DNA of 64,000 nt from a virus. The notes beneath the pieces are model-generated. The model saw nothing but the letters and a program-made list of their open reading frames with translations, had not been told where the DNA came from and searched no databases. The translations under genes were made by a program, and so were the position numbers. The stretch lies in IMG/VR virus record IMGVR_UViG_3300031758_000006. One strand, written 5' to 3'. Below, piece after piece: positions 1 to 64,000 of this stretch. Positions within the stretch are counted from its first letter, which is position 1. Every line of letters starts with the position of its first letter.

Positions 1-532
1 TGTCCTCAAAAGCATAAATTTTTGATAAATCTTTTATTAAATTAAGACTCTTAAGGTTAAAAGCGAATGTCGCTGGGATTTTAAAATCACAATTTTCAGG
101 GTTGGCTCCTAAATTATGAGCGTTTACTAATCTCATAACATTACCATTTAACTGATACCTTATTGTTGATGATAAAACATCCACATCATTTTCTTTAAAG
201 AAATTAACTATATTCATTATGTAGTCTTTTTTATATATGTCATCATCATCTATTTTCACAAAAATGTCATATTCTTCATAATTTTCTACAGCTAAGATTG
301 TATTGATATGGTTTGTATGTTGGTGTTGGTTTAGAGTATATGTGAAACTATTTTTATCGGTCTTAACGTCGTCAAATATTTTTTGGATGTAGTTTTTTTG
401 ATGTGTTGATCTTTCCATCGTAATATTCACCGAGTGAAATATATCCTGGTACGTTTGACTATTTATGTCTTGTACACATCCTCTTAACATTTTATACCTA
501 TTTAAACTTGGGGTAAAACACAATACTCTCAT
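1..532 (-). CDS. GT-A/GT2-like glycosyltransferase, 3' end runs off the window
   Basis: Not in the ORF track. My translation from ATG at 532 reads MRVLCFTPSLNRYKMLRGCVQDINSQTY...YDIFVKIDDDDIYKKDY, open to position 1. GT2-like N-terminus and DxD-type motif. Confidence 0.75.
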   Translation of the reverse strand, partial: MRVLCFTPSLNRYKMLRGCVQDINSQTYQDIFHSVNITMERSTHQKNYIQKIFDDVKTDKNSFTYTLNQHQHTNHINTILAVENYEEYDIFVKIDDDDIYKKDYIMNIVNFFKENDVDVLSSTIRYQLNGNVMRLVNAHNLGANPENCDFKIPATFAFNLKSLNLIKDLSKIYAFED

Positions 533-591
533 TTTTTTCCATTATAAAACTTGGACACCCATTTTAATCGAATGTCCAAGTTTGTTAAAAA

Positions 592-1452
592 TTAAAACGG
601 TAACTCCTCGTCAGTGTCGTCATTCGTTTGTGGATCCTCAACTTCATTAATCGATTTTGATCCACCACCAATTGTTGTAGTTTCCTCAATGTCGTTGGAA
701 TATACATATTTACCAGCGTCGGAATCCCATCTTGGTGTCTCACCTCTTGAGATAGCTTCAAGATACTCAACTGGTTTTTTAGAGTATACGTCCTCCCAAG
801 TTAATTCATTATTAACCCATCCTTCAGTTTCATCAGAATCTGAACTGATAGAACTTGGGTCGTCATACATAATTGTTTGGATTACTGTATAAACCCCTCC
901 CTTTGGAGTTTTAGCTTTGGTCAACTCAAGGATTAAATCTCTACCATTTTCTGGATTTGTGATATCACCCTTAGCTTTCCAAATTGGAATGATTTTATCT
1001 AGGATTCCTTCTTGTTTGTAGTTGTGTTTGAATCTCCAGAATTTAACTCCGTCTTGTTCGTTATCACGGTCGATAACTTTAACAATATAAAACTTACGTG
1101 CTTTATACTGTTTTGCCAATTCTTTATCGGAATCTCTACCGGTTGACATTAAAGTTTCATAAACCTCATTCAAAGGTGAACGTTCGTTGTCATTCTTTCC
1201 TGGATCGTAAAATTTCTGATATTTACCATCCACTTGGATTTCGTGAAACCATACTTCTTTGAAGGGTGAAGATCCGTCACTTGTTGGTAGAATTCTAATT
1301 CTTCTTTGACCTTGTTTTTCGGTATCTTTTAAGATAGCTGCGAAATACTTTTTCATTCTCTCTTCCTGAGACATTTTTGAAGTGGAGGAAGAACCACTTT
1401 GTTTTGATTGTTCGTACTGTGCTAGTACTGCGTCTAAGACATTTGTCGCCAT
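592..1452 (-). CDS. single-stranded DNA-binding protein, T4 gp32-like
   Basis: RIRILP...PFKEVWFH, KFWRF, GRDLILELTK pattern and acidic tail ending DDTDEELPF. Likely start is MATNVL at 1452 rather than the track start at 1548. Confidence 0.8.
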   Translation of the reverse strand: MATNVLDAVLAQYEQSKQSGSSSTSKMSQEERMKKYFAAILKDTEKQGQRRIRILPTSDGSSPFKEVWFHEIQVDGKYQKFYDPGKNDNERSPLNEVYETLMSTGRDSDKELAKQYKARKFYIVKVIDRDNEQDGVKFWRFKHNYKQEGILDKIIPIWKAKGDITNPENGRDLILELTKAKTPKGGVYTVIQTIMYDDPSSISSDSDETEGWVNNELTWEDVYSKKPVEYLEAISRGETPRWDSDAGKYVYSNDIEETTTIGGGSKSINEVEDPQTNDDTDEELPF

Positions 1453-1482
1453 AAAATATATAATTAAAAGTTTACAATAGAA

Positions 1483-1511
1483 AGTATAAGTTAAATAAAT
1501 TGGGTTGTCAA
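1483..1511 (-). promoter_or_regulatory. sigma70-type promoter for ssb
   Basis: Minus strand TTGACA (1511-1506), 17-nt spacer, TATACT (1488-1483), about 30 nt upstream of the ATG. Confidence 0.7.
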
Positions 1512-1520
1512 GTAGCTGAG

Positions 1521-1550
1521 TAAAAAAAAATGGGACTTTTGATCCCATTC
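1521..1550 (-). terminator. rho-independent terminator
   Basis: AATGGGA/TCCCATT hairpin followed by a 9-T run on the minus strand, just after the stop of ORF 1558-2253. Confidence 0.75.
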
Positions 1551-1557
1551 TATTAAA

Positions 1558-2253
1558 TTATTTAAATTTGTTAAATTCATCTTCGGGACTAGGATCAAAA
1601 CTATCCCCAATTTCTTTACTAGAAAAATCCTCAACATCATCAGTTGTTAGTACGTATTCATTTTTACCTGACTTTTCCATTTCGTCTTGTTTGTCAACAA
1701 AGAAATCAGATAGTTTCTGTTGGAATGGTCCGGAATCCAATGACCTTAATTCTAATTTTTCTTGGGGTGTTTTTGGTCTATATTTTTCTAATTTAGTTTC
1801 TAAATCATTTATTTTGTTAACTAAGTTGTCCATCTCACCTAATTTTGACTCTAGGGAACTCAATTGGTTAAATAGGTTATCAAAATATTCTTCTTGTTTG
1901 TCGGACATCGTTTTTTGTGTGTCCACTAAGTCTGTAATATCTAGTTCTTCAGTATCACCCTCCTCACCTTCATCTTCACTTTTACCTAACTCTTCAACAT
2001 CAGGATCTTTTGAGACATCCACAGCTTCTGGTCCAGATGGTGCTGGTGGTGCCGCTGGTGGTGGTACTCCTCCAGGTGTTACTGGGGGTGCTCCAGCTGC
2101 TGGGTCAGCTCCTCCAGGTTCAGCTGGTGGTGGTAAATCAACTGGTTCGTCAACAGGAGCTGCTGCCGAGTCTAATTCAGCTTGTTCGACAATATATTTA
2201 TTAATAGTATTGTACCTTTCGATTTCCTTGATTATTTTTTCGTCTATTCTCAT
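1558..2253 (-). CDS. hypothetical acidic, Pro-rich protein with coiled coil
   Basis: 231-aa ORF with Pro/Ala low-complexity linker and a heptad-like C-terminal half. Confidence 0.6.
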   Translation of the reverse strand: MRIDEKIIKEIERYNTINKYIVEQAELDSAAAPVDEPVDLPPPAEPGGADPAAGAPPVTPGGVPPPAAPPAPSGPEAVDVSKDPDVEELGKSEDEGEEGDTEELDITDLVDTQKTMSDKQEEYFDNLFNQLSSLESKLGEMDNLVNKINDLETKLEKYRPKTPQEKLELRSLDSGPFQQKLSDFFVDKQDEMEKSGKNEYVLTTDDVEDFSSKEIGDSFDPSPEDEFNKFK

Positions 2254-2254
2254 T

Positions 2255-2482
2255 TTATCCGTTTAATAATTGTTTAATTCCTGTAGTAGTCTCAACTTGA
2301 ATTTTTTTAAATTTATTCATAGTATTGTCAACTCTCTCAATTAGTCCGTCTTTCATTCTTAAGGTGTAACAATCACCGGTATCTAAATCACAAACTTCTT
2401 TATACCCATTACCAGAATCCTTTTCACTGATTCTAGTATTTTTTCCAAGGTAGTTATCTAAAATTAATTTTGTATTACTCAT
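2255..2482 (-). CDS. hypothetical protein
   Basis: 75-aa ORF abutting the next gene, with a TATTTAT motif upstream. Confidence 0.6.
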   Translation of the reverse strand: MSNTKLILDNYLGKNTRISEKDSGNGYKEVCDLDTGDCYTLRMKDGLIERVDNTMNKFKKIQVETTTGIKQLLNG

Positions 2483-2526
2483 AATATTGTTTTTTATATA
2501 TATAAATATATCAATTGCTGATAAAA

Positions 2527-5500
2527 TTACTTTTTATATAGTTCTTGGAATTTCAATAATCCTTCTTGGATTCTAGCTTGTATTTTAACCTTATCGTCCT
2601 CAGTTAATAGGGTTAAGACATCGTCATTTTGTTTTATTGGCCATTCTAATACGTAATACTTGAGTAGTGTATCAATAGCTGGTGTTGCTGACGAATTTAT
2701 TTCTTTGGTTAATGAAACTATTTTTCCACTAAATTTAGCCACAAAAAAGTCTAAGAATTTATCCAAGGTTTCAAATTGAGCCACGGGTATGTTTGTTGTT
2801 TGTGAATTACCTCGAGTAACACAAAAATATTTAGTTGTCATGTATGATGTTAAATCACCACCATAAAACTCAGTTAGATTTATTGTTGAAAAATTATTTT
2901 CATAAGCTTCGAAACCGGTAGACACTCCAGTATCAGCGTACATAGCACTGAACATGAAAGAGGCTCCGTTTTCTAGGTAAAATAAATTGTTTGTTGTATC
3001 ATCTTTAAATTTTAAATCTTCCAATTTATTTATAATTTTATCAAACACATCTTTAAACGTTACCTTGGTTAATGTTGGACTTGTTAAATTAACATATAAA
3101 CCGTATTGTGGTAACAACTTATCTGAGCAGTCTTGGTTAGTTGTTAATGTCTCCTTGGTTCCTATATTACCCAATATGGTATCTTTTTGGAATAACACGT
3201 TGTTAGGGTCCAATTTTGATCTATTATAACTTTCTTTAATCTCCTCCCTAATTTTTGATACGATGTTTTTTGTTAATGACTGAATGAAATTGTCTATCTT
3301 TGGTATACTGTAGAAAGGTTGACGTATACCCTCAAACGAAGTGTCAAATCCATTTTCACTAATCCTATGTAAAACTTTTGTTATCATATAAGGACCACTA
3401 AACATTGGTACGTATCTTAAATTAAAATACATCATCGGTTGGATTAGTGCGTTCCCCATCATTTCAACTGAACAACTATAACTTCTGTTTTTGTAAATGT
3501 TATACAATGAATTACTTTGAGTTGTCGATGTTCTGTTTCTATTTTGGTTTGCCATATTATCAATAGCTGCGATTGATTCACTTGTTGGTTTACCTGGATC
3601 CTGTGATACACTAAATTCTTTAAATATTTGTTGGTTTTGTGGACCAACGTCTACGTTAAATCCAACTACTTTATTTGATGTGGCCCAATTAGTTTTATTT
3701 ATTTGGTTTTCAACTAATGGATTATCACTAGCTCTACGTAAATCAAAAGCGTCATTTCTAAACCTGTAATCAATATTCTCTTTCATGTCCAAATGTTCAC
3801 TTGGTTTTGAAGCGTACATACATAAAAACTTTGGTGATGATTTTCTATAATCAACATTTAAGAATGTACCAAATAATGAATTAGCAAATTCCAAACTACC
3901 CTCCGATCTAGGTATTGGGTTTTTAACAACGTCCTGTACATTATAAAAATTAACATAAGCCGGTAACATGAAATGTATAAAATTATTCTCCGTTAGTATG
4001 GTTGTTACCACATCCAATAGATTTATTTTTACATTGTCATTGTCAATTAGTGTTTTAATCTTAAAGATGTCTACGAGTATTTTATCACCAATATCTCTAC
4101 TAGCTCTATCAACCAACATAACATCCTCAAACAAAGTTTTTGTTTTAAAATCACCCCCAGCTATCCAAGTATCATTTAATGTTTTAAATAATTCCCATAA
4201 TTCAAATCTAGTTTGTTCACCTTGATATTCCTTAAATTTACTTTGGTCTTCAATTGATATCGTCACCACACCTGGTAAATCTTTTCTAACTGAGGTCATA
4301 AGTACTTCAAGTGAATCATTTAAATATTTCTCAGATGAATCTAAATATTTATTCATTAAATCATAAAATTTAATATAATCTAATGTCGGGTCTTTTAATT
4401 TTTGTGTTGCGTATATTTTAATAATCGGTGCGAAATCAATAATATTTTTTGAATTAAATTGTACATTTAAATCAACAAAAAAATCTGTGATGTATGATCC
4501 GGAATCTTTATATTGTAATTCAGGTATTTCTGAGAAACCAACATATAATTCCAAATCTTTCCATGTTTCTGGATATATTGATTTGGATTGAGCTAAAGTT
4601 ATTGTTCCACCACTTGTTGGTAAAAATCCAGGTGTTGTTTGGTTGTACCCCAAATAACTAATCGGGTCCACAAAAAACTTATTTGAGAATGTATAGAATA
4701 CCCGTCTATTGAACATTGTTGGGTTTCCGATTTTTAAAACCGTGTCATACTCAATAAATTGTTTAAAGTAGGATTCAAAGGTTAGCTTTTGGTTTGATAC
4801 TGTTTCAGAAATTATTAAATCCCCAGTAGTACCGGTTGGTTTTTTTACCACAAACATTTTTCTCATTAACTGTTGGAAATTTTTATTTGTGATTTCAGTT
4901 TCAGTTTCGGTTGTTTGGGTTGGACTTATTGTTTGTTTATAATCATATACACTTCTACTGAAATTTAAAAATTCTGATTCAAATAAATCTAATATACCTT
5001 TTTCAAAGGTTGTAAAAATTTCACTAATTTTTGTATAGTTGTTAACGTCACCGTCAATTAAAAAATTTTGTTGTATTGACTGACCGGATAATATATGTTT
5101 AAAGTAACTATCTGGTGATGATTTAACAACCCTACTATTATCAAAAAACCCAAAATTAGGTGCTCCCCAGAATAACCTAACCGATCCGTTGTAAAGTGAA
5201 GTATTGTCGACAACCTCAAATTTCATTTTACCAACTTTAAATAGTTCACCTTTAATTTGACTAACAGTAGTTCCAAACGATGGTAACACATAGTATTCTG
5301 TTTCACTTTTTTTAGCTAAAACACTCCAAGGTGTTAATTTTAATGTTCGTAATGGATCATTCGGGTCAAATCCAATTTCCTCTAGAATTTTTGTATCTTG
5401 TGTATTTGTTAATATTATACCACCAGTATCAATTAAACCCTGTAAGTTTGTGTCTTGATATGGGTCAACACTTAAATTTGTAACATAAAAGGATTTTTGT

Positions 5501-8500
5501 TCGATGTCTGGTAAAGTTGTGTTAATTGTATATTCACCAATCCCATTTGCTGGTCCAGAAATTTGATTTACGATTGTAAACCCAGTAGTAACCCCAGAAA
5601 GAACAATTGTTGATCCTGTAAGTAATTCGTTTACATTTATCTCACTAACTGTAAATGTTGTACCACTCACTTTACCCTTACCAATTACTTGGGTTGTTCC
5701 AGAAAATAATCTGGTTCCTTGAAAAAATGTGTTAAAGTCGTCAATTAATTGTGGGTAAAATCCCGTATTTATTATCGTGTTAGTTTTTGTTAAATTCAAT
5801 ATTTCATCTTGTAGAACAATTTTTGTTGGTGTGTTTTCAATATTAACGGTAAAGGTTTTTGATGTAGCTGATGGTGTGTATGGGTTATAACTAAACTTAT
5901 AATCAAAATCTTTCCACACCTCATCTAGTATATCAACCCCAGTTTCATTCCATGTTTTATATCTGTGCCAAATTGATCCGTACTTTAATACCCAAGCGTA
6001 TGGTAATTTATGTACCGCTCCAAACTTTTTAAATGTGGATATTAAATAATCTAAATCAGTTGTACTATTGTTTGTATCATCAAAGTTTTTATATTTCTCC
6101 CTAAGAGTTGATAATGGTAAACTATTTAAAAATAAAAACGCTGCCGATTTAAATGGGTATAAATTAAGTGTTTCATACCTGAAATTGTATACACCTTTCT
6201 GTATAGAGTTTATAAAATATGGGGTGTTAAAAATTGACGTGGTTTGATTACTACTTACAGTACCACTGTAATTGACATAATTTAAATTACCTTCCGTGAT
6301 AAACTGGTTCTCATATTTCCTAGTTTCATAAAATGATTTTAAATTAGATAAATTAATTTCCTGACTAAATACATTATTTTTATAATTAAAATTGGTTATT
6401 GGTCTACAAGTATTAAAATTATAATCATTTAAAAAATTCGTAATAGTTTTTAACGTTGGGTTATATTTTAGAGTATTCTTCGTATTATAAGCGTTTTCAC
6501 TTAATAGTACTGTCTTGCCATTAGCGAGATAGTTGTTGTCCCAAAATAAATTTGTTATTGGGTACATATCCGAAAAATCAAAACTGTTTGATGTGGTTTG
6601 ATTTTGTACATACTCAGTAATATTAGTTTCCGTTTTATCGATTAGACTGACATCCGGTTGTGATTTTTGATTCCCAATTATATCTGAATTAAACAACCCG
6701 TAAGGTGAGTCCACAAAATTTTGAATGTATGGTGTGACAAATTCACCTCTGATATATTTTTGCCAACTCTCACCTTCCCCACTATTTGATATGTGTCTTA
6801 AAAATGGTAAAAAATTTGTTTGGTTTAATTGGTATTCTCTTAATGTTTTTATTAGGAATGGATTATCATCACCCAAACTATTAACAATATTAACTTTCTC
6901 ACATTCAGATTCAACAGTGTAAACACCAGAGTCATATCCAGAAATTCTACTTAGTTTACTGTAAAAACTATTTAGAAATATTCTTTCATATATTTCAAAG
7001 AAAAATTTAACTTCTTCTTTATTCTGGAAAACTTGGTTTGACACCGGAAATTCAATACCATTTAAACTAGATCTATTTGGTCTACCATCTGAGTTAGATA
7101 GTGGACCTGGATCCGGAATTTCTTCCTCCCTAGTTGTAAATCCTTTAATCCATTCTTCAACAAACTCAACCTCCGGCCAAATTTCAGGTGAGAAAGCTCT
7201 AGCTGTTGTTGACACTGATGGGTCACCTGGATATATTAGTTCAAATTTTTCTTCTCTGTCTTCACCGATGGTTTCTTTAATTACTTGTGGCCAAGGGTAT
7301 ATTGGTGTATCGTTTTGGGATGTATCTTTAAAGTCAACACTTTTAACAGTTGTGTTACTAAATATTAATTCTTTTCTATACTTGTTATTGTTTAACCCCC
7401 AAGCTTTTATATGTACATCGTCAAGTAATCTAATGAAAGCTTCACCCTGAGCGTAGAACACAGCTAAAATATTTCTAATGGATGGTTTAAATCCTAGTTT
7501 GTTATTTTTATCATTTAATTTACTGGTAATAGCTTTGGTCATATCCTCCTCAATTAGATTCCTAATTTCCAAAACTGTTTTTTCTATGGTTATTATTTTA
7601 TCCCTAAACGAATTTTTACCTTCAAAATAATAAAACGTTGATTGTGTTGTCCCAGCTGAAAAAAATTCATTCTTACTATCTGTAACAAATTTATCATAAA
7701 CGGGACCTGAAGAATTTTTTACTGTTGGGTTTCTTTGTAGGTAACTCTGTTCAAAATTAATATCATCAACAGTTATTGGGTACTTAAATGTTTGTAGTGA
7801 TATGTCAACGGGAACTGTTTTTTGTACTTCATTGACATTTATTGTTACCCTACCGTTTTTACCAAGTACCGGATTGTCGGACAATTTTTTATTATACTCA
7901 GTTATGTATCCTTCTAATATGGTTATAGCTTCAGTTCTTAATGTTTCAGTGTTTAATTCTTTTTTAAATTGATATACCTTAACATCTGTGTTTTTAATAA
8001 CTAGATAATTTGTGGTATCCATAAATTTATTAAACCACGATTCTGTTTGTGACTGAAACACTTTTTGATTGTACTCGTAGATAATTCTTGAATAGTTATC
8101 TATTTCGGTTAGTACAGCGAAATTTTGTTTTGAGAAACTGTTTAAAACATCGGTTATGAATAAATCTAATCTGGATTTTAATTGTTTTAGTGTTATCTCT
8201 GGGAAATCGTCACCAATTAAACCTTTTGATTTATATTCCGAATAAACTTCTTTTATTTTTTGGTACCCACGACTAACCGTTTTTTTACTGATACTTGATA
8301 CGTTTGTTTGATTATCTGTCGTTGTGAATTTAACTGTACTAACATTACTGTTGTACATATGTGGTACCGACATTAATGAAGCCCAATTTATATACGAAAG
8401 TAATGTGTATTTATAACCATAAAATTTTAATTTAATTACAAAGTTTCCACTGGACGGTTGGAATGTCGATGTGAAGGACTGTAACATTATAGGGTACTTA

Positions 8501-9111
8501 ACCGCTTTACCATAATACCCTTTAAGTGTTAGTGTAAATTGGGGGTATGGTAATTGAAAGAAAGCGGCGTATGGTGAGTTGTCCCCCCCTTCAAATAAAG
8601 CTCTACCCTTAACGTCCTCTAATGTAATATCAATAACCGGTAAATAGTCTAGTCCAACTGAAACATTTATGTCAACAATACCAAGTAATCCATTATCAAT
8701 TGATCCTGGTTTACCGTTACTATACGTTTCTTGTGTAATATAATAATCACCCTCTTTATTTGGGTTTTGTATTGAATTTAATTTAGGTTGGTTCACTCCT
8801 TGTCCGGTTAAGGATCCCTTACCTGTTACCTCATCGGTGTATGAATTATCTAAAAATGTTTTAAATCCTGGGTTTAGAAAATTAATTTTACCAACTGAAA
8901 TTGTCCTAACTTGATCATTAACCGCGGTACCTAACGCTAGTTTAGTTCTTGGTAATACATTACACTCTAGGTTAGCGTAAAAAACTAAATCTTCTTGTTT
9001 AACAAATCTTTCCGAAACATTCCCTAAATCATCAATTACTTTATTTGGGTCTATTACGGTTATGTTGTCGTAGTCGTATTCTACTAATATATTTTCACCG
9101 TTACCTACCAT
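2527..9111 (-). CDS. giant baseplate hub-like protein (gp27/P2 gpD-like halves) with large insertion
   Basis: 2194 aa. The segment YSCSVEMMGNALIQPMMYFNLRYVPMFSGPYMITKVLHRISENGFDTSFEGIR matches late-control D/hub C-terminal pattern. Located in the baseplate cluster. Confidence 0.6.
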   Translation of the reverse strand: MVGNGENILVEYDYDNITVIDPNKVIDDLGNVSERFVKQEDLVFYANLECNVLPRTKLALGTAVNDQVRTISVGKINFLNPGFKTFLDNSYTDEVTGKGSLTGQGVNQPKLNSIQNPNKEGDYYITQETYSNGKPGSIDNGLLGIVDINVSVGLDYLPVIDITLEDVKGRALFEGGDNSPYAAFFQLPYPQFTLTLKGYYGKAVKYPIMLQSFTSTFQPSSGNFVIKLKFYGYKYTLLSYINWASLMSVPHMYNSNVSTVKFTTTDNQTNVSSISKKTVSRGYQKIKEVYSEYKSKGLIGDDFPEITLKQLKSRLDLFITDVLNSFSKQNFAVLTEIDNYSRIIYEYNQKVFQSQTESWFNKFMDTTNYLVIKNTDVKVYQFKKELNTETLRTEAITILEGYITEYNKKLSDNPVLGKNGRVTINVNEVQKTVPVDISLQTFKYPITVDDINFEQSYLQRNPTVKNSSGPVYDKFVTDSKNEFFSAGTTQSTFYYFEGKNSFRDKIITIEKTVLEIRNLIEEDMTKAITSKLNDKNNKLGFKPSIRNILAVFYAQGEAFIRLLDDVHIKAWGLNNNKYRKELIFSNTTVKSVDFKDTSQNDTPIYPWPQVIKETIGEDREEKFELIYPGDPSVSTTARAFSPEIWPEVEFVEEWIKGFTTREEEIPDPGPLSNSDGRPNRSSLNGIEFPVSNQVFQNKEEVKFFFEIYERIFLNSFYSKLSRISGYDSGVYTVESECEKVNIVNSLGDDNPFLIKTLREYQLNQTNFLPFLRHISNSGEGESWQKYIRGEFVTPYIQNFVDSPYGLFNSDIIGNQKSQPDVSLIDKTETNITEYVQNQTTSNSFDFSDMYPITNLFWDNNYLANGKTVLLSENAYNTKNTLKYNPTLKTITNFLNDYNFNTCRPITNFNYKNNVFSQEINLSNLKSFYETRKYENQFITEGNLNYVNYSGTVSSNQTTSIFNTPYFINSIQKGVYNFRYETLNLYPFKSAAFLFLNSLPLSTLREKYKNFDDTNNSTTDLDYLISTFKKFGAVHKLPYAWVLKYGSIWHRYKTWNETGVDILDEVWKDFDYKFSYNPYTPSATSKTFTVNIENTPTKIVLQDEILNLTKTNTIINTGFYPQLIDDFNTFFQGTRLFSGTTQVIGKGKVSGTTFTVSEINVNELLTGSTIVLSGVTTGFTIVNQISGPANGIGEYTINTTLPDIEQKSFYVTNLSVDPYQDTNLQGLIDTGGIILTNTQDTKILEEIGFDPNDPLRTLKLTPWSVLAKKSETEYYVLPSFGTTVSQIKGELFKVGKMKFEVVDNTSLYNGSVRLFWGAPNFGFFDNSRVVKSSPDSYFKHILSGQSIQQNFLIDGDVNNYTKISEIFTTFEKGILDLFESEFLNFSRSVYDYKQTISPTQTTETETEITNKNFQQLMRKMFVVKKPTGTTGDLIISETVSNQKLTFESYFKQFIEYDTVLKIGNPTMFNRRVFYTFSNKFFVDPISYLGYNQTTPGFLPTSGGTITLAQSKSIYPETWKDLELYVGFSEIPELQYKDSGSYITDFFVDLNVQFNSKNIIDFAPIIKIYATQKLKDPTLDYIKFYDLMNKYLDSSEKYLNDSLEVLMTSVRKDLPGVVTISIEDQSKFKEYQGEQTRFELWELFKTLNDTWIAGGDFKTKTLFEDVMLVDRASRDIGDKILVDIFKIKTLIDNDNVKINLLDVVTTILTENNFIHFMLPAYVNFYNVQDVVKNPIPRSEGSLEFANSLFGTFLNVDYRKSSPKFLCMYASKPSEHLDMKENIDYRFRNDAFDLRRASDNPLVENQINKTNWATSNKVVGFNVDVGPQNQQIFKEFSVSQDPGKPTSESIAAIDNMANQNRNRTSTTQSNSLYNIYKNRSYSCSVEMMGNALIQPMMYFNLRYVPMFSGPYMITKVLHRISENGFDTSFEGIRQPFYSIPKIDNFIQSLTKNIVSKIREEIKESYNRSKLDPNNVLFQKDTILGNIGTKETLTTNQDCSDKLLPQYGLYVNLTSPTLTKVTFKDVFDKIINKLEDLKFKDDTTNNLFYLENGASFMFSAMYADTGVSTGFEAYENNFSTINLTEFYGGDLTSYMTTKYFCVTRGNSQTTNIPVAQFETLDKFLDFFVAKFSGKIVSLTKEINSSATPAIDTLLKYYVLEWPIKQNDDVLTLLTEDDKVKIQARIQEGLLKFQELYKK

Positions 9112-9424
9112 AATAGAAGAAATGATTGTCTAATTGAGTTTTATAGTCTTGTAAAGAACTTACTAATGGAAATGGAATTGTCAATACTGTACCGTCAGGA
9201 ATATTACTTTCTAGTCCTCCAAGTTGGGGGTTAGCTGTTTGAATTAGCCATCCAAAGAATGGTGTTCCATAGTATTGTTGGGATATTTTATCTAACCTAG
9301 ATTGATTAGCTACGTAAATATGTTTTTTATCGGATGACTTTGATGGTAAAGTAATATACGGAACCACGGTTTGTTCACCGTTAATTAAAAATTCATTATA
9401 TCTGTTATAATATTGTGATCCCAT
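9101..9424 (-). CDS. LysM-like/tail-X (gp53-type) baseplate protein
   Basis: RLDKISQQYYG...GWLIQTANP...IPDGTVLTIP is the typical LysM-fold baseplate signature. Confidence 0.75.
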   Translation of the reverse strand: MGSQYYNRYNEFLINGEQTVVPYITLPSKSSDKKHIYVANQSRLDKISQQYYGTPFFGWLIQTANPQLGGLESNIPDGTVLTIPFPLVSSLQDYKTQLDNHFFYYGR

Positions 9425-9426
9425 AA

Positions 9427-18951: not shown

Positions 18952-21900
18952 TTATACATCATCAAACGAAGCTCCGGTTGGTGTGATATAGAATGTTATA
19001 TCAATAAACTCAAGAGATCTTGTTGGTTTAATGTATATTTTACCAGTCATCTGATTTCTATCTAAGTCAGAAGTATCTGATGATACTGTAACTCGGAAGT
19101 CATATAAACCTCTATCTCTTCTAATTGCGTCTAAGATTGGATTTACTGAGTTTAAGAAATCTTGTCTAACTTGTTCATCGTTTTGGTCAAACAATAACCT
19201 TACAGATACCGCAGAAATCAATTTACGTGCTTGTAGTAGTAATCGTCTAACGTTAATTCTATCAAGTGCTGATTCACGTACCTGTAAAGTTTTATTACCC
19301 CATATAACTGTACCAACATCAGCGAAGGTAGCGATTGGGTTAATTCTACCCGTATATAACACGTCTCTATCTTCTTGTGTTAATTTTTTACGAGCTTTAA
19401 TTGAGTTAACAATACCTCTCGTGTAACCTGCCGCTGCGAACCATGGGAACGCTATGTTGTCAGTTAAAGCTAAGTTTCTTGTAACCTCAGCTGTAGGTGG
19501 TATGTAAATTTGTGTATTGTTTACCGTATCTCTTGTTAATACCCAAGGGTAATAAGTAGCTGTGTAATTCGAATCAAGTCCGATTAACTCAAGATTATCA
19601 ACCGCTTCCTGTGGGTATATTAATCCATCCGTTCCGGTGGTTGTTGGTAAATATAAATTATAATCTGGTGTTGTTGTGATATACAAAGAGTCCGCTCTGT
19701 CGTTCTCGATCATATCTATCGCTGACTCAACCAAATTACTATTATTTACATAATCAATACCAGGGGTAACAAATACATTAATGTTAACAGATTCTGGATT
19801 GGAGAATGTTTTAATACCTAATAGGTAAGCGTAATAATCTGTGTTAGCGAATTCAGTTGTACCATCACCAACAGAGATTTGTTTAAACGCTCCCCATCCA
19901 GATGCGTTAGGGTACCTATCACTAGGACAAGCTCCATTCAAGAATCCGGATTTACCTAAAACAAACTCATCCTTATTTGTTCTATATTCTCTATAGATAT
20001 CCCAACCATCAAAACCACCTTGTACTAATAAAGTAAATTTACGAGCGTACAGTCTATAATATGGGTTTGCGGTATCTGTTGGTTCACTACTAAACGAAGC
20101 GTCACCAACATAGAATCTAGGTGTTCCACTTGTTGAGAATCCGTTTGAGATTGTAATTCCACTAGCGTTTTTATCCATGTGGAATCCTTTACTTAAATAG
20201 GACCACTCAACACCATCAATGTCACAAGAAGAACTAGGATTTCGTTTACCTTTATATTCGTAGTAACTACTGTCATACCCAAAACTATTTGAGATACCTA
20301 GATATGTTCTTCGAATATTATCACCAGGTTCTGTGGTAGCGTCATCATTACCATTAGCAAATCCAAATGGTGGGTTAAAGAAAACTTCACCAGGGAAGAA
20401 ATATTTTGTTTTGATGATAGGGAATGGAGATCTAACACCATCGTACTGACGGAAATTATACCCATCAAAACCACAAGGTAGTGAATCATTAGGTGCGTCC
20501 TCATTAATCTCAATCATTATGTATTTTGAATTTAATTCGTACTCACCGTCAAGTGTACCAATTTTTTTAGCTACAAAACTATTTTCATTTGGATTCATTG
20601 AACAGTTTGTGAACTTTTCTAAAACCACGGGGTTTGAATCCGTATCATAGTAATCCCTAACTAAAACATCAAATGTTAAATTATTAAATGATATATTAAT
20701 AATTGATATTTTTACTTGTGTATTCGCTGCGTCACCATCAGATACTGTGTAGAATTTAAATAGATTATACACTTTAGTACCCCTCAATTCGGAAACAACC
20801 CAAGGTGAGTTAGCTGATTGATATCTATCTAAATACCACCCTATTGAATCCGAAGTTTCACTTTGAGCTGAATCTAAAGCTACTAATTCAGAATTAATAC
20901 CCCTAATGTATCCTTTTCTAAAACCAAAGTTCAATAAAGATTGGAACCTCTCCTCTAAAAATACAGGAACAACACCTTTAGGTTTACCAAAGTTGTCGGT
21001 ACCAAATACTTTAGTTACGTAGTTTGAGTCAGATATACTGAAAGATGTTTCAAATGTAAAGTTAGTTCCATTATCATTTGTTACATTGACAGCAAATGGT
21101 AAATATGGATTTTTGGTAGCTCCAGAATAAATCCCAGATACATTTAAAGTTACGTTATTAATGTTTGAAACTTCATAACCTGGGTTTTCACTAGATGTAT
21201 AATTTGATAAACCTCTAGATCTTAAAGTAGCGATAACTAAATCATCATACTCAGTATATGAAGTACCGGTATATGTGTAAATTACACCAATCAACGAACC
21301 AGTGTAACACTCAACAATTAGTGGAACTGGTGTAGCTGTTGGAACTGGGGTCGGAATAGGTGTAACACAAGGGTCTGGTGGTGGTGGGGGTGGTGGTACA
21401 GGTTGTGTAGTTGTTGTTGTCACAGGTGTAACATTTGTTAATCCAGTAATATATGAAAAGAATGAGAATCCTGAATACTCACCATTACCTGTATTATCAA
21501 ATTGTGAATAATACCAAGGGTCGTTAAACGCTGATTCCAAATCAGTATCATTTAGTGATACATCAGGAACACCATATACATTTGTTTCAGCTGTAAACAC
21601 AGGTGATAGTATATTATAATCCTCAGTATCAATTGATCCGAAGTAACTAATTGTTGTAGCTTCAGCTAATGACTGATCGACAGATCCTATAACGTCATAT
21701 ATTAAATCATTTAAATAATCGTTTATTGATGAGGTGGACCCGTTGAATTGTTCAAACTGTAGATTTAATTTTTCTAAAATTAAAGGATCAATTCCAGACA
21801 CATCAAATGTTGATTGACCAGTTGAATTTGTACAAGCTGTAAAATTGAATGTATATCCAATTTTTTCATACTCATTACAAGCTGGTAAACAATCCACGAT

Positions 21901-22287
21901 AACTGGATCGGTACAATATCTACCAATTGTGTTAGGATCAACATTAGCTTTAGTCATGATTGACCAAGATGGTCCAGCGTCATAACCAGATAAACCCAAT
22001 ACTCTAGTTACAAACAATTGATTTGATTGTTGTAAATAAGCTTTAGCTATATAAGCCGCTTCATATTTAGGGATTTGTGTGTTTATAAATTTTTCAGGTG
22101 TTGTACCCCCAAAGTAAGTCTGGAACTCATCGTAATTTCTAACGAATATTGGTTCAAAAGCTGGTCCTTTGATAGTTTCACCTACGATACCTAAAGTGGT
22201 AACACCGACACTTTGAGCTACAAAACTCAAATCGACTTCAGACGTATACACTCCAGGTGATACAAATACTTTACTGTTAGTAGCCAT
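18952..22287 (-). CDS. contractile tail sheath protein (enlarged)
   Basis: FVSPGVYTSEVDLSF N-terminus, PWFAAAGYTRG, GRINPIATF...GTVIWGNKTLQ...ALDRINVRRLL, KIYIKPTRSLEFIDITF. Confidence 0.92.
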   Translation of the reverse strand: MATNSKVFVSPGVYTSEVDLSFVAQSVGVTTLGIVGETIKGPAFEPIFVRNYDEFQTYFGGTTPEKFINTQIPKYEAAYIAKAYLQQSNQLFVTRVLGLSGYDAGPSWSIMTKANVDPNTIGRYCTDPVIVDCLPACNEYEKIGYTFNFTACTNSTGQSTFDVSGIDPLILEKLNLQFEQFNGSTSSINDYLNDLIYDVIGSVDQSLAEATTISYFGSIDTEDYNILSPVFTAETNVYGVPDVSLNDTDLESAFNDPWYYSQFDNTGNGEYSGFSFFSYITGLTNVTPVTTTTTQPVPPPPPPPDPCVTPIPTPVPTATPVPLIVECYTGSLIGVIYTYTGTSYTEYDDLVIATLRSRGLSNYTSSENPGYEVSNINNVTLNVSGIYSGATKNPYLPFAVNVTNDNGTNFTFETSFSISDSNYVTKVFGTDNFGKPKGVVPVFLEERFQSLLNFGFRKGYIRGINSELVALDSAQSETSDSIGWYLDRYQSANSPWVVSELRGTKVYNLFKFYTVSDGDAANTQVKISIINISFNNLTFDVLVRDYYDTDSNPVVLEKFTNCSMNPNENSFVAKKIGTLDGEYELNSKYIMIEINEDAPNDSLPCGFDGYNFRQYDGVRSPFPIIKTKYFFPGEVFFNPPFGFANGNDDATTEPGDNIRRTYLGISNSFGYDSSYYEYKGKRNPSSSCDIDGVEWSYLSKGFHMDKNASGITISNGFSTSGTPRFYVGDASFSSEPTDTANPYYRLYARKFTLLVQGGFDGWDIYREYRTNKDEFVLGKSGFLNGACPSDRYPNASGWGAFKQISVGDGTTEFANTDYYAYLLGIKTFSNPESVNINVFVTPGIDYVNNSNLVESAIDMIENDRADSLYITTTPDYNLYLPTTTGTDGLIYPQEAVDNLELIGLDSNYTATYYPWVLTRDTVNNTQIYIPPTAEVTRNLALTDNIAFPWFAAAGYTRGIVNSIKARKKLTQEDRDVLYTGRINPIATFADVGTVIWGNKTLQVRESALDRINVRRLLLQARKLISAVSVRLLFDQNDEQVRQDFLNSVNPILDAIRRDRGLYDFRVTVSSDTSDLDRNQMTGKIYIKPTRSLEFIDITFYITPTGASFDDV

Positions 22288-22405
22288 TTTCTATTAATTG
22301 TTTATTCTTTTATTTTAATAATAAATATTGACGTTTTTTGTAAAAACTTTACTTATCAAAAAGTATTTATATATTGGTATGATTTTTTTCTACCTTTTTT
22401 CTACC

Positions 22406-22567
22406 ATGGATAACAACAAGAAAATAAAGAACTTAAAGATATCACCAGAGGTACATTCTGTATTAAAAAAATACTGTGATAAACGAGGTATTAAAATGTA
22501 TAAGTTTTTGGAAAATTTAATAATGGAGAAGTGTAAAGATAAAAAGGATATTTACGGTGAAAATTAA
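22406..22567 (+). CDS. ribbon-helix-helix-like small DNA-binding protein
   Basis: KNLKISPEVHSVLKKYCDKRGIKMYKFLENLI resembles CopG/Arc. Likely start MDNNKK at 22406. Confidence 0.6.
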   Translation: MDNNKKIKNLKISPEVHSVLKKYCDKRGIKMYKFLENLIMEKCKDKKDIYGEN

Positions 22568-23601
22568 ATTAATTCTTCATTAAATATAATCTCAGACGGT
22601 TGTGTGTTATCTAATTTTGTAATAACAACCCTAACAAGATCCCCATTATTGATTTGAATTTCCGTAATATCGTTACCATAAAAATCATCATTTATGAATA
22701 CCTGGTAACTGTCAACATTTTTGTCACTAACATAATGTAAATTAACGACGTAATCGTAAGTCTTCTCATTAACCAAATTACCGACCGGATAAGTAAACAA
22801 GGACGTACCTGGGGTTGGGGGGATTTCTTTTCTTATTTTTTTCCTTTTAACTTTTGTATCCGTTTCATACATTTGAAATACTCGTGTTAAAGCTGGTTTC
22901 ACCTCAAACTCATCTTCATCAATTAAAAATCCAAGTAATGTGAAGTTGTATTTTTGAATATAGAATTTTCTTTTTTCCATATCCATAACCGATTCGTCTT
23001 GTATGTCGTCATTAATAATTGGAATATAATGTCCTTTAATTACTTGGTACGCTTGTCTTGACGCGAACTTCTCGATAATAATTTGATTAAATTTATTTAA
23101 CTCCCTCATTCTATTACATACAATAGCTACCGTATATTTAATATCTACCGGGACTGGTTGTGGTATTTTATAAATGTCCATCCCATGTCTTTGTCCATCC
23201 CATGTTGGAACCTGAGCGTAATAGTACATTCTTCTATTTGGTATGTTATATAGTGTAGCTGGATTGGTACCAAATTTAACTTCCGGTGTTCTTATTACCG
23301 TTATAAATGGGGGTTCAGCGTTTTTATCTATATTTTGAAAGTCCCAAGACTCGGTAAACTGAGACCAATTCTGTGTCGTTAAAAGTATATCAACCATCGG
23401 TACAACACTACCCTCAACTACACATCTTAACTCATCACGTACAAAATCTAAAAACCCCCGATCTAAATCAGCGTGTAATAAACTTTTTGGTAGGTAAGTA
23501 CCATCCATAGAAATCATGTCAGCCATTTCATGTCTTCTAGGTAATAAAGTTTTCTTATCAATAAGATCTATATTCTTCTTTATTTTTTTAGGTAATCCCA
23601 T
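22564..23601 (-). CDS. tail terminator/sheath stabiliser (gp15-like)
   Basis: QPVPVDIKYTVAI pattern and position between neck and sheath genes. Confidence 0.55.
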   Translation of the reverse strand: MGLPKKIKKNIDLIDKKTLLPRRHEMADMISMDGTYLPKSLLHADLDRGFLDFVRDELRCVVEGSVVPMVDILLTTQNWSQFTESWDFQNIDKNAEPPFITVIRTPEVKFGTNPATLYNIPNRRMYYYAQVPTWDGQRHGMDIYKIPQPVPVDIKYTVAIVCNRMRELNKFNQIIIEKFASRQAYQVIKGHYIPIINDDIQDESVMDMEKRKFYIQKYNFTLLGFLIDEDEFEVKPALTRVFQMYETDTKVKRKKIRKEIPPTPGTSLFTYPVGNLVNEKTYDYVVNLHYVSDKNVDSYQVFINDDFYGNDITEIQINNGDLVRVVITKLDNTQPSEIIFNEELI

Positions 23602-23603
23602 TT

Positions 23604-24116
23604 TTACAATCCTCTAAATTCGTTAGGTCCAACAGGTGAACCAATTATTGTTCTATAGAATGGTTTATACCCCCTATAGTTATGTTTTGTGTCGGAAACA
23701 ACACGACCATCATTTACCACTGTGTAATATCTAACAAAAGTCTCACTTTCATAGTACCCAATGTAATCCCCAAAACTAATGTCAATTTCCAAATTCTCCA
23801 ATGTTTTTTGATACACCGATACCGTAATATTCCCAGGTTCCATCTGATCCATTTTGGTTGTACCCAATGATTTATTCTCAGGAGCTGCTATACCGACGTA
23901 AGCGTTAAACTCAACCGGAGGTAGAAATTTTATCCCATCAGATACCGTCTCACCGTACACATCATCAGTTTTTGTTTTTGTTCTATCAATTCGATATAGT
24001 ATACAGGTGAAGTTCATATCACCAACTAACCACTCCTCACCCATGGAAATTTCAAGGTCATAATCACTATCACCAAAAAATTTTCCTAACCTTGTTATTG
24101 GAATTTTATTCGACAT
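23604..24116 (-). CDS. neck/head-closure protein (gp14-like)
   Basis: ILYRIDRTKTKTDDVYGE...FLPPVEF. Likely start MSNKIP at 24116. Confidence 0.6.
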   Translation of the reverse strand: MSNKIPITRLGKFFGDSDYDLEISMGEEWLVGDMNFTCILYRIDRTKTKTDDVYGETVSDGIKFLPPVEFNAYVGIAAPENKSLGTTKMDQMEPGNITVSVYQKTLENLEIDISFGDYIGYYESETFVRYYTVVNDGRVVSDTKHNYRGYKPFYRTIIGSPVGPNEFRGL

Positions 24117-24129
24117 TGTCAACTTTTTA

Positions 24130-25941
24130 TTGATAAATATTAAAATTTTTGTTATTTTTAAAATAAAAGGTATTTTGGATATCGGACAACAACTAATAGA
24201 ACACAAAGCTTTAGACTTACTCGACGTGTATTCCGGGTCGAATAATTATATATTGTTTTTAAAAAACAAAAAAGAAACAAATAAAAAATTTTACCCGACT
24301 AGAACTCAAGCTGACTACATTGTAAATTATTTTGACACCATACCAAAAGTGGCTAGAAAATGGGTTGAGTTGGATACATACTTCGCACAAAAATTTTCAG
24401 AGGAAAAATATCTATTAAAGGTACCAGAAAAGGTATACGTAGAGAAACTTCTTGTTGAGAAAGATAAATCGTACCATATATGGGCTAAATTCTTTGAGGA
24501 GGATCAACTAAGTGAGTTTTGGGTTCCAAAATCATCACTAATTAAATCACAAACCACAAAGGACGTAACTATAGATTACTCAAAGTATTCACATAGACCA
24601 CCCCTACAACATCAAAAAGAAGCGATTGAAAAACTTGTTGGGTCCAGAAGATATATTTTAGCTGACGATATGGGTCTTGGTAAAACAACATCAACCATCA
24701 TCGCAGCACTTGAAACAGGATCCAAAAAGATACTGATAGTGTGTCCAGCGTCGTTAAAAATAAATTGGCAGAGAGAGATCGAGAATTATTCAGACAGAAG
24801 TGTTTATATCTGTGAAGGTAAGAAATTTTCAACCGAACACGATTTTGTTATTGTTAACTATGACATTATAAAAAATTTCCACGATCCCAAGAATCCAAAC
24901 GAGTCGTTAATTACTCAGTCAAATTTTGATTTGGTTATTATGGATGAAGCACACATGATTTCAAATACCCAAGCACAAAGAACCAAAGTTATTAATAATT
25001 TTGTGAAAGGAATTAAGTATGTTTGGTTATTGACTGGTACACCAATGACATCCAGACCTATGAATTATTATAATTTGTTATCGATAATTGAAAGTCCGGT
25101 AGCTCAAAACTGGATGGCGTACGCCATAAGGTATTGTCAGGGATACCAATTCAGAGCTGGTAACAGGAAAGTATGGAATGTTTCGGGAGCCTCAAACCTG
25201 GAAGAATTACGTGACCGAACATCAAAACAAGTTTTACGACGATTAAAGGAGGATGTGTTGGATTTACCTGAAAAAATAATATCCCCAATTTATTTAAGAT
25301 TAAAATCAAAAGAGTATGAGGAAGTTATGGGTGAATACTATGATTGGTATGATAAAAATCCAGACGAATCTTCATCGTTAACTGTACAGTTTTCTAAATT
25401 AATGAAGGTTAGAAAAATCATCGCGAATGAAAAAGTTAACCAAACAATTGAGATTGCTGAAAACATTATTGAACAAGGTAAGAAAGTTATTATTTTCACA
25501 AACTTTACAGACACACTCCAGTTAATACACAACCACTTCAAAAAAGAATCGGTATATCTTGACGGTAGTTGTTCAAAACAACAAAGACAACACTCCGTTG
25601 ATCAGTTCCAGGAAAATGAAAAAATAAAAGTTTTTGTTGGGAATTTAAAAGCTGCTGGTGTTGGTTTAACTTTAACATCCGCTGAGGTTGTCATAATGAA
25701 CGATTTGTCATTTGTACCGGCGGAACACTCCCAAGCTGAGGACAGAGCTTACCGATACGGTCAAAAGAATAATGTCATTGTTTACTACCCCCTATTTGAC
25801 AACACAATAGAAGGTATCATATATGATATATTAAATAATAAAAAACAAGTTATTAGAACCGTAATGGGTGATGGGGAAATAGAACAAACTAGTGGTGACA
25901 TGGTTGAGGAAATTTTAAATCTAATAAACAAACGTAGATAG
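24130..25941 (+). CDS. SNF2/HARP-family helicase
   Basis: LADDMGLGKT (Walker A), DEAH, LTGTP, GVGLTL, QAEDRAYRYGQ. The true start may lie slightly downstream. Confidence 0.9.
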   Translation: MINIKIFVIFKIKGILDIGQQLIEHKALDLLDVYSGSNNYILFLKNKKETNKKFYPTRTQADYIVNYFDTIPKVARKWVELDTYFAQKFSEEKYLLKVPEKVYVEKLLVEKDKSYHIWAKFFEEDQLSEFWVPKSSLIKSQTTKDVTIDYSKYSHRPPLQHQKEAIEKLVGSRRYILADDMGLGKTTSTIIAALETGSKKILIVCPASLKINWQREIENYSDRSVYICEGKKFSTEHDFVIVNYDIIKNFHDPKNPNESLITQSNFDLVIMDEAHMISNTQAQRTKVINNFVKGIKYVWLLTGTPMTSRPMNYYNLLSIIESPVAQNWMAYAIRYCQGYQFRAGNRKVWNVSGASNLEELRDRTSKQVLRRLKEDVLDLPEKIISPIYLRLKSKEYEEVMGEYYDWYDKNPDESSSLTVQFSKLMKVRKIIANEKVNQTIEIAENIIEQGKKVIIFTNFTDTLQLIHNHFKKESVYLDGSCSKQQRQHSVDQFQENEKIKVFVGNLKAAGVGLTLTSAEVVIMNDLSFVPAEHSQAEDRAYRYGQKNNVIVYYPLFDNTIEGIIYDILNNKKQVIRTVMGDGEIEQTSGDMVEEILNLINKRR

Positions 25942-25973
25942 TCATCTTTTATTATTGGTAATATTTATCATTA

Positions 25974-27071
25974 ATGAAAGTTAATGTCAAACATATTAAA
26001 TGTGATATGTCTTCGGAAGATAGAAAATTAACCGACGACTTTATCAGATACCTACAGAAAAAAATTCCGATTAAACGTGAAATTACCATAAATTTTGTTG
26101 GTGAAAGAATTGGTAGTATGTCAACTGGTGGTCACCACCCAGAACGAGGTATAAAAGTTCTAACAAAAAATAGATTAAACCGGGACATATTAAGAACATT
26201 AGCTCATGAATGGGTTCACGAATACCAACGAGATGTTTTGAAACGTGAACGTGGTGAGGATATTGGTGGACAAAACGAAGACGAAGCTAACGCGTACGCT
26301 GGTCGACTGGTTAAAATGTTTGAAAGGGACTACCCACAATACGAAAATTTAGTTTATGAAAGTTTATATGGGGTTGAAAAAAAACTTAACCTAATCAGTG
26401 AACAATTAGTGATTCAGGAAAAAACAAATTTAAGATCTGAATTACTTATGGAAATGAAAAAAATTGGTATAGAAAGATTACCATATTCATATTCATCAAT
26501 GAGTCAATTTGTGGATCCAAAAACAATGGACATCCATTATAACAAACATTATAAAGGGTATGTTAAAAAACTTAATGACGCGTTGTCCAAAAAAAACTAC
26601 AAAGGTGATTTAGAATTGGAAAGTATTATTAGAACCATAAGTAAGTATAACGATACAATTAGGAACAACGCTGGGGGTGCGTTTAATCACGCGTTGTTCT
26701 GGAAAATGTTATCACCAAAGAAACAAGTACCAAAAGGTGAAGTTTACGAGAAAATCACAAAACAATACGGGAATATTAAAAAAATGAAAGATGAATTTGA
26801 ATCGGTAGCTAAAGATCGATTCGGATCTGGATGGGTTTGGTTGGTATTAACCAAAACAAATAGATTGAAAATTGTATCTACACCCAACCAAGATAACCCA
26901 TTAATGAATACAGTTAAAGATGGGGGGTACCCAATTTTAGGTTTAGATTTATGGGAACACGCTTATTATTTAAAATACCAAAACAAACGTGATGAATATA
27001 TTAAAAAGTTTTGGAATCACGTTAATTGGGGATTTGTTAATGAGTTATACCTTCTTAGAACAAAACAATAA
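25974..27071 (+). CDS. sodA: fusion: HExxH metallopeptidase-like domain + Mn-type superoxide dismutase
   Basis: N-terminal LAHEWVHE. C-terminal SOD ligands IHYNKH, FNHALFW, DLWEHAYY. AGG and NQD signatures favour the Mn type. Confidence 0.85.
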   Translation: MKVNVKHIKCDMSSEDRKLTDDFIRYLQKKIPIKREITINFVGERIGSMSTGGHHPERGIKVLTKNRLNRDILRTLAHEWVHEYQRDVLKRERGEDIGGQNEDEANAYAGRLVKMFERDYPQYENLVYESLYGVEKKLNLISEQLVIQEKTNLRSELLMEMKKIGIERLPYSYSSMSQFVDPKTMDIHYNKHYKGYVKKLNDALSKKNYKGDLELESIIRTISKYNDTIRNNAGGAFNHALFWKMLSPKKQVPKGEVYEKITKQYGNIKKMKDEFESVAKDRFGSGWVWLVLTKTNRLKIVSTPNQDNPLMNTVKDGGYPILGLDLWEHAYYLKYQNKRDEYIKKFWNHVNWGFVNELYLLRTKQ

Positions 27072-27095
27072 GATATTTATATAAAAACAAGTATC

Positions 27096-28223
27096 ATGGC
27101 AATAATTCAAGAACCTGAAAGAAGTAAATTGTACACCCAAATAAGACATTTACTTGGTGCTCCACAAAGAAGTGTTGAGTTGGAGGACGAACAAATGGAC
27201 ACACTGTTGGAATTCTCAATCGATGAATATTCACAATACATCCAAGACTGGTTAATTGAATCCCAATGGACAAATTTATATAATCTAAACATGGATACTC
27301 AGTCATTGTCAAGAGCGTTCACAACTAGAAGTTTAGATTATGAAACAAGATATACTTACGCTTATTCAAAAATAGTTGGTCTTCAGGCCGGTGGTGATTA
27401 CGTTTTGAAAAAAGATTACATCCAATTAGTACCTAATCAACAAATATATGAAATCCCAGCTAATAGGGAATTAAATGAGTTACTTTGGTTTACACCAGCT
27501 GAGTTAAATAACACTATGTTTGACCCTTGGTCATTTGGTGCTTTAGGTGTCGGTGGTGGACTAGGTGGTGGTGGTGGACTAGCACAGATGGGTAATATGG
27601 GTGGTAGTTACTTTATGATGCCGGTATTTGATATGTTATTACGAATGCAGGAAATTAACATTCAAAGAAGAATAATTGTTGGTGATTTAACGTATAGAGT
27701 TACAGCTTTACCTGATGGTAAAAAAGCTATTCACTTAATGAATACACCAGGTGGTAAGTTTGACTTCGGTAACTCAACACTCACTAGAGGTAAAGTTTGG
27801 TATTGGTATTATGACGTTGGTCCTGAAGATAGGGACAAATGTTTAAAATTAAATCCAGACATCATTACAATGCCATCTGACGTACCGTTTGATAGGATGA
27901 GTTGGGTTGACTTAAATAACCCATCACAGATCTGGGTTAGAAGATGGTTTATTGCTTATTGTAAAGAAACTTTAGCTAGGGTACGTGGTAAGTTTAGTGG
28001 GAATTTAAAAACTCCGGATGGTGATTTAACGATGGATTACACTTCATTAGCTACCGAAGCTAAAGATGAGAAAACAAAATTAATCGAGGAACTTATTGGA
28101 GCTGAAGGTAGATTAACCAGACTTAAACCAGAAAAGGTTATGGAACGTGAGGCTTTAATCGCTGAAAATCTAAACAAATCAATGAAGTTTAGAGCAATGC
28201 CAAGTCAAATTTATGTCATTTAA
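27096..28223 (+). CDS. neck/head-tail adaptor protein (gp13-like)
   Basis: IRHLLGAP...VELEDEQ N-terminus and W..RWF.A..KE.L..VRGKF...GDLTMDY C-terminus, typical of T4-like neck proteins. Confidence 0.7.
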   Translation: MAIIQEPERSKLYTQIRHLLGAPQRSVELEDEQMDTLLEFSIDEYSQYIQDWLIESQWTNLYNLNMDTQSLSRAFTTRSLDYETRYTYAYSKIVGLQAGGDYVLKKDYIQLVPNQQIYEIPANRELNELLWFTPAELNNTMFDPWSFGALGVGGGLGGGGGLAQMGNMGGSYFMMPVFDMLLRMQEINIQRRIIVGDLTYRVTALPDGKKAIHLMNTPGGKFDFGNSTLTRGKVWYWYYDVGPEDRDKCLKLNPDIITMPSDVPFDRMSWVDLNNPSQIWVRRWFIAYCKETLARVRGKFSGNLKTPDGDLTMDYTSLATEAKDEKTKLIEELIGAEGRLTRLKPEKVMEREALIAENLNKSMKFRAMPSQIYVI

Positions 28224-28572
28224 AATAACAAACATATCACCAAGAAAAACCGTAATGAGAGGACCACAAAGTATAAGTGTACCAGTAAATAAAAAACCGG
28301 TTAGTAAAGTAGTTGACACACCAGAATATAAAGTATCAAATGAAACTTTATTAATTGTTCGAGGTACCCAAGAATCAACAATAACTTTAAACTCGGTAGA
28401 TAATCACATGATTATCGTTAAGTCATTAACAACGGTATTGGTTAAACCTGACATTGGTAAAATTGATGAGGAGTGGGACGAACTAATGATGGAAAAAGGT
28501 TCGTGTGTACAATTATTTTTTGTCGATGGTAATTGGTACATACTATCATCAGATGGACTGAAGATAGATTAA
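28213..28572 (+). CDS. small beta-rich structural-type protein
   Basis: TITLNS...IIVKS...ID...SCVQLFFVDGNWYI resembles the C-terminal domain of ORF 48341-50449. Confidence 0.45.
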   Translation: MSFKITNISPRKTVMRGPQSISVPVNKKPVSKVVDTPEYKVSNETLLIVRGTQESTITLNSVDNHMIIVKSLTTVLVKPDIGKIDEEWDELMMEKGSCVQLFFVDGNWYILSSDGLKID

Positions 28573-31506
28573 GTCACCCTCATCCACATATTTTAACATA
28601 ACTGGGTCAGCGTCTTTGTACATGTGGTAAGGACTAACACCCACTTTTTCCCAAAAAAATCTTTCATCTTTTGTTATATACATAACATCCCTATCTAGAT
28701 CATCCTGATCTTTCTGTTCAAATGGTTGACCGTTTATTAGTTGGGATTGTTCTTTAGTAAAGAAAGATCTATCTTCAGGTTTTGTTACCAATATGGAATC
28801 ACGGATTTCTGTTTTAAACACAACTAGTAGTGGTTCCACTCGTTTGTTAAATGTAGATACAGCTCTTGGTATGTTGTATTCCCCTAACATTCCCGGATTA
28901 TTTTCCAAGTCTGACGGATCAATTCTATAACAATTAAGTTGTATAACCGAATCTGAACTAGACGATCTATACGCTACATCTGTTGGTACTCCGGTGTTAG
29001 ATTCTTTATTTTTAGAGTCACTACGTACCCAGTTATCGTCTGACCAGGATTTTTCCCAACCATTGTTTAATAAGTATTGTTCTTTATTCTTATAATCAGA
29101 TCTTTCACCTTCTGAAAAGAACAATCTTACCTGTTCCTCACTCCACCCCCTCTTTGGTCTATTAACTTTCTGAACATCCCCCTGGGAAACTTTTGTTCCA
29201 TTATTAACATAATAAATAACATCACCTAGACTTACATTTAAATTATCTTTAATAACAAGTTCCATGTGAGCTTGTCTAGACATTAAACTACCAGCTTTTG
29301 TTCTTTGTGTACTACGTATTTTGTAATCCTTTACGGTTTGTTTTATCCTACCCTTATTAGCGATCTCAGATAATGGTATTTTCTGATCACAAATCTTTTG
29401 TAAGTACTCATAGTACCACTCAATAAATTCCTGACCCTTACCATCTAATAATAACTTAATACCTTTTTCTAAGAATACCTCAATGTATTTTGGCATCTTC
29501 TTAGACTTAATACTATTACCAGTTAACTTTATTTTTCCTTTAGCTGTGATAAGAGCGTAGTTCTTTCTAGATAAATTAATACACGCTGGCCATTGACCAT
29601 CAGTGTCTAGAGCCATTTCACCTCTCATCGCTAGGTCGTTAAACTCCATCACATCAGCTTCCTCACCAACATATTCCTTACCCTCAACGACTTTCCAGTT
29701 TAACCCCTTACCGACGTATCTTCTGGATTCAGTACCATCAGGTACCGAAAAGTTAATACCATCGGTATCCATCACCAACGGGACATACCCACGATCCATG
29801 AAGAAATGGATCATCATACGAAGATATTGTCTACCGGTACATGTGATCATTTCACCTTTATCGATATCAGCCCAGTGAAATACTTGTGGAGCTGATAACG
29901 CACCAAACATGGAGTTAATGAAAATCTTAACTGGTAATTGTTTACGGTCAAATGATAATGATTTTTTCTTATCTATTGTTGAATACTCTTCAGCTAAGTT
30001 TTTATACATAATACGAGAGTTCCTAAAGTAAGATAATAAACCTTTCATAACTCCAGTCACATCACACTCCGGGAATACATCGTGAACTAATTGGATTGAC
30101 GGGTATAGTGAAGAGTAGTCAAGTTTTAATACATTTCTGGAGTACCCGGTTTTTATTAACCTAGATAATCCACCGACAAATTCACGTCTTTCTTGTTTAC
30201 CTGGAACAGCTAATCCATTTTTATATGACCAAGCCAACATTAATATTTTCCATAGAGTAGCGGTACCCATGGTGGACACCCTCTCATATGTGGTTGGTAG
30301 TAATGACGCGAGAAGAAAAGATCCCTGATTATATTCATCATCAACCAATAATGTTTCTTCTAAGTCATCATCAAGATACCTCTCAACAATATCATCACCA
30401 GTTGTTTTTATGTATGTGTCAGACCTTCTTTCACACACCTCATCGACATTCGGATCAACACCAACCTTTTTATAATTACCATTTTTAATGTTTAACCAAT
30501 ATTCTTCCTTATCCCTATACATTGGACCAATTCTAGTATGGTCAATATAGATTCGATCTTCAGCTTCAGCGTCAATAAATTTTGTGATATACTTAAGACC
30601 GGCTTCCTTAATGTTTGAGTTAATCGCTTGAGCTCTACGAACTGAATGTAGTATGTCAATAACATTATAACCCCATATCTGAGTCTGGGGGAATTTCTCA
30701 ACCTCATTAGCTAATTTTAGTAATGAATCTTTTTGTGATATTGATTTATCTTTGGACAATGACTTACATATTCTTTTAATATCTAAGTTTAACATTTTAC
30801 ACCTTTCAAATATCCAATTCCAGTCAAAGTTAAATGAGTTGTACCCAGCTACTATTGATGGTTTAATCTCGTCAATAATTCTAAAGAATTCGGTAATTCC
30901 TCTTCTTTCTTCATCCTCATCAGAACACTCAATTACTTTTTTGTATCCTTTATTTGTTTTAATTCCTATCATGAATATACGACCGTCTTTAGGTTCTAGA
31001 GCGGTCGTCTCCAAGTCGAATACAAGTCTAGTGATATCATTGTATTCTTCAAAACCTTTAAATAATCTTTTTTCTTTTGATATTAAGTATTGTTCTACCG
31101 GATTTAGAACTAATATTCTATCCTTAGTATTTTCACCCCAAGGATCCAATCCACCATCTCTAAAGAACTGAATCAAGGACCTGTAACCTTTTAATGATTT
31201 AACCATGAATGTTAATCCAGATTCCAGTCTTTCATTCCCATCGGTACGTAATTTTTCAATCATTATACCGTACTTGGTCATAGCTTGTTTTTGTAAATCC
31301 TTTGACGAGTTGTAGAAGTTTAAACCTCTTAAGTCACCCACCCAAGCGAACGCTATTAATGTGTCTCGTTGGACTGTTTTACCCTTACCGGGTACTTCTT
31401 TAATTTTGTAAATGTGATCTGATTTGTGATCAAACTCTACGGAAACAATATATTCTTCCGGGTCGTTTCCTTCTAGGAAATTTTTAATTTCTTCTTGTGA
31501 TATCAT
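28549..31506 (-). CDS. family B DNA polymerase
   Basis: Exo motifs FDLETT, YNSFNFD, YLDDD. Polymerase motifs LDYSSLYPS, KIFINSMFG, MDTDG. Confidence 0.95.
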   Translation of the reverse strand: MISQEEIKNFLEGNDPEEYIVSVEFDHKSDHIYKIKEVPGKGKTVQRDTLIAFAWVGDLRGLNFYNSSKDLQKQAMTKYGIMIEKLRTDGNERLESGLTFMVKSLKGYRSLIQFFRDGGLDPWGENTKDRILVLNPVEQYLISKEKRLFKGFEEYNDITRLVFDLETTALEPKDGRIFMIGIKTNKGYKKVIECSDEDEERRGITEFFRIIDEIKPSIVAGYNSFNFDWNWIFERCKMLNLDIKRICKSLSKDKSISQKDSLLKLANEVEKFPQTQIWGYNVIDILHSVRRAQAINSNIKEAGLKYITKFIDAEAEDRIYIDHTRIGPMYRDKEEYWLNIKNGNYKKVGVDPNVDEVCERRSDTYIKTTGDDIVERYLDDDLEETLLVDDEYNQGSFLLASLLPTTYERVSTMGTATLWKILMLAWSYKNGLAVPGKQERREFVGGLSRLIKTGYSRNVLKLDYSSLYPSIQLVHDVFPECDVTGVMKGLLSYFRNSRIMYKNLAEEYSTIDKKKSLSFDRKQLPVKIFINSMFGALSAPQVFHWADIDKGEMITCTGRQYLRMMIHFFMDRGYVPLVMDTDGINFSVPDGTESRRYVGKGLNWKVVEGKEYVGEEADVMEFNDLAMRGEMALDTDGQWPACINLSRKNYALITAKGKIKLTGNSIKSKKMPKYIEVFLEKGIKLLLDGKGQEFIEWYYEYLQKICDQKIPLSEIANKGRIKQTVKDYKIRSTQRTKAGSLMSRQAHMELVIKDNLNVSLGDVIYYVNNGTKVSQGDVQKVNRPKRGWSEEQVRLFFSEGERSDYKNKEQYLLNNGWEKSWSDDNWVRSDSKNKESNTGVPTDVAYRSSSSDSVIQLNCYRIDPSDLENNPGMLGEYNIPRAVSTFNKRVEPLLVVFKTEIRDSILVTKPEDRSFFTKEQSQLINGQPFEQKDQDDLDRDVMYITKDERFFWEKVGVSPYHMYKDADPVMLKYVDEGDLIYLQSI

Positions 31507-31529
31507 TTGTTAAATTTTGGTGTATTAGC

Positions 31530-31548
31530 TATCGTAACCTTTACGATA
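31530..31548. promoter_or_regulatory. inverted repeat in DNA polymerase leader
   Basis: TATCGTAA-CCT-TTACGATA, a perfect 8-bp stem about 24 nt upstream of the start codon. Confidence 0.5.
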
Positions 31549-31561
31549 TTTACCTTGACCA

Positions 31562-31593
31562 CAAAGATATAATAAAAAAATAATTAAATCAAA
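31562..31593 (-). promoter_or_regulatory. Bacteroidota-type housekeeping promoter for polB
   Basis: Minus strand TTTG (31593-31590), 20-nt spacer, TATCTTTG (31569-31562), matching the TTTG-N19-21-TAnnTTTG consensus. Confidence 0.6.
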
Positions 31594-34320
31594 TTAAATC
31601 CAAGACATTTCAACCCCAGTCACATGAGCTGTCCATCTAATATTATCACTAGCAACCCCAGTCACTAAAATTTCTAATTGATCTAAAGTGTTATTTGCGG
31701 AAATAGAAACATTCCAAGCAGTATTATTTTCAACGTCGGTACCCACTGTTGAAACCGCCCCAATAAGTGTGGTGTTCCCACCAACATTTTTAACAGCAAC
31801 TTTTCTAATATAATGAGCTGAACAACCAACACCACATGGGAATGTTGCGTTTTCTTGAACAGCTGAAATTGATACCGTTAAAAATAAAGCTTTACCACTA
31901 GGTACTGTTAACCCTACTGTACTTGTTGGGTAATCTAAAAATAATTTAGTTGGTGTTGCTGTATTAGTTTTATTTGAAAGTAAAAACTCTACCTTTTGAT
32001 TATCTCCCGGATTTGAAAACGTACCTATCGATAAACTTTGTTGACCATATCTGGATGTTAAAGCACCACAACCATAAGCTGTACTATATTCTGATTGTAC
32101 TGTATTACATCTACCACCAATTATTGAACTATAAGTGGAATTTGAGGATATTCTATTTTGTATTCCGTTAATTATTGTACTATAACAAGTCCCCCCAGAT
32201 ATAAAATTAAGTTGACCATTACCGATCATATTAACACATCCACCACTAAAAATGTAATTTAATGCACCACCGACAATTATACTAGAATTTGACAAAATTG
32301 TATTACAAACACCACCATTAATTATACCATATATCGATGAACAACTAATTGTATTATGTATACCACCATTAATTGATGACCCCGTTGTTCCTGTAAATAC
32401 CGTATTTTTAGCCCCACTATTAATGTTTGAAAAACACGAGGATGATGCTACCGTGTTCCCACTACCCCCACCTATAAATCCATGATCACCATTCAAACAG
32501 TTTGATACCCCACCACCAATAACACTATCCGTGGACATTACTGTATTTGTTGATCCACCACCAATAACAGATCTGGATCCTCTAAGGTTATTAAGTAATC
32601 CACCTAAAACTGAAGAATGGTTACCAATGTTTTGATTACTTTGACCACCAACAATAACACTACAACCACCTAATGATTGATTACCTAAACCATTACCAAC
32701 AAATGAATATTGACCGCAAGATTGATTACAATACCCACCAACAATTGATGAATAACAATTATCTGTTATGTTATTACAACCACCACCAATAAATGAACAA
32801 CAAGAGTTTAATTTGGTTAAGTTCTTTTCCCCTCCGGAAATGACAGAACTACCACCACATGATGTATTACAAATACCACCACCAATCAAAGATTTTGTAC
32901 CTGTTGACCATATTGTGTTTTTACAACCACCATTAATTACTGAACAAAAAGAGTACGATGTATTACATTCTCCACCACCTATCGTATTTAATACACCTTC
33001 ACTGTAATTTAAAATACCACCAGATATTACACTCTTTGAAGTAGGACACATTATTTTATTTTGACATCCACCACCAATTACTGAACAATCACTAGTCCCC
33101 CAAATTGTGTTTAAACACCCACCAGCAATTGTACCATTAGTGGATAAGATGGTGTTGTCATTTCCACCACCAATAACAGCCCCTCCAGACGATACCCAAA
33201 CCACATTTGAATTACCTCCGTTTATGGAACTAACCGTTCCCTCAGATACATTAAAAATTCCACCGGTAATAACCGAACCAATACCATTTGATGTAATAAT
33301 GTTTCCACTACCACCACCAATATTACCACCGGTCTCGATTGTGTTATTATCACCACCACCGATTGTTGACAAAGTACCAATCGCAGTATTAGAACCACCG
33401 CCAGCTATGACTGAACATCTACCGTTTGATGTGTTTGATATTCCACCACCAATTACCGAAAAACAAACTGAAGCGGTATTACAATACCCACCACCGATTG
33501 TTGTGGAACAACCTACAGATGTGTTATAATACCCACCAGTCACGTTACTATATATAGTATAAGAGGTATTACCCTCACCACCAAGTACTGAAGAACAATC
33601 ACCAAAAGAATTAGAATTTACATTTATTCTTTGTGTGGAATTAATACCAGTACCAACCTCATGTAAAATGTCTATCCCAGCTATTGATGCCGTAGTTGTT
33701 TGTGTATTTAAATCTAATGTACCAGTTGTTATGTCATAAGTTCCACCAGTTACATAGTGATCTGTATACCCAGTCACAAATCCGGTTACAGTAAATGTAC
33801 CACCAGTACTGTTTGTAAATTCAACATCGCCAGTATTTAAATCGTAAGTACCTCCTGTCACAAAAGTATCACCAAGTAAAGGCAACAGACTTACAGTATC
33901 ACTAAACCCATCATTTCTAGTTATTGTCAAATCCATCGCTGGAGTTTGGAATGTTAGTCCAGTGAAATATGTGTCAGTAAATCCAGTTATGAGAAAATTA
34001 CTACCATCATTATTTGTTAATGTTAATTCTTCGGTAATGTCATTATATGACCCACCGACAACGTATTGGTATCCAGGTATAGTTATCGTACCACCGGTTG
34101 AGTTATTTAATTGTAGTAATCCTGAAGATGGGAAATATGTCCCACTTACAATATCCCCGCCAGAAGTAACCCCACTTAAAACATAAGGTAAAAACTGACT
34201 TAATGGTGTATGTTTTGTCGTACCACTAAATACATCATAGTTTACTATAGCTATTATGTCATTAGTTGTGTAGCCTGTGTTCCCAACGTAAGGTAACTGT
34301 GATATTCTTTTATCTGCCAT
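31594..34320 (-). CDS. tail-fibre/adhesin-like protein with Cys-rich S(V/T)IGGGxxN repeats
   Basis: MADKRISQL N-terminus, VTGGTY shaft modules, a long run of ~15-aa GG repeats and a beta-sandwich-like C-terminus. Confidence 0.7.
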   Translation of the reverse strand: MADKRISQLPYVGNTGYTTNDIIAIVNYDVFSGTTKHTPLSQFLPYVLSGVTSGGDIVSGTYFPSSGLLQLNNSTGGTITIPGYQYVVGGSYNDITEELTLTNNDGSNFLITGFTDTYFTGLTFQTPAMDLTITRNDGFSDTVSLLPLLGDTFVTGGTYDLNTGDVEFTNSTGGTFTVTGFVTGYTDHYVTGGTYDITTGTLDLNTQTTTASIAGIDILHEVGTGINSTQRINVNSNSFGDCSSVLGGEGNTSYTIYSNVTGGYYNTSVGCSTTIGGGYCNTASVCFSVIGGGISNTSNGRCSVIAGGGSNTAIGTLSTIGGGDNNTIETGGNIGGGSGNIITSNGIGSVITGGIFNVSEGTVSSINGGNSNVVWVSSGGAVIGGGNDNTILSTNGTIAGGCLNTIWGTSDCSVIGGGCQNKIMCPTSKSVISGGILNYSEGVLNTIGGGECNTSYSFCSVINGGCKNTIWSTGTKSLIGGGICNTSCGGSSVISGGEKNLTKLNSCCSFIGGGCNNITDNCYSSIVGGYCNQSCGQYSFVGNGLGNQSLGGCSVIVGGQSNQNIGNHSSVLGGLLNNLRGSRSVIGGGSTNTVMSTDSVIGGGVSNCLNGDHGFIGGGSGNTVASSSCFSNINSGAKNTVFTGTTGSSINGGIHNTISCSSIYGIINGGVCNTILSNSSIIVGGALNYIFSGGCVNMIGNGQLNFISGGTCYSTIINGIQNRISSNSTYSSIIGGRCNTVQSEYSTAYGCGALTSRYGQQSLSIGTFSNPGDNQKVEFLLSNKTNTATPTKLFLDYPTSTVGLTVPSGKALFLTVSISAVQENATFPCGVGCSAHYIRKVAVKNVGGNTTLIGAVSTVGTDVENNTAWNVSISANNTLDQLEILVTGVASDNIRWTAHVTGVEMSWI

Positions 34321-34356
34321 GTTCTTTATTATATAAATATTAATTATAATTAAAAA

Positions 34357-34974
34357 TTACTCCCCAATCCTAACCACCTCAAAATACGGCTGGTTAAAAA
34401 ATGTATTATCAAATACTGGGTACCCTTGATTACCTACACCACCACTAGCACCACCATGTAAACAAACGATCCCGATCCATTCGTTACCTAATGATGTATA
34501 TATTTTTGAACCGGATTTTGTTGACTCACCATTCCCGGTTGTACCAATGAAACCTTGATCTAAGTATTCAATCTTTGTACCTAGATCCCCACTACTTGAT
34601 GTTGTTGAGGTTATCAAGGCCAACCTCAAAAAGTCAGTTCCGTCAGTCATATCGTAACTAGAGTACCTAGCTTTAATTAAATATCTACCGGGTAATATTA
34701 GTTCTATTTTACTGCTGGTTGGATTAAAAACCGACGGAGAAGTGTTAATTACGGTATTATTATACGGGACTAAAAACTCAACACCATTGGTCGTATTAGA
34801 CAAACCAGAAGAACCATTAATGTTTATTTTACAATATGGGAACTGTAAATATTCGGTTATTGATGAAAATGGAGTGTGATAAGTTGTTCCGGTTAATTCG
34901 ATGGGGAATAGGGTATCCTCAGTTATATTAGTGAGTACTGGTAATTCACCGATTGTTTTTCCTGTTAGTGACAT
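34357..34974 (-). CDS. fibre-associated protein with C1q/TNF-like beta-sandwich
   Basis: KTIGELP N-terminal motif; FLVPYNNTVIN...FNP...PGRYLIKA pattern. Confidence 0.45.
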   Translation of the reverse strand: MSLTGKTIGELPVLTNITEDTLFPIELTGTTYHTPFSSITEYLQFPYCKININGSSGLSNTTNGVEFLVPYNNTVINTSPSVFNPTSSKIELILPGRYLIKARYSSYDMTDGTDFLRLALITSTTSSSGDLGTKIEYLDQGFIGTTGNGESTKSGSKIYTSLGNEWIGIVCLHGGASGGVGNQGYPVFDNTFFNQPYFEVVRIGE

Positions 34975-34986
34975 AATCTTATTTAT

Positions 34987-36216
34987 TTATATTGGGTTAT
35001 TATATTTTAAGTAATTGTTTAAACCCACATTTAGATACGTATCACTGCCAACTATAATTGGATCGATAATATAATATGTGGATGTTGGGGTTACAGTTGG
35101 GGTTGGTGTTATAGTATTTGTTGGTGTTACGGTAGGTGTTACAGTTGGTGTTACAGTTGGTGTTATAGTATTTGTTGGTGTTACGGTAGGTGTATTTGTT
35201 GGTGTTACGGTAGGTGTATTTGTTGGTGTTACAGTTGGTGTTATAGTATTTGTTGGTGTTACAGTTGGTGTTACAGTTGGTGTTATGGTATTTGTTGGTG
35301 TTACAGTTGGTGTATTTGTTGGTGTTACAGTTGGTGTTACAGTTGGTGTTACAGTTGGTGTATTTGTTGGCGTTACAGTTGGTGTATTTGTTGGCGTTAC
35401 AGTTGGTGTTACGGTAGGTGTATTTGTTGGTGTAGGTGATATTGGAAATATTTCCTCAATTTGCCAATTTAAATTTGACGGGTCCGTAGTCACATCTGTA
35501 AATTGATCCACACGAGTTAAATTAGAGTAATCCTCACCCAGGTTAATTACTGTAGAACCAAAATTACTACCCTGTGATATGGTAACACCGGTAGTTATTG
35601 TTATTGGTAAACCACTAAATACACCTAAATTGTGTGTAAAATTTAATGTGGTATCGATAATTACGGGTTTATTAGAAAATAGATTATACGTTATGTTTAC
35701 CGACCCGGGTAATACCGTAACCACCAATGTCAATTCCGTTGGTGTTTCGGGGTTTATAAAACAAAATTGAGTTGTTGTCGTTGTTATCACCGGGTTAGAC
35801 GGTACACAACAAGGAAATTCCGAAACATAACATGAGTCGTACATCAAATCGTCAGAGATAAAACTATCCTGAACTGTTATATATAATTTTTCCCTGATTG
35901 GTAATATTAAATTACCCTCATTTGTTTTTAATAAAAATTGTCCTTCATACCTACCAACACGATTTGTGTCTTTATTTGTGAACTGGTAATACACATAATA
36001 TTCTGGACTAGCGTTTGGGTCTAACATTATTTTATTTACAAACCCAGCTGGTCTAGTTACTAACTTTGGTATCCCATTTTCAGTATCAATCATAGAGAAG
36101 AAAATGGACGATTCCTCAATAAGATCCATCATCTTATTGTAATCACTACGACCATCCTTCACTACTTGTAATTTTAAAACCGGTAGTGTGGCATTTTTTT
36201 TAATGAAAAACTCCAT
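34987..36216 (-). CDS. BppU-like baseplate/fibre-anchoring domain + mucin-like PT tract
   Basis: [16 protein letters not shown]...[15 protein letters not shown]...LILP is BppU-N-like, followed by ~110 aa of [14 protein letters not shown] repeats. Confidence 0.65.
35094..35435. repeat. 12-bp-unit coding tandem repeat (PTVT/PTNT)
   Basis: Near-exact GTTGGTGTTACA / GTTGGTGTATTT units repeated more than 20 times. Confidence 0.95.
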
Positions 36217-36243
36217 TTAATGTTTTTAATATAAATATATTAA

Positions 36244-37920
36244 TTAACATTCTTTTCTTAAATTTCCATCATAAAAATCAAATCGATTGTGTTCTGTTGG
36301 TGTTAACAACAACAATCCAGGTTTAATATTTCCCTTAATTGTTTCTTGATAGCAATTAGACATTAATGTCTGTTCGTAAGGATGTTTAAATTTTGTTTTT
36401 AAGTAACACTTATAATTACCCACTTTTGACATTAGAATAGGCCAATTTGATAGGTATATCTCCCCAGATACATATGGAATACCACCATACGATTTTATGT
36501 GTTTAAATTCTAAATCAGGTGAGTTTGGGTCCAGTCCAATTAAAGGCAGTGATCTGTTGTTAGGCCAATGACTTTCTCTAAAATGTTGTGGTACATTATA
36601 CCAAGACCATTGTTTATCGTGACTCCCAAAAAATTCGGTAAAGTTTAATTTTAAAAAATCAAACCCCTCTTTTTTTAGAATTAATAATGATTTTTTAAAT
36701 AAGTTTTTAACTTTTCTGTTAAACCCGTTTTTACATGTTTGATCAACACCATTATAAAAAAACATATCATCCTCAAAGAAATAGTAAAAGGATAGATCTT
36801 CTTGGTCATTAAAATGTTCAGATATAAACTGTCTACCACCAGTAATTCCGATGTTATCTTTTTTTATATGTTCAAAACCATACATTTCACATAACCTAAC
36901 ATATTCATCCGTAGTCGTTAGATCGGTCGAGTTATTAAGTAGAAATTTTTTAGTACTAAAAATAAAATCAGAGTCATACTCCAGTATGGACTCAATCAAG
37001 GTTTCGAATTGTTTTGGTGAATTAAAAGTGATGACATATAAACCCACAGAACCATTATCATTAGAATAGTCATTTGGTTCTTTTTTGTTCTTTGTTTTTA
37101 AAACTAAATTATTGTTTTTAACATCTTCAAAAAATTTATATAATAAACCATTACCCTCAATCTCGTAATAGTTTATCACATCCGGGTTATGGTATAACAA
37201 TATAGTAAATAAACTTTCCTCAGTACCCATGAACCCCTCACTCAATGTTTGAGTTAAAATATTATAATATAATGTATTTAGTTCTGTTATCAACTCCTTA
37301 TCCCCACCAAAAAATCCACCTCTAGCCACAATATTAGGGTTATCATTTGTCATCTCACACATTTTACTAAATGTAAATCCGTGTATTTCCGAGTTAGTTT
37401 CATATGGGAAACATATAAAATTAAATTTACTTAATTCACTATCTATTTTAGATAAAACTAAATCCTTTGTAAAATAACCTAAATGAATGGTATTTGTTAT
37501 ACCAGCGTCAATCCAAAATAATTTATCTGAATCAAATCTGTCTAAAATTTTTGCGTCATGTAATAAAAACATTTTAGACATTACTAATGGATTATACATC
37601 TCCAACTTAGCTTGTGTCGAATCAGATAACCATCCGACTTGATTATACCAATCGGGGTTGTTTCTAATCGTTTGGATTTTATCATAGTATTCATTGTTTT
37701 TAAACCAAGTAAGGTCTCTTAAAACAAATTGGGTGTTTTCCCTGGATCTATGTTTGAAAACAAACTCCATTAAATTTTCATCACCAAAAATTATAAGATT
37801 ACAATCAATGGTTAATAATTCCGTGAATTTTTCTAAATAATAATCAAATGACCTGGACCATCCTTCAGACATATCACCACGACCAATATCCCACAATCCA
37901 GTAACTAAAGTTGTTTTCAT
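36244..37920 (-). CDS. two-domain glycosyltransferase: HtrL/YibB(WlaTC)-like + GT-A
   Basis: TTLVTGLWDIGR...RSFDYYL, LFWIDAG, GGFFGG, GTEESLF. Second domain VGLYVITFN...DNIGITGGRQ...FFEDDM. Confidence 0.7.
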   Translation of the reverse strand: MKTTLVTGLWDIGRGDMSEGWSRSFDYYLEKFTELLTIDCNLIIFGDENLMEFVFKHRSRENTQFVLRDLTWFKNNEYYDKIQTIRNNPDWYNQVGWLSDSTQAKLEMYNPLVMSKMFLLHDAKILDRFDSDKLFWIDAGITNTIHLGYFTKDLVLSKIDSELSKFNFICFPYETNSEIHGFTFSKMCEMTNDNPNIVARGGFFGGDKELITELNTLYYNILTQTLSEGFMGTEESLFTILLYHNPDVINYYEIEGNGLLYKFFEDVKNNNLVLKTKNKKEPNDYSNDNGSVGLYVITFNSPKQFETLIESILEYDSDFIFSTKKFLLNNSTDLTTTDEYVRLCEMYGFEHIKKDNIGITGGRQFISEHFNDQEDLSFYYFFEDDMFFYNGVDQTCKNGFNRKVKNLFKKSLLILKKEGFDFLKLNFTEFFGSHDKQWSWYNVPQHFRESHWPNNRSLPLIGLDPNSPDLEFKHIKSYGGIPYVSGEIYLSNWPILMSKVGNYKCYLKTKFKHPYEQTLMSNCYQETIKGNIKPGLLLLTPTEHNRFDFYDGNLRKEC

Positions 37921-38765
37921 TAATCAAATATATTGTAAAAATATTTTATACTATCGTCAGTGTGTTCAGGTCTTCTATACCAGTCATCAAAAGAAATTAA
38001 ATTAATACCGTTATTATTGTTATAAAATAAACAAGATAGTATTTGTTCTTCCATATATAACTCCTTCTCACTATTGAGTAACTCAACCAGTAAGTTCTCA
38101 AATTGATCCCTAAAGTTTGAAAATAATTCAGGTTTCCCACCAAAAAATCCACCTATAACATGGTGATCCCTTTGGTAATCTATATAATACTTGGTTGGTA
38201 AGGTTTGTGACCAGAAAAATCTACCGGTATTATTCTTCCCAACCAAAATAAATTTTTCATCTGACATATCATTAAGTTTATTTAAAAATCCACTATTAAA
38301 TGATGTGAATGAGTAATACCTATCATAACCAGTACCGTAAGCTAAATTTTCGGGGAATAACCCACTATGTGATAGTCCAGCGTCAAACCAATATATTCTA
38401 TCATATTGGTTTTTATTCTCTAACATATCGTACCAAAAAAATTTATTATACTGAACTTCAAAACATCGGTCAATAGTCTTCATAAGTTCTAAATCTTTTA
38501 AAGATCTAATCTGATTAAAATATTTAGTGTCATGTAAATCAAAAACAATAAACTCAAGTTTTTCTGGTGAAACACCCCAGTTATTATAAAAATGATTTTT
38601 TAAATCATTCAACTCTTCTTGCGGTACAAAACAAATAAATTTATTAGCTTCTAAGTTTAAAATATTTTTTAATGAAGATCTGTAGTGATAATGTCTCGAC
38701 GGTCTACCACCAAATTCAGTTCCCCATAAATTTGAGTATATTGACGTGTAAATTAATGTTTTCAT
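37920..38765 (-). CDS. HtrL/YibB-like glycosyltransferase
   Basis: QYNKFFW, IYWFDAGL, IGGFFGG, YMEEQILS parallel the first domain of the adjacent gene. Confidence 0.65.
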   Translation of the reverse strand: MKTLIYTSIYSNLWGTEFGGRPSRHYHYRSSLKNILNLEANKFICFVPQEELNDLKNHFYNNWGVSPEKLEFIVFDLHDTKYFNQIRSLKDLELMKTIDRCFEVQYNKFFWYDMLENKNQYDRIYWFDAGLSHSGLFPENLAYGTGYDRYYSFTSFNSGFLNKLNDMSDEKFILVGKNNTGRFFWSQTLPTKYYIDYQRDHHVIGGFFGGKPELFSNFRDQFENLLVELLNSEKELYMEEQILSCLFYNNNNGINLISFDDWYRRPEHTDDSIKYFYNIFD

Positions 38766-38770
38766 ATTTA

Positions 38771-40018
38771 TTATAAATTTCCTGTTATACGATCACACCA
38801 ACCTTTTGATTTTGAGTATGGCCAAACAACCCAATAAGCCGGTTTTTCTTTAGTGTTAAATTGTCTCCATATTTTACAATATCCGTCTGGATCAGTCATC
38901 ATCATTTTTATCTCATCTGTACTAGCGTCTTGTCTATAGATTGTTTCATCTGTTTTATCGTGAAAAGCAACCACCCAATATTCGTAATCGTTTTCCGGTA
39001 CCTGTAAAAAGGATACATCAATACAGTGTTTAAAAATTGATGAAAAACTCTCAACCCAATCCTCTTCGGTTTCAAAGTCGTATGGATTTGGTGGGTATTT
39101 CTTATCTATGGTGTATTTTTGTACAGCTCTTTTAGAGAATAAAACACCGGAATATTTTTCATAATCCTTAATTGTTCTTTCGGTACCAAAACCATATTTA
39201 CCAAGGTCACCGTTATATACTTCACCATCCACACCTAATACCTCCCTGTTTTTTTTGTGTGAAGATTCATTTTTTAAGTACCAAACTTTATCATCGTCCC
39301 ATTGTTTTGTTCTACCTTTTCTGGTGTATTCGTGCCAAATAACAGTTTTATGGGGATGAAACAAATCATAACCGTGTGTATAAGCTCTAACAGCTATAGA
39401 AATTTCCTCACCATGAAAGTAATATTCCGGGTCGTGTTGTACCTCAACACTAAATTGACCAAGAGTAAAACAAAAATGAGCTGAGTAAAATCTAGATGTT
39501 ATCGGTTCGGTTAAATCTTTCCACCCAGGAATTGTCTCCGGTAAAAAGAAAACACAACCCTCTGGGGTGAACCGATCAAAAACCATCCTCCAAGGGTCAA
39601 CAACCCGACCATCTGGATCGTTTTCTGGATCGAAAGATGATACATATCCGGTTAATAGGGGTTTTTTATATCCCTTATCCTGTAGATCAGATAACATATC
39701 TATTAATGTTTGATCCCAGTCTTGATCAAATCTCATGTGTGAATCAATCTGTAGTGTATATTCCTCACCACCGTACAGTTGTTGTACTTGATTACGAGCC
39801 CAACAAACACCTTTAGATTCCTCGTGTGGAATATTTAGAACTCTAAATCTTTTATCTTCTTCATAAGATGAAAGATCATCAAATTTATCTTCTGGGTGGT
39901 ATTGACGAGCGATACCAAATACTAAATTTTTAGGATGTTTTGATTTACTAATAGCGTCTTCTATTGTCGGGACTAATTGTGGATCCCTATATGAAGCGAT
40001 TTGAATGAATATCTTCAT
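38771..40018 (-). CDS. GT60-like (Gnt1/polypeptide alpha-GlcNAc-transferase) glycosyltransferase
   Basis: IFIQIASYRDPQL, ESKGVCWAR, YTLQIDSHMRF..WD, SAHFCF, FHGEE...RAYTHGYDLFHP. Confidence 0.8.
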   Translation of the reverse strand: MKIFIQIASYRDPQLVPTIEDAISKSKHPKNLVFGIARQYHPEDKFDDLSSYEEDKRFRVLNIPHEESKGVCWARNQVQQLYGGEEYTLQIDSHMRFDQDWDQTLIDMLSDLQDKGYKKPLLTGYVSSFDPENDPDGRVVDPWRMVFDRFTPEGCVFFLPETIPGWKDLTEPITSRFYSAHFCFTLGQFSVEVQHDPEYYFHGEEISIAVRAYTHGYDLFHPHKTVIWHEYTRKGRTKQWDDDKVWYLKNESSHKKNREVLGVDGEVYNGDLGKYGFGTERTIKDYEKYSGVLFSKRAVQKYTIDKKYPPNPYDFETEEDWVESFSSIFKHCIDVSFLQVPENDYEYWVVAFHDKTDETIYRQDASTDEIKMMMTDPDGYCKIWRQFNTKEKPAYWVVWPYSKSKGWCDRITGNL

Positions 40019-40060
40019 GATTTTTTATTTAAAATATATCATGAAACAAAAAAAAATAAA

Positions 40061-40240
40061 CTATACTTTAGTTTTTAACATTAGTATAAAATTATCCCAA
40101 ATATCCTTTTCGTCTTGATTTAAATCGTCGTATTTAACTAAGGTTTGTGATTCAGGTAAAAAATCATTACCATACTGTAGTATTGATCTAACATCAGGAC
40201 TATTTGTTAATTGAACCACTATTTGTTGTAAATCTTTCAT
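40061..40240 (-). CDS. 59-aa hypothetical protein (not in track)
   Basis: MKDLQQIVVQLTNSPDVRSILQYGNDFLPESQTLVKYDDLNQDEKDIWDNFILMLKTKV*, starting 13 nt after the stop of the spike gene. Confidence 0.6.
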   Translation of the reverse strand: MKDLQQIVVQLTNSPDVRSILQYGNDFLPESQTLVKYDDLNQDEKDIWDNFILMLKTKV

Positions 40241-40252
40241 TGTGTAATATTA

Positions 40253-41719
40253 TTAAACTTTTATATTTCCATAACTATCTATAAGGCCCAAACTTCCCTG
40301 TGATATGTTGGTATTCACTGGTGGGGTCGCTGATGTTTTAAATGACAAATTAACAAAAGCTACCGTTATTGGTAGACTTGACGTTAAACACTCAGCCGAG
40401 TTCCAAACGTCTAATGAACCACCCATTATTTTTATATTATTATTCCCACTTACAGTACAAGCGTATCCGGATCCACCAGACAATAATGAGGTTGATTGTA
40501 AATTTTTAACCACCAATGACGCGGTACCTAAAGCACTTAACCCACAACTATAGTTGGTGGCTGAACTAGATGTTAAATTTTCTAATTTGGAATTCACACC
40601 ATTAGTTGGTACTGAAACATTAACACCAAGAAATGTGTATGAATACCCCAACATATTCGTACCCAAATACACGTTCTCCAAATCCATACCGATACCACCA
40701 CTTGAATAACCCTTACAGTCTTGAGCTATTGAGTTGAGGATGGCCATTCCATCACTTGCTGTACTATAACCAACACAAGACTGTATTCTATTTACGTTAG
40801 CGGCATATATTCCAGCGTTTCCGAGGGAGTACCCGACTGAATTTGTTATTGACCCAGCAAATGACGGCATCAACATACCAATACCAAAACCTAAACCGTT
40901 TGATCTACCAATACAATCGTAAACCTCGGAAGTAATCGAGTTACAATATATCGCAGTTTCAAGTGTAGCTATAACATTTAATGAATATAGTTTGCCACTA
41001 TTAACAACCCCCCTAGTGTAGGATTCAACTAAAGACCCTCTAACCGTACCGTTATTATTTATTCCGGTTGTCGCTGGTGATATGAAATAAACACCCACAG
41101 TTTCAATTACGGTATTAGTATTTTGAACATATAGACAAAGTGATGTTGTATCATTAACGTATGACACATTACTTCTAACAATATTACCATTATATATTTT
41201 ACAATTAACCGTAAGATTATTATCAGTTAAACAATGGTCTGTGGAGTTTCTGTCTAGAGTGTATGTGTACCCATTCATATTTAAATCAACACCATCCTTT
41301 AAAATTACGGTAACAGGTGAAGATTCAGTAACGTTAGCAAACATTTGTATCACATCACCGGATGAAGCAGCGTTTATAGCTGATTGTAACGTTGAATAGT
41401 ATGTGTATTCACCTAAACTATCGGATATACCAAATATTCCATAACTTGTCGAAGTACCACCAGTTGTAAACCCTGTGATTGAATTTGTACCACCGGTACT
41501 ATTAATTAATGTTAACGTTCCTGTGGTGTTGTTATACGTACCACCGGTAACAAAAGAACCTGAATTACCAGAAAATATTGGAATTAAATTCTCTAAAGTT
41601 GTTTTATATGAGGATCCACCACTATATTGTATGGTGTCCCCAGTGTTAACAATATGAATTAAAGTATCCTTATCAACGTAAGGAGCTAAGGTTCTATCTG
41701 TAAGTCTTTGTTGTGGCAT
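40253..41719 (-). CDS. tailspike-like right-handed beta-helix protein
   Basis: YSTLQSAINAASSGDVI (start of a pectin-lyase-like helix) followed by NCxGxSxxxxG-type repeats. One VTGGTY module. Confidence 0.65.
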   Translation of the reverse strand: MPQQRLTDRTLAPYVDKDTLIHIVNTGDTIQYSGGSSYKTTLENLIPIFSGNSGSFVTGGTYNNTTGTLTLINSTGGTNSITGFTTGGTSTSYGIFGISDSLGEYTYYSTLQSAINAASSGDVIQMFANVTESSPVTVILKDGVDLNMNGYTYTLDRNSTDHCLTDNNLTVNCKIYNGNIVRSNVSYVNDTTSLCLYVQNTNTVIETVGVYFISPATTGINNNGTVRGSLVESYTRGVVNSGKLYSLNVIATLETAIYCNSITSEVYDCIGRSNGLGFGIGMLMPSFAGSITNSVGYSLGNAGIYAANVNRIQSCVGYSTASDGMAILNSIAQDCKGYSSGGIGMDLENVYLGTNMLGYSYTFLGVNVSVPTNGVNSKLENLTSSSATNYSCGLSALGTASLVVKNLQSTSLLSGGSGYACTVSGNNNIKIMGGSLDVWNSAECLTSSLPITVAFVNLSFKTSATPPVNTNISQGSLGLIDSYGNIKV

Positions 41720-41731
41720 ACCAATAAATAT

Positions 41732-42028
41732 CTATCCCTCAAAAATATACTCAACCCCATCCTCGAATAAAAAGAAAATACCGTCCTCAAACATTTTATT
41801 TTCCACCGGACAAGTTAACAATTCAAATCTCTCACACCCATTCGAATCTATTATTTTTAATAAAAATGATTCAACAACATCTAATGGCGGTGGTACATAA
41901 AAAATATATGCTGGGGGTATTGTCTCACCACTAGATACCAAATAACAATATGTGTTTGTTATATCACAAACTTGTATTTCGTAAGGTGACGTACCCGTTG
42001 TTCCAGAAATTATTACTTGATGTGCCAT
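41732..42028 (-). CDS. small structural-type hypothetical protein
   Basis: 98 aa, beta-rich, with a C-terminal FEDGIFFLFEDG repeat. Co-oriented in the fibre cluster. Confidence 0.5.
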   Translation of the reverse strand: MAHQVIISGTTGTSPYEIQVCDITNTYCYLVSSGETIPPAYIFYVPPPLDVVESFLLKIIDSNGCERFELLTCPVENKMFEDGIFFLFEDGVEYIFEG

Positions 42029-42029
42029 T

Positions 42030-42773
42030 TTAATTATGATTAAATCTACCTTTTAAAGTATTATAGTTTTGTCTTATTTCGTCTAAACTTAAACATTTAT
42101 TATATATTGAAGCTGTAGCTATTTTTCCGTTAAATCTAGTACTACCAGCACTAGAACCCCTACCAATATCTGGTTCATTTGGTCCAGATGGTCTACCTGA
42201 AACTCTACCTTGATTTGTTAGTTGTCTTACTAAATTACCATTGATATATATCGATAAAGTACTGGCTGTTAAACTAGGCTCCAATTGACATGTAGCCACC
42301 ACATAATTAAATTCATTTGGAAAATTAGATGCAGTGAATTGATTATATGTCACACCAAATTGTGCCGTACCATCTGTTAGTGCAAAATTAATACTATTAC
42401 CAAATGGGTATAACCAAGTTCTATTAATTGACGCTCCGGTACCAGGTAAAAATAACACACTACCTTGAGATAAACTTCTATCATGACTAAACCAACTAGC
42501 GTAAGTTATGTTTGGGGGTATGTTAACCATTGGGGTTCCGAAACCAGTCGACGATAGATAGTTTACTCCATTTAAAAAAAAATAACTAATATCATTCATT
42601 GACTGAATTGTCACCCCACTTTGAATTGTTAATCTTCTAAAGTTTGACCCATTTTCACGTTTTACAAGTGAATAAGCTTCGGTACCTATATTATTGTACG
42701 ATTTAGAATTTTGTGCGTCTATATGAAACACCAAACCATCCGTAACTATATTTGGGAAAAAATGATAACTCAT
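42030..42773 (-). CDS. LamG/ConA-like lectin domain protein
   Basis: IVTDGLVFHIDA..SKSY, YVVAT, LSIYING, FNGKIATASIYNKCLSLDEIRQNYN. Confidence 0.8.
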   Translation of the reverse strand: MSYHFFPNIVTDGLVFHIDAQNSKSYNNIGTEAYSLVKRENGSNFRRLTIQSGVTIQSMNDISYFFLNGVNYLSSTGFGTPMVNIPPNITYASWFSHDRSLSQGSVLFLPGTGASINRTWLYPFGNSINFALTDGTAQFGVTYNQFTASNFPNEFNYVVATCQLEPSLTASTLSIYINGNLVRQLTNQGRVSGRPSGPNEPDIGRGSSAGSTRFNGKIATASIYNKCLSLDEIRQNYNTLKGRFNHN

Positions 42774-42774
42774 C

Positions 42775-44682
42775 TTAAATACTTCTTATTATAACTCTAA
42801 CCTCCCAGGTACCGGAAATAACAGATACTCTAAGAGTAGCGTTAGTACCGTTAGAAATCATGTTAAATGTTATTGGTGTCGTAACACCTATACTAGTGGT
42901 TGTAGTTTCAGTAATGTTAACGGTTGTACCACTAAAGATTGACATTATTTGTCCTGACCTAGCTCCGGTAGTACTTTTAACAGTATACTCAAACCAAGCT
43001 CCGGTATACGCACTCAATGGTAAAGAGTATACGTTTGTAGTACCCACAGGTGGTAAAACCCTAACCGTTGTATTTAATGATGGGGCAAGGTATGAACCCA
43101 TTAGTATTGTGTTATCTGAAAACACCTCAAATATTGGTATTCCGGAAATATCATTTACACTAAACAACGATCCGATTAGACTATCATTTACACTAAATAA
43201 TTCTCCGTTAGATCCTTGAACACTAAAAATTGGTGGTGACGATGTATTCCCGGAACCAATAATTGTTAATACATTCTGAGAACTTCCAGACATTATTGTG
43301 TTCCCACTAACATTAAAATTTCCCTTAATATTAACCTCATCTTGTAAACCATCAACCGTTAGAAAATCATGATTATCGTTATCATCTCTAATAACAAAAT
43401 TACGGTCTTGATAAACATAAAATATTGATTCTGTTATTGTGTGTTTTCTAATCTCCTCACCCGCTGAGTATTCGATAATACCAGGTGTTGTTGGATTTAC
43501 GGTTTGATATATGATTGAGGATCCGCTAGGTGTTAACATTCCCAAAGAAACAGATGAGGTATCAATACCTAAATAACCTTCACTATAGGATGTACCATCA
43601 GTTGACAAATACACCCCGTAACCATCCAAATCGTGAACCCTATAACCAGTAAATGTTAAATCGGTATTTGCAAAGTTTGTATCTGTAGTTACCGGTAAAT
43701 TCAAATATGTTGTCGCGGATAAAGTCCCATTTACCGTTAAACCGGTCATCGTGTTTATTGACGCTGAAAAAGTATTCCCAGAATTATCATAGATGTTAAA
43801 AGTATTTGAGTCATCATATGTATACCCGGTTACATAGTGATCAGTATACCCAACTAAAAAACCAGAAACATTAAATGTCCCACCTGAATTATTTGTAAAT
43901 GTCGCGACACCACTACCAGAATTATATGTACCACCAGTTATAGTCATATCACTAGATAATATTGATAAACTAACTGTATCACTCCACAAATCGTTTCTTG
44001 TTACCGTTAAATTATAATTTGAATTGTTAAATGATAAATCCGTTATATATTTATCTGGTGTATTGGTTAAATTAGATCCGTCCCCGTAAAATGTTCCACC
44101 ACTTATTGTTGTCGCTGATAATACGTTTATAGATGATGAAAATGTATTTCCAGAGTTATCATCAATACTAAATGTATTTATATTATCATATGTAAATCCT
44201 GTAATATATGTATTAGTTGTGTCTAATCCACTAATTTGATACCCACCACCAGTATTATAATAAAAATTTAAAATACCAGATGAATAAGTTCCACCCGTAG
44301 TATATGTATCACCAGTAATACTCACACCGTTAACATTTAATGTTGTAGCTGTAACTCCCTGTGTGAATATTGTATCCCCACTTATTGTACCCCCAGTAAA
44401 GGTACCACCACCACCCCCACTTTGGAATATTGACCAATCACTTAATGATCCATTCCATGGTGGCGAATTTAATTTGTAATATATTGAACCGTCATTCACA
44501 CCAACAACCATCCCAGGTCGTCTCCTTTGATTTGTTATTGAGTTTAATTCGGTTATAGTATTAACATTTCGTAAACCGTCAATACCATACAATGGGTCAA
44601 TTACTGGGTATGTATCATTTGTATCCGTGGGGGAAATAAATCCCAGAACCTCAACCCCACCTGAAAAACTAAAACTTGGCAT
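42775..44682 (-). CDS. tail-fibre-like protein with repeated (V/I)TG(G/F/Y)TY shaft modules
   Basis: N-terminal LRNVNTITELNSIT..RRRPGMVVGV module, multiple shaft repeats, C-terminal AYTGAWFEY...RSGQIM domain. Confidence 0.6.
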   Translation of the reverse strand: MPSFSFSGGVEVLGFISPTDTNDTYPVIDPLYGIDGLRNVNTITELNSITNQRRRPGMVVGVNDGSIYYKLNSPPWNGSLSDWSIFQSGGGGGTFTGGTISGDTIFTQGVTATTLNVNGVSITGDTYTTGGTYSSGILNFYYNTGGGYQISGLDTTNTYITGFTYDNINTFSIDDNSGNTFSSSINVLSATTISGGTFYGDGSNLTNTPDKYITDLSFNNSNYNLTVTRNDLWSDTVSLSILSSDMTITGGTYNSGSGVATFTNNSGGTFNVSGFLVGYTDHYVTGYTYDDSNTFNIYDNSGNTFSASINTMTGLTVNGTLSATTYLNLPVTTDTNFANTDLTFTGYRVHDLDGYGVYLSTDGTSYSEGYLGIDTSSVSLGMLTPSGSSIIYQTVNPTTPGIIEYSAGEEIRKHTITESIFYVYQDRNFVIRDDNDNHDFLTVDGLQDEVNIKGNFNVSGNTIMSGSSQNVLTIIGSGNTSSPPIFSVQGSNGELFSVNDSLIGSLFSVNDISGIPIFEVFSDNTILMGSYLAPSLNTTVRVLPPVGTTNVYSLPLSAYTGAWFEYTVKSTTGARSGQIMSIFSGTTVNITETTTTSIGVTTPITFNMISNGTNATLRVSVISGTWEVRVIIRSI

Positions 44683-44690
44683 AATATTTT

Positions 44691-45647
44691 TTAACTACAT
44701 AACCAACAATCAACAGTACCCAAGAAGTCATTAAAGGTTCTGTAGACATTGTAATTTATCTGGAATCCATTTCCATCTACTATAATTATTGTACCTATAT
44801 TGTTTGTTGGTATGTTAAATCCATTACAACCAATCGTACTATTTCTAAATCCTGTTGGTTGTGGTAATGATATCGGTATTAAAATGTATCCCCAGTATGG
44901 TGTAACACTACTCGTAAATGTAACATAATCATCTGTTGGGTCATTTGTATACTCGAAAGTAAGAAGTGAAGAGTCCCCACTAGTTATTGACGAACCACTA
45001 AATTTACCAAAATAAATTCCTGGTAAGTCTGGTTCCGGTGAACTACTAGGTGTTGGTGTTGGTGTATTCGTTGGTGTGGTAGTATTGGTAGGGGTAGGTG
45101 TCATAGTATTTGTTGGAGTAACTGTGTTTGTTGGAGTAACTGTTGGTGTAGGTGTAGGTGTTGATTTACATATTTGATATGTTGGTGTGGGTGTTGGTGT
45201 TTTTGTTGGGGTTGGTGTATTACTTGGATGTGGACATCCACAAGGACTTGTACAAGTTTCAGTTGGTGTTGGTGTTACAGTTGGGGTAACGGTATTCGTT
45301 GGTGTGTTCGTTGGTGTTGGGGTTGGTACCTTACAAGGATCAAATGTTGGTGTTGGTGTTACAGTTGGTGTTGGTGTAGGTGTTTGTGTCCTTGTCGGAG
45401 TCACAGTTGGTGTTGGTGTGGGGGTAGGTCTTGGAACATTTAATATATTCGGACAATCCCCATTCTCAACTAGTATCGTATAGACACCGTACACTTCCCT
45501 TGGTGGTACTAATAAGTCCGGGAAAAAAATAAACGGTAACGTAACTTGACCTAGATTAATGACAACATTATCATTATCCGGTTTAAAAATAACGGTAGCT
45601 AATTCACCGTCAAAATTTATACTATCTATGGTTATACTTTGACTCAT
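44691..45647 (-). CDS. structural-type protein with Cys-punctuated mucin-like PT tract
   Basis: About 130 aa of [12 protein letters not shown] repeats between two beta domains. Confidence 0.6.
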
Positions 45648-45696
45648 GGTATATAACCATAAATACCCCCAGGTTTAGTAATTTTCTTTTCTAATT

Positions 45697-46581
45697 CTAA
45701 TTTTGTAAGGACTCGACAATCTCATCCAAATTAAAAATATTATTATCGAACATAGGACATTCATGTGTTGTACCATTGAAGTCGTAGTCAAATAAATAAC
45801 TATCTGGTAATTTAACAGTATTTGGTAATGTAGCCACTATATTTTTGTGTAACCCATACCCAAACACAACCGGAGATGTCCCAACCCAAAGAACTGTTGA
45901 CTGGAGACCTAAAGCTGCCGAAGCGTGTTGTAGTGATGAATCAATTAATAATCTTTTTTCTGAAGCTAATAACATTGAAAATAATTCCATATTTGATAAT
46001 GGTTCATGTACAACCTCAACATTGGGTAAAGAGTTGTGTTCATGTCGACAAACTTGGATTATATGATATTTCTCGGAAAATACCTCAACAATTTTTTGAG
46101 CTACTTCATATGGAATATCCCTAGTCCATGAATATGTGTGTGGTTGTTCTTGTAACGGACCACCATTTGTTTGAATAACCATTACCGGTTTTTCTCTTAA
46201 CCATTTACCATGTGCTATTTGTAATTGTCTAATATTGAATTTTAAAACAGGTTGTTCGTTATTATATTTTAAATTATGTAGTTTACACCAATTTAACAAT
46301 AAATGTAATCTTTTGTGTATGTGATCATCGGTAAAATATGGTTCATGTTTAAATACCATAGTATCTTTATTATTAATAAAATCGTCGTAGAAATATGGTG
46401 TCATACCAAGTCTATATACTCGATCAACAAAATCTAAGTTTAGAAATATTTCTGGGTAAGCACAAACAATTATTAATTCTCTGTCCGGGTGATTATTTTT
46501 TATACATTGGGCTACCGCTGTAGCTAGAACGTGCTTACCCAAACCACCCTCAATGTGAAATAAACTATATTTTTTTTCCAT
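45697..46581 (-). CDS. GT9 (heptosyltransferase)-like GT-B glycosyltransferase
   Basis: GGLGKHVLATAVAQCIKNNHPDRELIIV and LLIDSSLQHASAALGLQSTVLW mirror GT9 motifs. Confidence 0.65.
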   Translation of the reverse strand: MEKKYSLFHIEGGLGKHVLATAVAQCIKNNHPDRELIIVCAYPEIFLNLDFVDRVYRLGMTPYFYDDFINNKDTMVFKHEPYFTDDHIHKRLHLLLNWCKLHNLKYNNEQPVLKFNIRQLQIAHGKWLREKPVMVIQTNGGPLQEQPHTYSWTRDIPYEVAQKIVEVFSEKYHIIQVCRHEHNSLPNVEVVHEPLSNMELFSMLLASEKRLLIDSSLQHASAALGLQSTVLWVGTSPVVFGYGLHKNIVATLPNTVKLPDSYLFDYDFNGTTHECPMFDNNIFNLDEIVESLQN

Positions 46582-46586
46582 ACTAA

Positions 46587-46615
46587 ATTATATAACTGTT
46601 TTATTTATTTGTAAA
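46587..46615 (-). promoter_or_regulatory. sigma70-type promoter, probably leaderless
   Basis: TTTACA (46615-46610), 17-nt spacer, TATAAT (46592-46587), then 5 nt to the ATG at 46581. Confidence 0.45.
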
Positions 46616-47512
46616 CGACAAAGCTAATTCTATTTTTTCCCAGACCATATCTGGGGTTATTTTTAAATGACATTCATTTTCCCTACCGGTCCCCAAAAAT
46701 ACCGGACAATGTGTTTTAATGTTCATAAACATATTAAAACATCCATTACACACATTTGGGTTTAACACACGAAAACAATCAAATTCATTTTGTTTTTTTG
46801 TAAAGTTAGATATCATAACCACCGGTATGTCATACGCCCAAGCTAACCAAGATAAACCAGAGGACAACCCAATAAAAATCCTAGATTCGAGTATGTGGTT
46901 TAAGGACACCGTAATATCATCGAAACCGTTACAATTTGTCACACCTTCAAGATTTAGTGTATTCTCATATGATACATTTGTCACTTCATACCCAGATGAG
47001 GTCAATCTGTTAACAATTTCCTGCCACCCATTATCATAATCCCACCTAGCTATTTTCTTTAATGATTCCGGTGCGATTGAAATTTTATTATTTTTTTTGT
47101 TAATTTTATATGGGATAACCGGACATTTTCCGGGTTTAGTATCTTGTGGTAACATCATGGTATCTTTGGTAGCGTACATCATACCATTTAGGGTATGTTT
47201 TAAATTACCTTTATCATAACCAATGTCCAACAATCTATCAACCTCAATATAAACCGGATTATTAGCTTTTATAAATTCACACCTATCAACATCTTTAGAT
47301 TGGAATAAATGTGGAAAAAAGGTTGATATGTAAATCTTTTTGGGTTTGTGGTATTCAATAAACGGATCAATGAAAGATGAAAAACATATTGTATCACCCA
47401 AACAAAATGAGTCAAAATGAAGTAGTAACGTACGACCATTAAAATTTGTAATATTTGGATCTAACTGTATGTACTTTAATAATTCCTCTTCTTCGTAATG
47501 TCGTTTAACCAT
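46601..47512 (-). CDS. autotransporter O-heptosyltransferase (AAH/TibC, BAHT)-like protein glycosyltransferase
   Basis: SFCLGDTI (catalytic-Asp motif), LKKIARW...GWQEIV, FIGLSSGLSWLAWA...VVMISNFT, and a four-Cys motif CNGC...HC...EC. Confidence 0.75.
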   Translation of the reverse strand: MVKRHYEEEELLKYIQLDPNITNFNGRTLLLHFDSFCLGDTICFSSFIDPFIEYHKPKKIYISTFFPHLFQSKDVDRCEFIKANNPVYIEVDRLLDIGYDKGNLKHTLNGMMYATKDTMMLPQDTKPGKCPVIPYKINKKNNKISIAPESLKKIARWDYDNGWQEIVNRLTSSGYEVTNVSYENTLNLEGVTNCNGFDDITVSLNHILESRIFIGLSSGLSWLAWAYDIPVVMISNFTKKQNEFDCFRVLNPNVCNGCFNMFMNIKTHCPVFLGTGRENECHLKITPDMVWEKIELALSFTNK

Positions 47513-48248
47513 TTTTAAGTTTTAAAATTTTAGAATAATAATCAAACCAATATCTTTCTTGCCACAATGTACCTTCCTCAAGTGAGACTAACGGTTTATT
47601 TTGCCAAGGTTTTTTAGCTATAAAATGTAATATTTTAATATATTTTGGTAGACCTGTATTTATGAAAATTTGTTTAGAGTACGTCTTTAAGTAATTATAC
47701 TCGATTGGAATAGTACTAATTACGTCACTAAAGTACAAATTAATAATATCCTGATCAAAGTGTTCAGTAATACCATATATTAATGTTAGATTAATTAAAT
47801 CATTTGTTATTTTTTCTGACAAATATTTTTTGTCGATAACCATAACACCCGTATTATATTGGTCAATATATAATTCCCGGACACACCCGAACGAATGTGA
47901 ATAATCAATCAGGTAATCGATATTACCAAGAACAACAATATCTGAATCTAAAAATATTATTTTATCAACATCACTAATTGAAAATATCTCATACTTTGTG
48001 TAATCACCAAACCCAGTCTGGTCTGATTTTAATTCGTCAATATTACCGTACTTTGACTGGTCATAATTTTTTAATGAAATATTATTATGTATTTTCCTAG
48101 AGGTTATCAGATCATCCGAAGTTAAATCATTACTGATCACCATAAATGGTATATTTTCATCAACAACCCTGGGATTGTTTTCCACTAATGATTTTAACAT
48201 TACCTCAAAACCAATTAGATAGTCCTTATTACATACTGATACAAACAT
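47505..48248 (-). CDS. GT8-family glycosyltransferase
   Basis: TKYEIF, IIFLDSDIVV, YNTGVMVI, DQDIIN, IEYN, HFIAKKPW. Confidence 0.85.
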   Translation of the reverse strand: MFVSVCNKDYLIGFEVMLKSLVENNPRVVDENIPFMVISNDLTSDDLITSRKIHNNISLKNYDQSKYGNIDELKSDQTGFGDYTKYEIFSISDVDKIIFLDSDIVVLGNIDYLIDYSHSFGCVRELYIDQYNTGVMVIDKKYLSEKITNDLINLTLIYGITEHFDQDIINLYFSDVISTIPIEYNYLKTYSKQIFINTGLPKYIKILHFIAKKPWQNKPLVSLEEGTLWQERYWFDYYSKILKLKNG

Positions 48249-48291
48249 AAATTAATAATAAACATTATTGGGAAAATGTCATTATTAAAAT

Positions 48292-48320
48292 AAAAAACCC
48301 CCATTTAAAGTGGGGGTCTT
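48292..48320 (-). terminator. rho-independent terminator separating fibre gene from GT cassette
   Basis: ACCCCCAT/GTGGGGGT hairpin plus T6 on the minus strand. Confidence 0.75.
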
Positions 48321-48340
48321 CATAATTATTTTTTTTTATT

Positions 48341-50449
48341 TTAGAATGGTGCTGAGTCGTTAGCGTACCAGTCAGTACCATTACTAATAAATGTTGTTTT
48401 AGTATATACAGCTGTTGGTAAGTTTTGAGCTATACCAACCCCATTTATTTTAGCTCCTCCACTACCAACAACAAAAGCACTGTTAGTGTTATTAGTTCTA
48501 ATTAGAATAACCTCTTTACCATCTCTAGCTGTTGGTAGATAAATGGTACCACCAGGTCCTGAAGTGTTATAAAATACAATACTATCGTTATCCGTTAAAT
48601 TCGGATCCGCTAACGCGTCAACCATTGTTGTTTTATAATTTACTGGTCCAGTAAATTGTGTTTCACCAAGGTACACAGTGTTTGGGGTTGTTGCGGTCAA
48701 ACTACTTGTGTTAATTAATACTACATCATTAGTTAACACTAGATTACCACTACCCCCGACAGTATTTGATCCATCCCCAACGATTGTATTCCCTAGCCCA
48801 CCAAGTACATGAGATGTTTCACCAGTTATGTCGTTACTTGCACCACCAAAAACAGATGACCCAGCTCCAACTACACTATTCCTCGATCCACCCAAAATTG
48901 TTGATGTGTCCCCAGAAGTTGAATTAAATCTACCCCCACCGATAAATGAGTTATTGGAATATATTGTATTATCTTTACCTGCACCAACGGATGAGTAGTC
49001 ACCAAATACCACACTTTCACCACCAACTTTGGTAATTCCAGTTATTGGGATTGGTGTTGGTCCGTCGGGATTTAAAATTATATCCCCGGTTCTACCAGAA
49101 TATGTCCCACCTGTTATACAACAATCAGCGTCAGTGAAACCAGTGACAATTATATCTTGATTGTTATCATATCTTAAATTTAAAGTACCAGTGGTGTTAT
49201 CATATGACCCACTAGTAATGTAAGTTGTTTTTGGGAATTCAAAAACCCTAACAAACCCATCACCATCAACCCCAATAGGGTCAATACCCGATAATGGTAC
49301 TGGTATAGTTGTATATGTTACAGATGTTGGGTCACTATTGTTAAATAAATTTAATTGATCAACATATACTGTATTATCCGAAAAACCACTAATGTTACTA
49401 CCACCAAGAATCACAGAATTATTACCAACTAGGTAGGAATTATTTGACAAAACATGTGAAGTATCTCCAGATACAAAGTTACCGTATCCAACAGACGATG
49501 ACGTGGAACCTAAAACAGTGTTGTATATTCCACCACCAACTGTTGATCCAACACCTTCGACTGTATTAAATCTACCACCAAGTACGGATGAATATTCTAA
49601 AACAGTTTTATTGTCCATACCACCAGCGATTACCGAAGACCCACCCTCAATCATATTTAATGATCCACCACCAATGAATGATGATTCGGATTTAATTTCA
49701 TTTAAATACCCACCACCAATAACTGATAGATCAGAAGATATTGAGTTATTTATACCGGTGTTTATTGATGAATTACTTGATGTGATTATATTACAAATAC
49801 CATTATTAATAACTGATTGTTCTCCGGAAATTTGATTTCTAAATCCATTCCCGATTGACGAAAGTGATCCGTTAACAGTATTCGACACACCATTTAAAAT
49901 TGATCCGTTTTGTGAGTTTACGGTGTTACCCTGTCCATTCAGTATTACTGACGATGATTTTGAGATAACATTTGACGACCCACCACCTACTAAACTATGA
50001 TCACCAGTAACTATATTACCGATACCATTTGTTACCGTTGAATAGTTCGAATTTACTGTATTTGTTAAACCGTTAGAGATTGTCGAGTAGTTACCAAATA
50101 GGTTATTATTCAACCCATTGTTTATCACACTAGTCGAACCAGTTATAATATTATTAGATCCACCAATTATAACCGAGTAACTAGAACTATTTTCAGATAT
50201 TCTATTTGATTTACCACCAGAAATTACTGTAAAGTCGGACTGTGAAAAATTATCATAACCACCAGCTACCGAGTCATTACCAACCAATGTATTGCCATAA
50301 CCACCCAATACGGTTGATCTAACACCGTTTGATGTATTTTTACCACCTCCAGATATTGTTGAGTAAGAACCAAGACTAATATTACCTAATCTGTCTCTCA
50401 CTGTTGTGGTGCTCCCACCATTCACATCTGTTATAATTATTTCTGTCAT
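48341..50449 (-). CDS. fibre/adhesin-like protein with SxIxGGxxN repeats
   Basis: Two blocks of ~15-aa Ser/Gly/Asn repeats, two ITxGxY shaft modules and a C-terminal beta domain ending FISNGTDWY. Confidence 0.7.
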   Translation of the reverse strand: MTEIIITDVNGGSTTTVRDRLGNISLGSYSTISGGGKNTSNGVRSTVLGGYGNTLVGNDSVAGGYDNFSQSDFTVISGGKSNRISENSSSYSVIIGGSNNIITGSTSVINNGLNNNLFGNYSTISNGLTNTVNSNYSTVTNGIGNIVTGDHSLVGGGSSNVISKSSSVILNGQGNTVNSQNGSILNGVSNTVNGSLSSIGNGFRNQISGEQSVINNGICNIITSSNSSINTGINNSISSDLSVIGGGYLNEIKSESSFIGGGSLNMIEGGSSVIAGGMDNKTVLEYSSVLGGRFNTVEGVGSTVGGGIYNTVLGSTSSSVGYGNFVSGDTSHVLSNNSYLVGNNSVILGGSNISGFSDNTVYVDQLNLFNNSDPTSVTYTTIPVPLSGIDPIGVDGDGFVRVFEFPKTTYITSGSYDNTTGTLNLRYDNNQDIIVTGFTDADCCITGGTYSGRTGDIILNPDGPTPIPITGITKVGGESVVFGDYSSVGAGKDNTIYSNNSFIGGGRFNSTSGDTSTILGGSRNSVVGAGSSVFGGASNDITGETSHVLGGLGNTIVGDGSNTVGGSGNLVLTNDVVLINTSSLTATTPNTVYLGETQFTGPVNYKTTMVDALADPNLTDNDSIVFYNTSGPGGTIYLPTARDGKEVILIRTNNTNSAFVVGSGGAKINGVGIAQNLPTAVYTKTTFISNGTDWYANDSAPF

Positions 50450-50472
50450 AATTTATTTTTTTCTTTTTTTTA

Positions 50473-51918
50473 TTATGGGGTACATGGATTTAATAATGAA
50501 GGATCATTAGTTAATCCTACTTGCCAGTACGTATCACCACTACAAACTACAGTTGGGTTAAAACTTTTACCACAAGCTGTTACAGTATGTGGGTTCGGAT
50601 CTATATGACACTTAGGTGTCCCGTCCCAAGCTTGAATATTTAATTGTGAAGCTATGTTAGTTATTTTACAACCAAACATATATGGCCAAGAAGCGTTACC
50701 AATTAAAGCTGGACCAAAACCAACTATAGGTCCAACAAATGGTGGATAATTGATTGGGTTTATCGTGTTATTAACATACCAAGTTGTATTTGGATTTAAT
50801 AGTGGTTGTTTATTTGGACTACCAGCCTGTATTAAACCAATTACTTTCCAAGTACCACCAAATTGAGCGAACATAGCTGAACCAGAATCACCTTTAAAAC
50901 CTGGAAAAGCACATAACTCACCAGTTGGTGAATATCTAGCAAAACTCATCAAATCTTGATATATAATCGGGGTTTGTAACCCCTGCATTGATTGGGTGTA
51001 TTCGTAAATCACACTCAGTAGATGTATTCGTAGCGAACAAACACCTTCTTTACCTCCGGAAGTTCTACCAGCACTTATAATCGAATCAGCTGGAGTTAAT
51101 GAATTTATTTCCAAGTTGGTAGCGAATGGTTGAGGAGCTGTTATTGAGGATAAACCCAACTGTCTCCAAGAAGCGTTCGGACCTGAAGTACTTATAGTTT
51201 GATTTCCTTGTGCGTCAAATTGATCGATACTGACAATTGCAGCATCTGAAATATTTATACCATCAACAGGAAAAACATTACTAAATACAGGAACATACCT
51301 AAGTACAATCCCAAATGACCTGTCAAAGTTGGTACCAACAAATGGATCCGATAACCCAGGTTGATAAGCGTTTATCGCGGAACCCACGCCACTTGGGTAA
51401 GTTACGTTTGAAATACCACCATTTAATTGTCTATCACCAGTATAGAATGGGTCGTTTATTACAACGTGGTTATTAGTTAAACCAACATAACAACCTGTTT
51501 CTCCATCCACAGCTATCAAACCTAATGTTCCAGAACCAGCTATATTTGAAGGACCTAAAGAAATACCACCTTGTAACGGCCTTAAATAGTTCCTATTTGC
51601 TGGTGGGGTAATCGTCCAGTTCCAACAAGTTGGACTTAGGTCCGGGTTTGGTCCGGCACAATAAAATGCGTATGGTTCCGCCTCTGAAAAAGCTACAACA
51701 TCTGTGGGGTAAGTAACTCCATCAACTGTCATTTCTTTTGGGAATACTTCACCACTAGATAAAGAACTCAAAGGTTTCTTTTCTTTAACAATTAACGTAA
51801 ATGATTTTTCATTTGTTAATTGACCATCTTTAATTTTAAATCCGAACCCAACACCAACTTTATCAATGTTTGATTTATATATAGACTTTAATTTTTCCTT
51901 AATTGAGTCTGTGACCAT
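50473..51918 (-). CDS. trypsin-like (S1, Nal1-type architecture) serine protease
   Basis: Triad LTNNHVV / SDAAIV / GDSGS. N-terminal GVGFGFK...KK.LSSL...YPTDV domain as in Nal1-like proteases. Confidence 0.75.
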   Translation of the reverse strand: MVTDSIKEKLKSIYKSNIDKVGVGFGFKIKDGQLTNEKSFTLIVKEKKPLSSLSSGEVFPKEMTVDGVTYPTDVVAFSEAEPYAFYCAGPNPDLSPTCWNWTITPPANRNYLRPLQGGISLGPSNIAGSGTLGLIAVDGETGCYVGLTNNHVVINDPFYTGDRQLNGGISNVTYPSGVGSAINAYQPGLSDPFVGTNFDRSFGIVLRYVPVFSNVFPVDGINISDAAIVSIDQFDAQGNQTISTSGPNASWRQLGLSSITAPQPFATNLEINSLTPADSIISAGRTSGGKEGVCSLRIHLLSVIYEYTQSMQGLQTPIIYQDLMSFARYSPTGELCAFPGFKGDSGSAMFAQFGGTWKVIGLIQAGSPNKQPLLNPNTTWYVNNTINPINYPPFVGPIVGFGPALIGNASWPYMFGCKITNIASQLNIQAWDGTPKCHIDPNPHTVTACGKSFNPTVVCSGDTYWQVGLTNDPSLLNPCTP

Positions 51919-51944
51919 TGTTATTGTTATTTTTTTAGTTTATA

Positions 51945-53585
51945 TTATCCAACTCTTTGTGTTGAGAACCTAACATAATCATCAGGTGCTACAGTTGTGT
52001 AGTTTAATCCTGTTGTATTAAGTACTCTAACACATAATTGGTCACCAGCGTTTAGTAACACACCCCATTGTCCACCGTTAATATCAGCGTATTTTTGAAT
52101 GTTTGACGTGTAGAATGTACTTGAAGCGTAAACCTCACCAGTAACAACATCAACAATACCAGCGTAAATCATACCCTCAGCTAATGAATACCACCCATTA
52201 ACCGCGTCTGGACCAGTTAAATGAACATAAAAACTCATGTTCCATCTACCACTTTGTGGACATGTCCAAATACCAGTAGCGTTATCATATGACCCGATGT
52301 AATCATTATATTGTAATGTCGGTGTTTGTGTTACCGCAACCAATGAGTTTGATAAATCATTACCTAAACCAGAAGACACACTATTTACTGGATCTGGTGA
52401 ACCTTCCGATAAGAAAGCGTCAACCACAAAGTTAACACCTGGATTAGTTGATGGTACAACAAATCCGTTAGCGTCAACCGCTAATCCGTATATTGGTGAA
52501 GTGTTTGGAAAACTTCTAATGTTAAGTTTTGGTACGTAAACCGAATCATCAACAGTTACGTTAACGTTAGATCCACCCAAAGCTACACTTCGGTTAGCAC
52601 TAACACTTGAACTTGTAGCGATTATGAATGAATCATTACCTGTAATTTTATTTGATGAACTACCTAAGATTGCTGATCTTTGTCCAGTTATTGTATTACC
52701 AAATCCACCACCGATTGTTGATGAACAAGCTGTCGTTGTTATTGTGTTCCCACTACCACCACCAATCGAAGATATTTGACCAAGTGTTGTATTACGAACC
52801 CCACCACCAATTGCTGGTGAAGCAGCATTAGCTAAGTTAAAAGAACCACCACCAACGATTGAGTTTATTTGTAAAGCCGTGTTATTTGTTCCACCACCAA
52901 TTACTGTGTTAGCACCACTAGTGAAATTACACTGACCACCTAGAATTGTTGAGTAACTAAATATACCAAACGGGTCAATGGTGTTTCTTGCACCACCACC
53001 AATAACGTTTATATTTCCTTTTCCATCAACACTTGGTAGTATTGTGTTATTATCACCACCACCAATAACACTACTTATTGATTGTGTTAGGTTACAGTTA
53101 CCCCCAAGGATTACAGAGTTAATGGCAAAAGCCCTATTAAGTTGACCACCACCTATTGTCACATTTGATTCTCGTATAGAGTTACTTGAACCACCAGCAA
53201 TAGTGTTGTCAACACCAGTAATAATATTGTTACAGATACCACCACCAATGAAACCTTCAATACCACTGATATTGTTACACGCTCCACCACCAATAGTTGA
53301 TCTCTCACTGTTCACATTAATTACGTTTCTCCAACCACCAACAATTGTACTACAAGGTGCTGACCCAGAAGCTTTTGTTGTTGATATTCGGTTACACGCT
53401 CCACCACCGATAGTTGACCATACTGGTCCAGCGGTATTTTTACAACCACCACCGACGATAGTTTCAGTTAATTGTGACGTATTTAATTGACCACCAGCTA
53501 CGGTACTACAGCTTCCGTTCGATAGGTTAGTGTTCGAATCTCTTAGTGTTGACCCAGGTCCTATACCTTGAATTATAATTGCCAT
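51945..53585 (-). CDS. fibre/adhesin-like protein, GG repeats + C1q-like head
   Basis: S(T/V)IGGGxxN repeats followed by YDNATGIWTCPQSGRWNMS...LNAGDQL (C1q-like). Confidence 0.7.
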   Translation of the reverse strand: MAIIIQGIGPGSTLRDSNTNLSNGSCSTVAGGQLNTSQLTETIVGGGCKNTAGPVWSTIGGGACNRISTTKASGSAPCSTIVGGWRNVINVNSERSTIGGGACNNISGIEGFIGGGICNNIITGVDNTIAGGSSNSIRESNVTIGGGQLNRAFAINSVILGGNCNLTQSISSVIGGGDNNTILPSVDGKGNINVIGGGARNTIDPFGIFSYSTILGGQCNFTSGANTVIGGGTNNTALQINSIVGGGSFNLANAASPAIGGGVRNTTLGQISSIGGGSGNTITTTACSSTIGGGFGNTITGQRSAILGSSSNKITGNDSFIIATSSSVSANRSVALGGSNVNVTVDDSVYVPKLNIRSFPNTSPIYGLAVDANGFVVPSTNPGVNFVVDAFLSEGSPDPVNSVSSGLGNDLSNSLVAVTQTPTLQYNDYIGSYDNATGIWTCPQSGRWNMSFYVHLTGPDAVNGWYSLAEGMIYAGIVDVVTGEVYASSTFYTSNIQKYADINGGQWGVLLNAGDQLCVRVLNTTGLNYTTVAPDDYVRFSTQRVG

Positions 53586-53669
53586 TATTAATTTTTTTTT
53601 TAAGTTGTTTATTTACTTTTCTATAAATAGTTAATATCTTGGGAAAATTTTTATTCGACTAAATTTTTT

Positions 53670-55901
53670 TTATATAATTGTTGTGGTTGTTGTTGTGTAA
53701 TCGTTTATGGTATATGTTAAATCATTAGTTTCACAATATTTTGTATCACAATTTGGACAGTCTGGATCAAACATTTCAAATTTATTTTTTAATAAATTAA
53801 AATTATGTTTAACTTCCGACGAGTTTAATGGTTCAACATACATTCTAAATTGAGTTATCCCACCCTCAAAGTAACCACCAAAATTTTGTTCTAGTAAAAT
53901 GTTAGTTTTTAATTTTGAAAATGTTGTACCACTTAATATATTATTTGGAAAACATTCTGGATCCTGAATATAATTTGATGTTAATCCGGTACAGGAAGAG
54001 AATGTTAAGTTCTCATGTAATCCTTGTGTACCCCCACCCCAAGAGATATTAAAAGGAACACCAACTTGTTTTTCTTTATCGGTATGTAAAGCTCTAGGAA
54101 TTACTTCCTCAAAGTCCTCAATAGTGAAGAACCGTTTACCGTTCACATAGATCTTTAATCTACCCATTCGATATTTTACATCATCTAACCACTTTTTATT
54201 TAAATTAACAAGTTCTACAGTTTGTGGTGTTTTAATACCATTAGTAACTGGGGGTGAAATTAATTTAACAGTATCATTAGCTAATGAATCCAAATATTTA
54301 ACCTCACTAATATCCCCAAGACCACCAAAGTATTTTAGATCACAGAAATCTAAAAATGTATACCGACTCCACACGACATCAACTTGTAACCACTTCTCGA
54401 TATCTAAAAATCCAATATTACGTTTTTCACAATAATCATAAACCCCATTTGGTGAACAATAATTAACAACCGTATATCCTGTTGTAAATGTTAAACCTGT
54501 GACAGTAGTTCCAGTTGTTTCACAAGTTCCCGTTAATTTTAAAACCCTAACACAAATTTTTGGATTTTTGGGATCACCAGAAAATTTAATAGACATAGCG
54601 TTTGATAACGAATCCCACAATGGATCCTTTTCACACGTATCCTCAATTGATTTAATCCCCTCATTTGTTGAACAATCTGTACAATCAGTACATGTTTTAC
54701 ACGTCGTACAACTTGGTGTACAAACCGGTACTTGGTATTCACAATTAGGGGTTGGACTAGGTGTGGGTGTTGGTGTGGGTGTTGGGTATTTCGTGGTAAA
54801 ACATTTGTGTGTTCTACATTCCCACCCACAAGTTTCACATGGGTCTTCACCACAACTACAACCACAAGTTAATCTTTTTTCTTTATCCCCACCACAAAGA
54901 TCACATCCATAATTTAAATGTGGATCATGTTTTCCATCTTTAGATCTTGGGGGGTAAACAAATATACATCTACTGTTTGTAATATTTTCTAAAACATAAT
55001 CAGGTGTGATTCCTGTTGTAAATACCGCTTCGACCGAACAACAAGCACAAGTTTGTAGACAATCAGCTAGTGGTGTTGTTACACGAGTATACCCGGTTAA
55101 ACATTTTGGGGACCCGTCAGCGTAATGATAAAATTTATTTTCAGCTCTGGTACCAAAATAAAAAAATGTATTTTTATTGTTTGGGTATAAAATATTTAAG
55201 GTTGTCTCACCAGATGATACCGGATACTCATCACAGAATCTAGGTCTTAACAACATCTCAACCGACCAACCCTTACTCATACGTTCTGGTAATATGTCAT
55301 AGTCATAACCAAAAAGTTTATAAAACCCTTGATAAAATCCACCATACAATTCATGGTAATATCCATAATTTGGGTGGTTTTTACTTACTATCTCATACAA
55401 TGTGTTTTGTGGTCTACCCGAAAAAATATCATATTGTTTTGTATGTCCGGTAACCTGAAACATTTTCATTCTTCGATCGTAAAATAATCTATTAAATTTA
55501 AATGGATCAACATATAAACCATTCGTGTAATTTAAACTAATTCCCGTCATCACATCAACTAAACCATTGTCAATACCAGTCAACCCAATATCACATGAGG
55601 TTGATGATGAATAGTTACAAAAATTTATGTTATCTGGATTATAAAAGTTTTGAGATACAAATACATTATTATAATTGTAATTTTTCCAAATAAGATTTGG
55701 TTGTGTTGTTGTTAAAAAATTATTTGTGTCAAAATATATAGGTAATTTATTTCCATATGTTTCAGCTATTAAGTAAGGTGAAAATAAAACTTCTTCATCG
55801 TAATCACGTTCATCAGATGTTAATGACATATCCATACTGTCAGATATAAGATTTATCTTATATTTCTGATAAACATATTGATTAATATTCTGTTGAGCCA
55901 T
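53670..55901 (-). CDS. Cys-rich structural-type protein with LamG-like C-terminus
   Basis: Likely start MAQQN at 55901. CxxC cluster and PT linker, then LKIYVNGK...FEGGITQFRMYVEPL..EVKHNF. Confidence 0.55.
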   Translation of the reverse strand: MAQQNINQYVYQKYKINLISDSMDMSLTSDERDYDEEVLFSPYLIAETYGNKLPIYFDTNNFLTTTQPNLIWKNYNYNNVFVSQNFYNPDNINFCNYSSSTSCDIGLTGIDNGLVDVMTGISLNYTNGLYVDPFKFNRLFYDRRMKMFQVTGHTKQYDIFSGRPQNTLYEIVSKNHPNYGYYHELYGGFYQGFYKLFGYDYDILPERMSKGWSVEMLLRPRFCDEYPVSSGETTLNILYPNNKNTFFYFGTRAENKFYHYADGSPKCLTGYTRVTTPLADCLQTCACCSVEAVFTTGITPDYVLENITNSRCIFVYPPRSKDGKHDPHLNYGCDLCGGDKEKRLTCGCSCGEDPCETCGWECRTHKCFTTKYPTPTPTPTPSPTPNCEYQVPVCTPSCTTCKTCTDCTDCSTNEGIKSIEDTCEKDPLWDSLSNAMSIKFSGDPKNPKICVRVLKLTGTCETTGTTVTGLTFTTGYTVVNYCSPNGVYDYCEKRNIGFLDIEKWLQVDVVWSRYTFLDFCDLKYFGGLGDISEVKYLDSLANDTVKLISPPVTNGIKTPQTVELVNLNKKWLDDVKYRMGRLKIYVNGKRFFTIEDFEEVIPRALHTDKEKQVGVPFNISWGGGTQGLHENLTFSSCTGLTSNYIQDPECFPNNILSGTTFSKLKTNILLEQNFGGYFEGGITQFRMYVEPLNSSEVKHNFNLLKNKFEMFDPDCPNCDTKYCETNDLTYTINDYTTTTTTII

Positions 55902-55971
55902 ACTTTTTAATAATAAATACAATAAATGAAAGTATTTATATTTAAAAACTAAATTGAATTACGTTTAATCA

Positions 55972-56940
55972 ATGAGCGAGAATAATAAAAATAGTGAGGT
56001 TAATCAAAAATCTATCACTGGATATTTTAAAAAATACCTTGATGGTGCTAAAAATGAGATGTCTGAAACTAGGGTGTTAGGTAAGATACTATCTAAAGCT
56101 ATTGTTGACTATAAAAAGGAAGGTAAATTTAATTTAACTGATGAAGATAAAAAATTCATTAAGGATCAATCAACGGACATATTAAAAATATTACCATTAA
56201 TTATTTTTCAAATTTTACCAGGATCTTCATTAGCTACACCATTTATTATTGAATTAAGTAAAAAACTTGGGATTAAATTGAATAGTAAGGTTCCTGAGAA
56301 ATATAAAAACAAACCAGAAAAATCTGATGGTGAAATAGATGAGGTAATTGGACCCGACGGAACGTTTAGTAGTTCCAGTTACCCAATTTTAAATCAATTG
56401 TTACACCCAAGAAAAACTATGGACCAAACTGTTAGAATGGCTAGAACAAACCAATGGCCATATATGAGAAAATATTATGGTGAATCTGAAATAGATGAAC
56501 CAAATAAATTATTAGATGAAGACGATAAATCAGAAGCTTTTGGGTTTTTGGAAACTAAAAACGCGTCGACTTGGAATCAAGCTAATCGAATTTTAAAAAA
56601 AATGGGTATTGATGATCCCGAGGAAAGATATCATAGATTAAAAGTTTTAGGTTTTGACAGAAACTTAGATAAAGAATTAAAACAAGAAAAAAAACGTGGT
56701 CGATGTAAAAAATGTTTCACCAAAAGAAAGTTAACCGAATTGGAAAAAAATAAAATGGTAAAACTTATAGACGAGGTAATTCTAAACAAAAAAAATAAAT
56801 CTGATGACGTTGTTGGGAAAAACGAAGAGAACACAATATCAAGGATATTAAAAAGAAATATTGACTCCATTAAAAAAATAGCCGAAAAAGAAGGTATAAG
56901 TGTTAATAAACTAATCCAATACTTTAAAAAAAGTGAATAA
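55972..56940 (+). CDS. hypothetical protein with N-terminal hydrophobic hairpin (LETM1-like?)
   Basis: DILKILPLIIFQILPGSSLATPFII segment; the rest is charged. Confidence 0.4.
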   Translation: MSENNKNSEVNQKSITGYFKKYLDGAKNEMSETRVLGKILSKAIVDYKKEGKFNLTDEDKKFIKDQSTDILKILPLIIFQILPGSSLATPFIIELSKKLGIKLNSKVPEKYKNKPEKSDGEIDEVIGPDGTFSSSSYPILNQLLHPRKTMDQTVRMARTNQWPYMRKYYGESEIDEPNKLLDEDDKSEAFGFLETKNASTWNQANRILKKMGIDDPEERYHRLKVLGFDRNLDKELKQEKKRGRCKKCFTKRKLTELEKNKMVKLIDEVILNKKNKSDDVVGKNEENTISRILKRNIDSIKKIAEKEGISVNKLIQYFKKSE

Positions 56941-57403
56941 AGATTTATACGGAAAGGAAATTGAGTTACCAAAAGAAATAACTGAATATCTACAAAAGTG
57001 TTTTGACATGTTCCCAGACTCAAACTCATCAACTGAGGGACACATGAGAAACAAGGAACTTCGTGATACTGGTATGGTAACTTACCAACAACTTGGTAGA
57101 ATTAAAAATTGGTTTGACAATTATACCGGGGACGGGAAAGACGCTCCCTTTATTTTAAATGGTGCTGATTATATGAGATCCTGGGTTGATAACACATTGG
57201 GAAATATGAGAAATGATGATAATCAATATAAACAGATTAGACAAGATTATGTACCAGATGATGTTAACCAAGGATTGATAGATGATCTTGGGTGGTTGGG
57301 TGATATGGTTAGACCGTCAAAAGAACATAGTAACTTAACTGACGAATTACAAATAACCGAATCTCTTAGGAGGATAAACGAAATAATGAAAAAAATAATT
57401 TAA
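56933..57403 (+). CDS. hypothetical protein
   Basis: 156-aa ORF overlapping the previous stop, ending ITESLRRINEIMKKII. Confidence 0.6.
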   Translation: MNKDLYGKEIELPKEITEYLQKCFDMFPDSNSSTEGHMRNKELRDTGMVTYQQLGRIKNWFDNYTGDGKDAPFILNGADYMRSWVDNTLGNMRNDDNQYKQIRQDYVPDDVNQGLIDDLGWLGDMVRPSKEHSNLTDELQITESLRRINEIMKKII

Positions 57404-57404
57404 C

Positions 57405-57692
57405 ATGGCTACAACAGAACATTTAGATTTTAGTCAACCAAATAATGAGTTGTCACAAATCGCTGATCAACAAAGACAAAAATTAATACCTAAAAACGAC
57501 TATAAAAGTGTTAATCCCTATTCGTCCACAAACAAAGACGCGATTAGTGATGGTGATGAATATGGTAAGGGTACTGGATCTTTTTTGGACACTACTAATG
57601 GTGGTTCATCTGTGGATAACATAGAAAGAATCAATGAAATTAAAATTAATGAATATCAAAAAACAAAACCTTACACAACACCAACAGCGTAA
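57405..57692 (+). CDS. hypothetical protein
   Basis: 95-aa ORF tightly packed in the operon. Confidence 0.6.
   Translation: MATTEHLDFSQPNNELSQIADQQRQKLIPKNDYKSVNPYSSTNKDAISDGDEYGKGTGSFLDTTNGGSSVDNIERINEIKINEYQKTKPYTTPTA

Positions 57693-64000: not shown

Follow-up and report, generated by a model that had tools for sequence, protein, structure and literature searches.

The 64,000 nucleotides analysed here (the window) derive from an uncultured lake phage with a genome of about 300 kb. They contain two cassettes of glycosyltransferase (GT) genes embedded among genes for fibre and lectin-like proteins, and the question raised by this locus is what such enzymes modify. Phage virions are usually assumed to be unglycosylated, the mycobacteriophages being the main documented exception. 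Here, we propose that the phage sugar-coats its own tail-fibre and baseplate proteins by means of soluble cytoplasmic GTs organized in two modules, a reading to which we give a probability of about 0.6. It draws on enzyme families, gene order, conservation and co-occurrence, and the acceptors, the sugars, the order of the steps and the purpose described below are those that we infer from these. A literature search found no paper on GT60 or BAHT/TibC-type heptosyltransferase enzymes in phages.

Organization of the locus

Every gene between positions 28549 and 55922 lies on the minus strand, and the genes are tightly packed. The original prediction had placed six GT genes with seven GT domains in two cassettes (36244-40018 and 45697-48248) amid fibre, spike and lectin genes that carry Pro/Thr tracts or Ser-GG repeats. 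This arrangement is borne out and the count is a fair one, two of the seven domains being assigned on weaker evidence. Cassette 1 (minus strand) carries genes for a GT60 enzyme, an HtrL-like protein and a two-domain protein that joins an HtrL domain to a second GT-A domain. The products of cassette 2 (minus strand) are a GT9-like protein, a BAHT enzyme (Aah/TibC type) and a GT8. HMM and structure assignment, proposed together with the prediction, returned matches to GT60, HtrL_YibB, GT8 and the Aah/TibC type and a tandem GT-A model. A nucleotide search with cassette 1 against GenBank phages gave no match.

The GT60 enzyme and its partners

38771 to 40018, minus strand: GT60-family soluble GT of 415 aa (PF11397), candidate initiator on Thr of Pro/Thr tracts
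37920 to 38765, minus strand: HtrL-like paralogue of 281 aa, recognized by a block in common with the neighbouring HtrL domain
36244 to 37920, minus strand: bifunctional tandem GT-A enzyme with an HtrL_YibB domain and another of GT-A type (PF09612, AlphaFold), candidate extender

The GT60 protein matched PF11397 GlcNAc (GT60) at 2.3e-68 (231.7 bits, cut-off 21) over profile positions 2-44 and 97-349 of 352, and 140 GT60 relatives were found in IMG/VR. Its D92-S93-H94 motif is invariant across 17 phage homologues and corresponds to the DxH motif, which we take to be metal-binding in GT27/GT60 enzymes. The phage proteins have an additional conserved C-terminal region of about 120 residues. Characterised GT60 members are polypeptide alpha-GlcNAc transferases whose acceptors are Skp1 hydroxyproline or mucin-like Thr (PMC8724618). 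The phage enzyme is a candidate for GlcNAc transfer from UDP-GlcNAc to polypeptide Thr or hydroxyproline, with indirect support from the Pro/Thr-tract proteins encoded next to GT60 in both phages and bacteria.

Residues 2-256 of the tandem enzyme matched PF09612 HtrL_YibB at 2.3e-20 (73.7 bits, threshold 24.1); in NCBIfam, the equivalog cut-off for HtrL was not reached. The AlphaFold model is that of a tandem GT-A enzyme (pLDDT 88), with LH3, the chondroitin polymerase K4CP, Mimivirus R699 and LARGE1 as best Foldseek matches. The HtrL-like paralogue had no match in Pfam, PF09612 included, and is linked to the HtrL domain next door by a GGFFGG..EE block (51-residue local similarity, 2e-6). Homologues are found in the jumbo phages XacN1 (ORF332, 2e-19) and RAS14. 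Many relatives lack the gene.

Proteins with Pro/Thr tracts

34987 to 36216, minus strand: PT409, which has a BppU-N-like Ig domain at residues 1-138, then a middle domain and a tract at 253-387; candidate acceptor
44691 to 45647, minus strand: PT318, in which two small domains flank a Pro/Thr tract of 150 residues (65-214); candidate acceptor
53670 to 55922, minus strand: p750, Cys-rich protein of 750 aa with a 36-residue Pro/Thr tract (369-404); conserved first gene of the block

The PTVT/PTNT tract of PT409 has 60 Thr and 31 Pro in 135 residues, and that of PT318 has 54 Thr and 42 Pro. A model of the PT409 N-domain resembled BppU-domain, minor tail and baseplate proteins in BFVD with a TM-score of about 0.5. 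A profile search of the PDB with this domain gave no match, and Foldseek against the PDB gave only generic Ig-like matches together with weak phage baseplate matches. The motif TATTTAT is found upstream of PT409, PT318 and the fibre genes at 31594-34320, 40253-41719 and 51945-53585, as it is upstream of the sheath gene, and is absent directly upstream of the GT genes; a sigma-70 promoter scan performed no better than on shuffled sequence. The BppU-N-like domain and the motif in common with the sheath gene suggest that the Pro/Thr proteins are virion components.

At least one tract ORF is present in 41 of 46 full-length phage GT60 loci; as a control for these counts, of the 21-kb windows of a complete relative, 59% had no tract. 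Five divergent GT60 loci lacked a tract ORF within 10 kb. The PT409 homologue is a domain of 120-160 aa without a tract in about 20 of 50 relatives, and GT60 is nevertheless retained there, so the adjacent gene is not an obligatory acceptor, and a strict pairing of GT60 with its neighbour was rejected. The prediction that the phage itself initiates glycans on its fibres thus stands in part: GT60 and BAHT are families whose characterised members act on protein, while the one-to-one coupling of GT60 to PT409 does not hold.

The BAHT trio and the beta-roll fibres

45697 to 46581, minus strand: GT9-like (GT-B) protein of 294 aa, by its Atlas neighbours
46601 to 47512, minus strand: shortened Aah/TibC-type (BAHT) GT of 303 aa (TIGR04414, TibC)
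47505 to 48248, minus strand: GT8 glycosyltransferase (PF01501, 1.1e-21, 78 bits against a threshold of 24.3)
31594 to 34320, minus strand: beta-roll fibre of 908 aa with 39 repeats; candidate BAHT acceptor
48341 to 50449, minus strand: beta-roll fibre of 702 aa with 20 repeats, directly upstream of the trio
51945 to 53585, minus strand: beta-roll fibre of 546 aa with 25 repeats
34357 to 34974, minus strand: small fibre-like protein of 205 aa with an anchor-like N-terminal motif (by eye)
40253 to 41719, minus strand: fibre/spike protein of 488 aa with an anchor-like N-terminal motif and a GGTY..TGF module (by eye)
42030 to 42773, minus strand: Laminin_G_3/concanavalin-like lectin-fold protein (PF13385, 2.3e-15)
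42775 to 44682, minus strand: fibre protein of 635 aa with repeated GGTY..TGF modules (by sequence; homologues in related loci)
50473 to 51918, minus strand: protease-like protein amid the fibre genes (phrog_20754 protease, 1.4e-13)

The BAHT protein matched TIGR04414 at 5.8e-33 over profile positions 79-372 of 374 with 114.3 bits, below the equivalog cut-off of 200, and TibC in the PDB at 2e-16. The GLSSGLSWLAW block is kept, as is the Asp of the LGD motif, which lines up with that of the E. coli enzyme and does not vary among the phage orthologues; in TibC, Asp-110 is the catalytic base (PMC4358343). All four Cys align with the iron-finger Cys of TibC and with the E. coli plasmid enzyme. The N-terminal beta-barrel (TibC residues 1-97) is absent, the E. 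coli enzyme having about 65 more residues at its start than the phage proteins, and TibC is known to lose activity on deletion of 80 or 95 residues (PMC4358343). Among the ADP-heptose-binding residues only Trp-305 is kept; the columns of Thr-226, Lys-230 and Arg-286 hold Leu, Ala and Ser, with an invariant Lys three positions before the Lys-230 column. Loss of the barrel and of three of the four sugar-binding residues makes heptose doubtful as the sugar. The name heptosyltransferase was consequently rejected, as the residue alignment with the E. coli enzyme and TibC gives it no support. Characterised BAHTs heptosylate repeat-rich adhesins (PMC4358343), and one family member, BimC, has been reported to be without transferase activity (PMC6439308).

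The GT9-like protein had no sequence match in Pfam (PF01075 was missed even at E = 5), NCBIfam or the PDB. In its nearest Atlas clusters, 36-45% of the members carry PF01075 (TM-score 0.82), which provides a lead to GT9 and is to be read as such. It accompanies BAHT in every related locus that has BAHT, and pairwise comparison of the two detected no similarity.

No autotransporter lies beside the phage BAHT; one gene upstream is a fibre with UspA1-head-like repeats. All three beta-roll fibres have repeats of Ser-Gly-Gly-Asn type with a period of 14-15 residues. A PDB search with the 908-residue fibre matched its repeat region to the UspA1 adhesin head (3pr7) at 2.7e-14, and the 702-residue fibre, whose gene is followed by a terminator-like hairpin (48293-48321), matched the PF21300 beta-roll below threshold. 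No YadA membrane anchor or other Pfam family was matched above threshold in these fibres. By eye, the N-terminus of the 908-residue fibre is an anchor-like motif of phage fibres rather than a signal peptide, and those of the 205-residue and 488-residue proteins resemble it. The 205-residue protein is kept behind PT409 in several relatives, and the 488-residue protein had no family match in Pfam or PHROGs. Of ten proteins of the block searched against PHROGs (fibres, Pro/Thr proteins and their neighbours), two gave a match: the protease-like protein and PT409, the latter to a family without assigned function.

Among 49 related contigs, BAHT and beta-roll fibres were both present in 13 and both absent in 32; the four mismatches are fragments or carriers of paralogues. 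The stand-alone BAHT trio was confined to contigs with beta-roll fibres. A phylogenetically corrected test left 2-4 independent contrasts and was not significant. The co-variation proposed for testing across relatives finds support for the GT60 module in its linkage, seen in several lineages, to proteins with Pro/Thr tracts, and falls short of significance for BAHT and beta-roll fibres. Every occurrence of the GT8-BAHT-GT9-like trio is followed by PT318, which is also found in loci without the trio. A second BAHT subfamily, in fusion with GT1 and FkbM domains, adjoins collagen-like Gly-Thr-Ser fibres.

Distribution in phages and bacteria

The GT60 and tandem GT-A genes are adjacent in nearly all of about 80 related phage loci, and a search of 50,697 GenBank phage records found the two genes in the same four. 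The pair is also present in XacN1-type jumbo phages of Xanthomonas and Stenotrophomonas, and in XacN1 and RAS14 its neighbour is a Pro/Thr-tract protein of over 3,100 aa that is linked to the baseplate. XacN1 virions have at least two Schiff-stained glycoprotein bands (PMC5852040).

Bacteria of several phyla provide a further 30 loci in which the two genes are neighbours. Of 18 bacterial pair loci, 9 have a tract of 45 residues or more within 1 kb; one locus with GT60, tandem GT-A enzyme and Pro/Thr protein is that of Jiulongibacter sediminis JN14-9. Pro/Thr/Ser tracts amount to 0.176 per kb near the pair and 0.008 per kb further away, a difference of about 20 times. These data suggest a broader scheme, which we put forward tentatively and at slightly less than even odds: bacteria of several phyla and jumbo phages may share a cytoplasmic mucin-type O-glycosylation of Pro/Thr-tract proteins with GT60 as initiator and the tandem GT-A enzyme as extender. 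The bacterial targets would be small proteins with Tat-like signals, and the phages would use the pathway, along with a barrel-less TibC-type enzyme for beta-roll fibres, to build a glycan brush on their tail fibres.

Proposed pathway

In the proposed pathway, the soluble cytoplasmic GTs would decorate proteins of the tail fibres and baseplate, either ahead of assembly or in its course. In module 1, GT60 would place the first sugar, possibly an alpha-linked HexNAc by analogy with the protist GT60 enzymes, onto Thr of the Pro/Thr tracts in PT409, PT318, p750 and other such linkers. Extension would fall to the tandem GT-A enzyme, aided by the HtrL-like paralogue where present. In module 2, the shortened Aah/TibC-type enzyme would modify Ser/Thr of the 14-15-residue beta-roll repeats in the three fibres, and the GT9-like and GT8 proteins would add further sugars. 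The extender roles of the HtrL-like, GT8 and GT9-like proteins are conjectural. The modification may serve to stiffen or protect linkers, to mediate adhesion or to shield the fibres.

As predicted, genes for nucleotide-sugar synthesis were not found in the contig, where three families (Epimerase, SIS_2 and NTP_transferase) were searched. SIS_2 (GmhA, ADP-heptose pathway) and NTP_transferase were likewise not found in five phage genomes searched. A complete relative encodes Gmd and Fcl (GDP-mannose dehydratase and fucose synthase).

Alternative explanations

The GTs could instead remodel surface glycans of the infected cell (LPS core, O-antigen or capsule), thereby blocking superinfection or preventing progeny from sticking to debris, with their position amid fibre genes being incidental. 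GT8, GT9 and HtrL/YibB are classically families of lipopolysaccharide-core enzymes, more GT2/GT4-like genes occur at 58778-64000 amid early-type genes, and complete relatives are equipped for GDP-fucose synthesis, all of which would suit such a role. A published jumbo-phage survey also interprets the GT clusters of phages as systems that modify capsule or O-antigen (PMC7824862). We nevertheless consider this explanation unlikely: the reviewed characterised members of GT60 and BAHT all act on protein, the scanned cassette ORFs include no flippase, polymerase, lipid-carrier or membrane-anchored component, the GT60/tandem GT-A pair adjoins Pro/Thr-tract proteins even on bacterial chromosomes, and the BAHT trio tracks one fibre type.

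An explanation of similarly low probability is that the cassettes are mobile accessory genes in a recombination-prone fibre region, directed at other targets such as host proteins, virion proteins other than fibres (the capsid, for example) or small molecules, the Pro/Thr tracts being ordinary fibre linkers. The content of the island does vary widely between relatives, in which sulfation genes, multi-domain enzymes and the trio come and go, and the frequent absence of tracts from PT409 homologues beside a persisting GT60 would fit, as would a second fibre region with clustered Pro/Thr tracts about 70 kb from GT60 in a complete relative. Accidental co-location does not readily account for the presence of the pair beside small Pro/Thr/Ser-tract proteins in non-phage chromosomes across phyla, or for two BAHT subfamilies that each lie beside a different repetitive Ser/Thr-rich fibre type. 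Glycosylation of phage DNA against restriction in the fashion of T4 is highly improbable even in a distantly T4-like phage (gp32, baseplate, sheath) with nucleotide-metabolism genes nearby, as the T4 DNA glucosyltransferases belong to other GT families than those assigned here, no hydroxymethylase was seen among the Pfam-scanned ORFs (a subset of those in the window), and GT60 and BAHT point to protein acceptors.

If glycosylation of the phage's own fibres is correct, a large clade of lake jumbo phages, whose host is probably in the Bacteroidota, would sugar-coat its receptor-binding fibres with enzyme families of protist and pathogen-adhesin type. The host range, particle stability and recognition by antibodies and grazers of such phages would then have to be rethought. 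The locus would also offer compact soluble enzyme-substrate pairs for GT60, HtrL/YibB and BAHT chemistry, and the bacterial triad of GT60, tandem GT-A enzyme and Pro/Thr protein would indicate an undescribed prokaryotic route of protein glycosylation. Since XacN1 is cultured and carries the module, the idea is directly testable.

Relation to known systems

The protist GT60 enzymes (mucin-type initiation in Dictyostelium and T. cruzi; Skp1 Gnt1) share the Pfam family, with a near full-length match, and the DxH motif with the phage protein. The cytosolic Skp1 enzyme is soluble like the phage GT60, and the T. cruzi mucin acceptors are Thr-rich like the candidate tracts (PMC3769586; PMC8724618). 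Those enzymes are eukaryotic and work with protist extension enzymes, whereas the candidate transferase described here is from phages and bacteria, has the extra C-terminal region of about 120 residues and is paired with a tandem GT-A enzyme. The Aah/AIDA-I and TibC/TibA systems have a homologous catalytic core, and in both they and the phage the enzyme is encoded beside a repeat-rich, Ser-rich adhesin-like protein. They differ in that the phage enzyme lacks the N-terminal beta-barrel and has a shorter thumb, and in that its repeat neighbours are trimeric-adhesin-head-like fibres without a signal peptide or membrane anchor by eye.

As summarized in a later account, GTs of the mycobacteriophages Che8, Corndog and Myrna modify the phages' own structural proteins, the reported target being the capsid, and the modification protects virions from antibody binding (Freeman et al. 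2023, via PMC12363180). Going by that account, the target differs from the fibre and linker candidates here, as do host phylum and phage type. XacN1 and its relatives Xoo-sp13, CM1 and RAS14 carry the same module of GT60, HtrL-like protein and tandem GT-A enzyme (48%, 26% and 40% identity to XacN1 ORF334, ORF332 and ORF330). The XacN1 authors recognised only two GTs (PMC5852040). In these high-GC Xanthomonadaceae phages the module occurs with a carbamoyltransferase and without the BAHT trio. Chlorovirus PBCV-1 and Mimivirus likewise encode soluble GTs of their own, some of them multi-domain, and the Mimivirus protein R699 is among the structural matches to the phage tandem GT-A enzyme. These giant viruses of eukaryotes differ in their targets, which are capsid or fibril, and in their linkages. 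Their self-encoded glycosylation has a further counterpart in the GDP-mannose dehydratase and fucose synthase carried by related phages.

Source phage and glycosyltransferase genes

The IMG/VR contig is 78,158 bp long, and the window is its reverse complement. CheckV puts the contig at 27% completeness, which implies a genome near 290 kb; GC makes up about 33%. Window genes include those for gp32, a T4-type baseplate protein, a family-B DNA polymerase, an SNF2 helicase and a long tail sheath whose best identity to any GenBank phage is only about 30%. From gene content, divergent sheath and implied genome size, the source is thus a distant relative of T4, an uncultured jumbo myovirus. All genes from 28549 to 55922 lie on the minus strand, including two glycosyltransferase (GT) cassettes:

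36244-37920, minus strand, 558-aa tandem GT-A protein, first half HtrL_YibB
37920-38765, minus strand, 281-aa HtrL-like protein, sharing a GGFFGG..EE block with the neighbouring HtrL domain
38771-40018, minus strand, GT60 enzyme (PF11397, 2.3e-68)
45697-46581, minus strand, GT9-like 294-aa protein, the GT9 likeness coming from Atlas neighbours alone
46601-47512, minus strand, Aah/TibC-type enzyme, BAHT (TIGR04414, 5.8e-33; TibC, 2e-16)
47505-48248, minus strand, GT8 by family match

Six GT genes with seven GT domains, as in the original prediction, is a reasonable tally, although the evidence for two of the domains is weaker; the 281-aa protein had no match in a Pfam search. An AlphaFold model of the tandem protein (27 homologues as input, pLDDT 88) shows two predicted GT-A domains, and its top structural matches (LH3, K4CP, Mimivirus R699, LARGE1 and heparosan synthase 2) are other enzymes with two such domains, LH3 being a collagen glycosyltransferase and K4CP a chondroitin polymerase. 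A 59-codon ORF (40062-40239, minus strand) occupies most of the 234 bp that separate the GT60 gene from the gene for the 488-aa fibre.

Repeat and Pro/Thr-tract proteins

The repeat proteins correspond to their first description. The tract of PT409 (34987-36216) has 60 Thr in 135 residues and that of PT318 (44691-45647) 54 Thr in 150, while p750 (53670-55922) has a short one. The three beta-roll fibres (31594-34320, 48341-50449 and 51945-53585) carry 20-39 repeat copies each with a period of 14-15 residues, and the repeat region of the largest matches the UspA1 adhesin head of Moraxella (2.7e-14). Residues 1-138 of PT409 are kept in all relatives and are followed by 0 to more than 1,000 residues, a variable C-terminal part behind a constant N-domain that is typical of fibre genes. 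This N-domain is modelled as an Ig-like sandwich with weak matches in the PDB, and its viral structural matches include BppU-domain, minor tail, tail fibre and baseplate proteins (TM about 0.5).

The motif TATTTAT stands 4-45 nt ahead of eight gene starts (34320, 36216, 41719, 45647, 53585, 22287, 16348 and 14442): those of PT409 and PT318, of three fibre genes, of the sheath gene and of two genes for large structural proteins. These account for 8 of its 19 minus-strand copies, and the motif may be a late-promoter element. None was found directly upstream of the window's GT genes or DNA polymerase gene; the GT genes may be read through from upstream or driven by other promoters. A strong terminator-like hairpin (48293-48321, minus strand; 11 pairs, then a T-run) separates the 702-aa fibre gene from GT8.

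GT60 and tandem GT-A in phages and bacteria

IMG/VR holds 140 relatives of the GT60 (identity 63-86%), and the order in 80 fetched loci is nearly universal: GT60, an optional HtrL-like gene, tandem GT-A, a PT409-type gene and DNA polymerase. Among GenBank phages GT60 occurs in XacN1, Xoo-sp13, CM1 and RAS14 only, and the tandem GT-A in these four as well. The modules of XacN1 (L086/L087) and RAS14 (L105) include an additional 765-aa carbamoyltransferase between GT60 and the HtrL-like gene, which hints at carbamoylated glycans in these Xanthomonadaceae jumbo phages. Both modules run convergently towards a baseplate-wedge block and the gene for a 3,100-3,300-aa protein that has Pro/Thr tracts close to its C-terminal end. 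XacN1 virions have at least two Schiff-stained bands, for which phage-encoded glycosylation was proposed with just two GTs named (PMC5852040); at least two more, ORF330 and ORF332, are homologous to window enzymes.

Pro/Thr genes accompany GT60 in most loci, but not always as the adjacent gene. At least one tract ORF lies near GT60 in 41 of 46 full-length phage loci, compared with 59% of 21-kb windows without any in a complete 304-kb relative, and none was found in five divergent loci. In about 20 of the 50 distinct PT409 homologues, however, the protein is short and tractless while GT60 is retained, so the neighbouring gene cannot be the sole acceptor; assembly breaks within repeats may account for some of these cases.

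Bacterial genomes are the most independent test of this link. GT60 adjoins a tandem GT-A gene in 30 bacterial loci from Bacteroidota, Gemmatimonadota, Verrucomicrobia, Acidobacteria and Proteobacteria. Of the 18 pair loci with usable flanks, 9 have a protein whose Pro/Thr/Ser tract is 45 residues or longer no further than 1 kb away; L122, with its tract gene flanked by two GT60-like genes, is counted among them. The nine represent about four independent lineages, and tract proteins occur at 0.176 per kb close to the pair versus 0.008 beyond 3 kb. In Burkholderiales the GT60-like gene is shorter and lacks the tandem partner; with these included, 3 of 39 GT60-alone loci with usable flanks have a tract neighbour, none of the three being from Burkholderiales. 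The tract proteins at L122, L149, L143, L152, L115 and L109 are 200-580 aa long and 0.05-2.5 kb from GT60. By eye, several start with a twin-arginine (Tat-like) signal; for the bacterial tract proteins, sequence suggests that glycosylation may be cytoplasmic and followed by Tat export.

The closest non-viral GT60 and tandem GT-A (56-67% identity) are from Bacteroidota, namely Saprospiraceae, Lewinellaceae and Cytophagales (L107-L120, L122, L149). Several lie on 0.6-1.3-Mb contigs whose GC is host-like. This affinity is consistent with a host in Bacteroidota and with exchange of genes between phage and host. Some of the short MAG contigs with low GC may be mis-binned phage.

The BAHT trio and repeat fibres

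The window BAHT was aligned to an E. coli plasmid enzyme annotated as autotransporter O-heptosyltransferase and read against the TibC structure (PMC4358343). It keeps the catalytic Asp of LGD, the four Cys of the iron finger and the GLSSGLSWLAW block with its counterpart of Trp-305, but lacks the N-terminal barrel, deletion of which inactivates TibC (PMC4358343). Its thumb region is 8 residues shorter, TibC Thr-226, Lys-230 and Arg-286 are not kept at the aligned columns, and its score is below the NCBIfam cut-off. A search of five genomes from the clade gave no gene of the SIS_2 (GmhA-type) or NTP_transferase families. On these grounds the window enzyme is named a putative BAHT-like protein glycosyltransferase rather than a heptosyltransferase. 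One BAHT family member, BimC, is reported to lack transferase activity (PMC6439308).

The trio of GT8, BAHT and GT9-like genes is whole wherever present and always preceded by a beta-roll fibre. In a search of 49 related contigs for BAHT and the repeat domain, with motif counts, 13 had both and 32 neither. BAHT alone occurred in one, a fragment whose near-twin has beta-roll fibres 75 kb away, and beta-roll fibres alone in three (two fragments and one with a distant BAHT paralogue). The expected co-variation is visible but not significant, as there are too few independent contrasts: BAHT-positive contigs all fall within one 22-member clade of the GT60 tree, which also holds negatives, leaving two well-supported contrasts and four at most, all in the same direction.

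Distant BAHT paralogues are domains in enzymes of 911-1,497 aa that also have GT1 and FkbM methyltransferase domains (L023:3457-6375, L029:2858-5722, L012:3238-7731 and L073:7300-10035, with BAHT/GT9-like domains), one of which carries the TibC N-terminal domain. In three lineages (L011/L012, L029, L073) they adjoin collagen-like Gly-Thr-Ser fibres, which are absent from the window and from the complete relative G001. Two BAHT subfamilies, each beside its own kind of Ser/Thr-rich repeat fibre, are as expected if enzyme and substrate are paired.

Within the fibre genes, the island forms a glycan-tailoring region of variable content. At L075:6586-9966, between a beta-roll fibre and GT60, the trio is replaced by a GT9-like gene, a NoeE-like sulfotransferase, an APS kinase and a nucleotidyltransferase, possibly a glycan-sulfation set.

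Proposed acceptors of the glycosyltransferases

Chloroviruses and Mimivirus encode glycosylation of their virions. It is also documented in mycobacteriophages, in work cited through PMC12363180. That the GTs of this phage glycosylate its own fibre proteins, as first interpreted, is partly supported and has in our estimate a probability of about 0.6. The main alternative is remodelling of host surface glycans, since GT8, GT9 and HtrL belong to families of the lipopolysaccharide type and phage GT clusters are interpreted in this way in one published survey (PMC7824862). It leaves unexplained the protein-specific families GT60 and BAHT, the bacterial adjacency of the pair to tract proteins and the tracking of fibre type by BAHT, all of which favour fibre glycosylation; against the latter stand the frequent absence of a tract from PT409 homologues and the altered BAHT residues. 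The extender enzymes may be hitch-hikers in the fibre region, and glycosylation of phage DNA finds no support.

Literature searches did not turn up any description of a GT60 or BAHT enzyme from a phage. New from the window are a stand-alone BAHT paired with beta-roll fibres, the link of the GT60 module to the XacN1 glycoprotein bands, and the bacterial triad of GT60, tandem GT-A and tract protein.

G001 encodes adjacent GDP-mannose 4,6-dehydratase, GDP-fucose synthase and FkbM-type methyltransferase genes (L095:16945-19762; 156.9-159.8 kb of G001); this GDP-L-fucose pathway is absent from the window's contig. Related genomes have additional GT2 and GT1 genes. Outside the cassettes, 58778-64000 (plus strand) holds a weak GT1/GT4-like gene, a methyltransferase, a GT2/GT92-like gene and a two-domain GT2 cut by the contig end, amid early-type genes (dUTPase, exonuclease), and another GT2 match lies at the left window edge (2-532).

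Follow-up and report, generated by a model that had tools for sequence, protein, structure and literature searches.

A GT60 glycosyltransferase gene at the head of a transferase cassette upstream of a Pro/Thr-rich, putatively baseplate-type protein in an uncultured jumbo phage

To our knowledge, the demonstrated cases of phage-encoded enzymes glycosylating the phage's own particle are so far confined to mycobacteriophages, with giant algal viruses as the examples among other viruses. In the account of Freeman et al. (2023) given in PMC12619734, mycobacteriophage virions are O-glycosylated at the C-termini of capsid and tail tube subunits. Virions of Xanthomonas phage XacN1 contain at least two Schiff-stained glycoprotein bands, for which its authors proposed that phage transferases are responsible; their paper does not name the banded glycoproteins, assign a GT60 enzyme or mention Pro/Thr (PT) tracts (PMC5852040). 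On the enzyme side, DxH replaces DxD in both GT27 and GT60, and the metal is bound by a C-terminal His (PMC7185993). The characterised GT60 enzymes use Pro-flanked Thr runs as acceptors, and the acceptor of the T. cruzi enzyme is KPPTTTTTTTTKPP (PMC3769586). A search of the literature on GT60 with phage or bacteria returned nothing relevant, and no published description of a pairing between GT60 and PT proteins was found.

The window analysed here, a stretch of 64,000 nt from IMG/VR virus record IMGVR_UViG_3300031758_000006, comes from an uncultured jumbo phage, and megablast of 18 kb of it against GenBank phages gave zero matches. Going by its closest homologs in bacteria, the probable host is a member of the Bacteroidota. 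In the tail-fibre/baseplate region, three transferase genes form a cassette in the order 38771-40018, 37920-38765 and 36244-37920, with gaps of 5 and -1 bp, and the gene of a 409-aa PT protein follows after 27 bp. A scan for promoters and terminators found as many as in shuffled sequence, so no operon is claimed beyond the short spacers. The features of the region are as follows.

31594..34974, minus strand: two fibre-type genes (205 aa and 908 aa) with Ser/Thr/Gly/Asn-rich repeats; spacers to neighbours 12 and 36 bp
34987..36216, minus strand: candidate substrate and virion protein, 409 aa (AF2, baseplate-type fold matches, synteny)
35077..35436, minus strand: Pro/Thr tract of the 409-aa protein, aa 261-380, of PTVT, PTNT and PTNTIT units
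35770..35784, minus strand: Thr5 run, aa 145-149 of the 409-aa protein, in a disordered linker past the FPCC motif
36244..37920, minus strand: two-domain HtrL_YibB and GT2-like protein, 558 aa (PF09612, TIGR02192)
37920..38765, minus strand: HtrL_YibB-fold protein, 281 aa (ESM Atlas fold match, shared GGFFGG block)
38771..40018, minus strand: GT60 glycosyltransferase gene, 415 aa (Pfam, PHROG, alignment, AF2, fold matches)
44691..45647, minus strand: second Pro/Thr-rich protein, 318 aa, with 54 Thr and 42 Pro in aa 61-210
45697..48248, minus strand: second transferase block of a 294-aa protein, a 303-aa Aah/TibC-like protein and a 247-aa GT8 (TIGR04414, PF01501)

A preliminary description of this DNA, made from the letters alone, had assigned the product of ORF 38771-40018 to GT60 by the motifs ASYRD, QIDSHMRF and HGEE, and had placed its gene next to that of the PT protein. 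All three motifs were located in the 415-aa protein (aa 8-12, 90-97 and 202-205, respectively), and the protein falls inside PF11397 'GlcNAc' (GT60 family), with E 2.3e-68 and 231.7 bits against a cut-off of 21 over profile positions 2-44 and 97-349. PHROG 24687 'glycosyltransferase' matched it with E 4.6e-162. In an alignment of 44 homologs of 36-80% identity, D92, H94, E204, E205 and H229 were invariant; both the DxH in place of DxD (D92-S-H94) and the C-terminal His (H229) are present, and D92, H94 and H229 are putative metal ligands. Residues 1 to about 295 make up the GT-A catalytic domain and are followed by an extra beta-rich domain (aa about 300-415, ~115 aa) that lies outside the Pfam model and is not a ricin-type lectin. 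Using the AF2 model (pLDDT 96), Foldseek found the closest PDB folds in the GT27 enzymes GalNAc-T2, T4, T1, T7, T10, T12, PGANT9 and TgGalNAc-T3 (E about 1e-10), while a PDB sequence search gave chance matches only (E at least 0.13) and no solved GT60 structure. HMM score, motifs and fold together firmly support this protein as a true member of PF11397/GT60. The placement was right in part: the GT60 gene heads a cassette directly upstream of the PT gene, but the latter adjoins the end of the cassette, with two genes between it and the GT60 gene.

The phage enzyme has PF11397, DxH, the C-terminal His and the lack of a ricin-like domain in common with the protist GT60 enzymes (T. cruzi pp-alpha-GlcNAcT, the Dictyostelium Golgi pp-alpha-GlcNAcT2 and Skp1 Gnt1), members of a family that initiates mucin-type glycans in protists, and its candidate acceptors, Thr runs and Pro-rich tracts, resemble the T. 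cruzi acceptor; it differs in being phage-encoded and in its additional C-terminal domain. The reaction expected of a GT60 member would be a retaining one, in which UDP-GlcNAc donates GlcNAc to Thr/Ser or Hyp in a polypeptide. No hydrophobic or membrane segment is present in any of the three cassette transferases, which points to action in the cytoplasm, the site of phage assembly. The GT60 enzyme is in this respect like the cytoplasmic Skp1 Gnt1, being soluble and followed by putative elongating transferases. The GT27 polypeptide GalNAc-transferases, the initiators of animal mucins, are the best structural matches, have the same DxH metal site and act on Thr/Ser in Pro-rich mucin domains, as is putatively the case for the phage enzyme; however, identity to them is only 10-16%, and the phage protein, without lectin domain, membrane anchor or Golgi setting, is not a GT27 member.

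For the 281-aa protein, a Pfam search gave no match. Its ESM Atlas model matched HtrL_YibB clusters with TM 0.70-0.72, and it shares the GGFFGG block with the HtrL half of the 558-aa protein (E 2e-6); this resemblance in fold and features makes it a probable second glycosyltransferase. Residues 2-256 of the 558-aa protein matched HtrL_YibB PF09612 (E 2.3e-20, 73.7 bits against a cut-off of 24.1), and TIGR02192 matched with E 2.9e-22, under the cut-off of that model. Its C-terminal GT2-like domain (aa about 286-558) was closest to viral clusters, one of which holds PF00535 in 25% of its members, a lead only.

The 409-aa protein consists of an Ig-like N-domain (aa 1-120), the FPCC motif, the Thr5 run, an Ig-like domain (aa 160-256), the PT tract and a 29-aa C-terminal motif, and its AF2 model has pLDDT 84.5, with values below 50 for aa 127-149. 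The 120-aa tract is 50% Thr and 24% Pro, and the protein has 16 PTVT and 10 PTNT units; Tandem Repeats Finder detected a tandem array at 35084-35434. The about 110 aa of Pro/Thr repeats reported earlier correspond to a core (aa 263-372) with 55 Thr and 26 Pro in 110 aa. Being long, of low complexity and dominated by Thr/Ser and Pro, the tract fits a mucin-like domain. A plus-strand ORF at 35078-35506 ('GVTVGV...') was rejected as a gene, being the reverse-complement shadow of this repeat. The label 'BppU-like' given in the preliminary description held up only as a modest resemblance of the predicted fold, and is partly supported. When the model was compared with 48,161 chains, the best four were phage baseplate/BppU proteins (VIA): 6v8i_BJ (Z 8.8, rmsd 2.7, 104 aligned), 4v96_AA (Z 8.6), 9m8o_P (Z 8.2) and 3uh8_A (Z 7.8), the BppU reference being the N-terminal domain of the lactococcal phage TP901-1 ORF48 type. 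Unrelated Ig-like folds came next at Z 7.7, barely under these matches, and no Pfam family was found for aa 1-260 at E<=10 or for the whole protein.

Elsewhere in the window, the 205-aa and 908-aa fibre-type proteins had no Pfam matches and are possibly further substrates. The 318-aa PT protein lies directly downstream of the second transferase block, and its N- and C-terminal parts have homologs in the related loci. In that block, PF01501 matched the GT8 with E 1.1e-21, and the 303-aa protein (46601-47512) matched TIGR04414 with 114.3 bits and E 5.8e-33, under the cut-off of 200; by this score it is a clear homolog of the Aah/TibC autotransporter O-heptosyltransferases but not an equivalog. 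This occurrence of a protein O-heptosyltransferase homolog beside a second PT protein was counted in favour of glycosylation of particle proteins.

Gene order was compared across 84 related phage loci, in which the GT60 proteins are 63-86% identical. The conserved order is GT60, a carbamoyltransferase or 281-aa homolog, the 558-aa homolog and the homolog of the 409-aa N-domain, the last being found downstream of the cassette in 73 of the 84. The 558-aa protein is a conserved partner of the GT60 gene (N half in 81 loci, C half in 78); 281-aa homologs occur in 29, and most relatives have a carbamoyltransferase gene at that place. Among 51 distinct N-domain homologs, 24 have a PT tract of at least 20 aa and others T4-T8 runs, and about 15 are missing the Thr/Pro tail; in the alignment, most homologs that reach beyond the N-domain have a T4-T8 run at the position of the Thr5 run. 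In one related phage record (G004, 256 kb, 85% complete), GT60 is located directly before a tail-less 121-aa N-domain homolog, the scanned record contains zero TPTxTPT-coding DNA, and its Thr runs are about 86 kb away from the GT60 gene. In its ORF334-ORF333 region XacN1 encodes a GT60 homolog (ORF334, 48% identical) followed by a carbamoyltransferase, as in most relatives, with PT-rich proteins nearby; its host is a Gammaproteobacterium, unlike the probable Bacteroidota host here. XacN1 also encodes a second transferase. Environmental jumbo phages hold members of the family in great numbers (over 7,000 protein clusters at 90% identity), and in some metagenomic proteins 2OG-Fe(II) oxygenase domains are fused to four GT60 domains. 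A hydroxyproline acceptor was considered and rejected as unlikely, because a 2OG-Fe(II)/prolyl hydroxylase domain is absent from all five related phage records.

The bacterial homologs were surveyed in 80 GT60 loci (windows of plus or minus 6 kb, contexts taken from ORFs and Pfam), and PT-rich genes are strongly enriched beside them. A PT-rich ORF was present in 29 of the 80 loci, and in at least 10 it was the directly adjacent, co-directional gene; these adjacent genes come from Gemmatimonadota, Acidimicrobiia, Acidobacteriota, Verrucomicrobiota and Alphaproteobacteria. In four of five whole genomes (3.3-4.5 Mb), all picked from the 29 loci already holding a PT-rich ORF, the largest TPTxTPT-coding cluster lay inside the GT60 locus. 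The neighbours include small Tat-signal PT proteins, T6SS VgrG spikes and phage-type proteins, all of which reach their folded or assembled form inside the cytoplasm. Homologs of the 558-aa protein adjoin GT60 in contigs of Saprospiraceae and Lewinellaceae, and other contexts hold ADP-heptose/GT9 genes (Tunturiibacter) or a C39 ABC exporter (Sphingobacterium). These last two contexts, the G004 record without a tract, the tail-less N-domain homologs and the second transferase of XacN1 were counted against a role of the cassette in glycosylating the tracts.

Taken as a whole, the best explanation, which we regard as fairly likely, is that the GT60 cassette glycosylates the phage's own particle proteins on Thr-run and PT tracts. 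The preliminary description had proposed a phage-encoded mucin-type O-glycosylation pathway from the pairing of the enzyme with the PT protein; this is partly supported. The comparative genomics, with synteny in related phages and enrichment in bacteria, and the glycoprotein-bearing XacN1 virions support a putative link between enzyme and substrate, while G004 has the enzyme without a PT tract. Some adjacency is to be expected inside a single module, since phage fibre modules often contain PT linkers. As we infer the sequence of events, the soluble cytoplasmic GT60 would most likely add the first sugar to Thr in the Thr-run and Pro/Thr tracts late in infection, before assembly. Family precedent suggests a HexNAc donated by a UDP-sugar, and a metal that D92/H94/H229 would hold. 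As substrate, the 409-aa protein is the first candidate, with its Ig-like BppU-type anchor, T5 run and 120-aa PT(V/N)T stalk. Elongation of the glycan would then fall to the HtrL-like and GT2-like domains, and the virion would be expected to carry a mucin-like stalk that is stiff and resists proteases. Virus-encoded cytoplasmic transferases would thereby decorate the virus's own structural proteins, as in the mycobacteriophages and in the glycosylated capsid of chlorovirus PBCV-1; unlike the C-terminal sites reported for the mycobacteriophages, the site here would be a long PT stalk on a baseplate-type protein.

Alternatively, GT60 could be a protein glycosyltransferase whose acceptor sites lie elsewhere, for example in Ser/Thr-rich beta-helical fibres, in the conserved N-domain shared by the 409-aa family, or in host proteins; the PT tracts would then be ordinary linkers that are close by chance. 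The G004 arrangement, the missing tails of many N-domain homologs and a neighbourhood full of Ser- and Thr-rich fibre genes all agree with this, but the adjacent gene in bacteria often encodes barely more than a signal peptide and a PT tract, tract-coding DNA hardly occurs outside the GT60 locus in the whole genomes scanned, and Pro-flanked Thr runs are what characterised GT60 enzymes use; we consider such an acceptor rather unlikely. A weaker rival, and an improbable one, is that the cassette acts on the glycans of the host envelope during infection, making or changing LPS core, capsule or some other glycolipid, perhaps so that superinfection is blocked; the PT neighbour would then be unrelated. 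Jumbo-phage transferase clusters have been interpreted in a review as modifiers of surface polysaccharides (PMC7824862), HtrL_YibB, GT8 and GT9 are characteristic families of LPS-core loci, and the Tunturiibacter homolog adjoins GT9, HldE-like and epimerase genes. Against this, membrane-spanning transferases, flippases and polymerases are absent from the cassette, its three soluble proteins are encoded among fibre genes in one tightly packed co-directional run, the solved structures closest to GT60 have polypeptide acceptors, and the cross-phylum association with PT-rich genes would be left unexplained.

T4 and other phages glycosylate modified DNA bases against restriction, and glycosylation of such bases by the transferases, the other weaker rival to particle glycosylation, is very improbable here. 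Phage transferases often hypermodify DNA, according to Pyle et al. (2024) as cited in PMC12619734, and a DNA polymerase gene lies about 5 kb from the cassette. However, two related near-complete phages (CheckV 100% and 97%) have a canonical thymidylate synthase gene >100 kb from GT60, and the score of one synthase exceeds the NCBIfam equivalog cut-off while that of the other falls just short of it; a limited check that covered these synthases and hydroxymethylase-type genes saw none of the latter next to the cassette; and the GT60 fold and the bacterial contexts indicate polypeptides.

If particle glycosylation is true, a GT60-initiated mucin-like coat on baseplate/fibre proteins would be a chemistry unlike the mycobacteriophage and algal-virus cases, with possible effects on the stability of the particle, its protease resistance and adhesion, and how hosts or grazers recognise it. 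The pairing of enzyme and tract across many bacterial phyla suggests an undescribed general route of cytoplasmic protein glycosylation. Tentatively, GT60 may represent a widespread, undescribed prokaryotic cytoplasmic 'mucin-type' O-glycosylation of Thr/Pro tracts in phage baseplate/fibre proteins, type VI spikes and Tat-exported proteins, by which jumbo phages would coat their own particles and which may be the prokaryotic counterpart, possibly the ancestor, of mucin-type initiation in protists and animals.

The GT60 protein (415 aa), encoded by the first gene of a three-gene transferase cassette, carries all the family motifs quoted for it in the preliminary description, and an HMM search confirmed its membership by a match to PF11397, the Pfam model of CAZy GT60 (E 2.3e-68); it also matched a phage glycosyltransferase PHROG (E 4.6e-162). 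D92, H94, E204, E205 and H229 were invariant in an alignment of 44 sequences of 36-80% identity. DxH instead of DxD is a trait of the GT-A families GT27 and GT60, in which the metal is bound by a C-terminal His (PMC7185993). The AlphaFold model was very confident (pLDDT 96, pTM 0.90), and its best solved fold matches were all polypeptide GalNAc-transferases (E ~1e-10, probability 1.0), followed by GlfT2 and TarS; aa ~300-415 form an additional beta-rich domain outside the Pfam model. No hydrophobic segment was found in the protein, which is therefore taken to be a soluble cytoplasmic enzyme. In protist mucin-type glycans, GT60 is the GT27-related initiator without a ricin domain (PMC8724618), and the T. 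cruzi GT60 enzyme uses KPPTTTTTTTTKPP as a substrate and requires Mn2+ (PMC3769586). Prokaryotic occurrence of GT60 is already known (PMC7185993), and public tables already label PF11397 proteins of uncultured phages, Megaviridae and Pandoravirus as 'Glycosyltransferase, GlcNAc'. Three metagenomic proteins of 1641-2461 aa (P0122, P0123 and P0124) combine, in one chain, some four GT60 domains in tandem with 2OG-Fe(II) oxygenase domains of the prolyl-hydroxylase type, and two of the three proteins have an AhpC/TSA domain as well; the fusion is reminiscent of the Skp1 pathway, in which a hydroxylase acts before Gnt1.

The cassette and the gene that follows it are arranged in the window as below.

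38771-40018, minus strand: GT60 protein
37920-38765, minus strand: 281-aa protein with an HtrL_YibB-type fold
36244-37920, minus strand: 558-aa protein with an HtrL_YibB domain (PF09612, E 2.3e-20) and a C-terminal half that is possibly GT2-like, as a lead only
34987-36216, minus strand: 409-aa protein, the candidate substrate, with a Pro/Thr (PT) tract at aa 261-380

The 281-aa protein gene follows the GT60 gene after 5 bp and is overlapped by 1 bp by the 558-aa protein gene. The cassette had been placed directly upstream of the PT protein gene; this holds for the cassette as a whole, with a gap of 27 bp, but two cassette genes separate GT60 from the PT gene. An AT-rich 44-bp spacer lies just ahead of the GT60 start, and an unlisted 59-aa ORF (MKDLQQIVVQL..., window 40063-40242(-)) takes up most of the stretch that separates GT60 from the 488-aa fibre gene.

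The ~110 aa of Pro/Thr repeats claimed for the 409-aa protein were recovered as a 110-aa core with 55 Thr and 26 Pro; the protein holds 16 PTVT and 10 PTNT units, and the repeat array is detectable in the DNA too. Its model shows one Ig-like sandwich at aa 1-120 and another at aa 160-256, with a disordered linker between them that carries a T5 run. Its description as BppU-like found no HMM backing; the four best matches of aa 1-120 (the N-domain) among 48,161 solved chains were all phage baseplate proteins (Z 7.8-8.8), including 4v96 (chain AA, TP901-1 baseplate) and 3uh8 (isolated ORF48 N-domain), with unrelated Ig folds right after them at Z 7.7. The N-domain is thus a plausible, not a proven, baseplate-anchoring domain. 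A short C-terminal motif behind the PT tract (aa 381-409, window 34990-35076(-)) recurs in homologs, e.g. IITNNNEYISTGNEEYLKYQ, and may be a docking peptide at the stalk end.

An IMG/VR viral contig of 78 kb, rated 27% complete by CheckV, is covered for the most part by the window, whose GC content is ~33%. Among the products of the window are a T4 gp13-like neck protein, a family-B DNA polymerase and an SNF2 helicase, along with numerous fibre-type proteins rich in Ser/Thr/Gly/Asn. The virus is considered a jumbo phage because its close relatives are 250-320 kb contigs. The window also encodes a fusion protein (25974-27071(+)) in which an N-terminal extension of ~160 aa, not matching any known family, precedes an Fe/Mn superoxide dismutase domain at aa 167-357; the version of this protein in relatives measures 733 aa.

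Conservation was assessed in 84 phage loci around GT60 homologs of 63-86% identity. The N half of the 558-aa protein was found in 81 and its C half in 78 of them, and the N-domain of the 409-aa protein in 73, invariably downstream of the cassette. The middle cassette gene is variable, being the 281-aa type in the window and 29 of the 84 loci and a carbamoyltransferase gene in most relatives and in the cultured Xanthomonas phage XacN1. Members of the N-domain family begin with a conserved sequence and end at FPCC, and what comes behind it is highly variable, with nothing, a T4-T8 run, PT tracts (up to ~390 aa) or further domains (versions up to 1,231 aa); PT tracts of at least 20 aa occur in 24 of 51 distinct versions. 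Across whole phage records, tract-coding DNA is confined to a few clusters per record; of the three near-complete genomes that have tracts, two place a cluster within 0.3-2.3 kb of GT60. The related phage record G004 is a counter-example: its GT60 gene is followed after 36 bp by an N-domain homolog without a tail, no TPTxTPT-coding DNA was found in the record, and its clusters of Thr-run-coding DNA (at least 5 consecutive Thr codons) lie ~86 kb away from the GT60 gene.

A second transferase block is encoded in the window.

47505-48248, minus strand: GT8, flanking the 303-aa protein
46601-47512, minus strand: 303-aa protein, clearly homologous to the Aah/TibC autotransporter protein O-heptosyltransferases (TIGR04414, E 5.8e-33, a match that falls short of the equivalog cut-off)
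45697-46581, minus strand: 294-aa protein, flanking the 303-aa protein

The next product encoded after this block is a second Pro/Thr-rich protein; genes for beta-helical fibres follow as well. Long ORFs reading GVTVGV... at window 35078-35506(+) and 45187-45483(+) were rejected as genes, being reverse-complement shadows of both Pro/Thr tracts. XacN1 encodes a GT60 homolog (ORF334, 48% identity); its virions show at least two Schiff-stained glycoprotein bands, and its authors proposed phage transferases as the makers of the virion glycoproteins (PMC5852040).

More than 560 bacterial relatives of the GT60 protein were found, counting one genome per species. The nearest (63-67% identity), from Saprospiraceae and other Bacteroidota assemblies, hint that the phage host may be of Bacteroidota type. 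Two long Saprospiraceae/Lewinellaceae contigs with cellular-looking flanks carry the pair of GT60 and 558-aa (HtrL/GT2-like) genes (L092:5980-9092 and L096:5968-8887; GT60 58-67% identical), an arrangement that may point to the host group of the phage as well as to host-phage gene exchange. Among 80 bacterial GT60 loci (+/-6 kb, 906 kb in total), 29 contained a PT-rich ORF, and in at least ten, from five phyla or classes, it lay immediately next to the GT60 gene in the same orientation. Several of these neighbours consist of hardly anything but a twin-arginine signal (SRRQFxxYL) plus PT repeats, and others carry PqqD, BNR or LamG domains. In Ralstonia, Achromobacter and Paraherbaspirillum, a type VI secretion (T6SS) VgrG spike with a Pro/Thr tract is encoded within a few kb of the GT60 homolog.

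L131:7479-8240, L147:7491-8126, L121:2549-3463, L124:488-1012, L143:2792-3454: small twin-arginine proteins with 90-160 aa of Pro/Thr repeats, from different phyla; two of the five genes directly adjoin the GT60 homolog and the rest lie within ~5 kb
L169:8267-11131, L151:11052-13034, L119:9900-12458: VgrG spikes with Pro/Thr tracts of 48-146 aa

Five genomes (3.3-4.5 Mb) picked among the 29 PT-positive loci were scanned in whole, and in four the largest TPTxTPT-coding cluster fell inside the GT60 locus (11/28, 3/5, 12/18 and 4/9 matches). As the cluster densities of the scanned genomes give an estimated chance of only a few percent that a 13-kb stretch catches such a cluster, 29 of 80 is by this estimate strongly enriched, also when relatedness among the genomes is taken into account.

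That the GT60 enzyme glycosylates proteins at an acceptor other than the PT tract would agree with the G004 case and with the many tail-less N-domain homologs, and is regarded as unlikely. Modification of the host envelope by the cassette seems less probable still: HtrL, GT8 and GT9 are LPS-type families and a Tunturiibacter GT60 homolog adjoins heptose genes, yet this would leave both the position of the cassette among fibre genes and the PT association unexplained. That the transferases modify phage DNA is, judged on thymidylate synthase and the genes near GT60, weakly disfavoured and very improbable, with a canonical thymidylate synthase encoded in relatives far from the cassette and no sign of base hydroxymethylation near GT60.

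Virion glycosylation by phage-encoded enzymes is known from mycobacteriophages, according to work cited in PMC12619734, and our literature searches found no published account that pairs GT60 with Thr/Pro tracts, be it in phages or in bacteria. As the probable mechanism we infer GT60-driven glycosylation of Thr/Pro tracts. Folding or assembly takes place in the cytoplasm for phage tails, T6SS spikes and Tat substrates alike, in keeping with a soluble enzyme.

Follow-up and report, generated by a model that had tools for sequence, protein, structure and literature searches.

What does an enzyme resembling those that decorate bacterial adhesins do among the structural genes of a phage? TibC-type enzymes are virulence-linked modifiers of bacterial adhesins, and literature searches found neither a report of TibC-like enzymes in phages nor one of TibC-like fibre glycosylation by a virus. 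We address this question in a 64-kb window, meaning the whole stretch of DNA analysed (64,000 nucleotides), in which three adjacent transferase genes (45697-48248) lie inside a late structural block. The DNA comes from an uncultured freshwater giant phage that looks like a lytic jumbo myophage, and its lineage may be similar to that of the moraphages, whose predicted hosts are Bacteroidota (PMC12619734).

The central gene (46601..47512, minus strand, as are the other two transferase genes, the hairpin, the three fibre genes and the anchor gene described below; 303 aa) encodes a barrel-less TibC/Aah-like (BAHT-clade) glycosyltransferase, an assignment that draws on profile, PDB sequence match, fold and conservation. 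The protein aligns with TIGR04414 (hepto_Aah_TibC) over profile positions 79-372 of 374 (E 5.8e-33) and scores 114.3 bits, which is below the curated equivalog cut-off of 200 bits. A search of PDB sequences retrieved TibC (4rb4/4rap, E 2e-16). TibC is also the best PDB match of the AlphaFold model (pLDDT 94.5), with a TMq of 0.78-0.81 and E ~1e-20, compared with 0.52-0.61 and E ~1e-8 for the LPS heptosyltransferases WaaC and WaaF. Profile and fold are thus both BAHT-like, as originally predicted, and judged by sequence and modelled structure the protein is a true TibC/Aah homologue, from which the LPS heptosyltransferases are far more distant than TibC is. Its sub-cut-off score, changed phosphate- and adenine-binding residues and missing barrel nevertheless set it apart from a textbook BAHT. 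The N-terminal β-barrel (TibC residues 1-97; Pfam PF21129) is absent: PF21129 gave no match, the alignment begins at TibC residue 94 and residue 24 of the phage protein, and the N-terminal region of the model holds a single short strand only. In the family tree the enzyme sits on a long, phage-only branch. TibC-like relatives amount to 443 IMG/VR matches and ~1,900 protein clusters, and hundreds of viral contigs carry them. A PHROGs search with the gene gave no match, and only four records of a cultured-phage collection hold a TibC-like gene, namely three huge metagenomic phages and the Microcystis phage Mel-JY01.

All three motifs named by the original prediction were located: LGD at residues 38-40 (47393-47401), SSGLSWLAW at residues 217-225 (46838-46864), and a cysteine motif, C255-x2-C258...C269...C281 (46670-46750). 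Their residues are invariant in 17 relatives, and the four cysteines, G39 and W225 remain so across 39 diverse homologues. Asp40 aligns with the TibC catalytic base Asp110; it does not vary among the 17 close relatives and hardly varies among the 39 homologues. The cysteines align with Cys339/342/358/370 of the TibC iron finger, all invariant, making the phage protein a putative iron binder. Of the TibC residues that bind ADP-heptose, Thr226/Lys230/Arg286/Trp305, only the heptose-contacting Trp305 is kept, as W222. Thr226 is replaced by Leu151 and Lys230 by Ala155, Lys152 three positions before the latter being invariant, while Arg286 has no counterpart; the clade carries the motif APESLKxIAxW at this changed donor site. 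In TibC, a β-hairpin thumb with a hydrophobic tip (Phe265/Val266) is needed for the dodecamer. The aligned phage segment is of similar length, with Gly190/Val191 at the tip and Leu188 and Val191 conserved, and is modelled as one short strand. For the phage enzyme we predict a monomeric or dimeric state instead of a dodecamer.

These substitutions bear on the sugar donor, which, as the original prediction had cautioned, might be something other than ADP-heptose. Three residues that bind the nucleotide are changed, and no GmhA, RfaE-like or NTP-transferase genes were found in the contig itself or in a complete relative (G001). An ADP-heptose donor is doubtful for both reasons, so that the donor may well be another nucleotide sugar and heptose is a possible but doubtful candidate for the sugar transferred.

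The flanking genes were predicted to complete a GT8-BAHT-GT9 trio behind a fibre gene. The order, the GT8 family, and the TibC and GT9 folds all stood, with two amendments: the BAHT member falls below its family cut-off, and the GT9-like member lacks the catalytic Asp. The GT8-family glycosyltransferase (47505..48248; 247 aa) matches Pfam PF01501 (E 1e-21, 78 bits against a gathering cut-off of 24.3) and has a DxD-type motif, FLDSDIVV; the 3′ end of its gene and the 5′ end of the TibC-like gene share 8 nt. The third protein (45697..46581; 294 aa) appears to be a GT9-fold paralogue of the TibC-like enzyme. Searches of Pfam, NCBIfam and, by profile, PDB sequences found no match, so its identity derives from profile-profile comparison (hhalign against the BAHT alignment, 96.6%, E 6e-10) and from fold, with GT9 3tov, WaaF and WaaC as top Foldseek matches (TMq 0.57-0.71). 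It has GGLGK at the position of the GT9/BAHT LGD, an invariant Lys (Lys16) replacing the catalytic Asp; it keeps the donor-site motif IDSxLQHAxAAL and lacks the Cys finger. A strong terminator-like hairpin (48293..48321), made of 11 pairs with a T run, lies immediately after the fibre gene, with a promoter-like site (48282-48255) downstream of it, and therefore the trio looks like a transcription unit of its own. In most relatives, sulfotransferase and PAPS-synthesis genes come after the cassette.

The fibre preceding the trio (48341..50449; 702 aa) consists of two blocks of 15-residue repeats and a C-terminal non-repeat domain. Its period (autocorrelation 0.24) and consensus, S-x-I-x-G-G-x-x-N-x-I-x-G-x-x, with Ser at position 1 in 21 of the 35 units, bear out the SxIxGGxxN repeats noticed at the outset. 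The similar repeats reported in two other proteins, at 51945..53585 (546 aa) and 31594..34320 (908 aa), were likewise confirmed by a 15-residue period and BLAST matches to the first fibre. A match of these repeats to the head of UspA1 (3pr7, E 4e-14) shows that the early caution that they resemble a trimeric-autotransporter head rather than an AIDA β-helix was well placed. We found no autotransporter or YadA-anchor domain, signal peptide or membrane segment in this fibre, nor membrane segments in any protein of the cassette; the lack of both the YadA-type anchor and the signal peptide indicates that the fibre is not an autotransporter. PHROGs gave no match for the fibres, and a tblastn search of cultured phages with the fibre was equally negative. 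UspA1-type heads, too, conserve the position-1 Ser; these heads are not known to be BAHT substrates, and for this reason the repeat Ser may be purely structural.

We used homologues of a Cys-rich conserved virion-module protein (53670..55922; 750 aa), which precedes a variable fibre cassette in relatives, as the anchor for comparing related phages. The region downstream of this anchor is a mosaic in which β-roll fibres occur with the trio and Pro/Thr-rich proteins with GT60. Nine of 49 related phage records have β-roll fibres; six of these also carry TibC-like and GT9-like genes, the other three ending at the fibre, so that all six informative records hold both genes. Most of the compared contigs are fragments, which makes absences weak evidence. 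The fibre state is scattered over the anchor-gene tree, with at least five changes, and wherever sequence extends the trio follows a β-roll (or 17-residue solenoid) fibre. Among close viral loci, 23 of 28 include, within three genes, a fibre whose period is ~15-17 residues, in the order fibre(s)-GT8-TibC-like-GT9-like, and the fibres are 30-50% identical where the enzymes are 61-91% identical. A second architecture, ~35% identical, joins a GT4+TibC-like fusion and a divergent GT9-like gene to a giant fibre of 15-residue repeats; it was found in L031, L070 and L073, which occupy separate branches in the tree of the fusion clade, and in a complete 322-kb genome (G041). Of 51 loci with fusion-type phage homologues, 30 have collagen-like fibres of the Gly-Ser/Thr kind nearby, and, as a positive control, bacterial homologues adjoin giant 19-residue-repeat proteins. 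Opposite-strand proteins with a 15-residue period in several relatives were rejected as β-rolls; they are VPxVPE proline repeats and hence not counter-examples.

Since a TibC relative and two further transferases always sit just behind Ser-rich, adhesin-like fibres, the cassette most likely decorates the phage's own fibres. We favour, with reasonable though not strong confidence, the reading that the trio is a phage protein O-glycosylation cassette acting in the cytoplasm on the β-roll tail fibres. The original proposal that phage fibres are the substrate thus gains comparative support, from a cassette that travels with the fibre type through at least five changes and in two architectures. The likely acceptor is the adjacent fibre, probably together with the other two. 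We envisage that the fibres would fold in the host cytoplasm, where the TibC-like enzyme, with Asp40 as base and its iron finger docked on the repetitive solenoid, would add the first sugar to Ser (or Thr) in strand-loop-strand rungs. The GT9-fold paralogue and GT8 could then extend it to a short LPS-core-like glycan from host nucleotide sugars, and the sulfotransferase and PAPS-synthesis products of most relatives may sulfate it.

Linkage of transferases to a fibre could also arise if the cassette remodelled a host envelope glycolipid (nascent LPS or lipooligosaccharide core), masking the receptor of the linked fibre for superinfection exclusion or to avoid loss of progeny on debris; in that case the linkage would stem from the fit between fibre and receptor. 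GT9-fold, GT8 and HtrL/YibB-like enzymes are typical of the LPS core, co-variation with fibre type is equally expected, and in temperate Salmonella phages, which offer a precedent, the fibre gene is genetically linked with receptor-modifying genes. However, the central enzyme groups with the TibC clade, whose members modify proteins, and not with WaaC/WaaF, and it retains the iron finger through which TibC touches its protein substrate; the Ser-rich fibres beside fusion-type relatives are of quite another kind, and the genes lie within the structural block of an apparently lytic phage. We therefore regard envelope remodelling as unlikely.

Slightly less likely again is that the targets are other virion proteins, such as the Ser/Thr-rich protein at 42775-44682 or the Pro/Thr-stalk protein at 44691-45647, rather than the β-roll fibres. 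Both genes lie just downstream of the cassette, and with some nine transferase genes in the window the assignment of enzymes to targets is uncertain. Yet the Pro/Thr-rich proteins of relatives go with GT60 and not with the trio, whose companion, wherever sequence extends, is the β-roll or solenoid fibre. We also consider it improbable that one or both of the TibC-like and GT9-like proteins act as non-catalytic factors in fibre assembly or docking. BimC, a BAHT member, is reported to bind iron and its partner autotransporter BimA and to lack transferase activity (PMC6439308), and the Lys of the GT9-like partner and the altered donor site of the TibC-like enzyme would fit such a role. Against it, Asp40, W222, the SSGLSW donor motif and the clade-specific Lys152 are invariant, and a GT8 gene beside the cassette and sulfation genes in relatives make sense only if a glycan is being built. 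A role in DNA modification was rejected given the transferase types (GT8 and GT9/TibC), their place inside the fibre block and their co-variation with fibre type.

Returning to decoration of the fibres, the new element in this window is the pairing of a barrel-less TibC-like clade with β-roll fibres. We suggest more tentatively, with slightly more reserve than belief, that aquatic jumbo phages commonly glycosylate tail fibres with TibC-family enzymes and that the window represents a second, undescribed virion-glycosylation system. Its separate clade, with a changed nucleotide-sugar site, would use a donor and an acceptor recognition of its own and, with a dedicated GT9-like enzyme and a GT8, furnish β-roll fibres of adhesin type with a glycan resembling the LPS core, which in many relatives would be sulfated. 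To our knowledge, virion glycosylation has been demonstrated experimentally for few phages only. If TibC-like enzymes of this kind decorate fibres, glycans may influence how stable many environmental phages are, which hosts they infect and how they are recognised. A barrel-less enzyme with a β-roll substrate would also provide a compact, monomer-sized model of how the family reads repetitive folds, and the changed donor site may offer new sugar specificity for glyco-engineering.

Among known systems, phage-encoded transferases O-glycosylate the virion proteins of mycobacteriophages (Freeman et al. 2023, as cited in PMC12619734); as described there, that system differs in enzyme families, hosts and targets (capsid and tail-tube subunit C-termini). 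Among trimeric autotransporter heads (UspA1 and YadA type), that of UspA1 matches the repeats of the phage fibre, which lacks the YadA-type anchor and the signal peptide. For trimeric adhesins, glycosylation in the cytoplasm is already known from HMW1C-like enzymes (PMC4550697), an unrelated family that acts on Asn. Closer are the GT4+TibC-like fusions of large phages, including Mel-JY01 (PP395634), which belong to the same family and broad aquatic phage lineage and also lie near Ser-rich periodic fibres. These proteins of 700-1475 aa, with GT4, pyruvyl-transferase or methyltransferase domains, are 34-39% identical to the window enzyme and mostly pair with triplet-repeat fibres, whereas the window has a standalone enzyme, separate GT8 and GT9-like genes and β-roll fibres. 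The closest parallel is with TibC-TibA and Aah-AIDA-I of E. coli (BAHT; TIGR04414; 4RAP/4RB4; PMC4358343), with which catalytic domain and fold are homologous. Both have the LGD Asp, the four-Cys finger and the heptose-contacting Trp, the phage enzyme also having Ser where AAH has Ser294, and both are soluble cytoplasmic enzymes (predicted for the phage) encoded beside a long, periodic, Ser-rich β-solenoid protein. The phage enzyme differs in lacking the barrel, in its lower family score and in the replacement of T226, K230 and R286; it is always accompanied by two further transferases, and its neighbour is a 15-residue, left-handed β-roll-type fibre without a translocator, in contrast to the 19-residue β-helix passenger beside a BAHT.

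The product of 46601-47512 (-), a 303-aa TibC-like enzyme, carries all the motifs on which the original prediction relied (LGD, SSGLSWLAW and CxxC...C...C). In profile searches, it matches the Aah/TibC family TIGR04414 (E 5.8e-33; 114 bits, under the 200-bit equivalog cut-off) and the LPS heptosyltransferase I profile at E 0.056 only; a phmmer search of the PDB retrieves TibC (E 2e-16). Structure prediction bears out the proposed kinship, since TibC is the top structural match (TMq 0.78-0.81, E ~1e-20) of an AlphaFold model built from 39 homologues (pLDDT 94.5), above WaaC/WaaF (TMq 0.52-0.61). The family is abundant, with 1,923 clusters in a protein search and 443 viral contigs. In a 107-domain tree, the standalone, barrel-less phage enzymes form a fully supported clade on a long branch, separate from both the autotransporter-linked bacterial clade and the clade of phage fusion proteins. 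No homologue above ~33% identity was found in the bacterial genomes searched, nor any report of phage TibC-like enzymes in the literature searched.

The ORF upstream of this gene (47505-48248, -) encodes a GT8; the product of the downstream ORF (45697-46581, -) has no Pfam match, adopts a GT9 fold and is distantly paralogous to the TibC-like family (hhalign 96.6%). These identities, together with the profile, PDB and fold matches, establish that the predicted GT8-BAHT-GT9 trio is real. A second GT9-like copy, 53% identical, lies upstream of the fibres in some genomes (L014:2185-3063 and G001:C1:181317-182192). Between the trio and the main fibre gene (48341-50449, -) lie a promoter-like site and a strong hairpin that resembles a terminator; the fibre gene's 702-aa product (Ser 14%, Gly 16%, Asn 12%) has a 15-residue period with consensus S-x-I-x-G-G-x-x-N-x-I-x-G-x-x, a repeat also present in two other fibres of the window (51945-53585 and 31594-34320, both -). 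The suspected likeness to trimeric autotransporter heads holds, as the fibre matches the UspA1 head (3pr7, E 4e-14); searches of it revealed neither an anchor domain nor a signal peptide nor a membrane segment.

In 28 closely related loci (49-91% identity), the genes are ordered as follows: a conserved anchor gene homologous to 53670-55922 (-), one or two fibres, GT8, TibC-like and GT9-like. A fibre of period ~15-17 residues lies at most three genes away in 23 of them, including three in which a 17-residue NIALG-type solenoid stands in for the 15-residue fibre, the other five being mostly cut by the contig end. The enzymes are 61-91% identical, the fibres just 30-50%, at 540 to 1,478 aa. In the three solenoid loci (L018:6768-8375, L019 and L027), the same trio is retained behind a 535-aa fibre of N-I-A-L-G-x-x-S-L-x-x-N-T-x-G repeats; a 17-period protein is also present in genome G037.

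Across 356 contigs aligned on the anchor gene, the downstream cassette is a mosaic, with the trio behind beta-roll fibres and GT60 behind Pro/Thr-rich proteins. Whole-record searches of 49 contigs found beta-roll-type fibres in nine, six with TibC-like and GT9-like genes and three ending at the fibre; the standalone enzyme was absent from the remaining 40, with one exception that has a 17-residue solenoid. Fibre state requires at least five changes on the anchor-protein tree, and therefore the fibre-enzyme pairing is not one inherited accident. We consider the trio to be, probably, a cytoplasmic fibre O-glycosylation cassette, the best-supported reading. Remodelling of the host envelope by a cassette linked to the receptor-binding fibre is unlikely, and action on other virion targets slightly more so.

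The same lineage holds a second pairing of fibre type with enzyme type: GT60-type (PF11397) transferase and HtrL/YibB-like genes accompany Pro/Thr-rich proteins wherever these replace beta-roll fibres after the anchor gene (window 36244-40018; L164, L171, L192, L195, L220, L225, L238 and L239). In the anchor protein itself, invariant Cys residues with many CxxC pairs are densely clustered ahead of a Pro/Thr linker. Near the anchor gene, on the opposite strand, several relatives encode giant VPxVPE/FVPLVP proteins of up to 2,424 aa that are almost wholly repeat (L215:14113-21387, L222:12923-17770, L163:15348-17711).

A second architecture, with identities of ~35% to the window, consists of a GT4+TibC-like fusion, a GT9-like gene transcribed divergently, and a fibre of 719-2,329 aa whose repeats read STIGGGxxNTASG; it is present on separate fusion-clade branches (L031, L070, L073) and in a complete 322-kb genome (G041). 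Proline-free Gly-Ser/Thr collagen-like fibres lie near fusion-type phage enzymes in 30 of 51 loci. As a positive control, the same periodicity scan on bacteria recovered the classical pairing, with homologues adjoining 19-residue-repeat giants. The shared element across pairings is a Ser-rich periodic fibre, and the GT9-like partner goes only with solenoid fibres.

The source is a 78-kb IMG/VR viral contig (CheckV completeness 27%), almost all of it covered by the window (GC ~33%), which encodes a DNA polymerase as well as a T4-like tail sheath; the closest cultured relative is Microcystis phage Mel-JY01 (~31% identity, sheath). Between 31.6 and 55.9 kb, genes run on the minus strand throughout, forming a fibre/baseplate block interspersed with glycosyltransferase genes. 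The window has about nine transferase genes altogether, and a plus-strand cluster (58778-63999) comprises a GT4-like gene (58778-60055), a methyltransferase (61387-61950), a GT2/GT92-like gene (61947-62648) and a two-GT2-domain protein (62650-63999) continuing past the window end. An Fe/Mn superoxide dismutase with both Pfam domains and an N-terminal extension of ~160 residues is encoded at 25974-27071 (+).

The suspicion that the donor is perhaps not ADP-heptose gains weight from an altered nucleotide site and from the heptose-pathway search, which found no GmhA, RfaE-like or NTP-transferase genes in the contig or the complete relative G001. In G004, a more distant fusion-type phage (complete, 326 kb), adjacent RfaE-like adenylyltransferase and kinase genes (G004:C1:213644-214772), both under family cut-offs and with one in-frame TAA within the kinase match, may provide a phage-encoded ADP-sugar activation step; no GmhA was found there. 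With the site altered in this way, heptose would be a possible but doubtful donor. Behind the trio, most relatives have sulfotransferase (272 aa), APS kinase (151 aa), cytidylyltransferase-like (154 aa) and DUF2061 (146 aa) genes (L005:11822-13984; likewise L007, L012, L018, L025 and others), absent from the window and L003, which suggests phage-encoded PAPS supply and sulfation of the product in those relatives.

Compared with TibC (reference residues from PMC4358343), the phage enzyme lacks the N-terminal beta-barrel (TibC 1-97), which helps to make up TibC's back-to-back dimer (PMC4358343), and its AlphaFold model shows no clear thumb hairpin. The adenine-contacting Arg286 has no counterpart, Thr226 is replaced by Leu and Lys230 by Ala; instead, the phage clade has in common with its closest full-length cousins the motif APESLKxIAxW, in which an invariant Lys lies three residues before the Lys230 position. 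Asp110 is kept as Asp40, and a non-catalytic, BimC-like role (cf. PMC6439308) is improbable. Cys339/342/358/370 are likewise kept as C255/258/269/281 and Trp305 as W222, and Ser occupies position 300, as it does in AAH.
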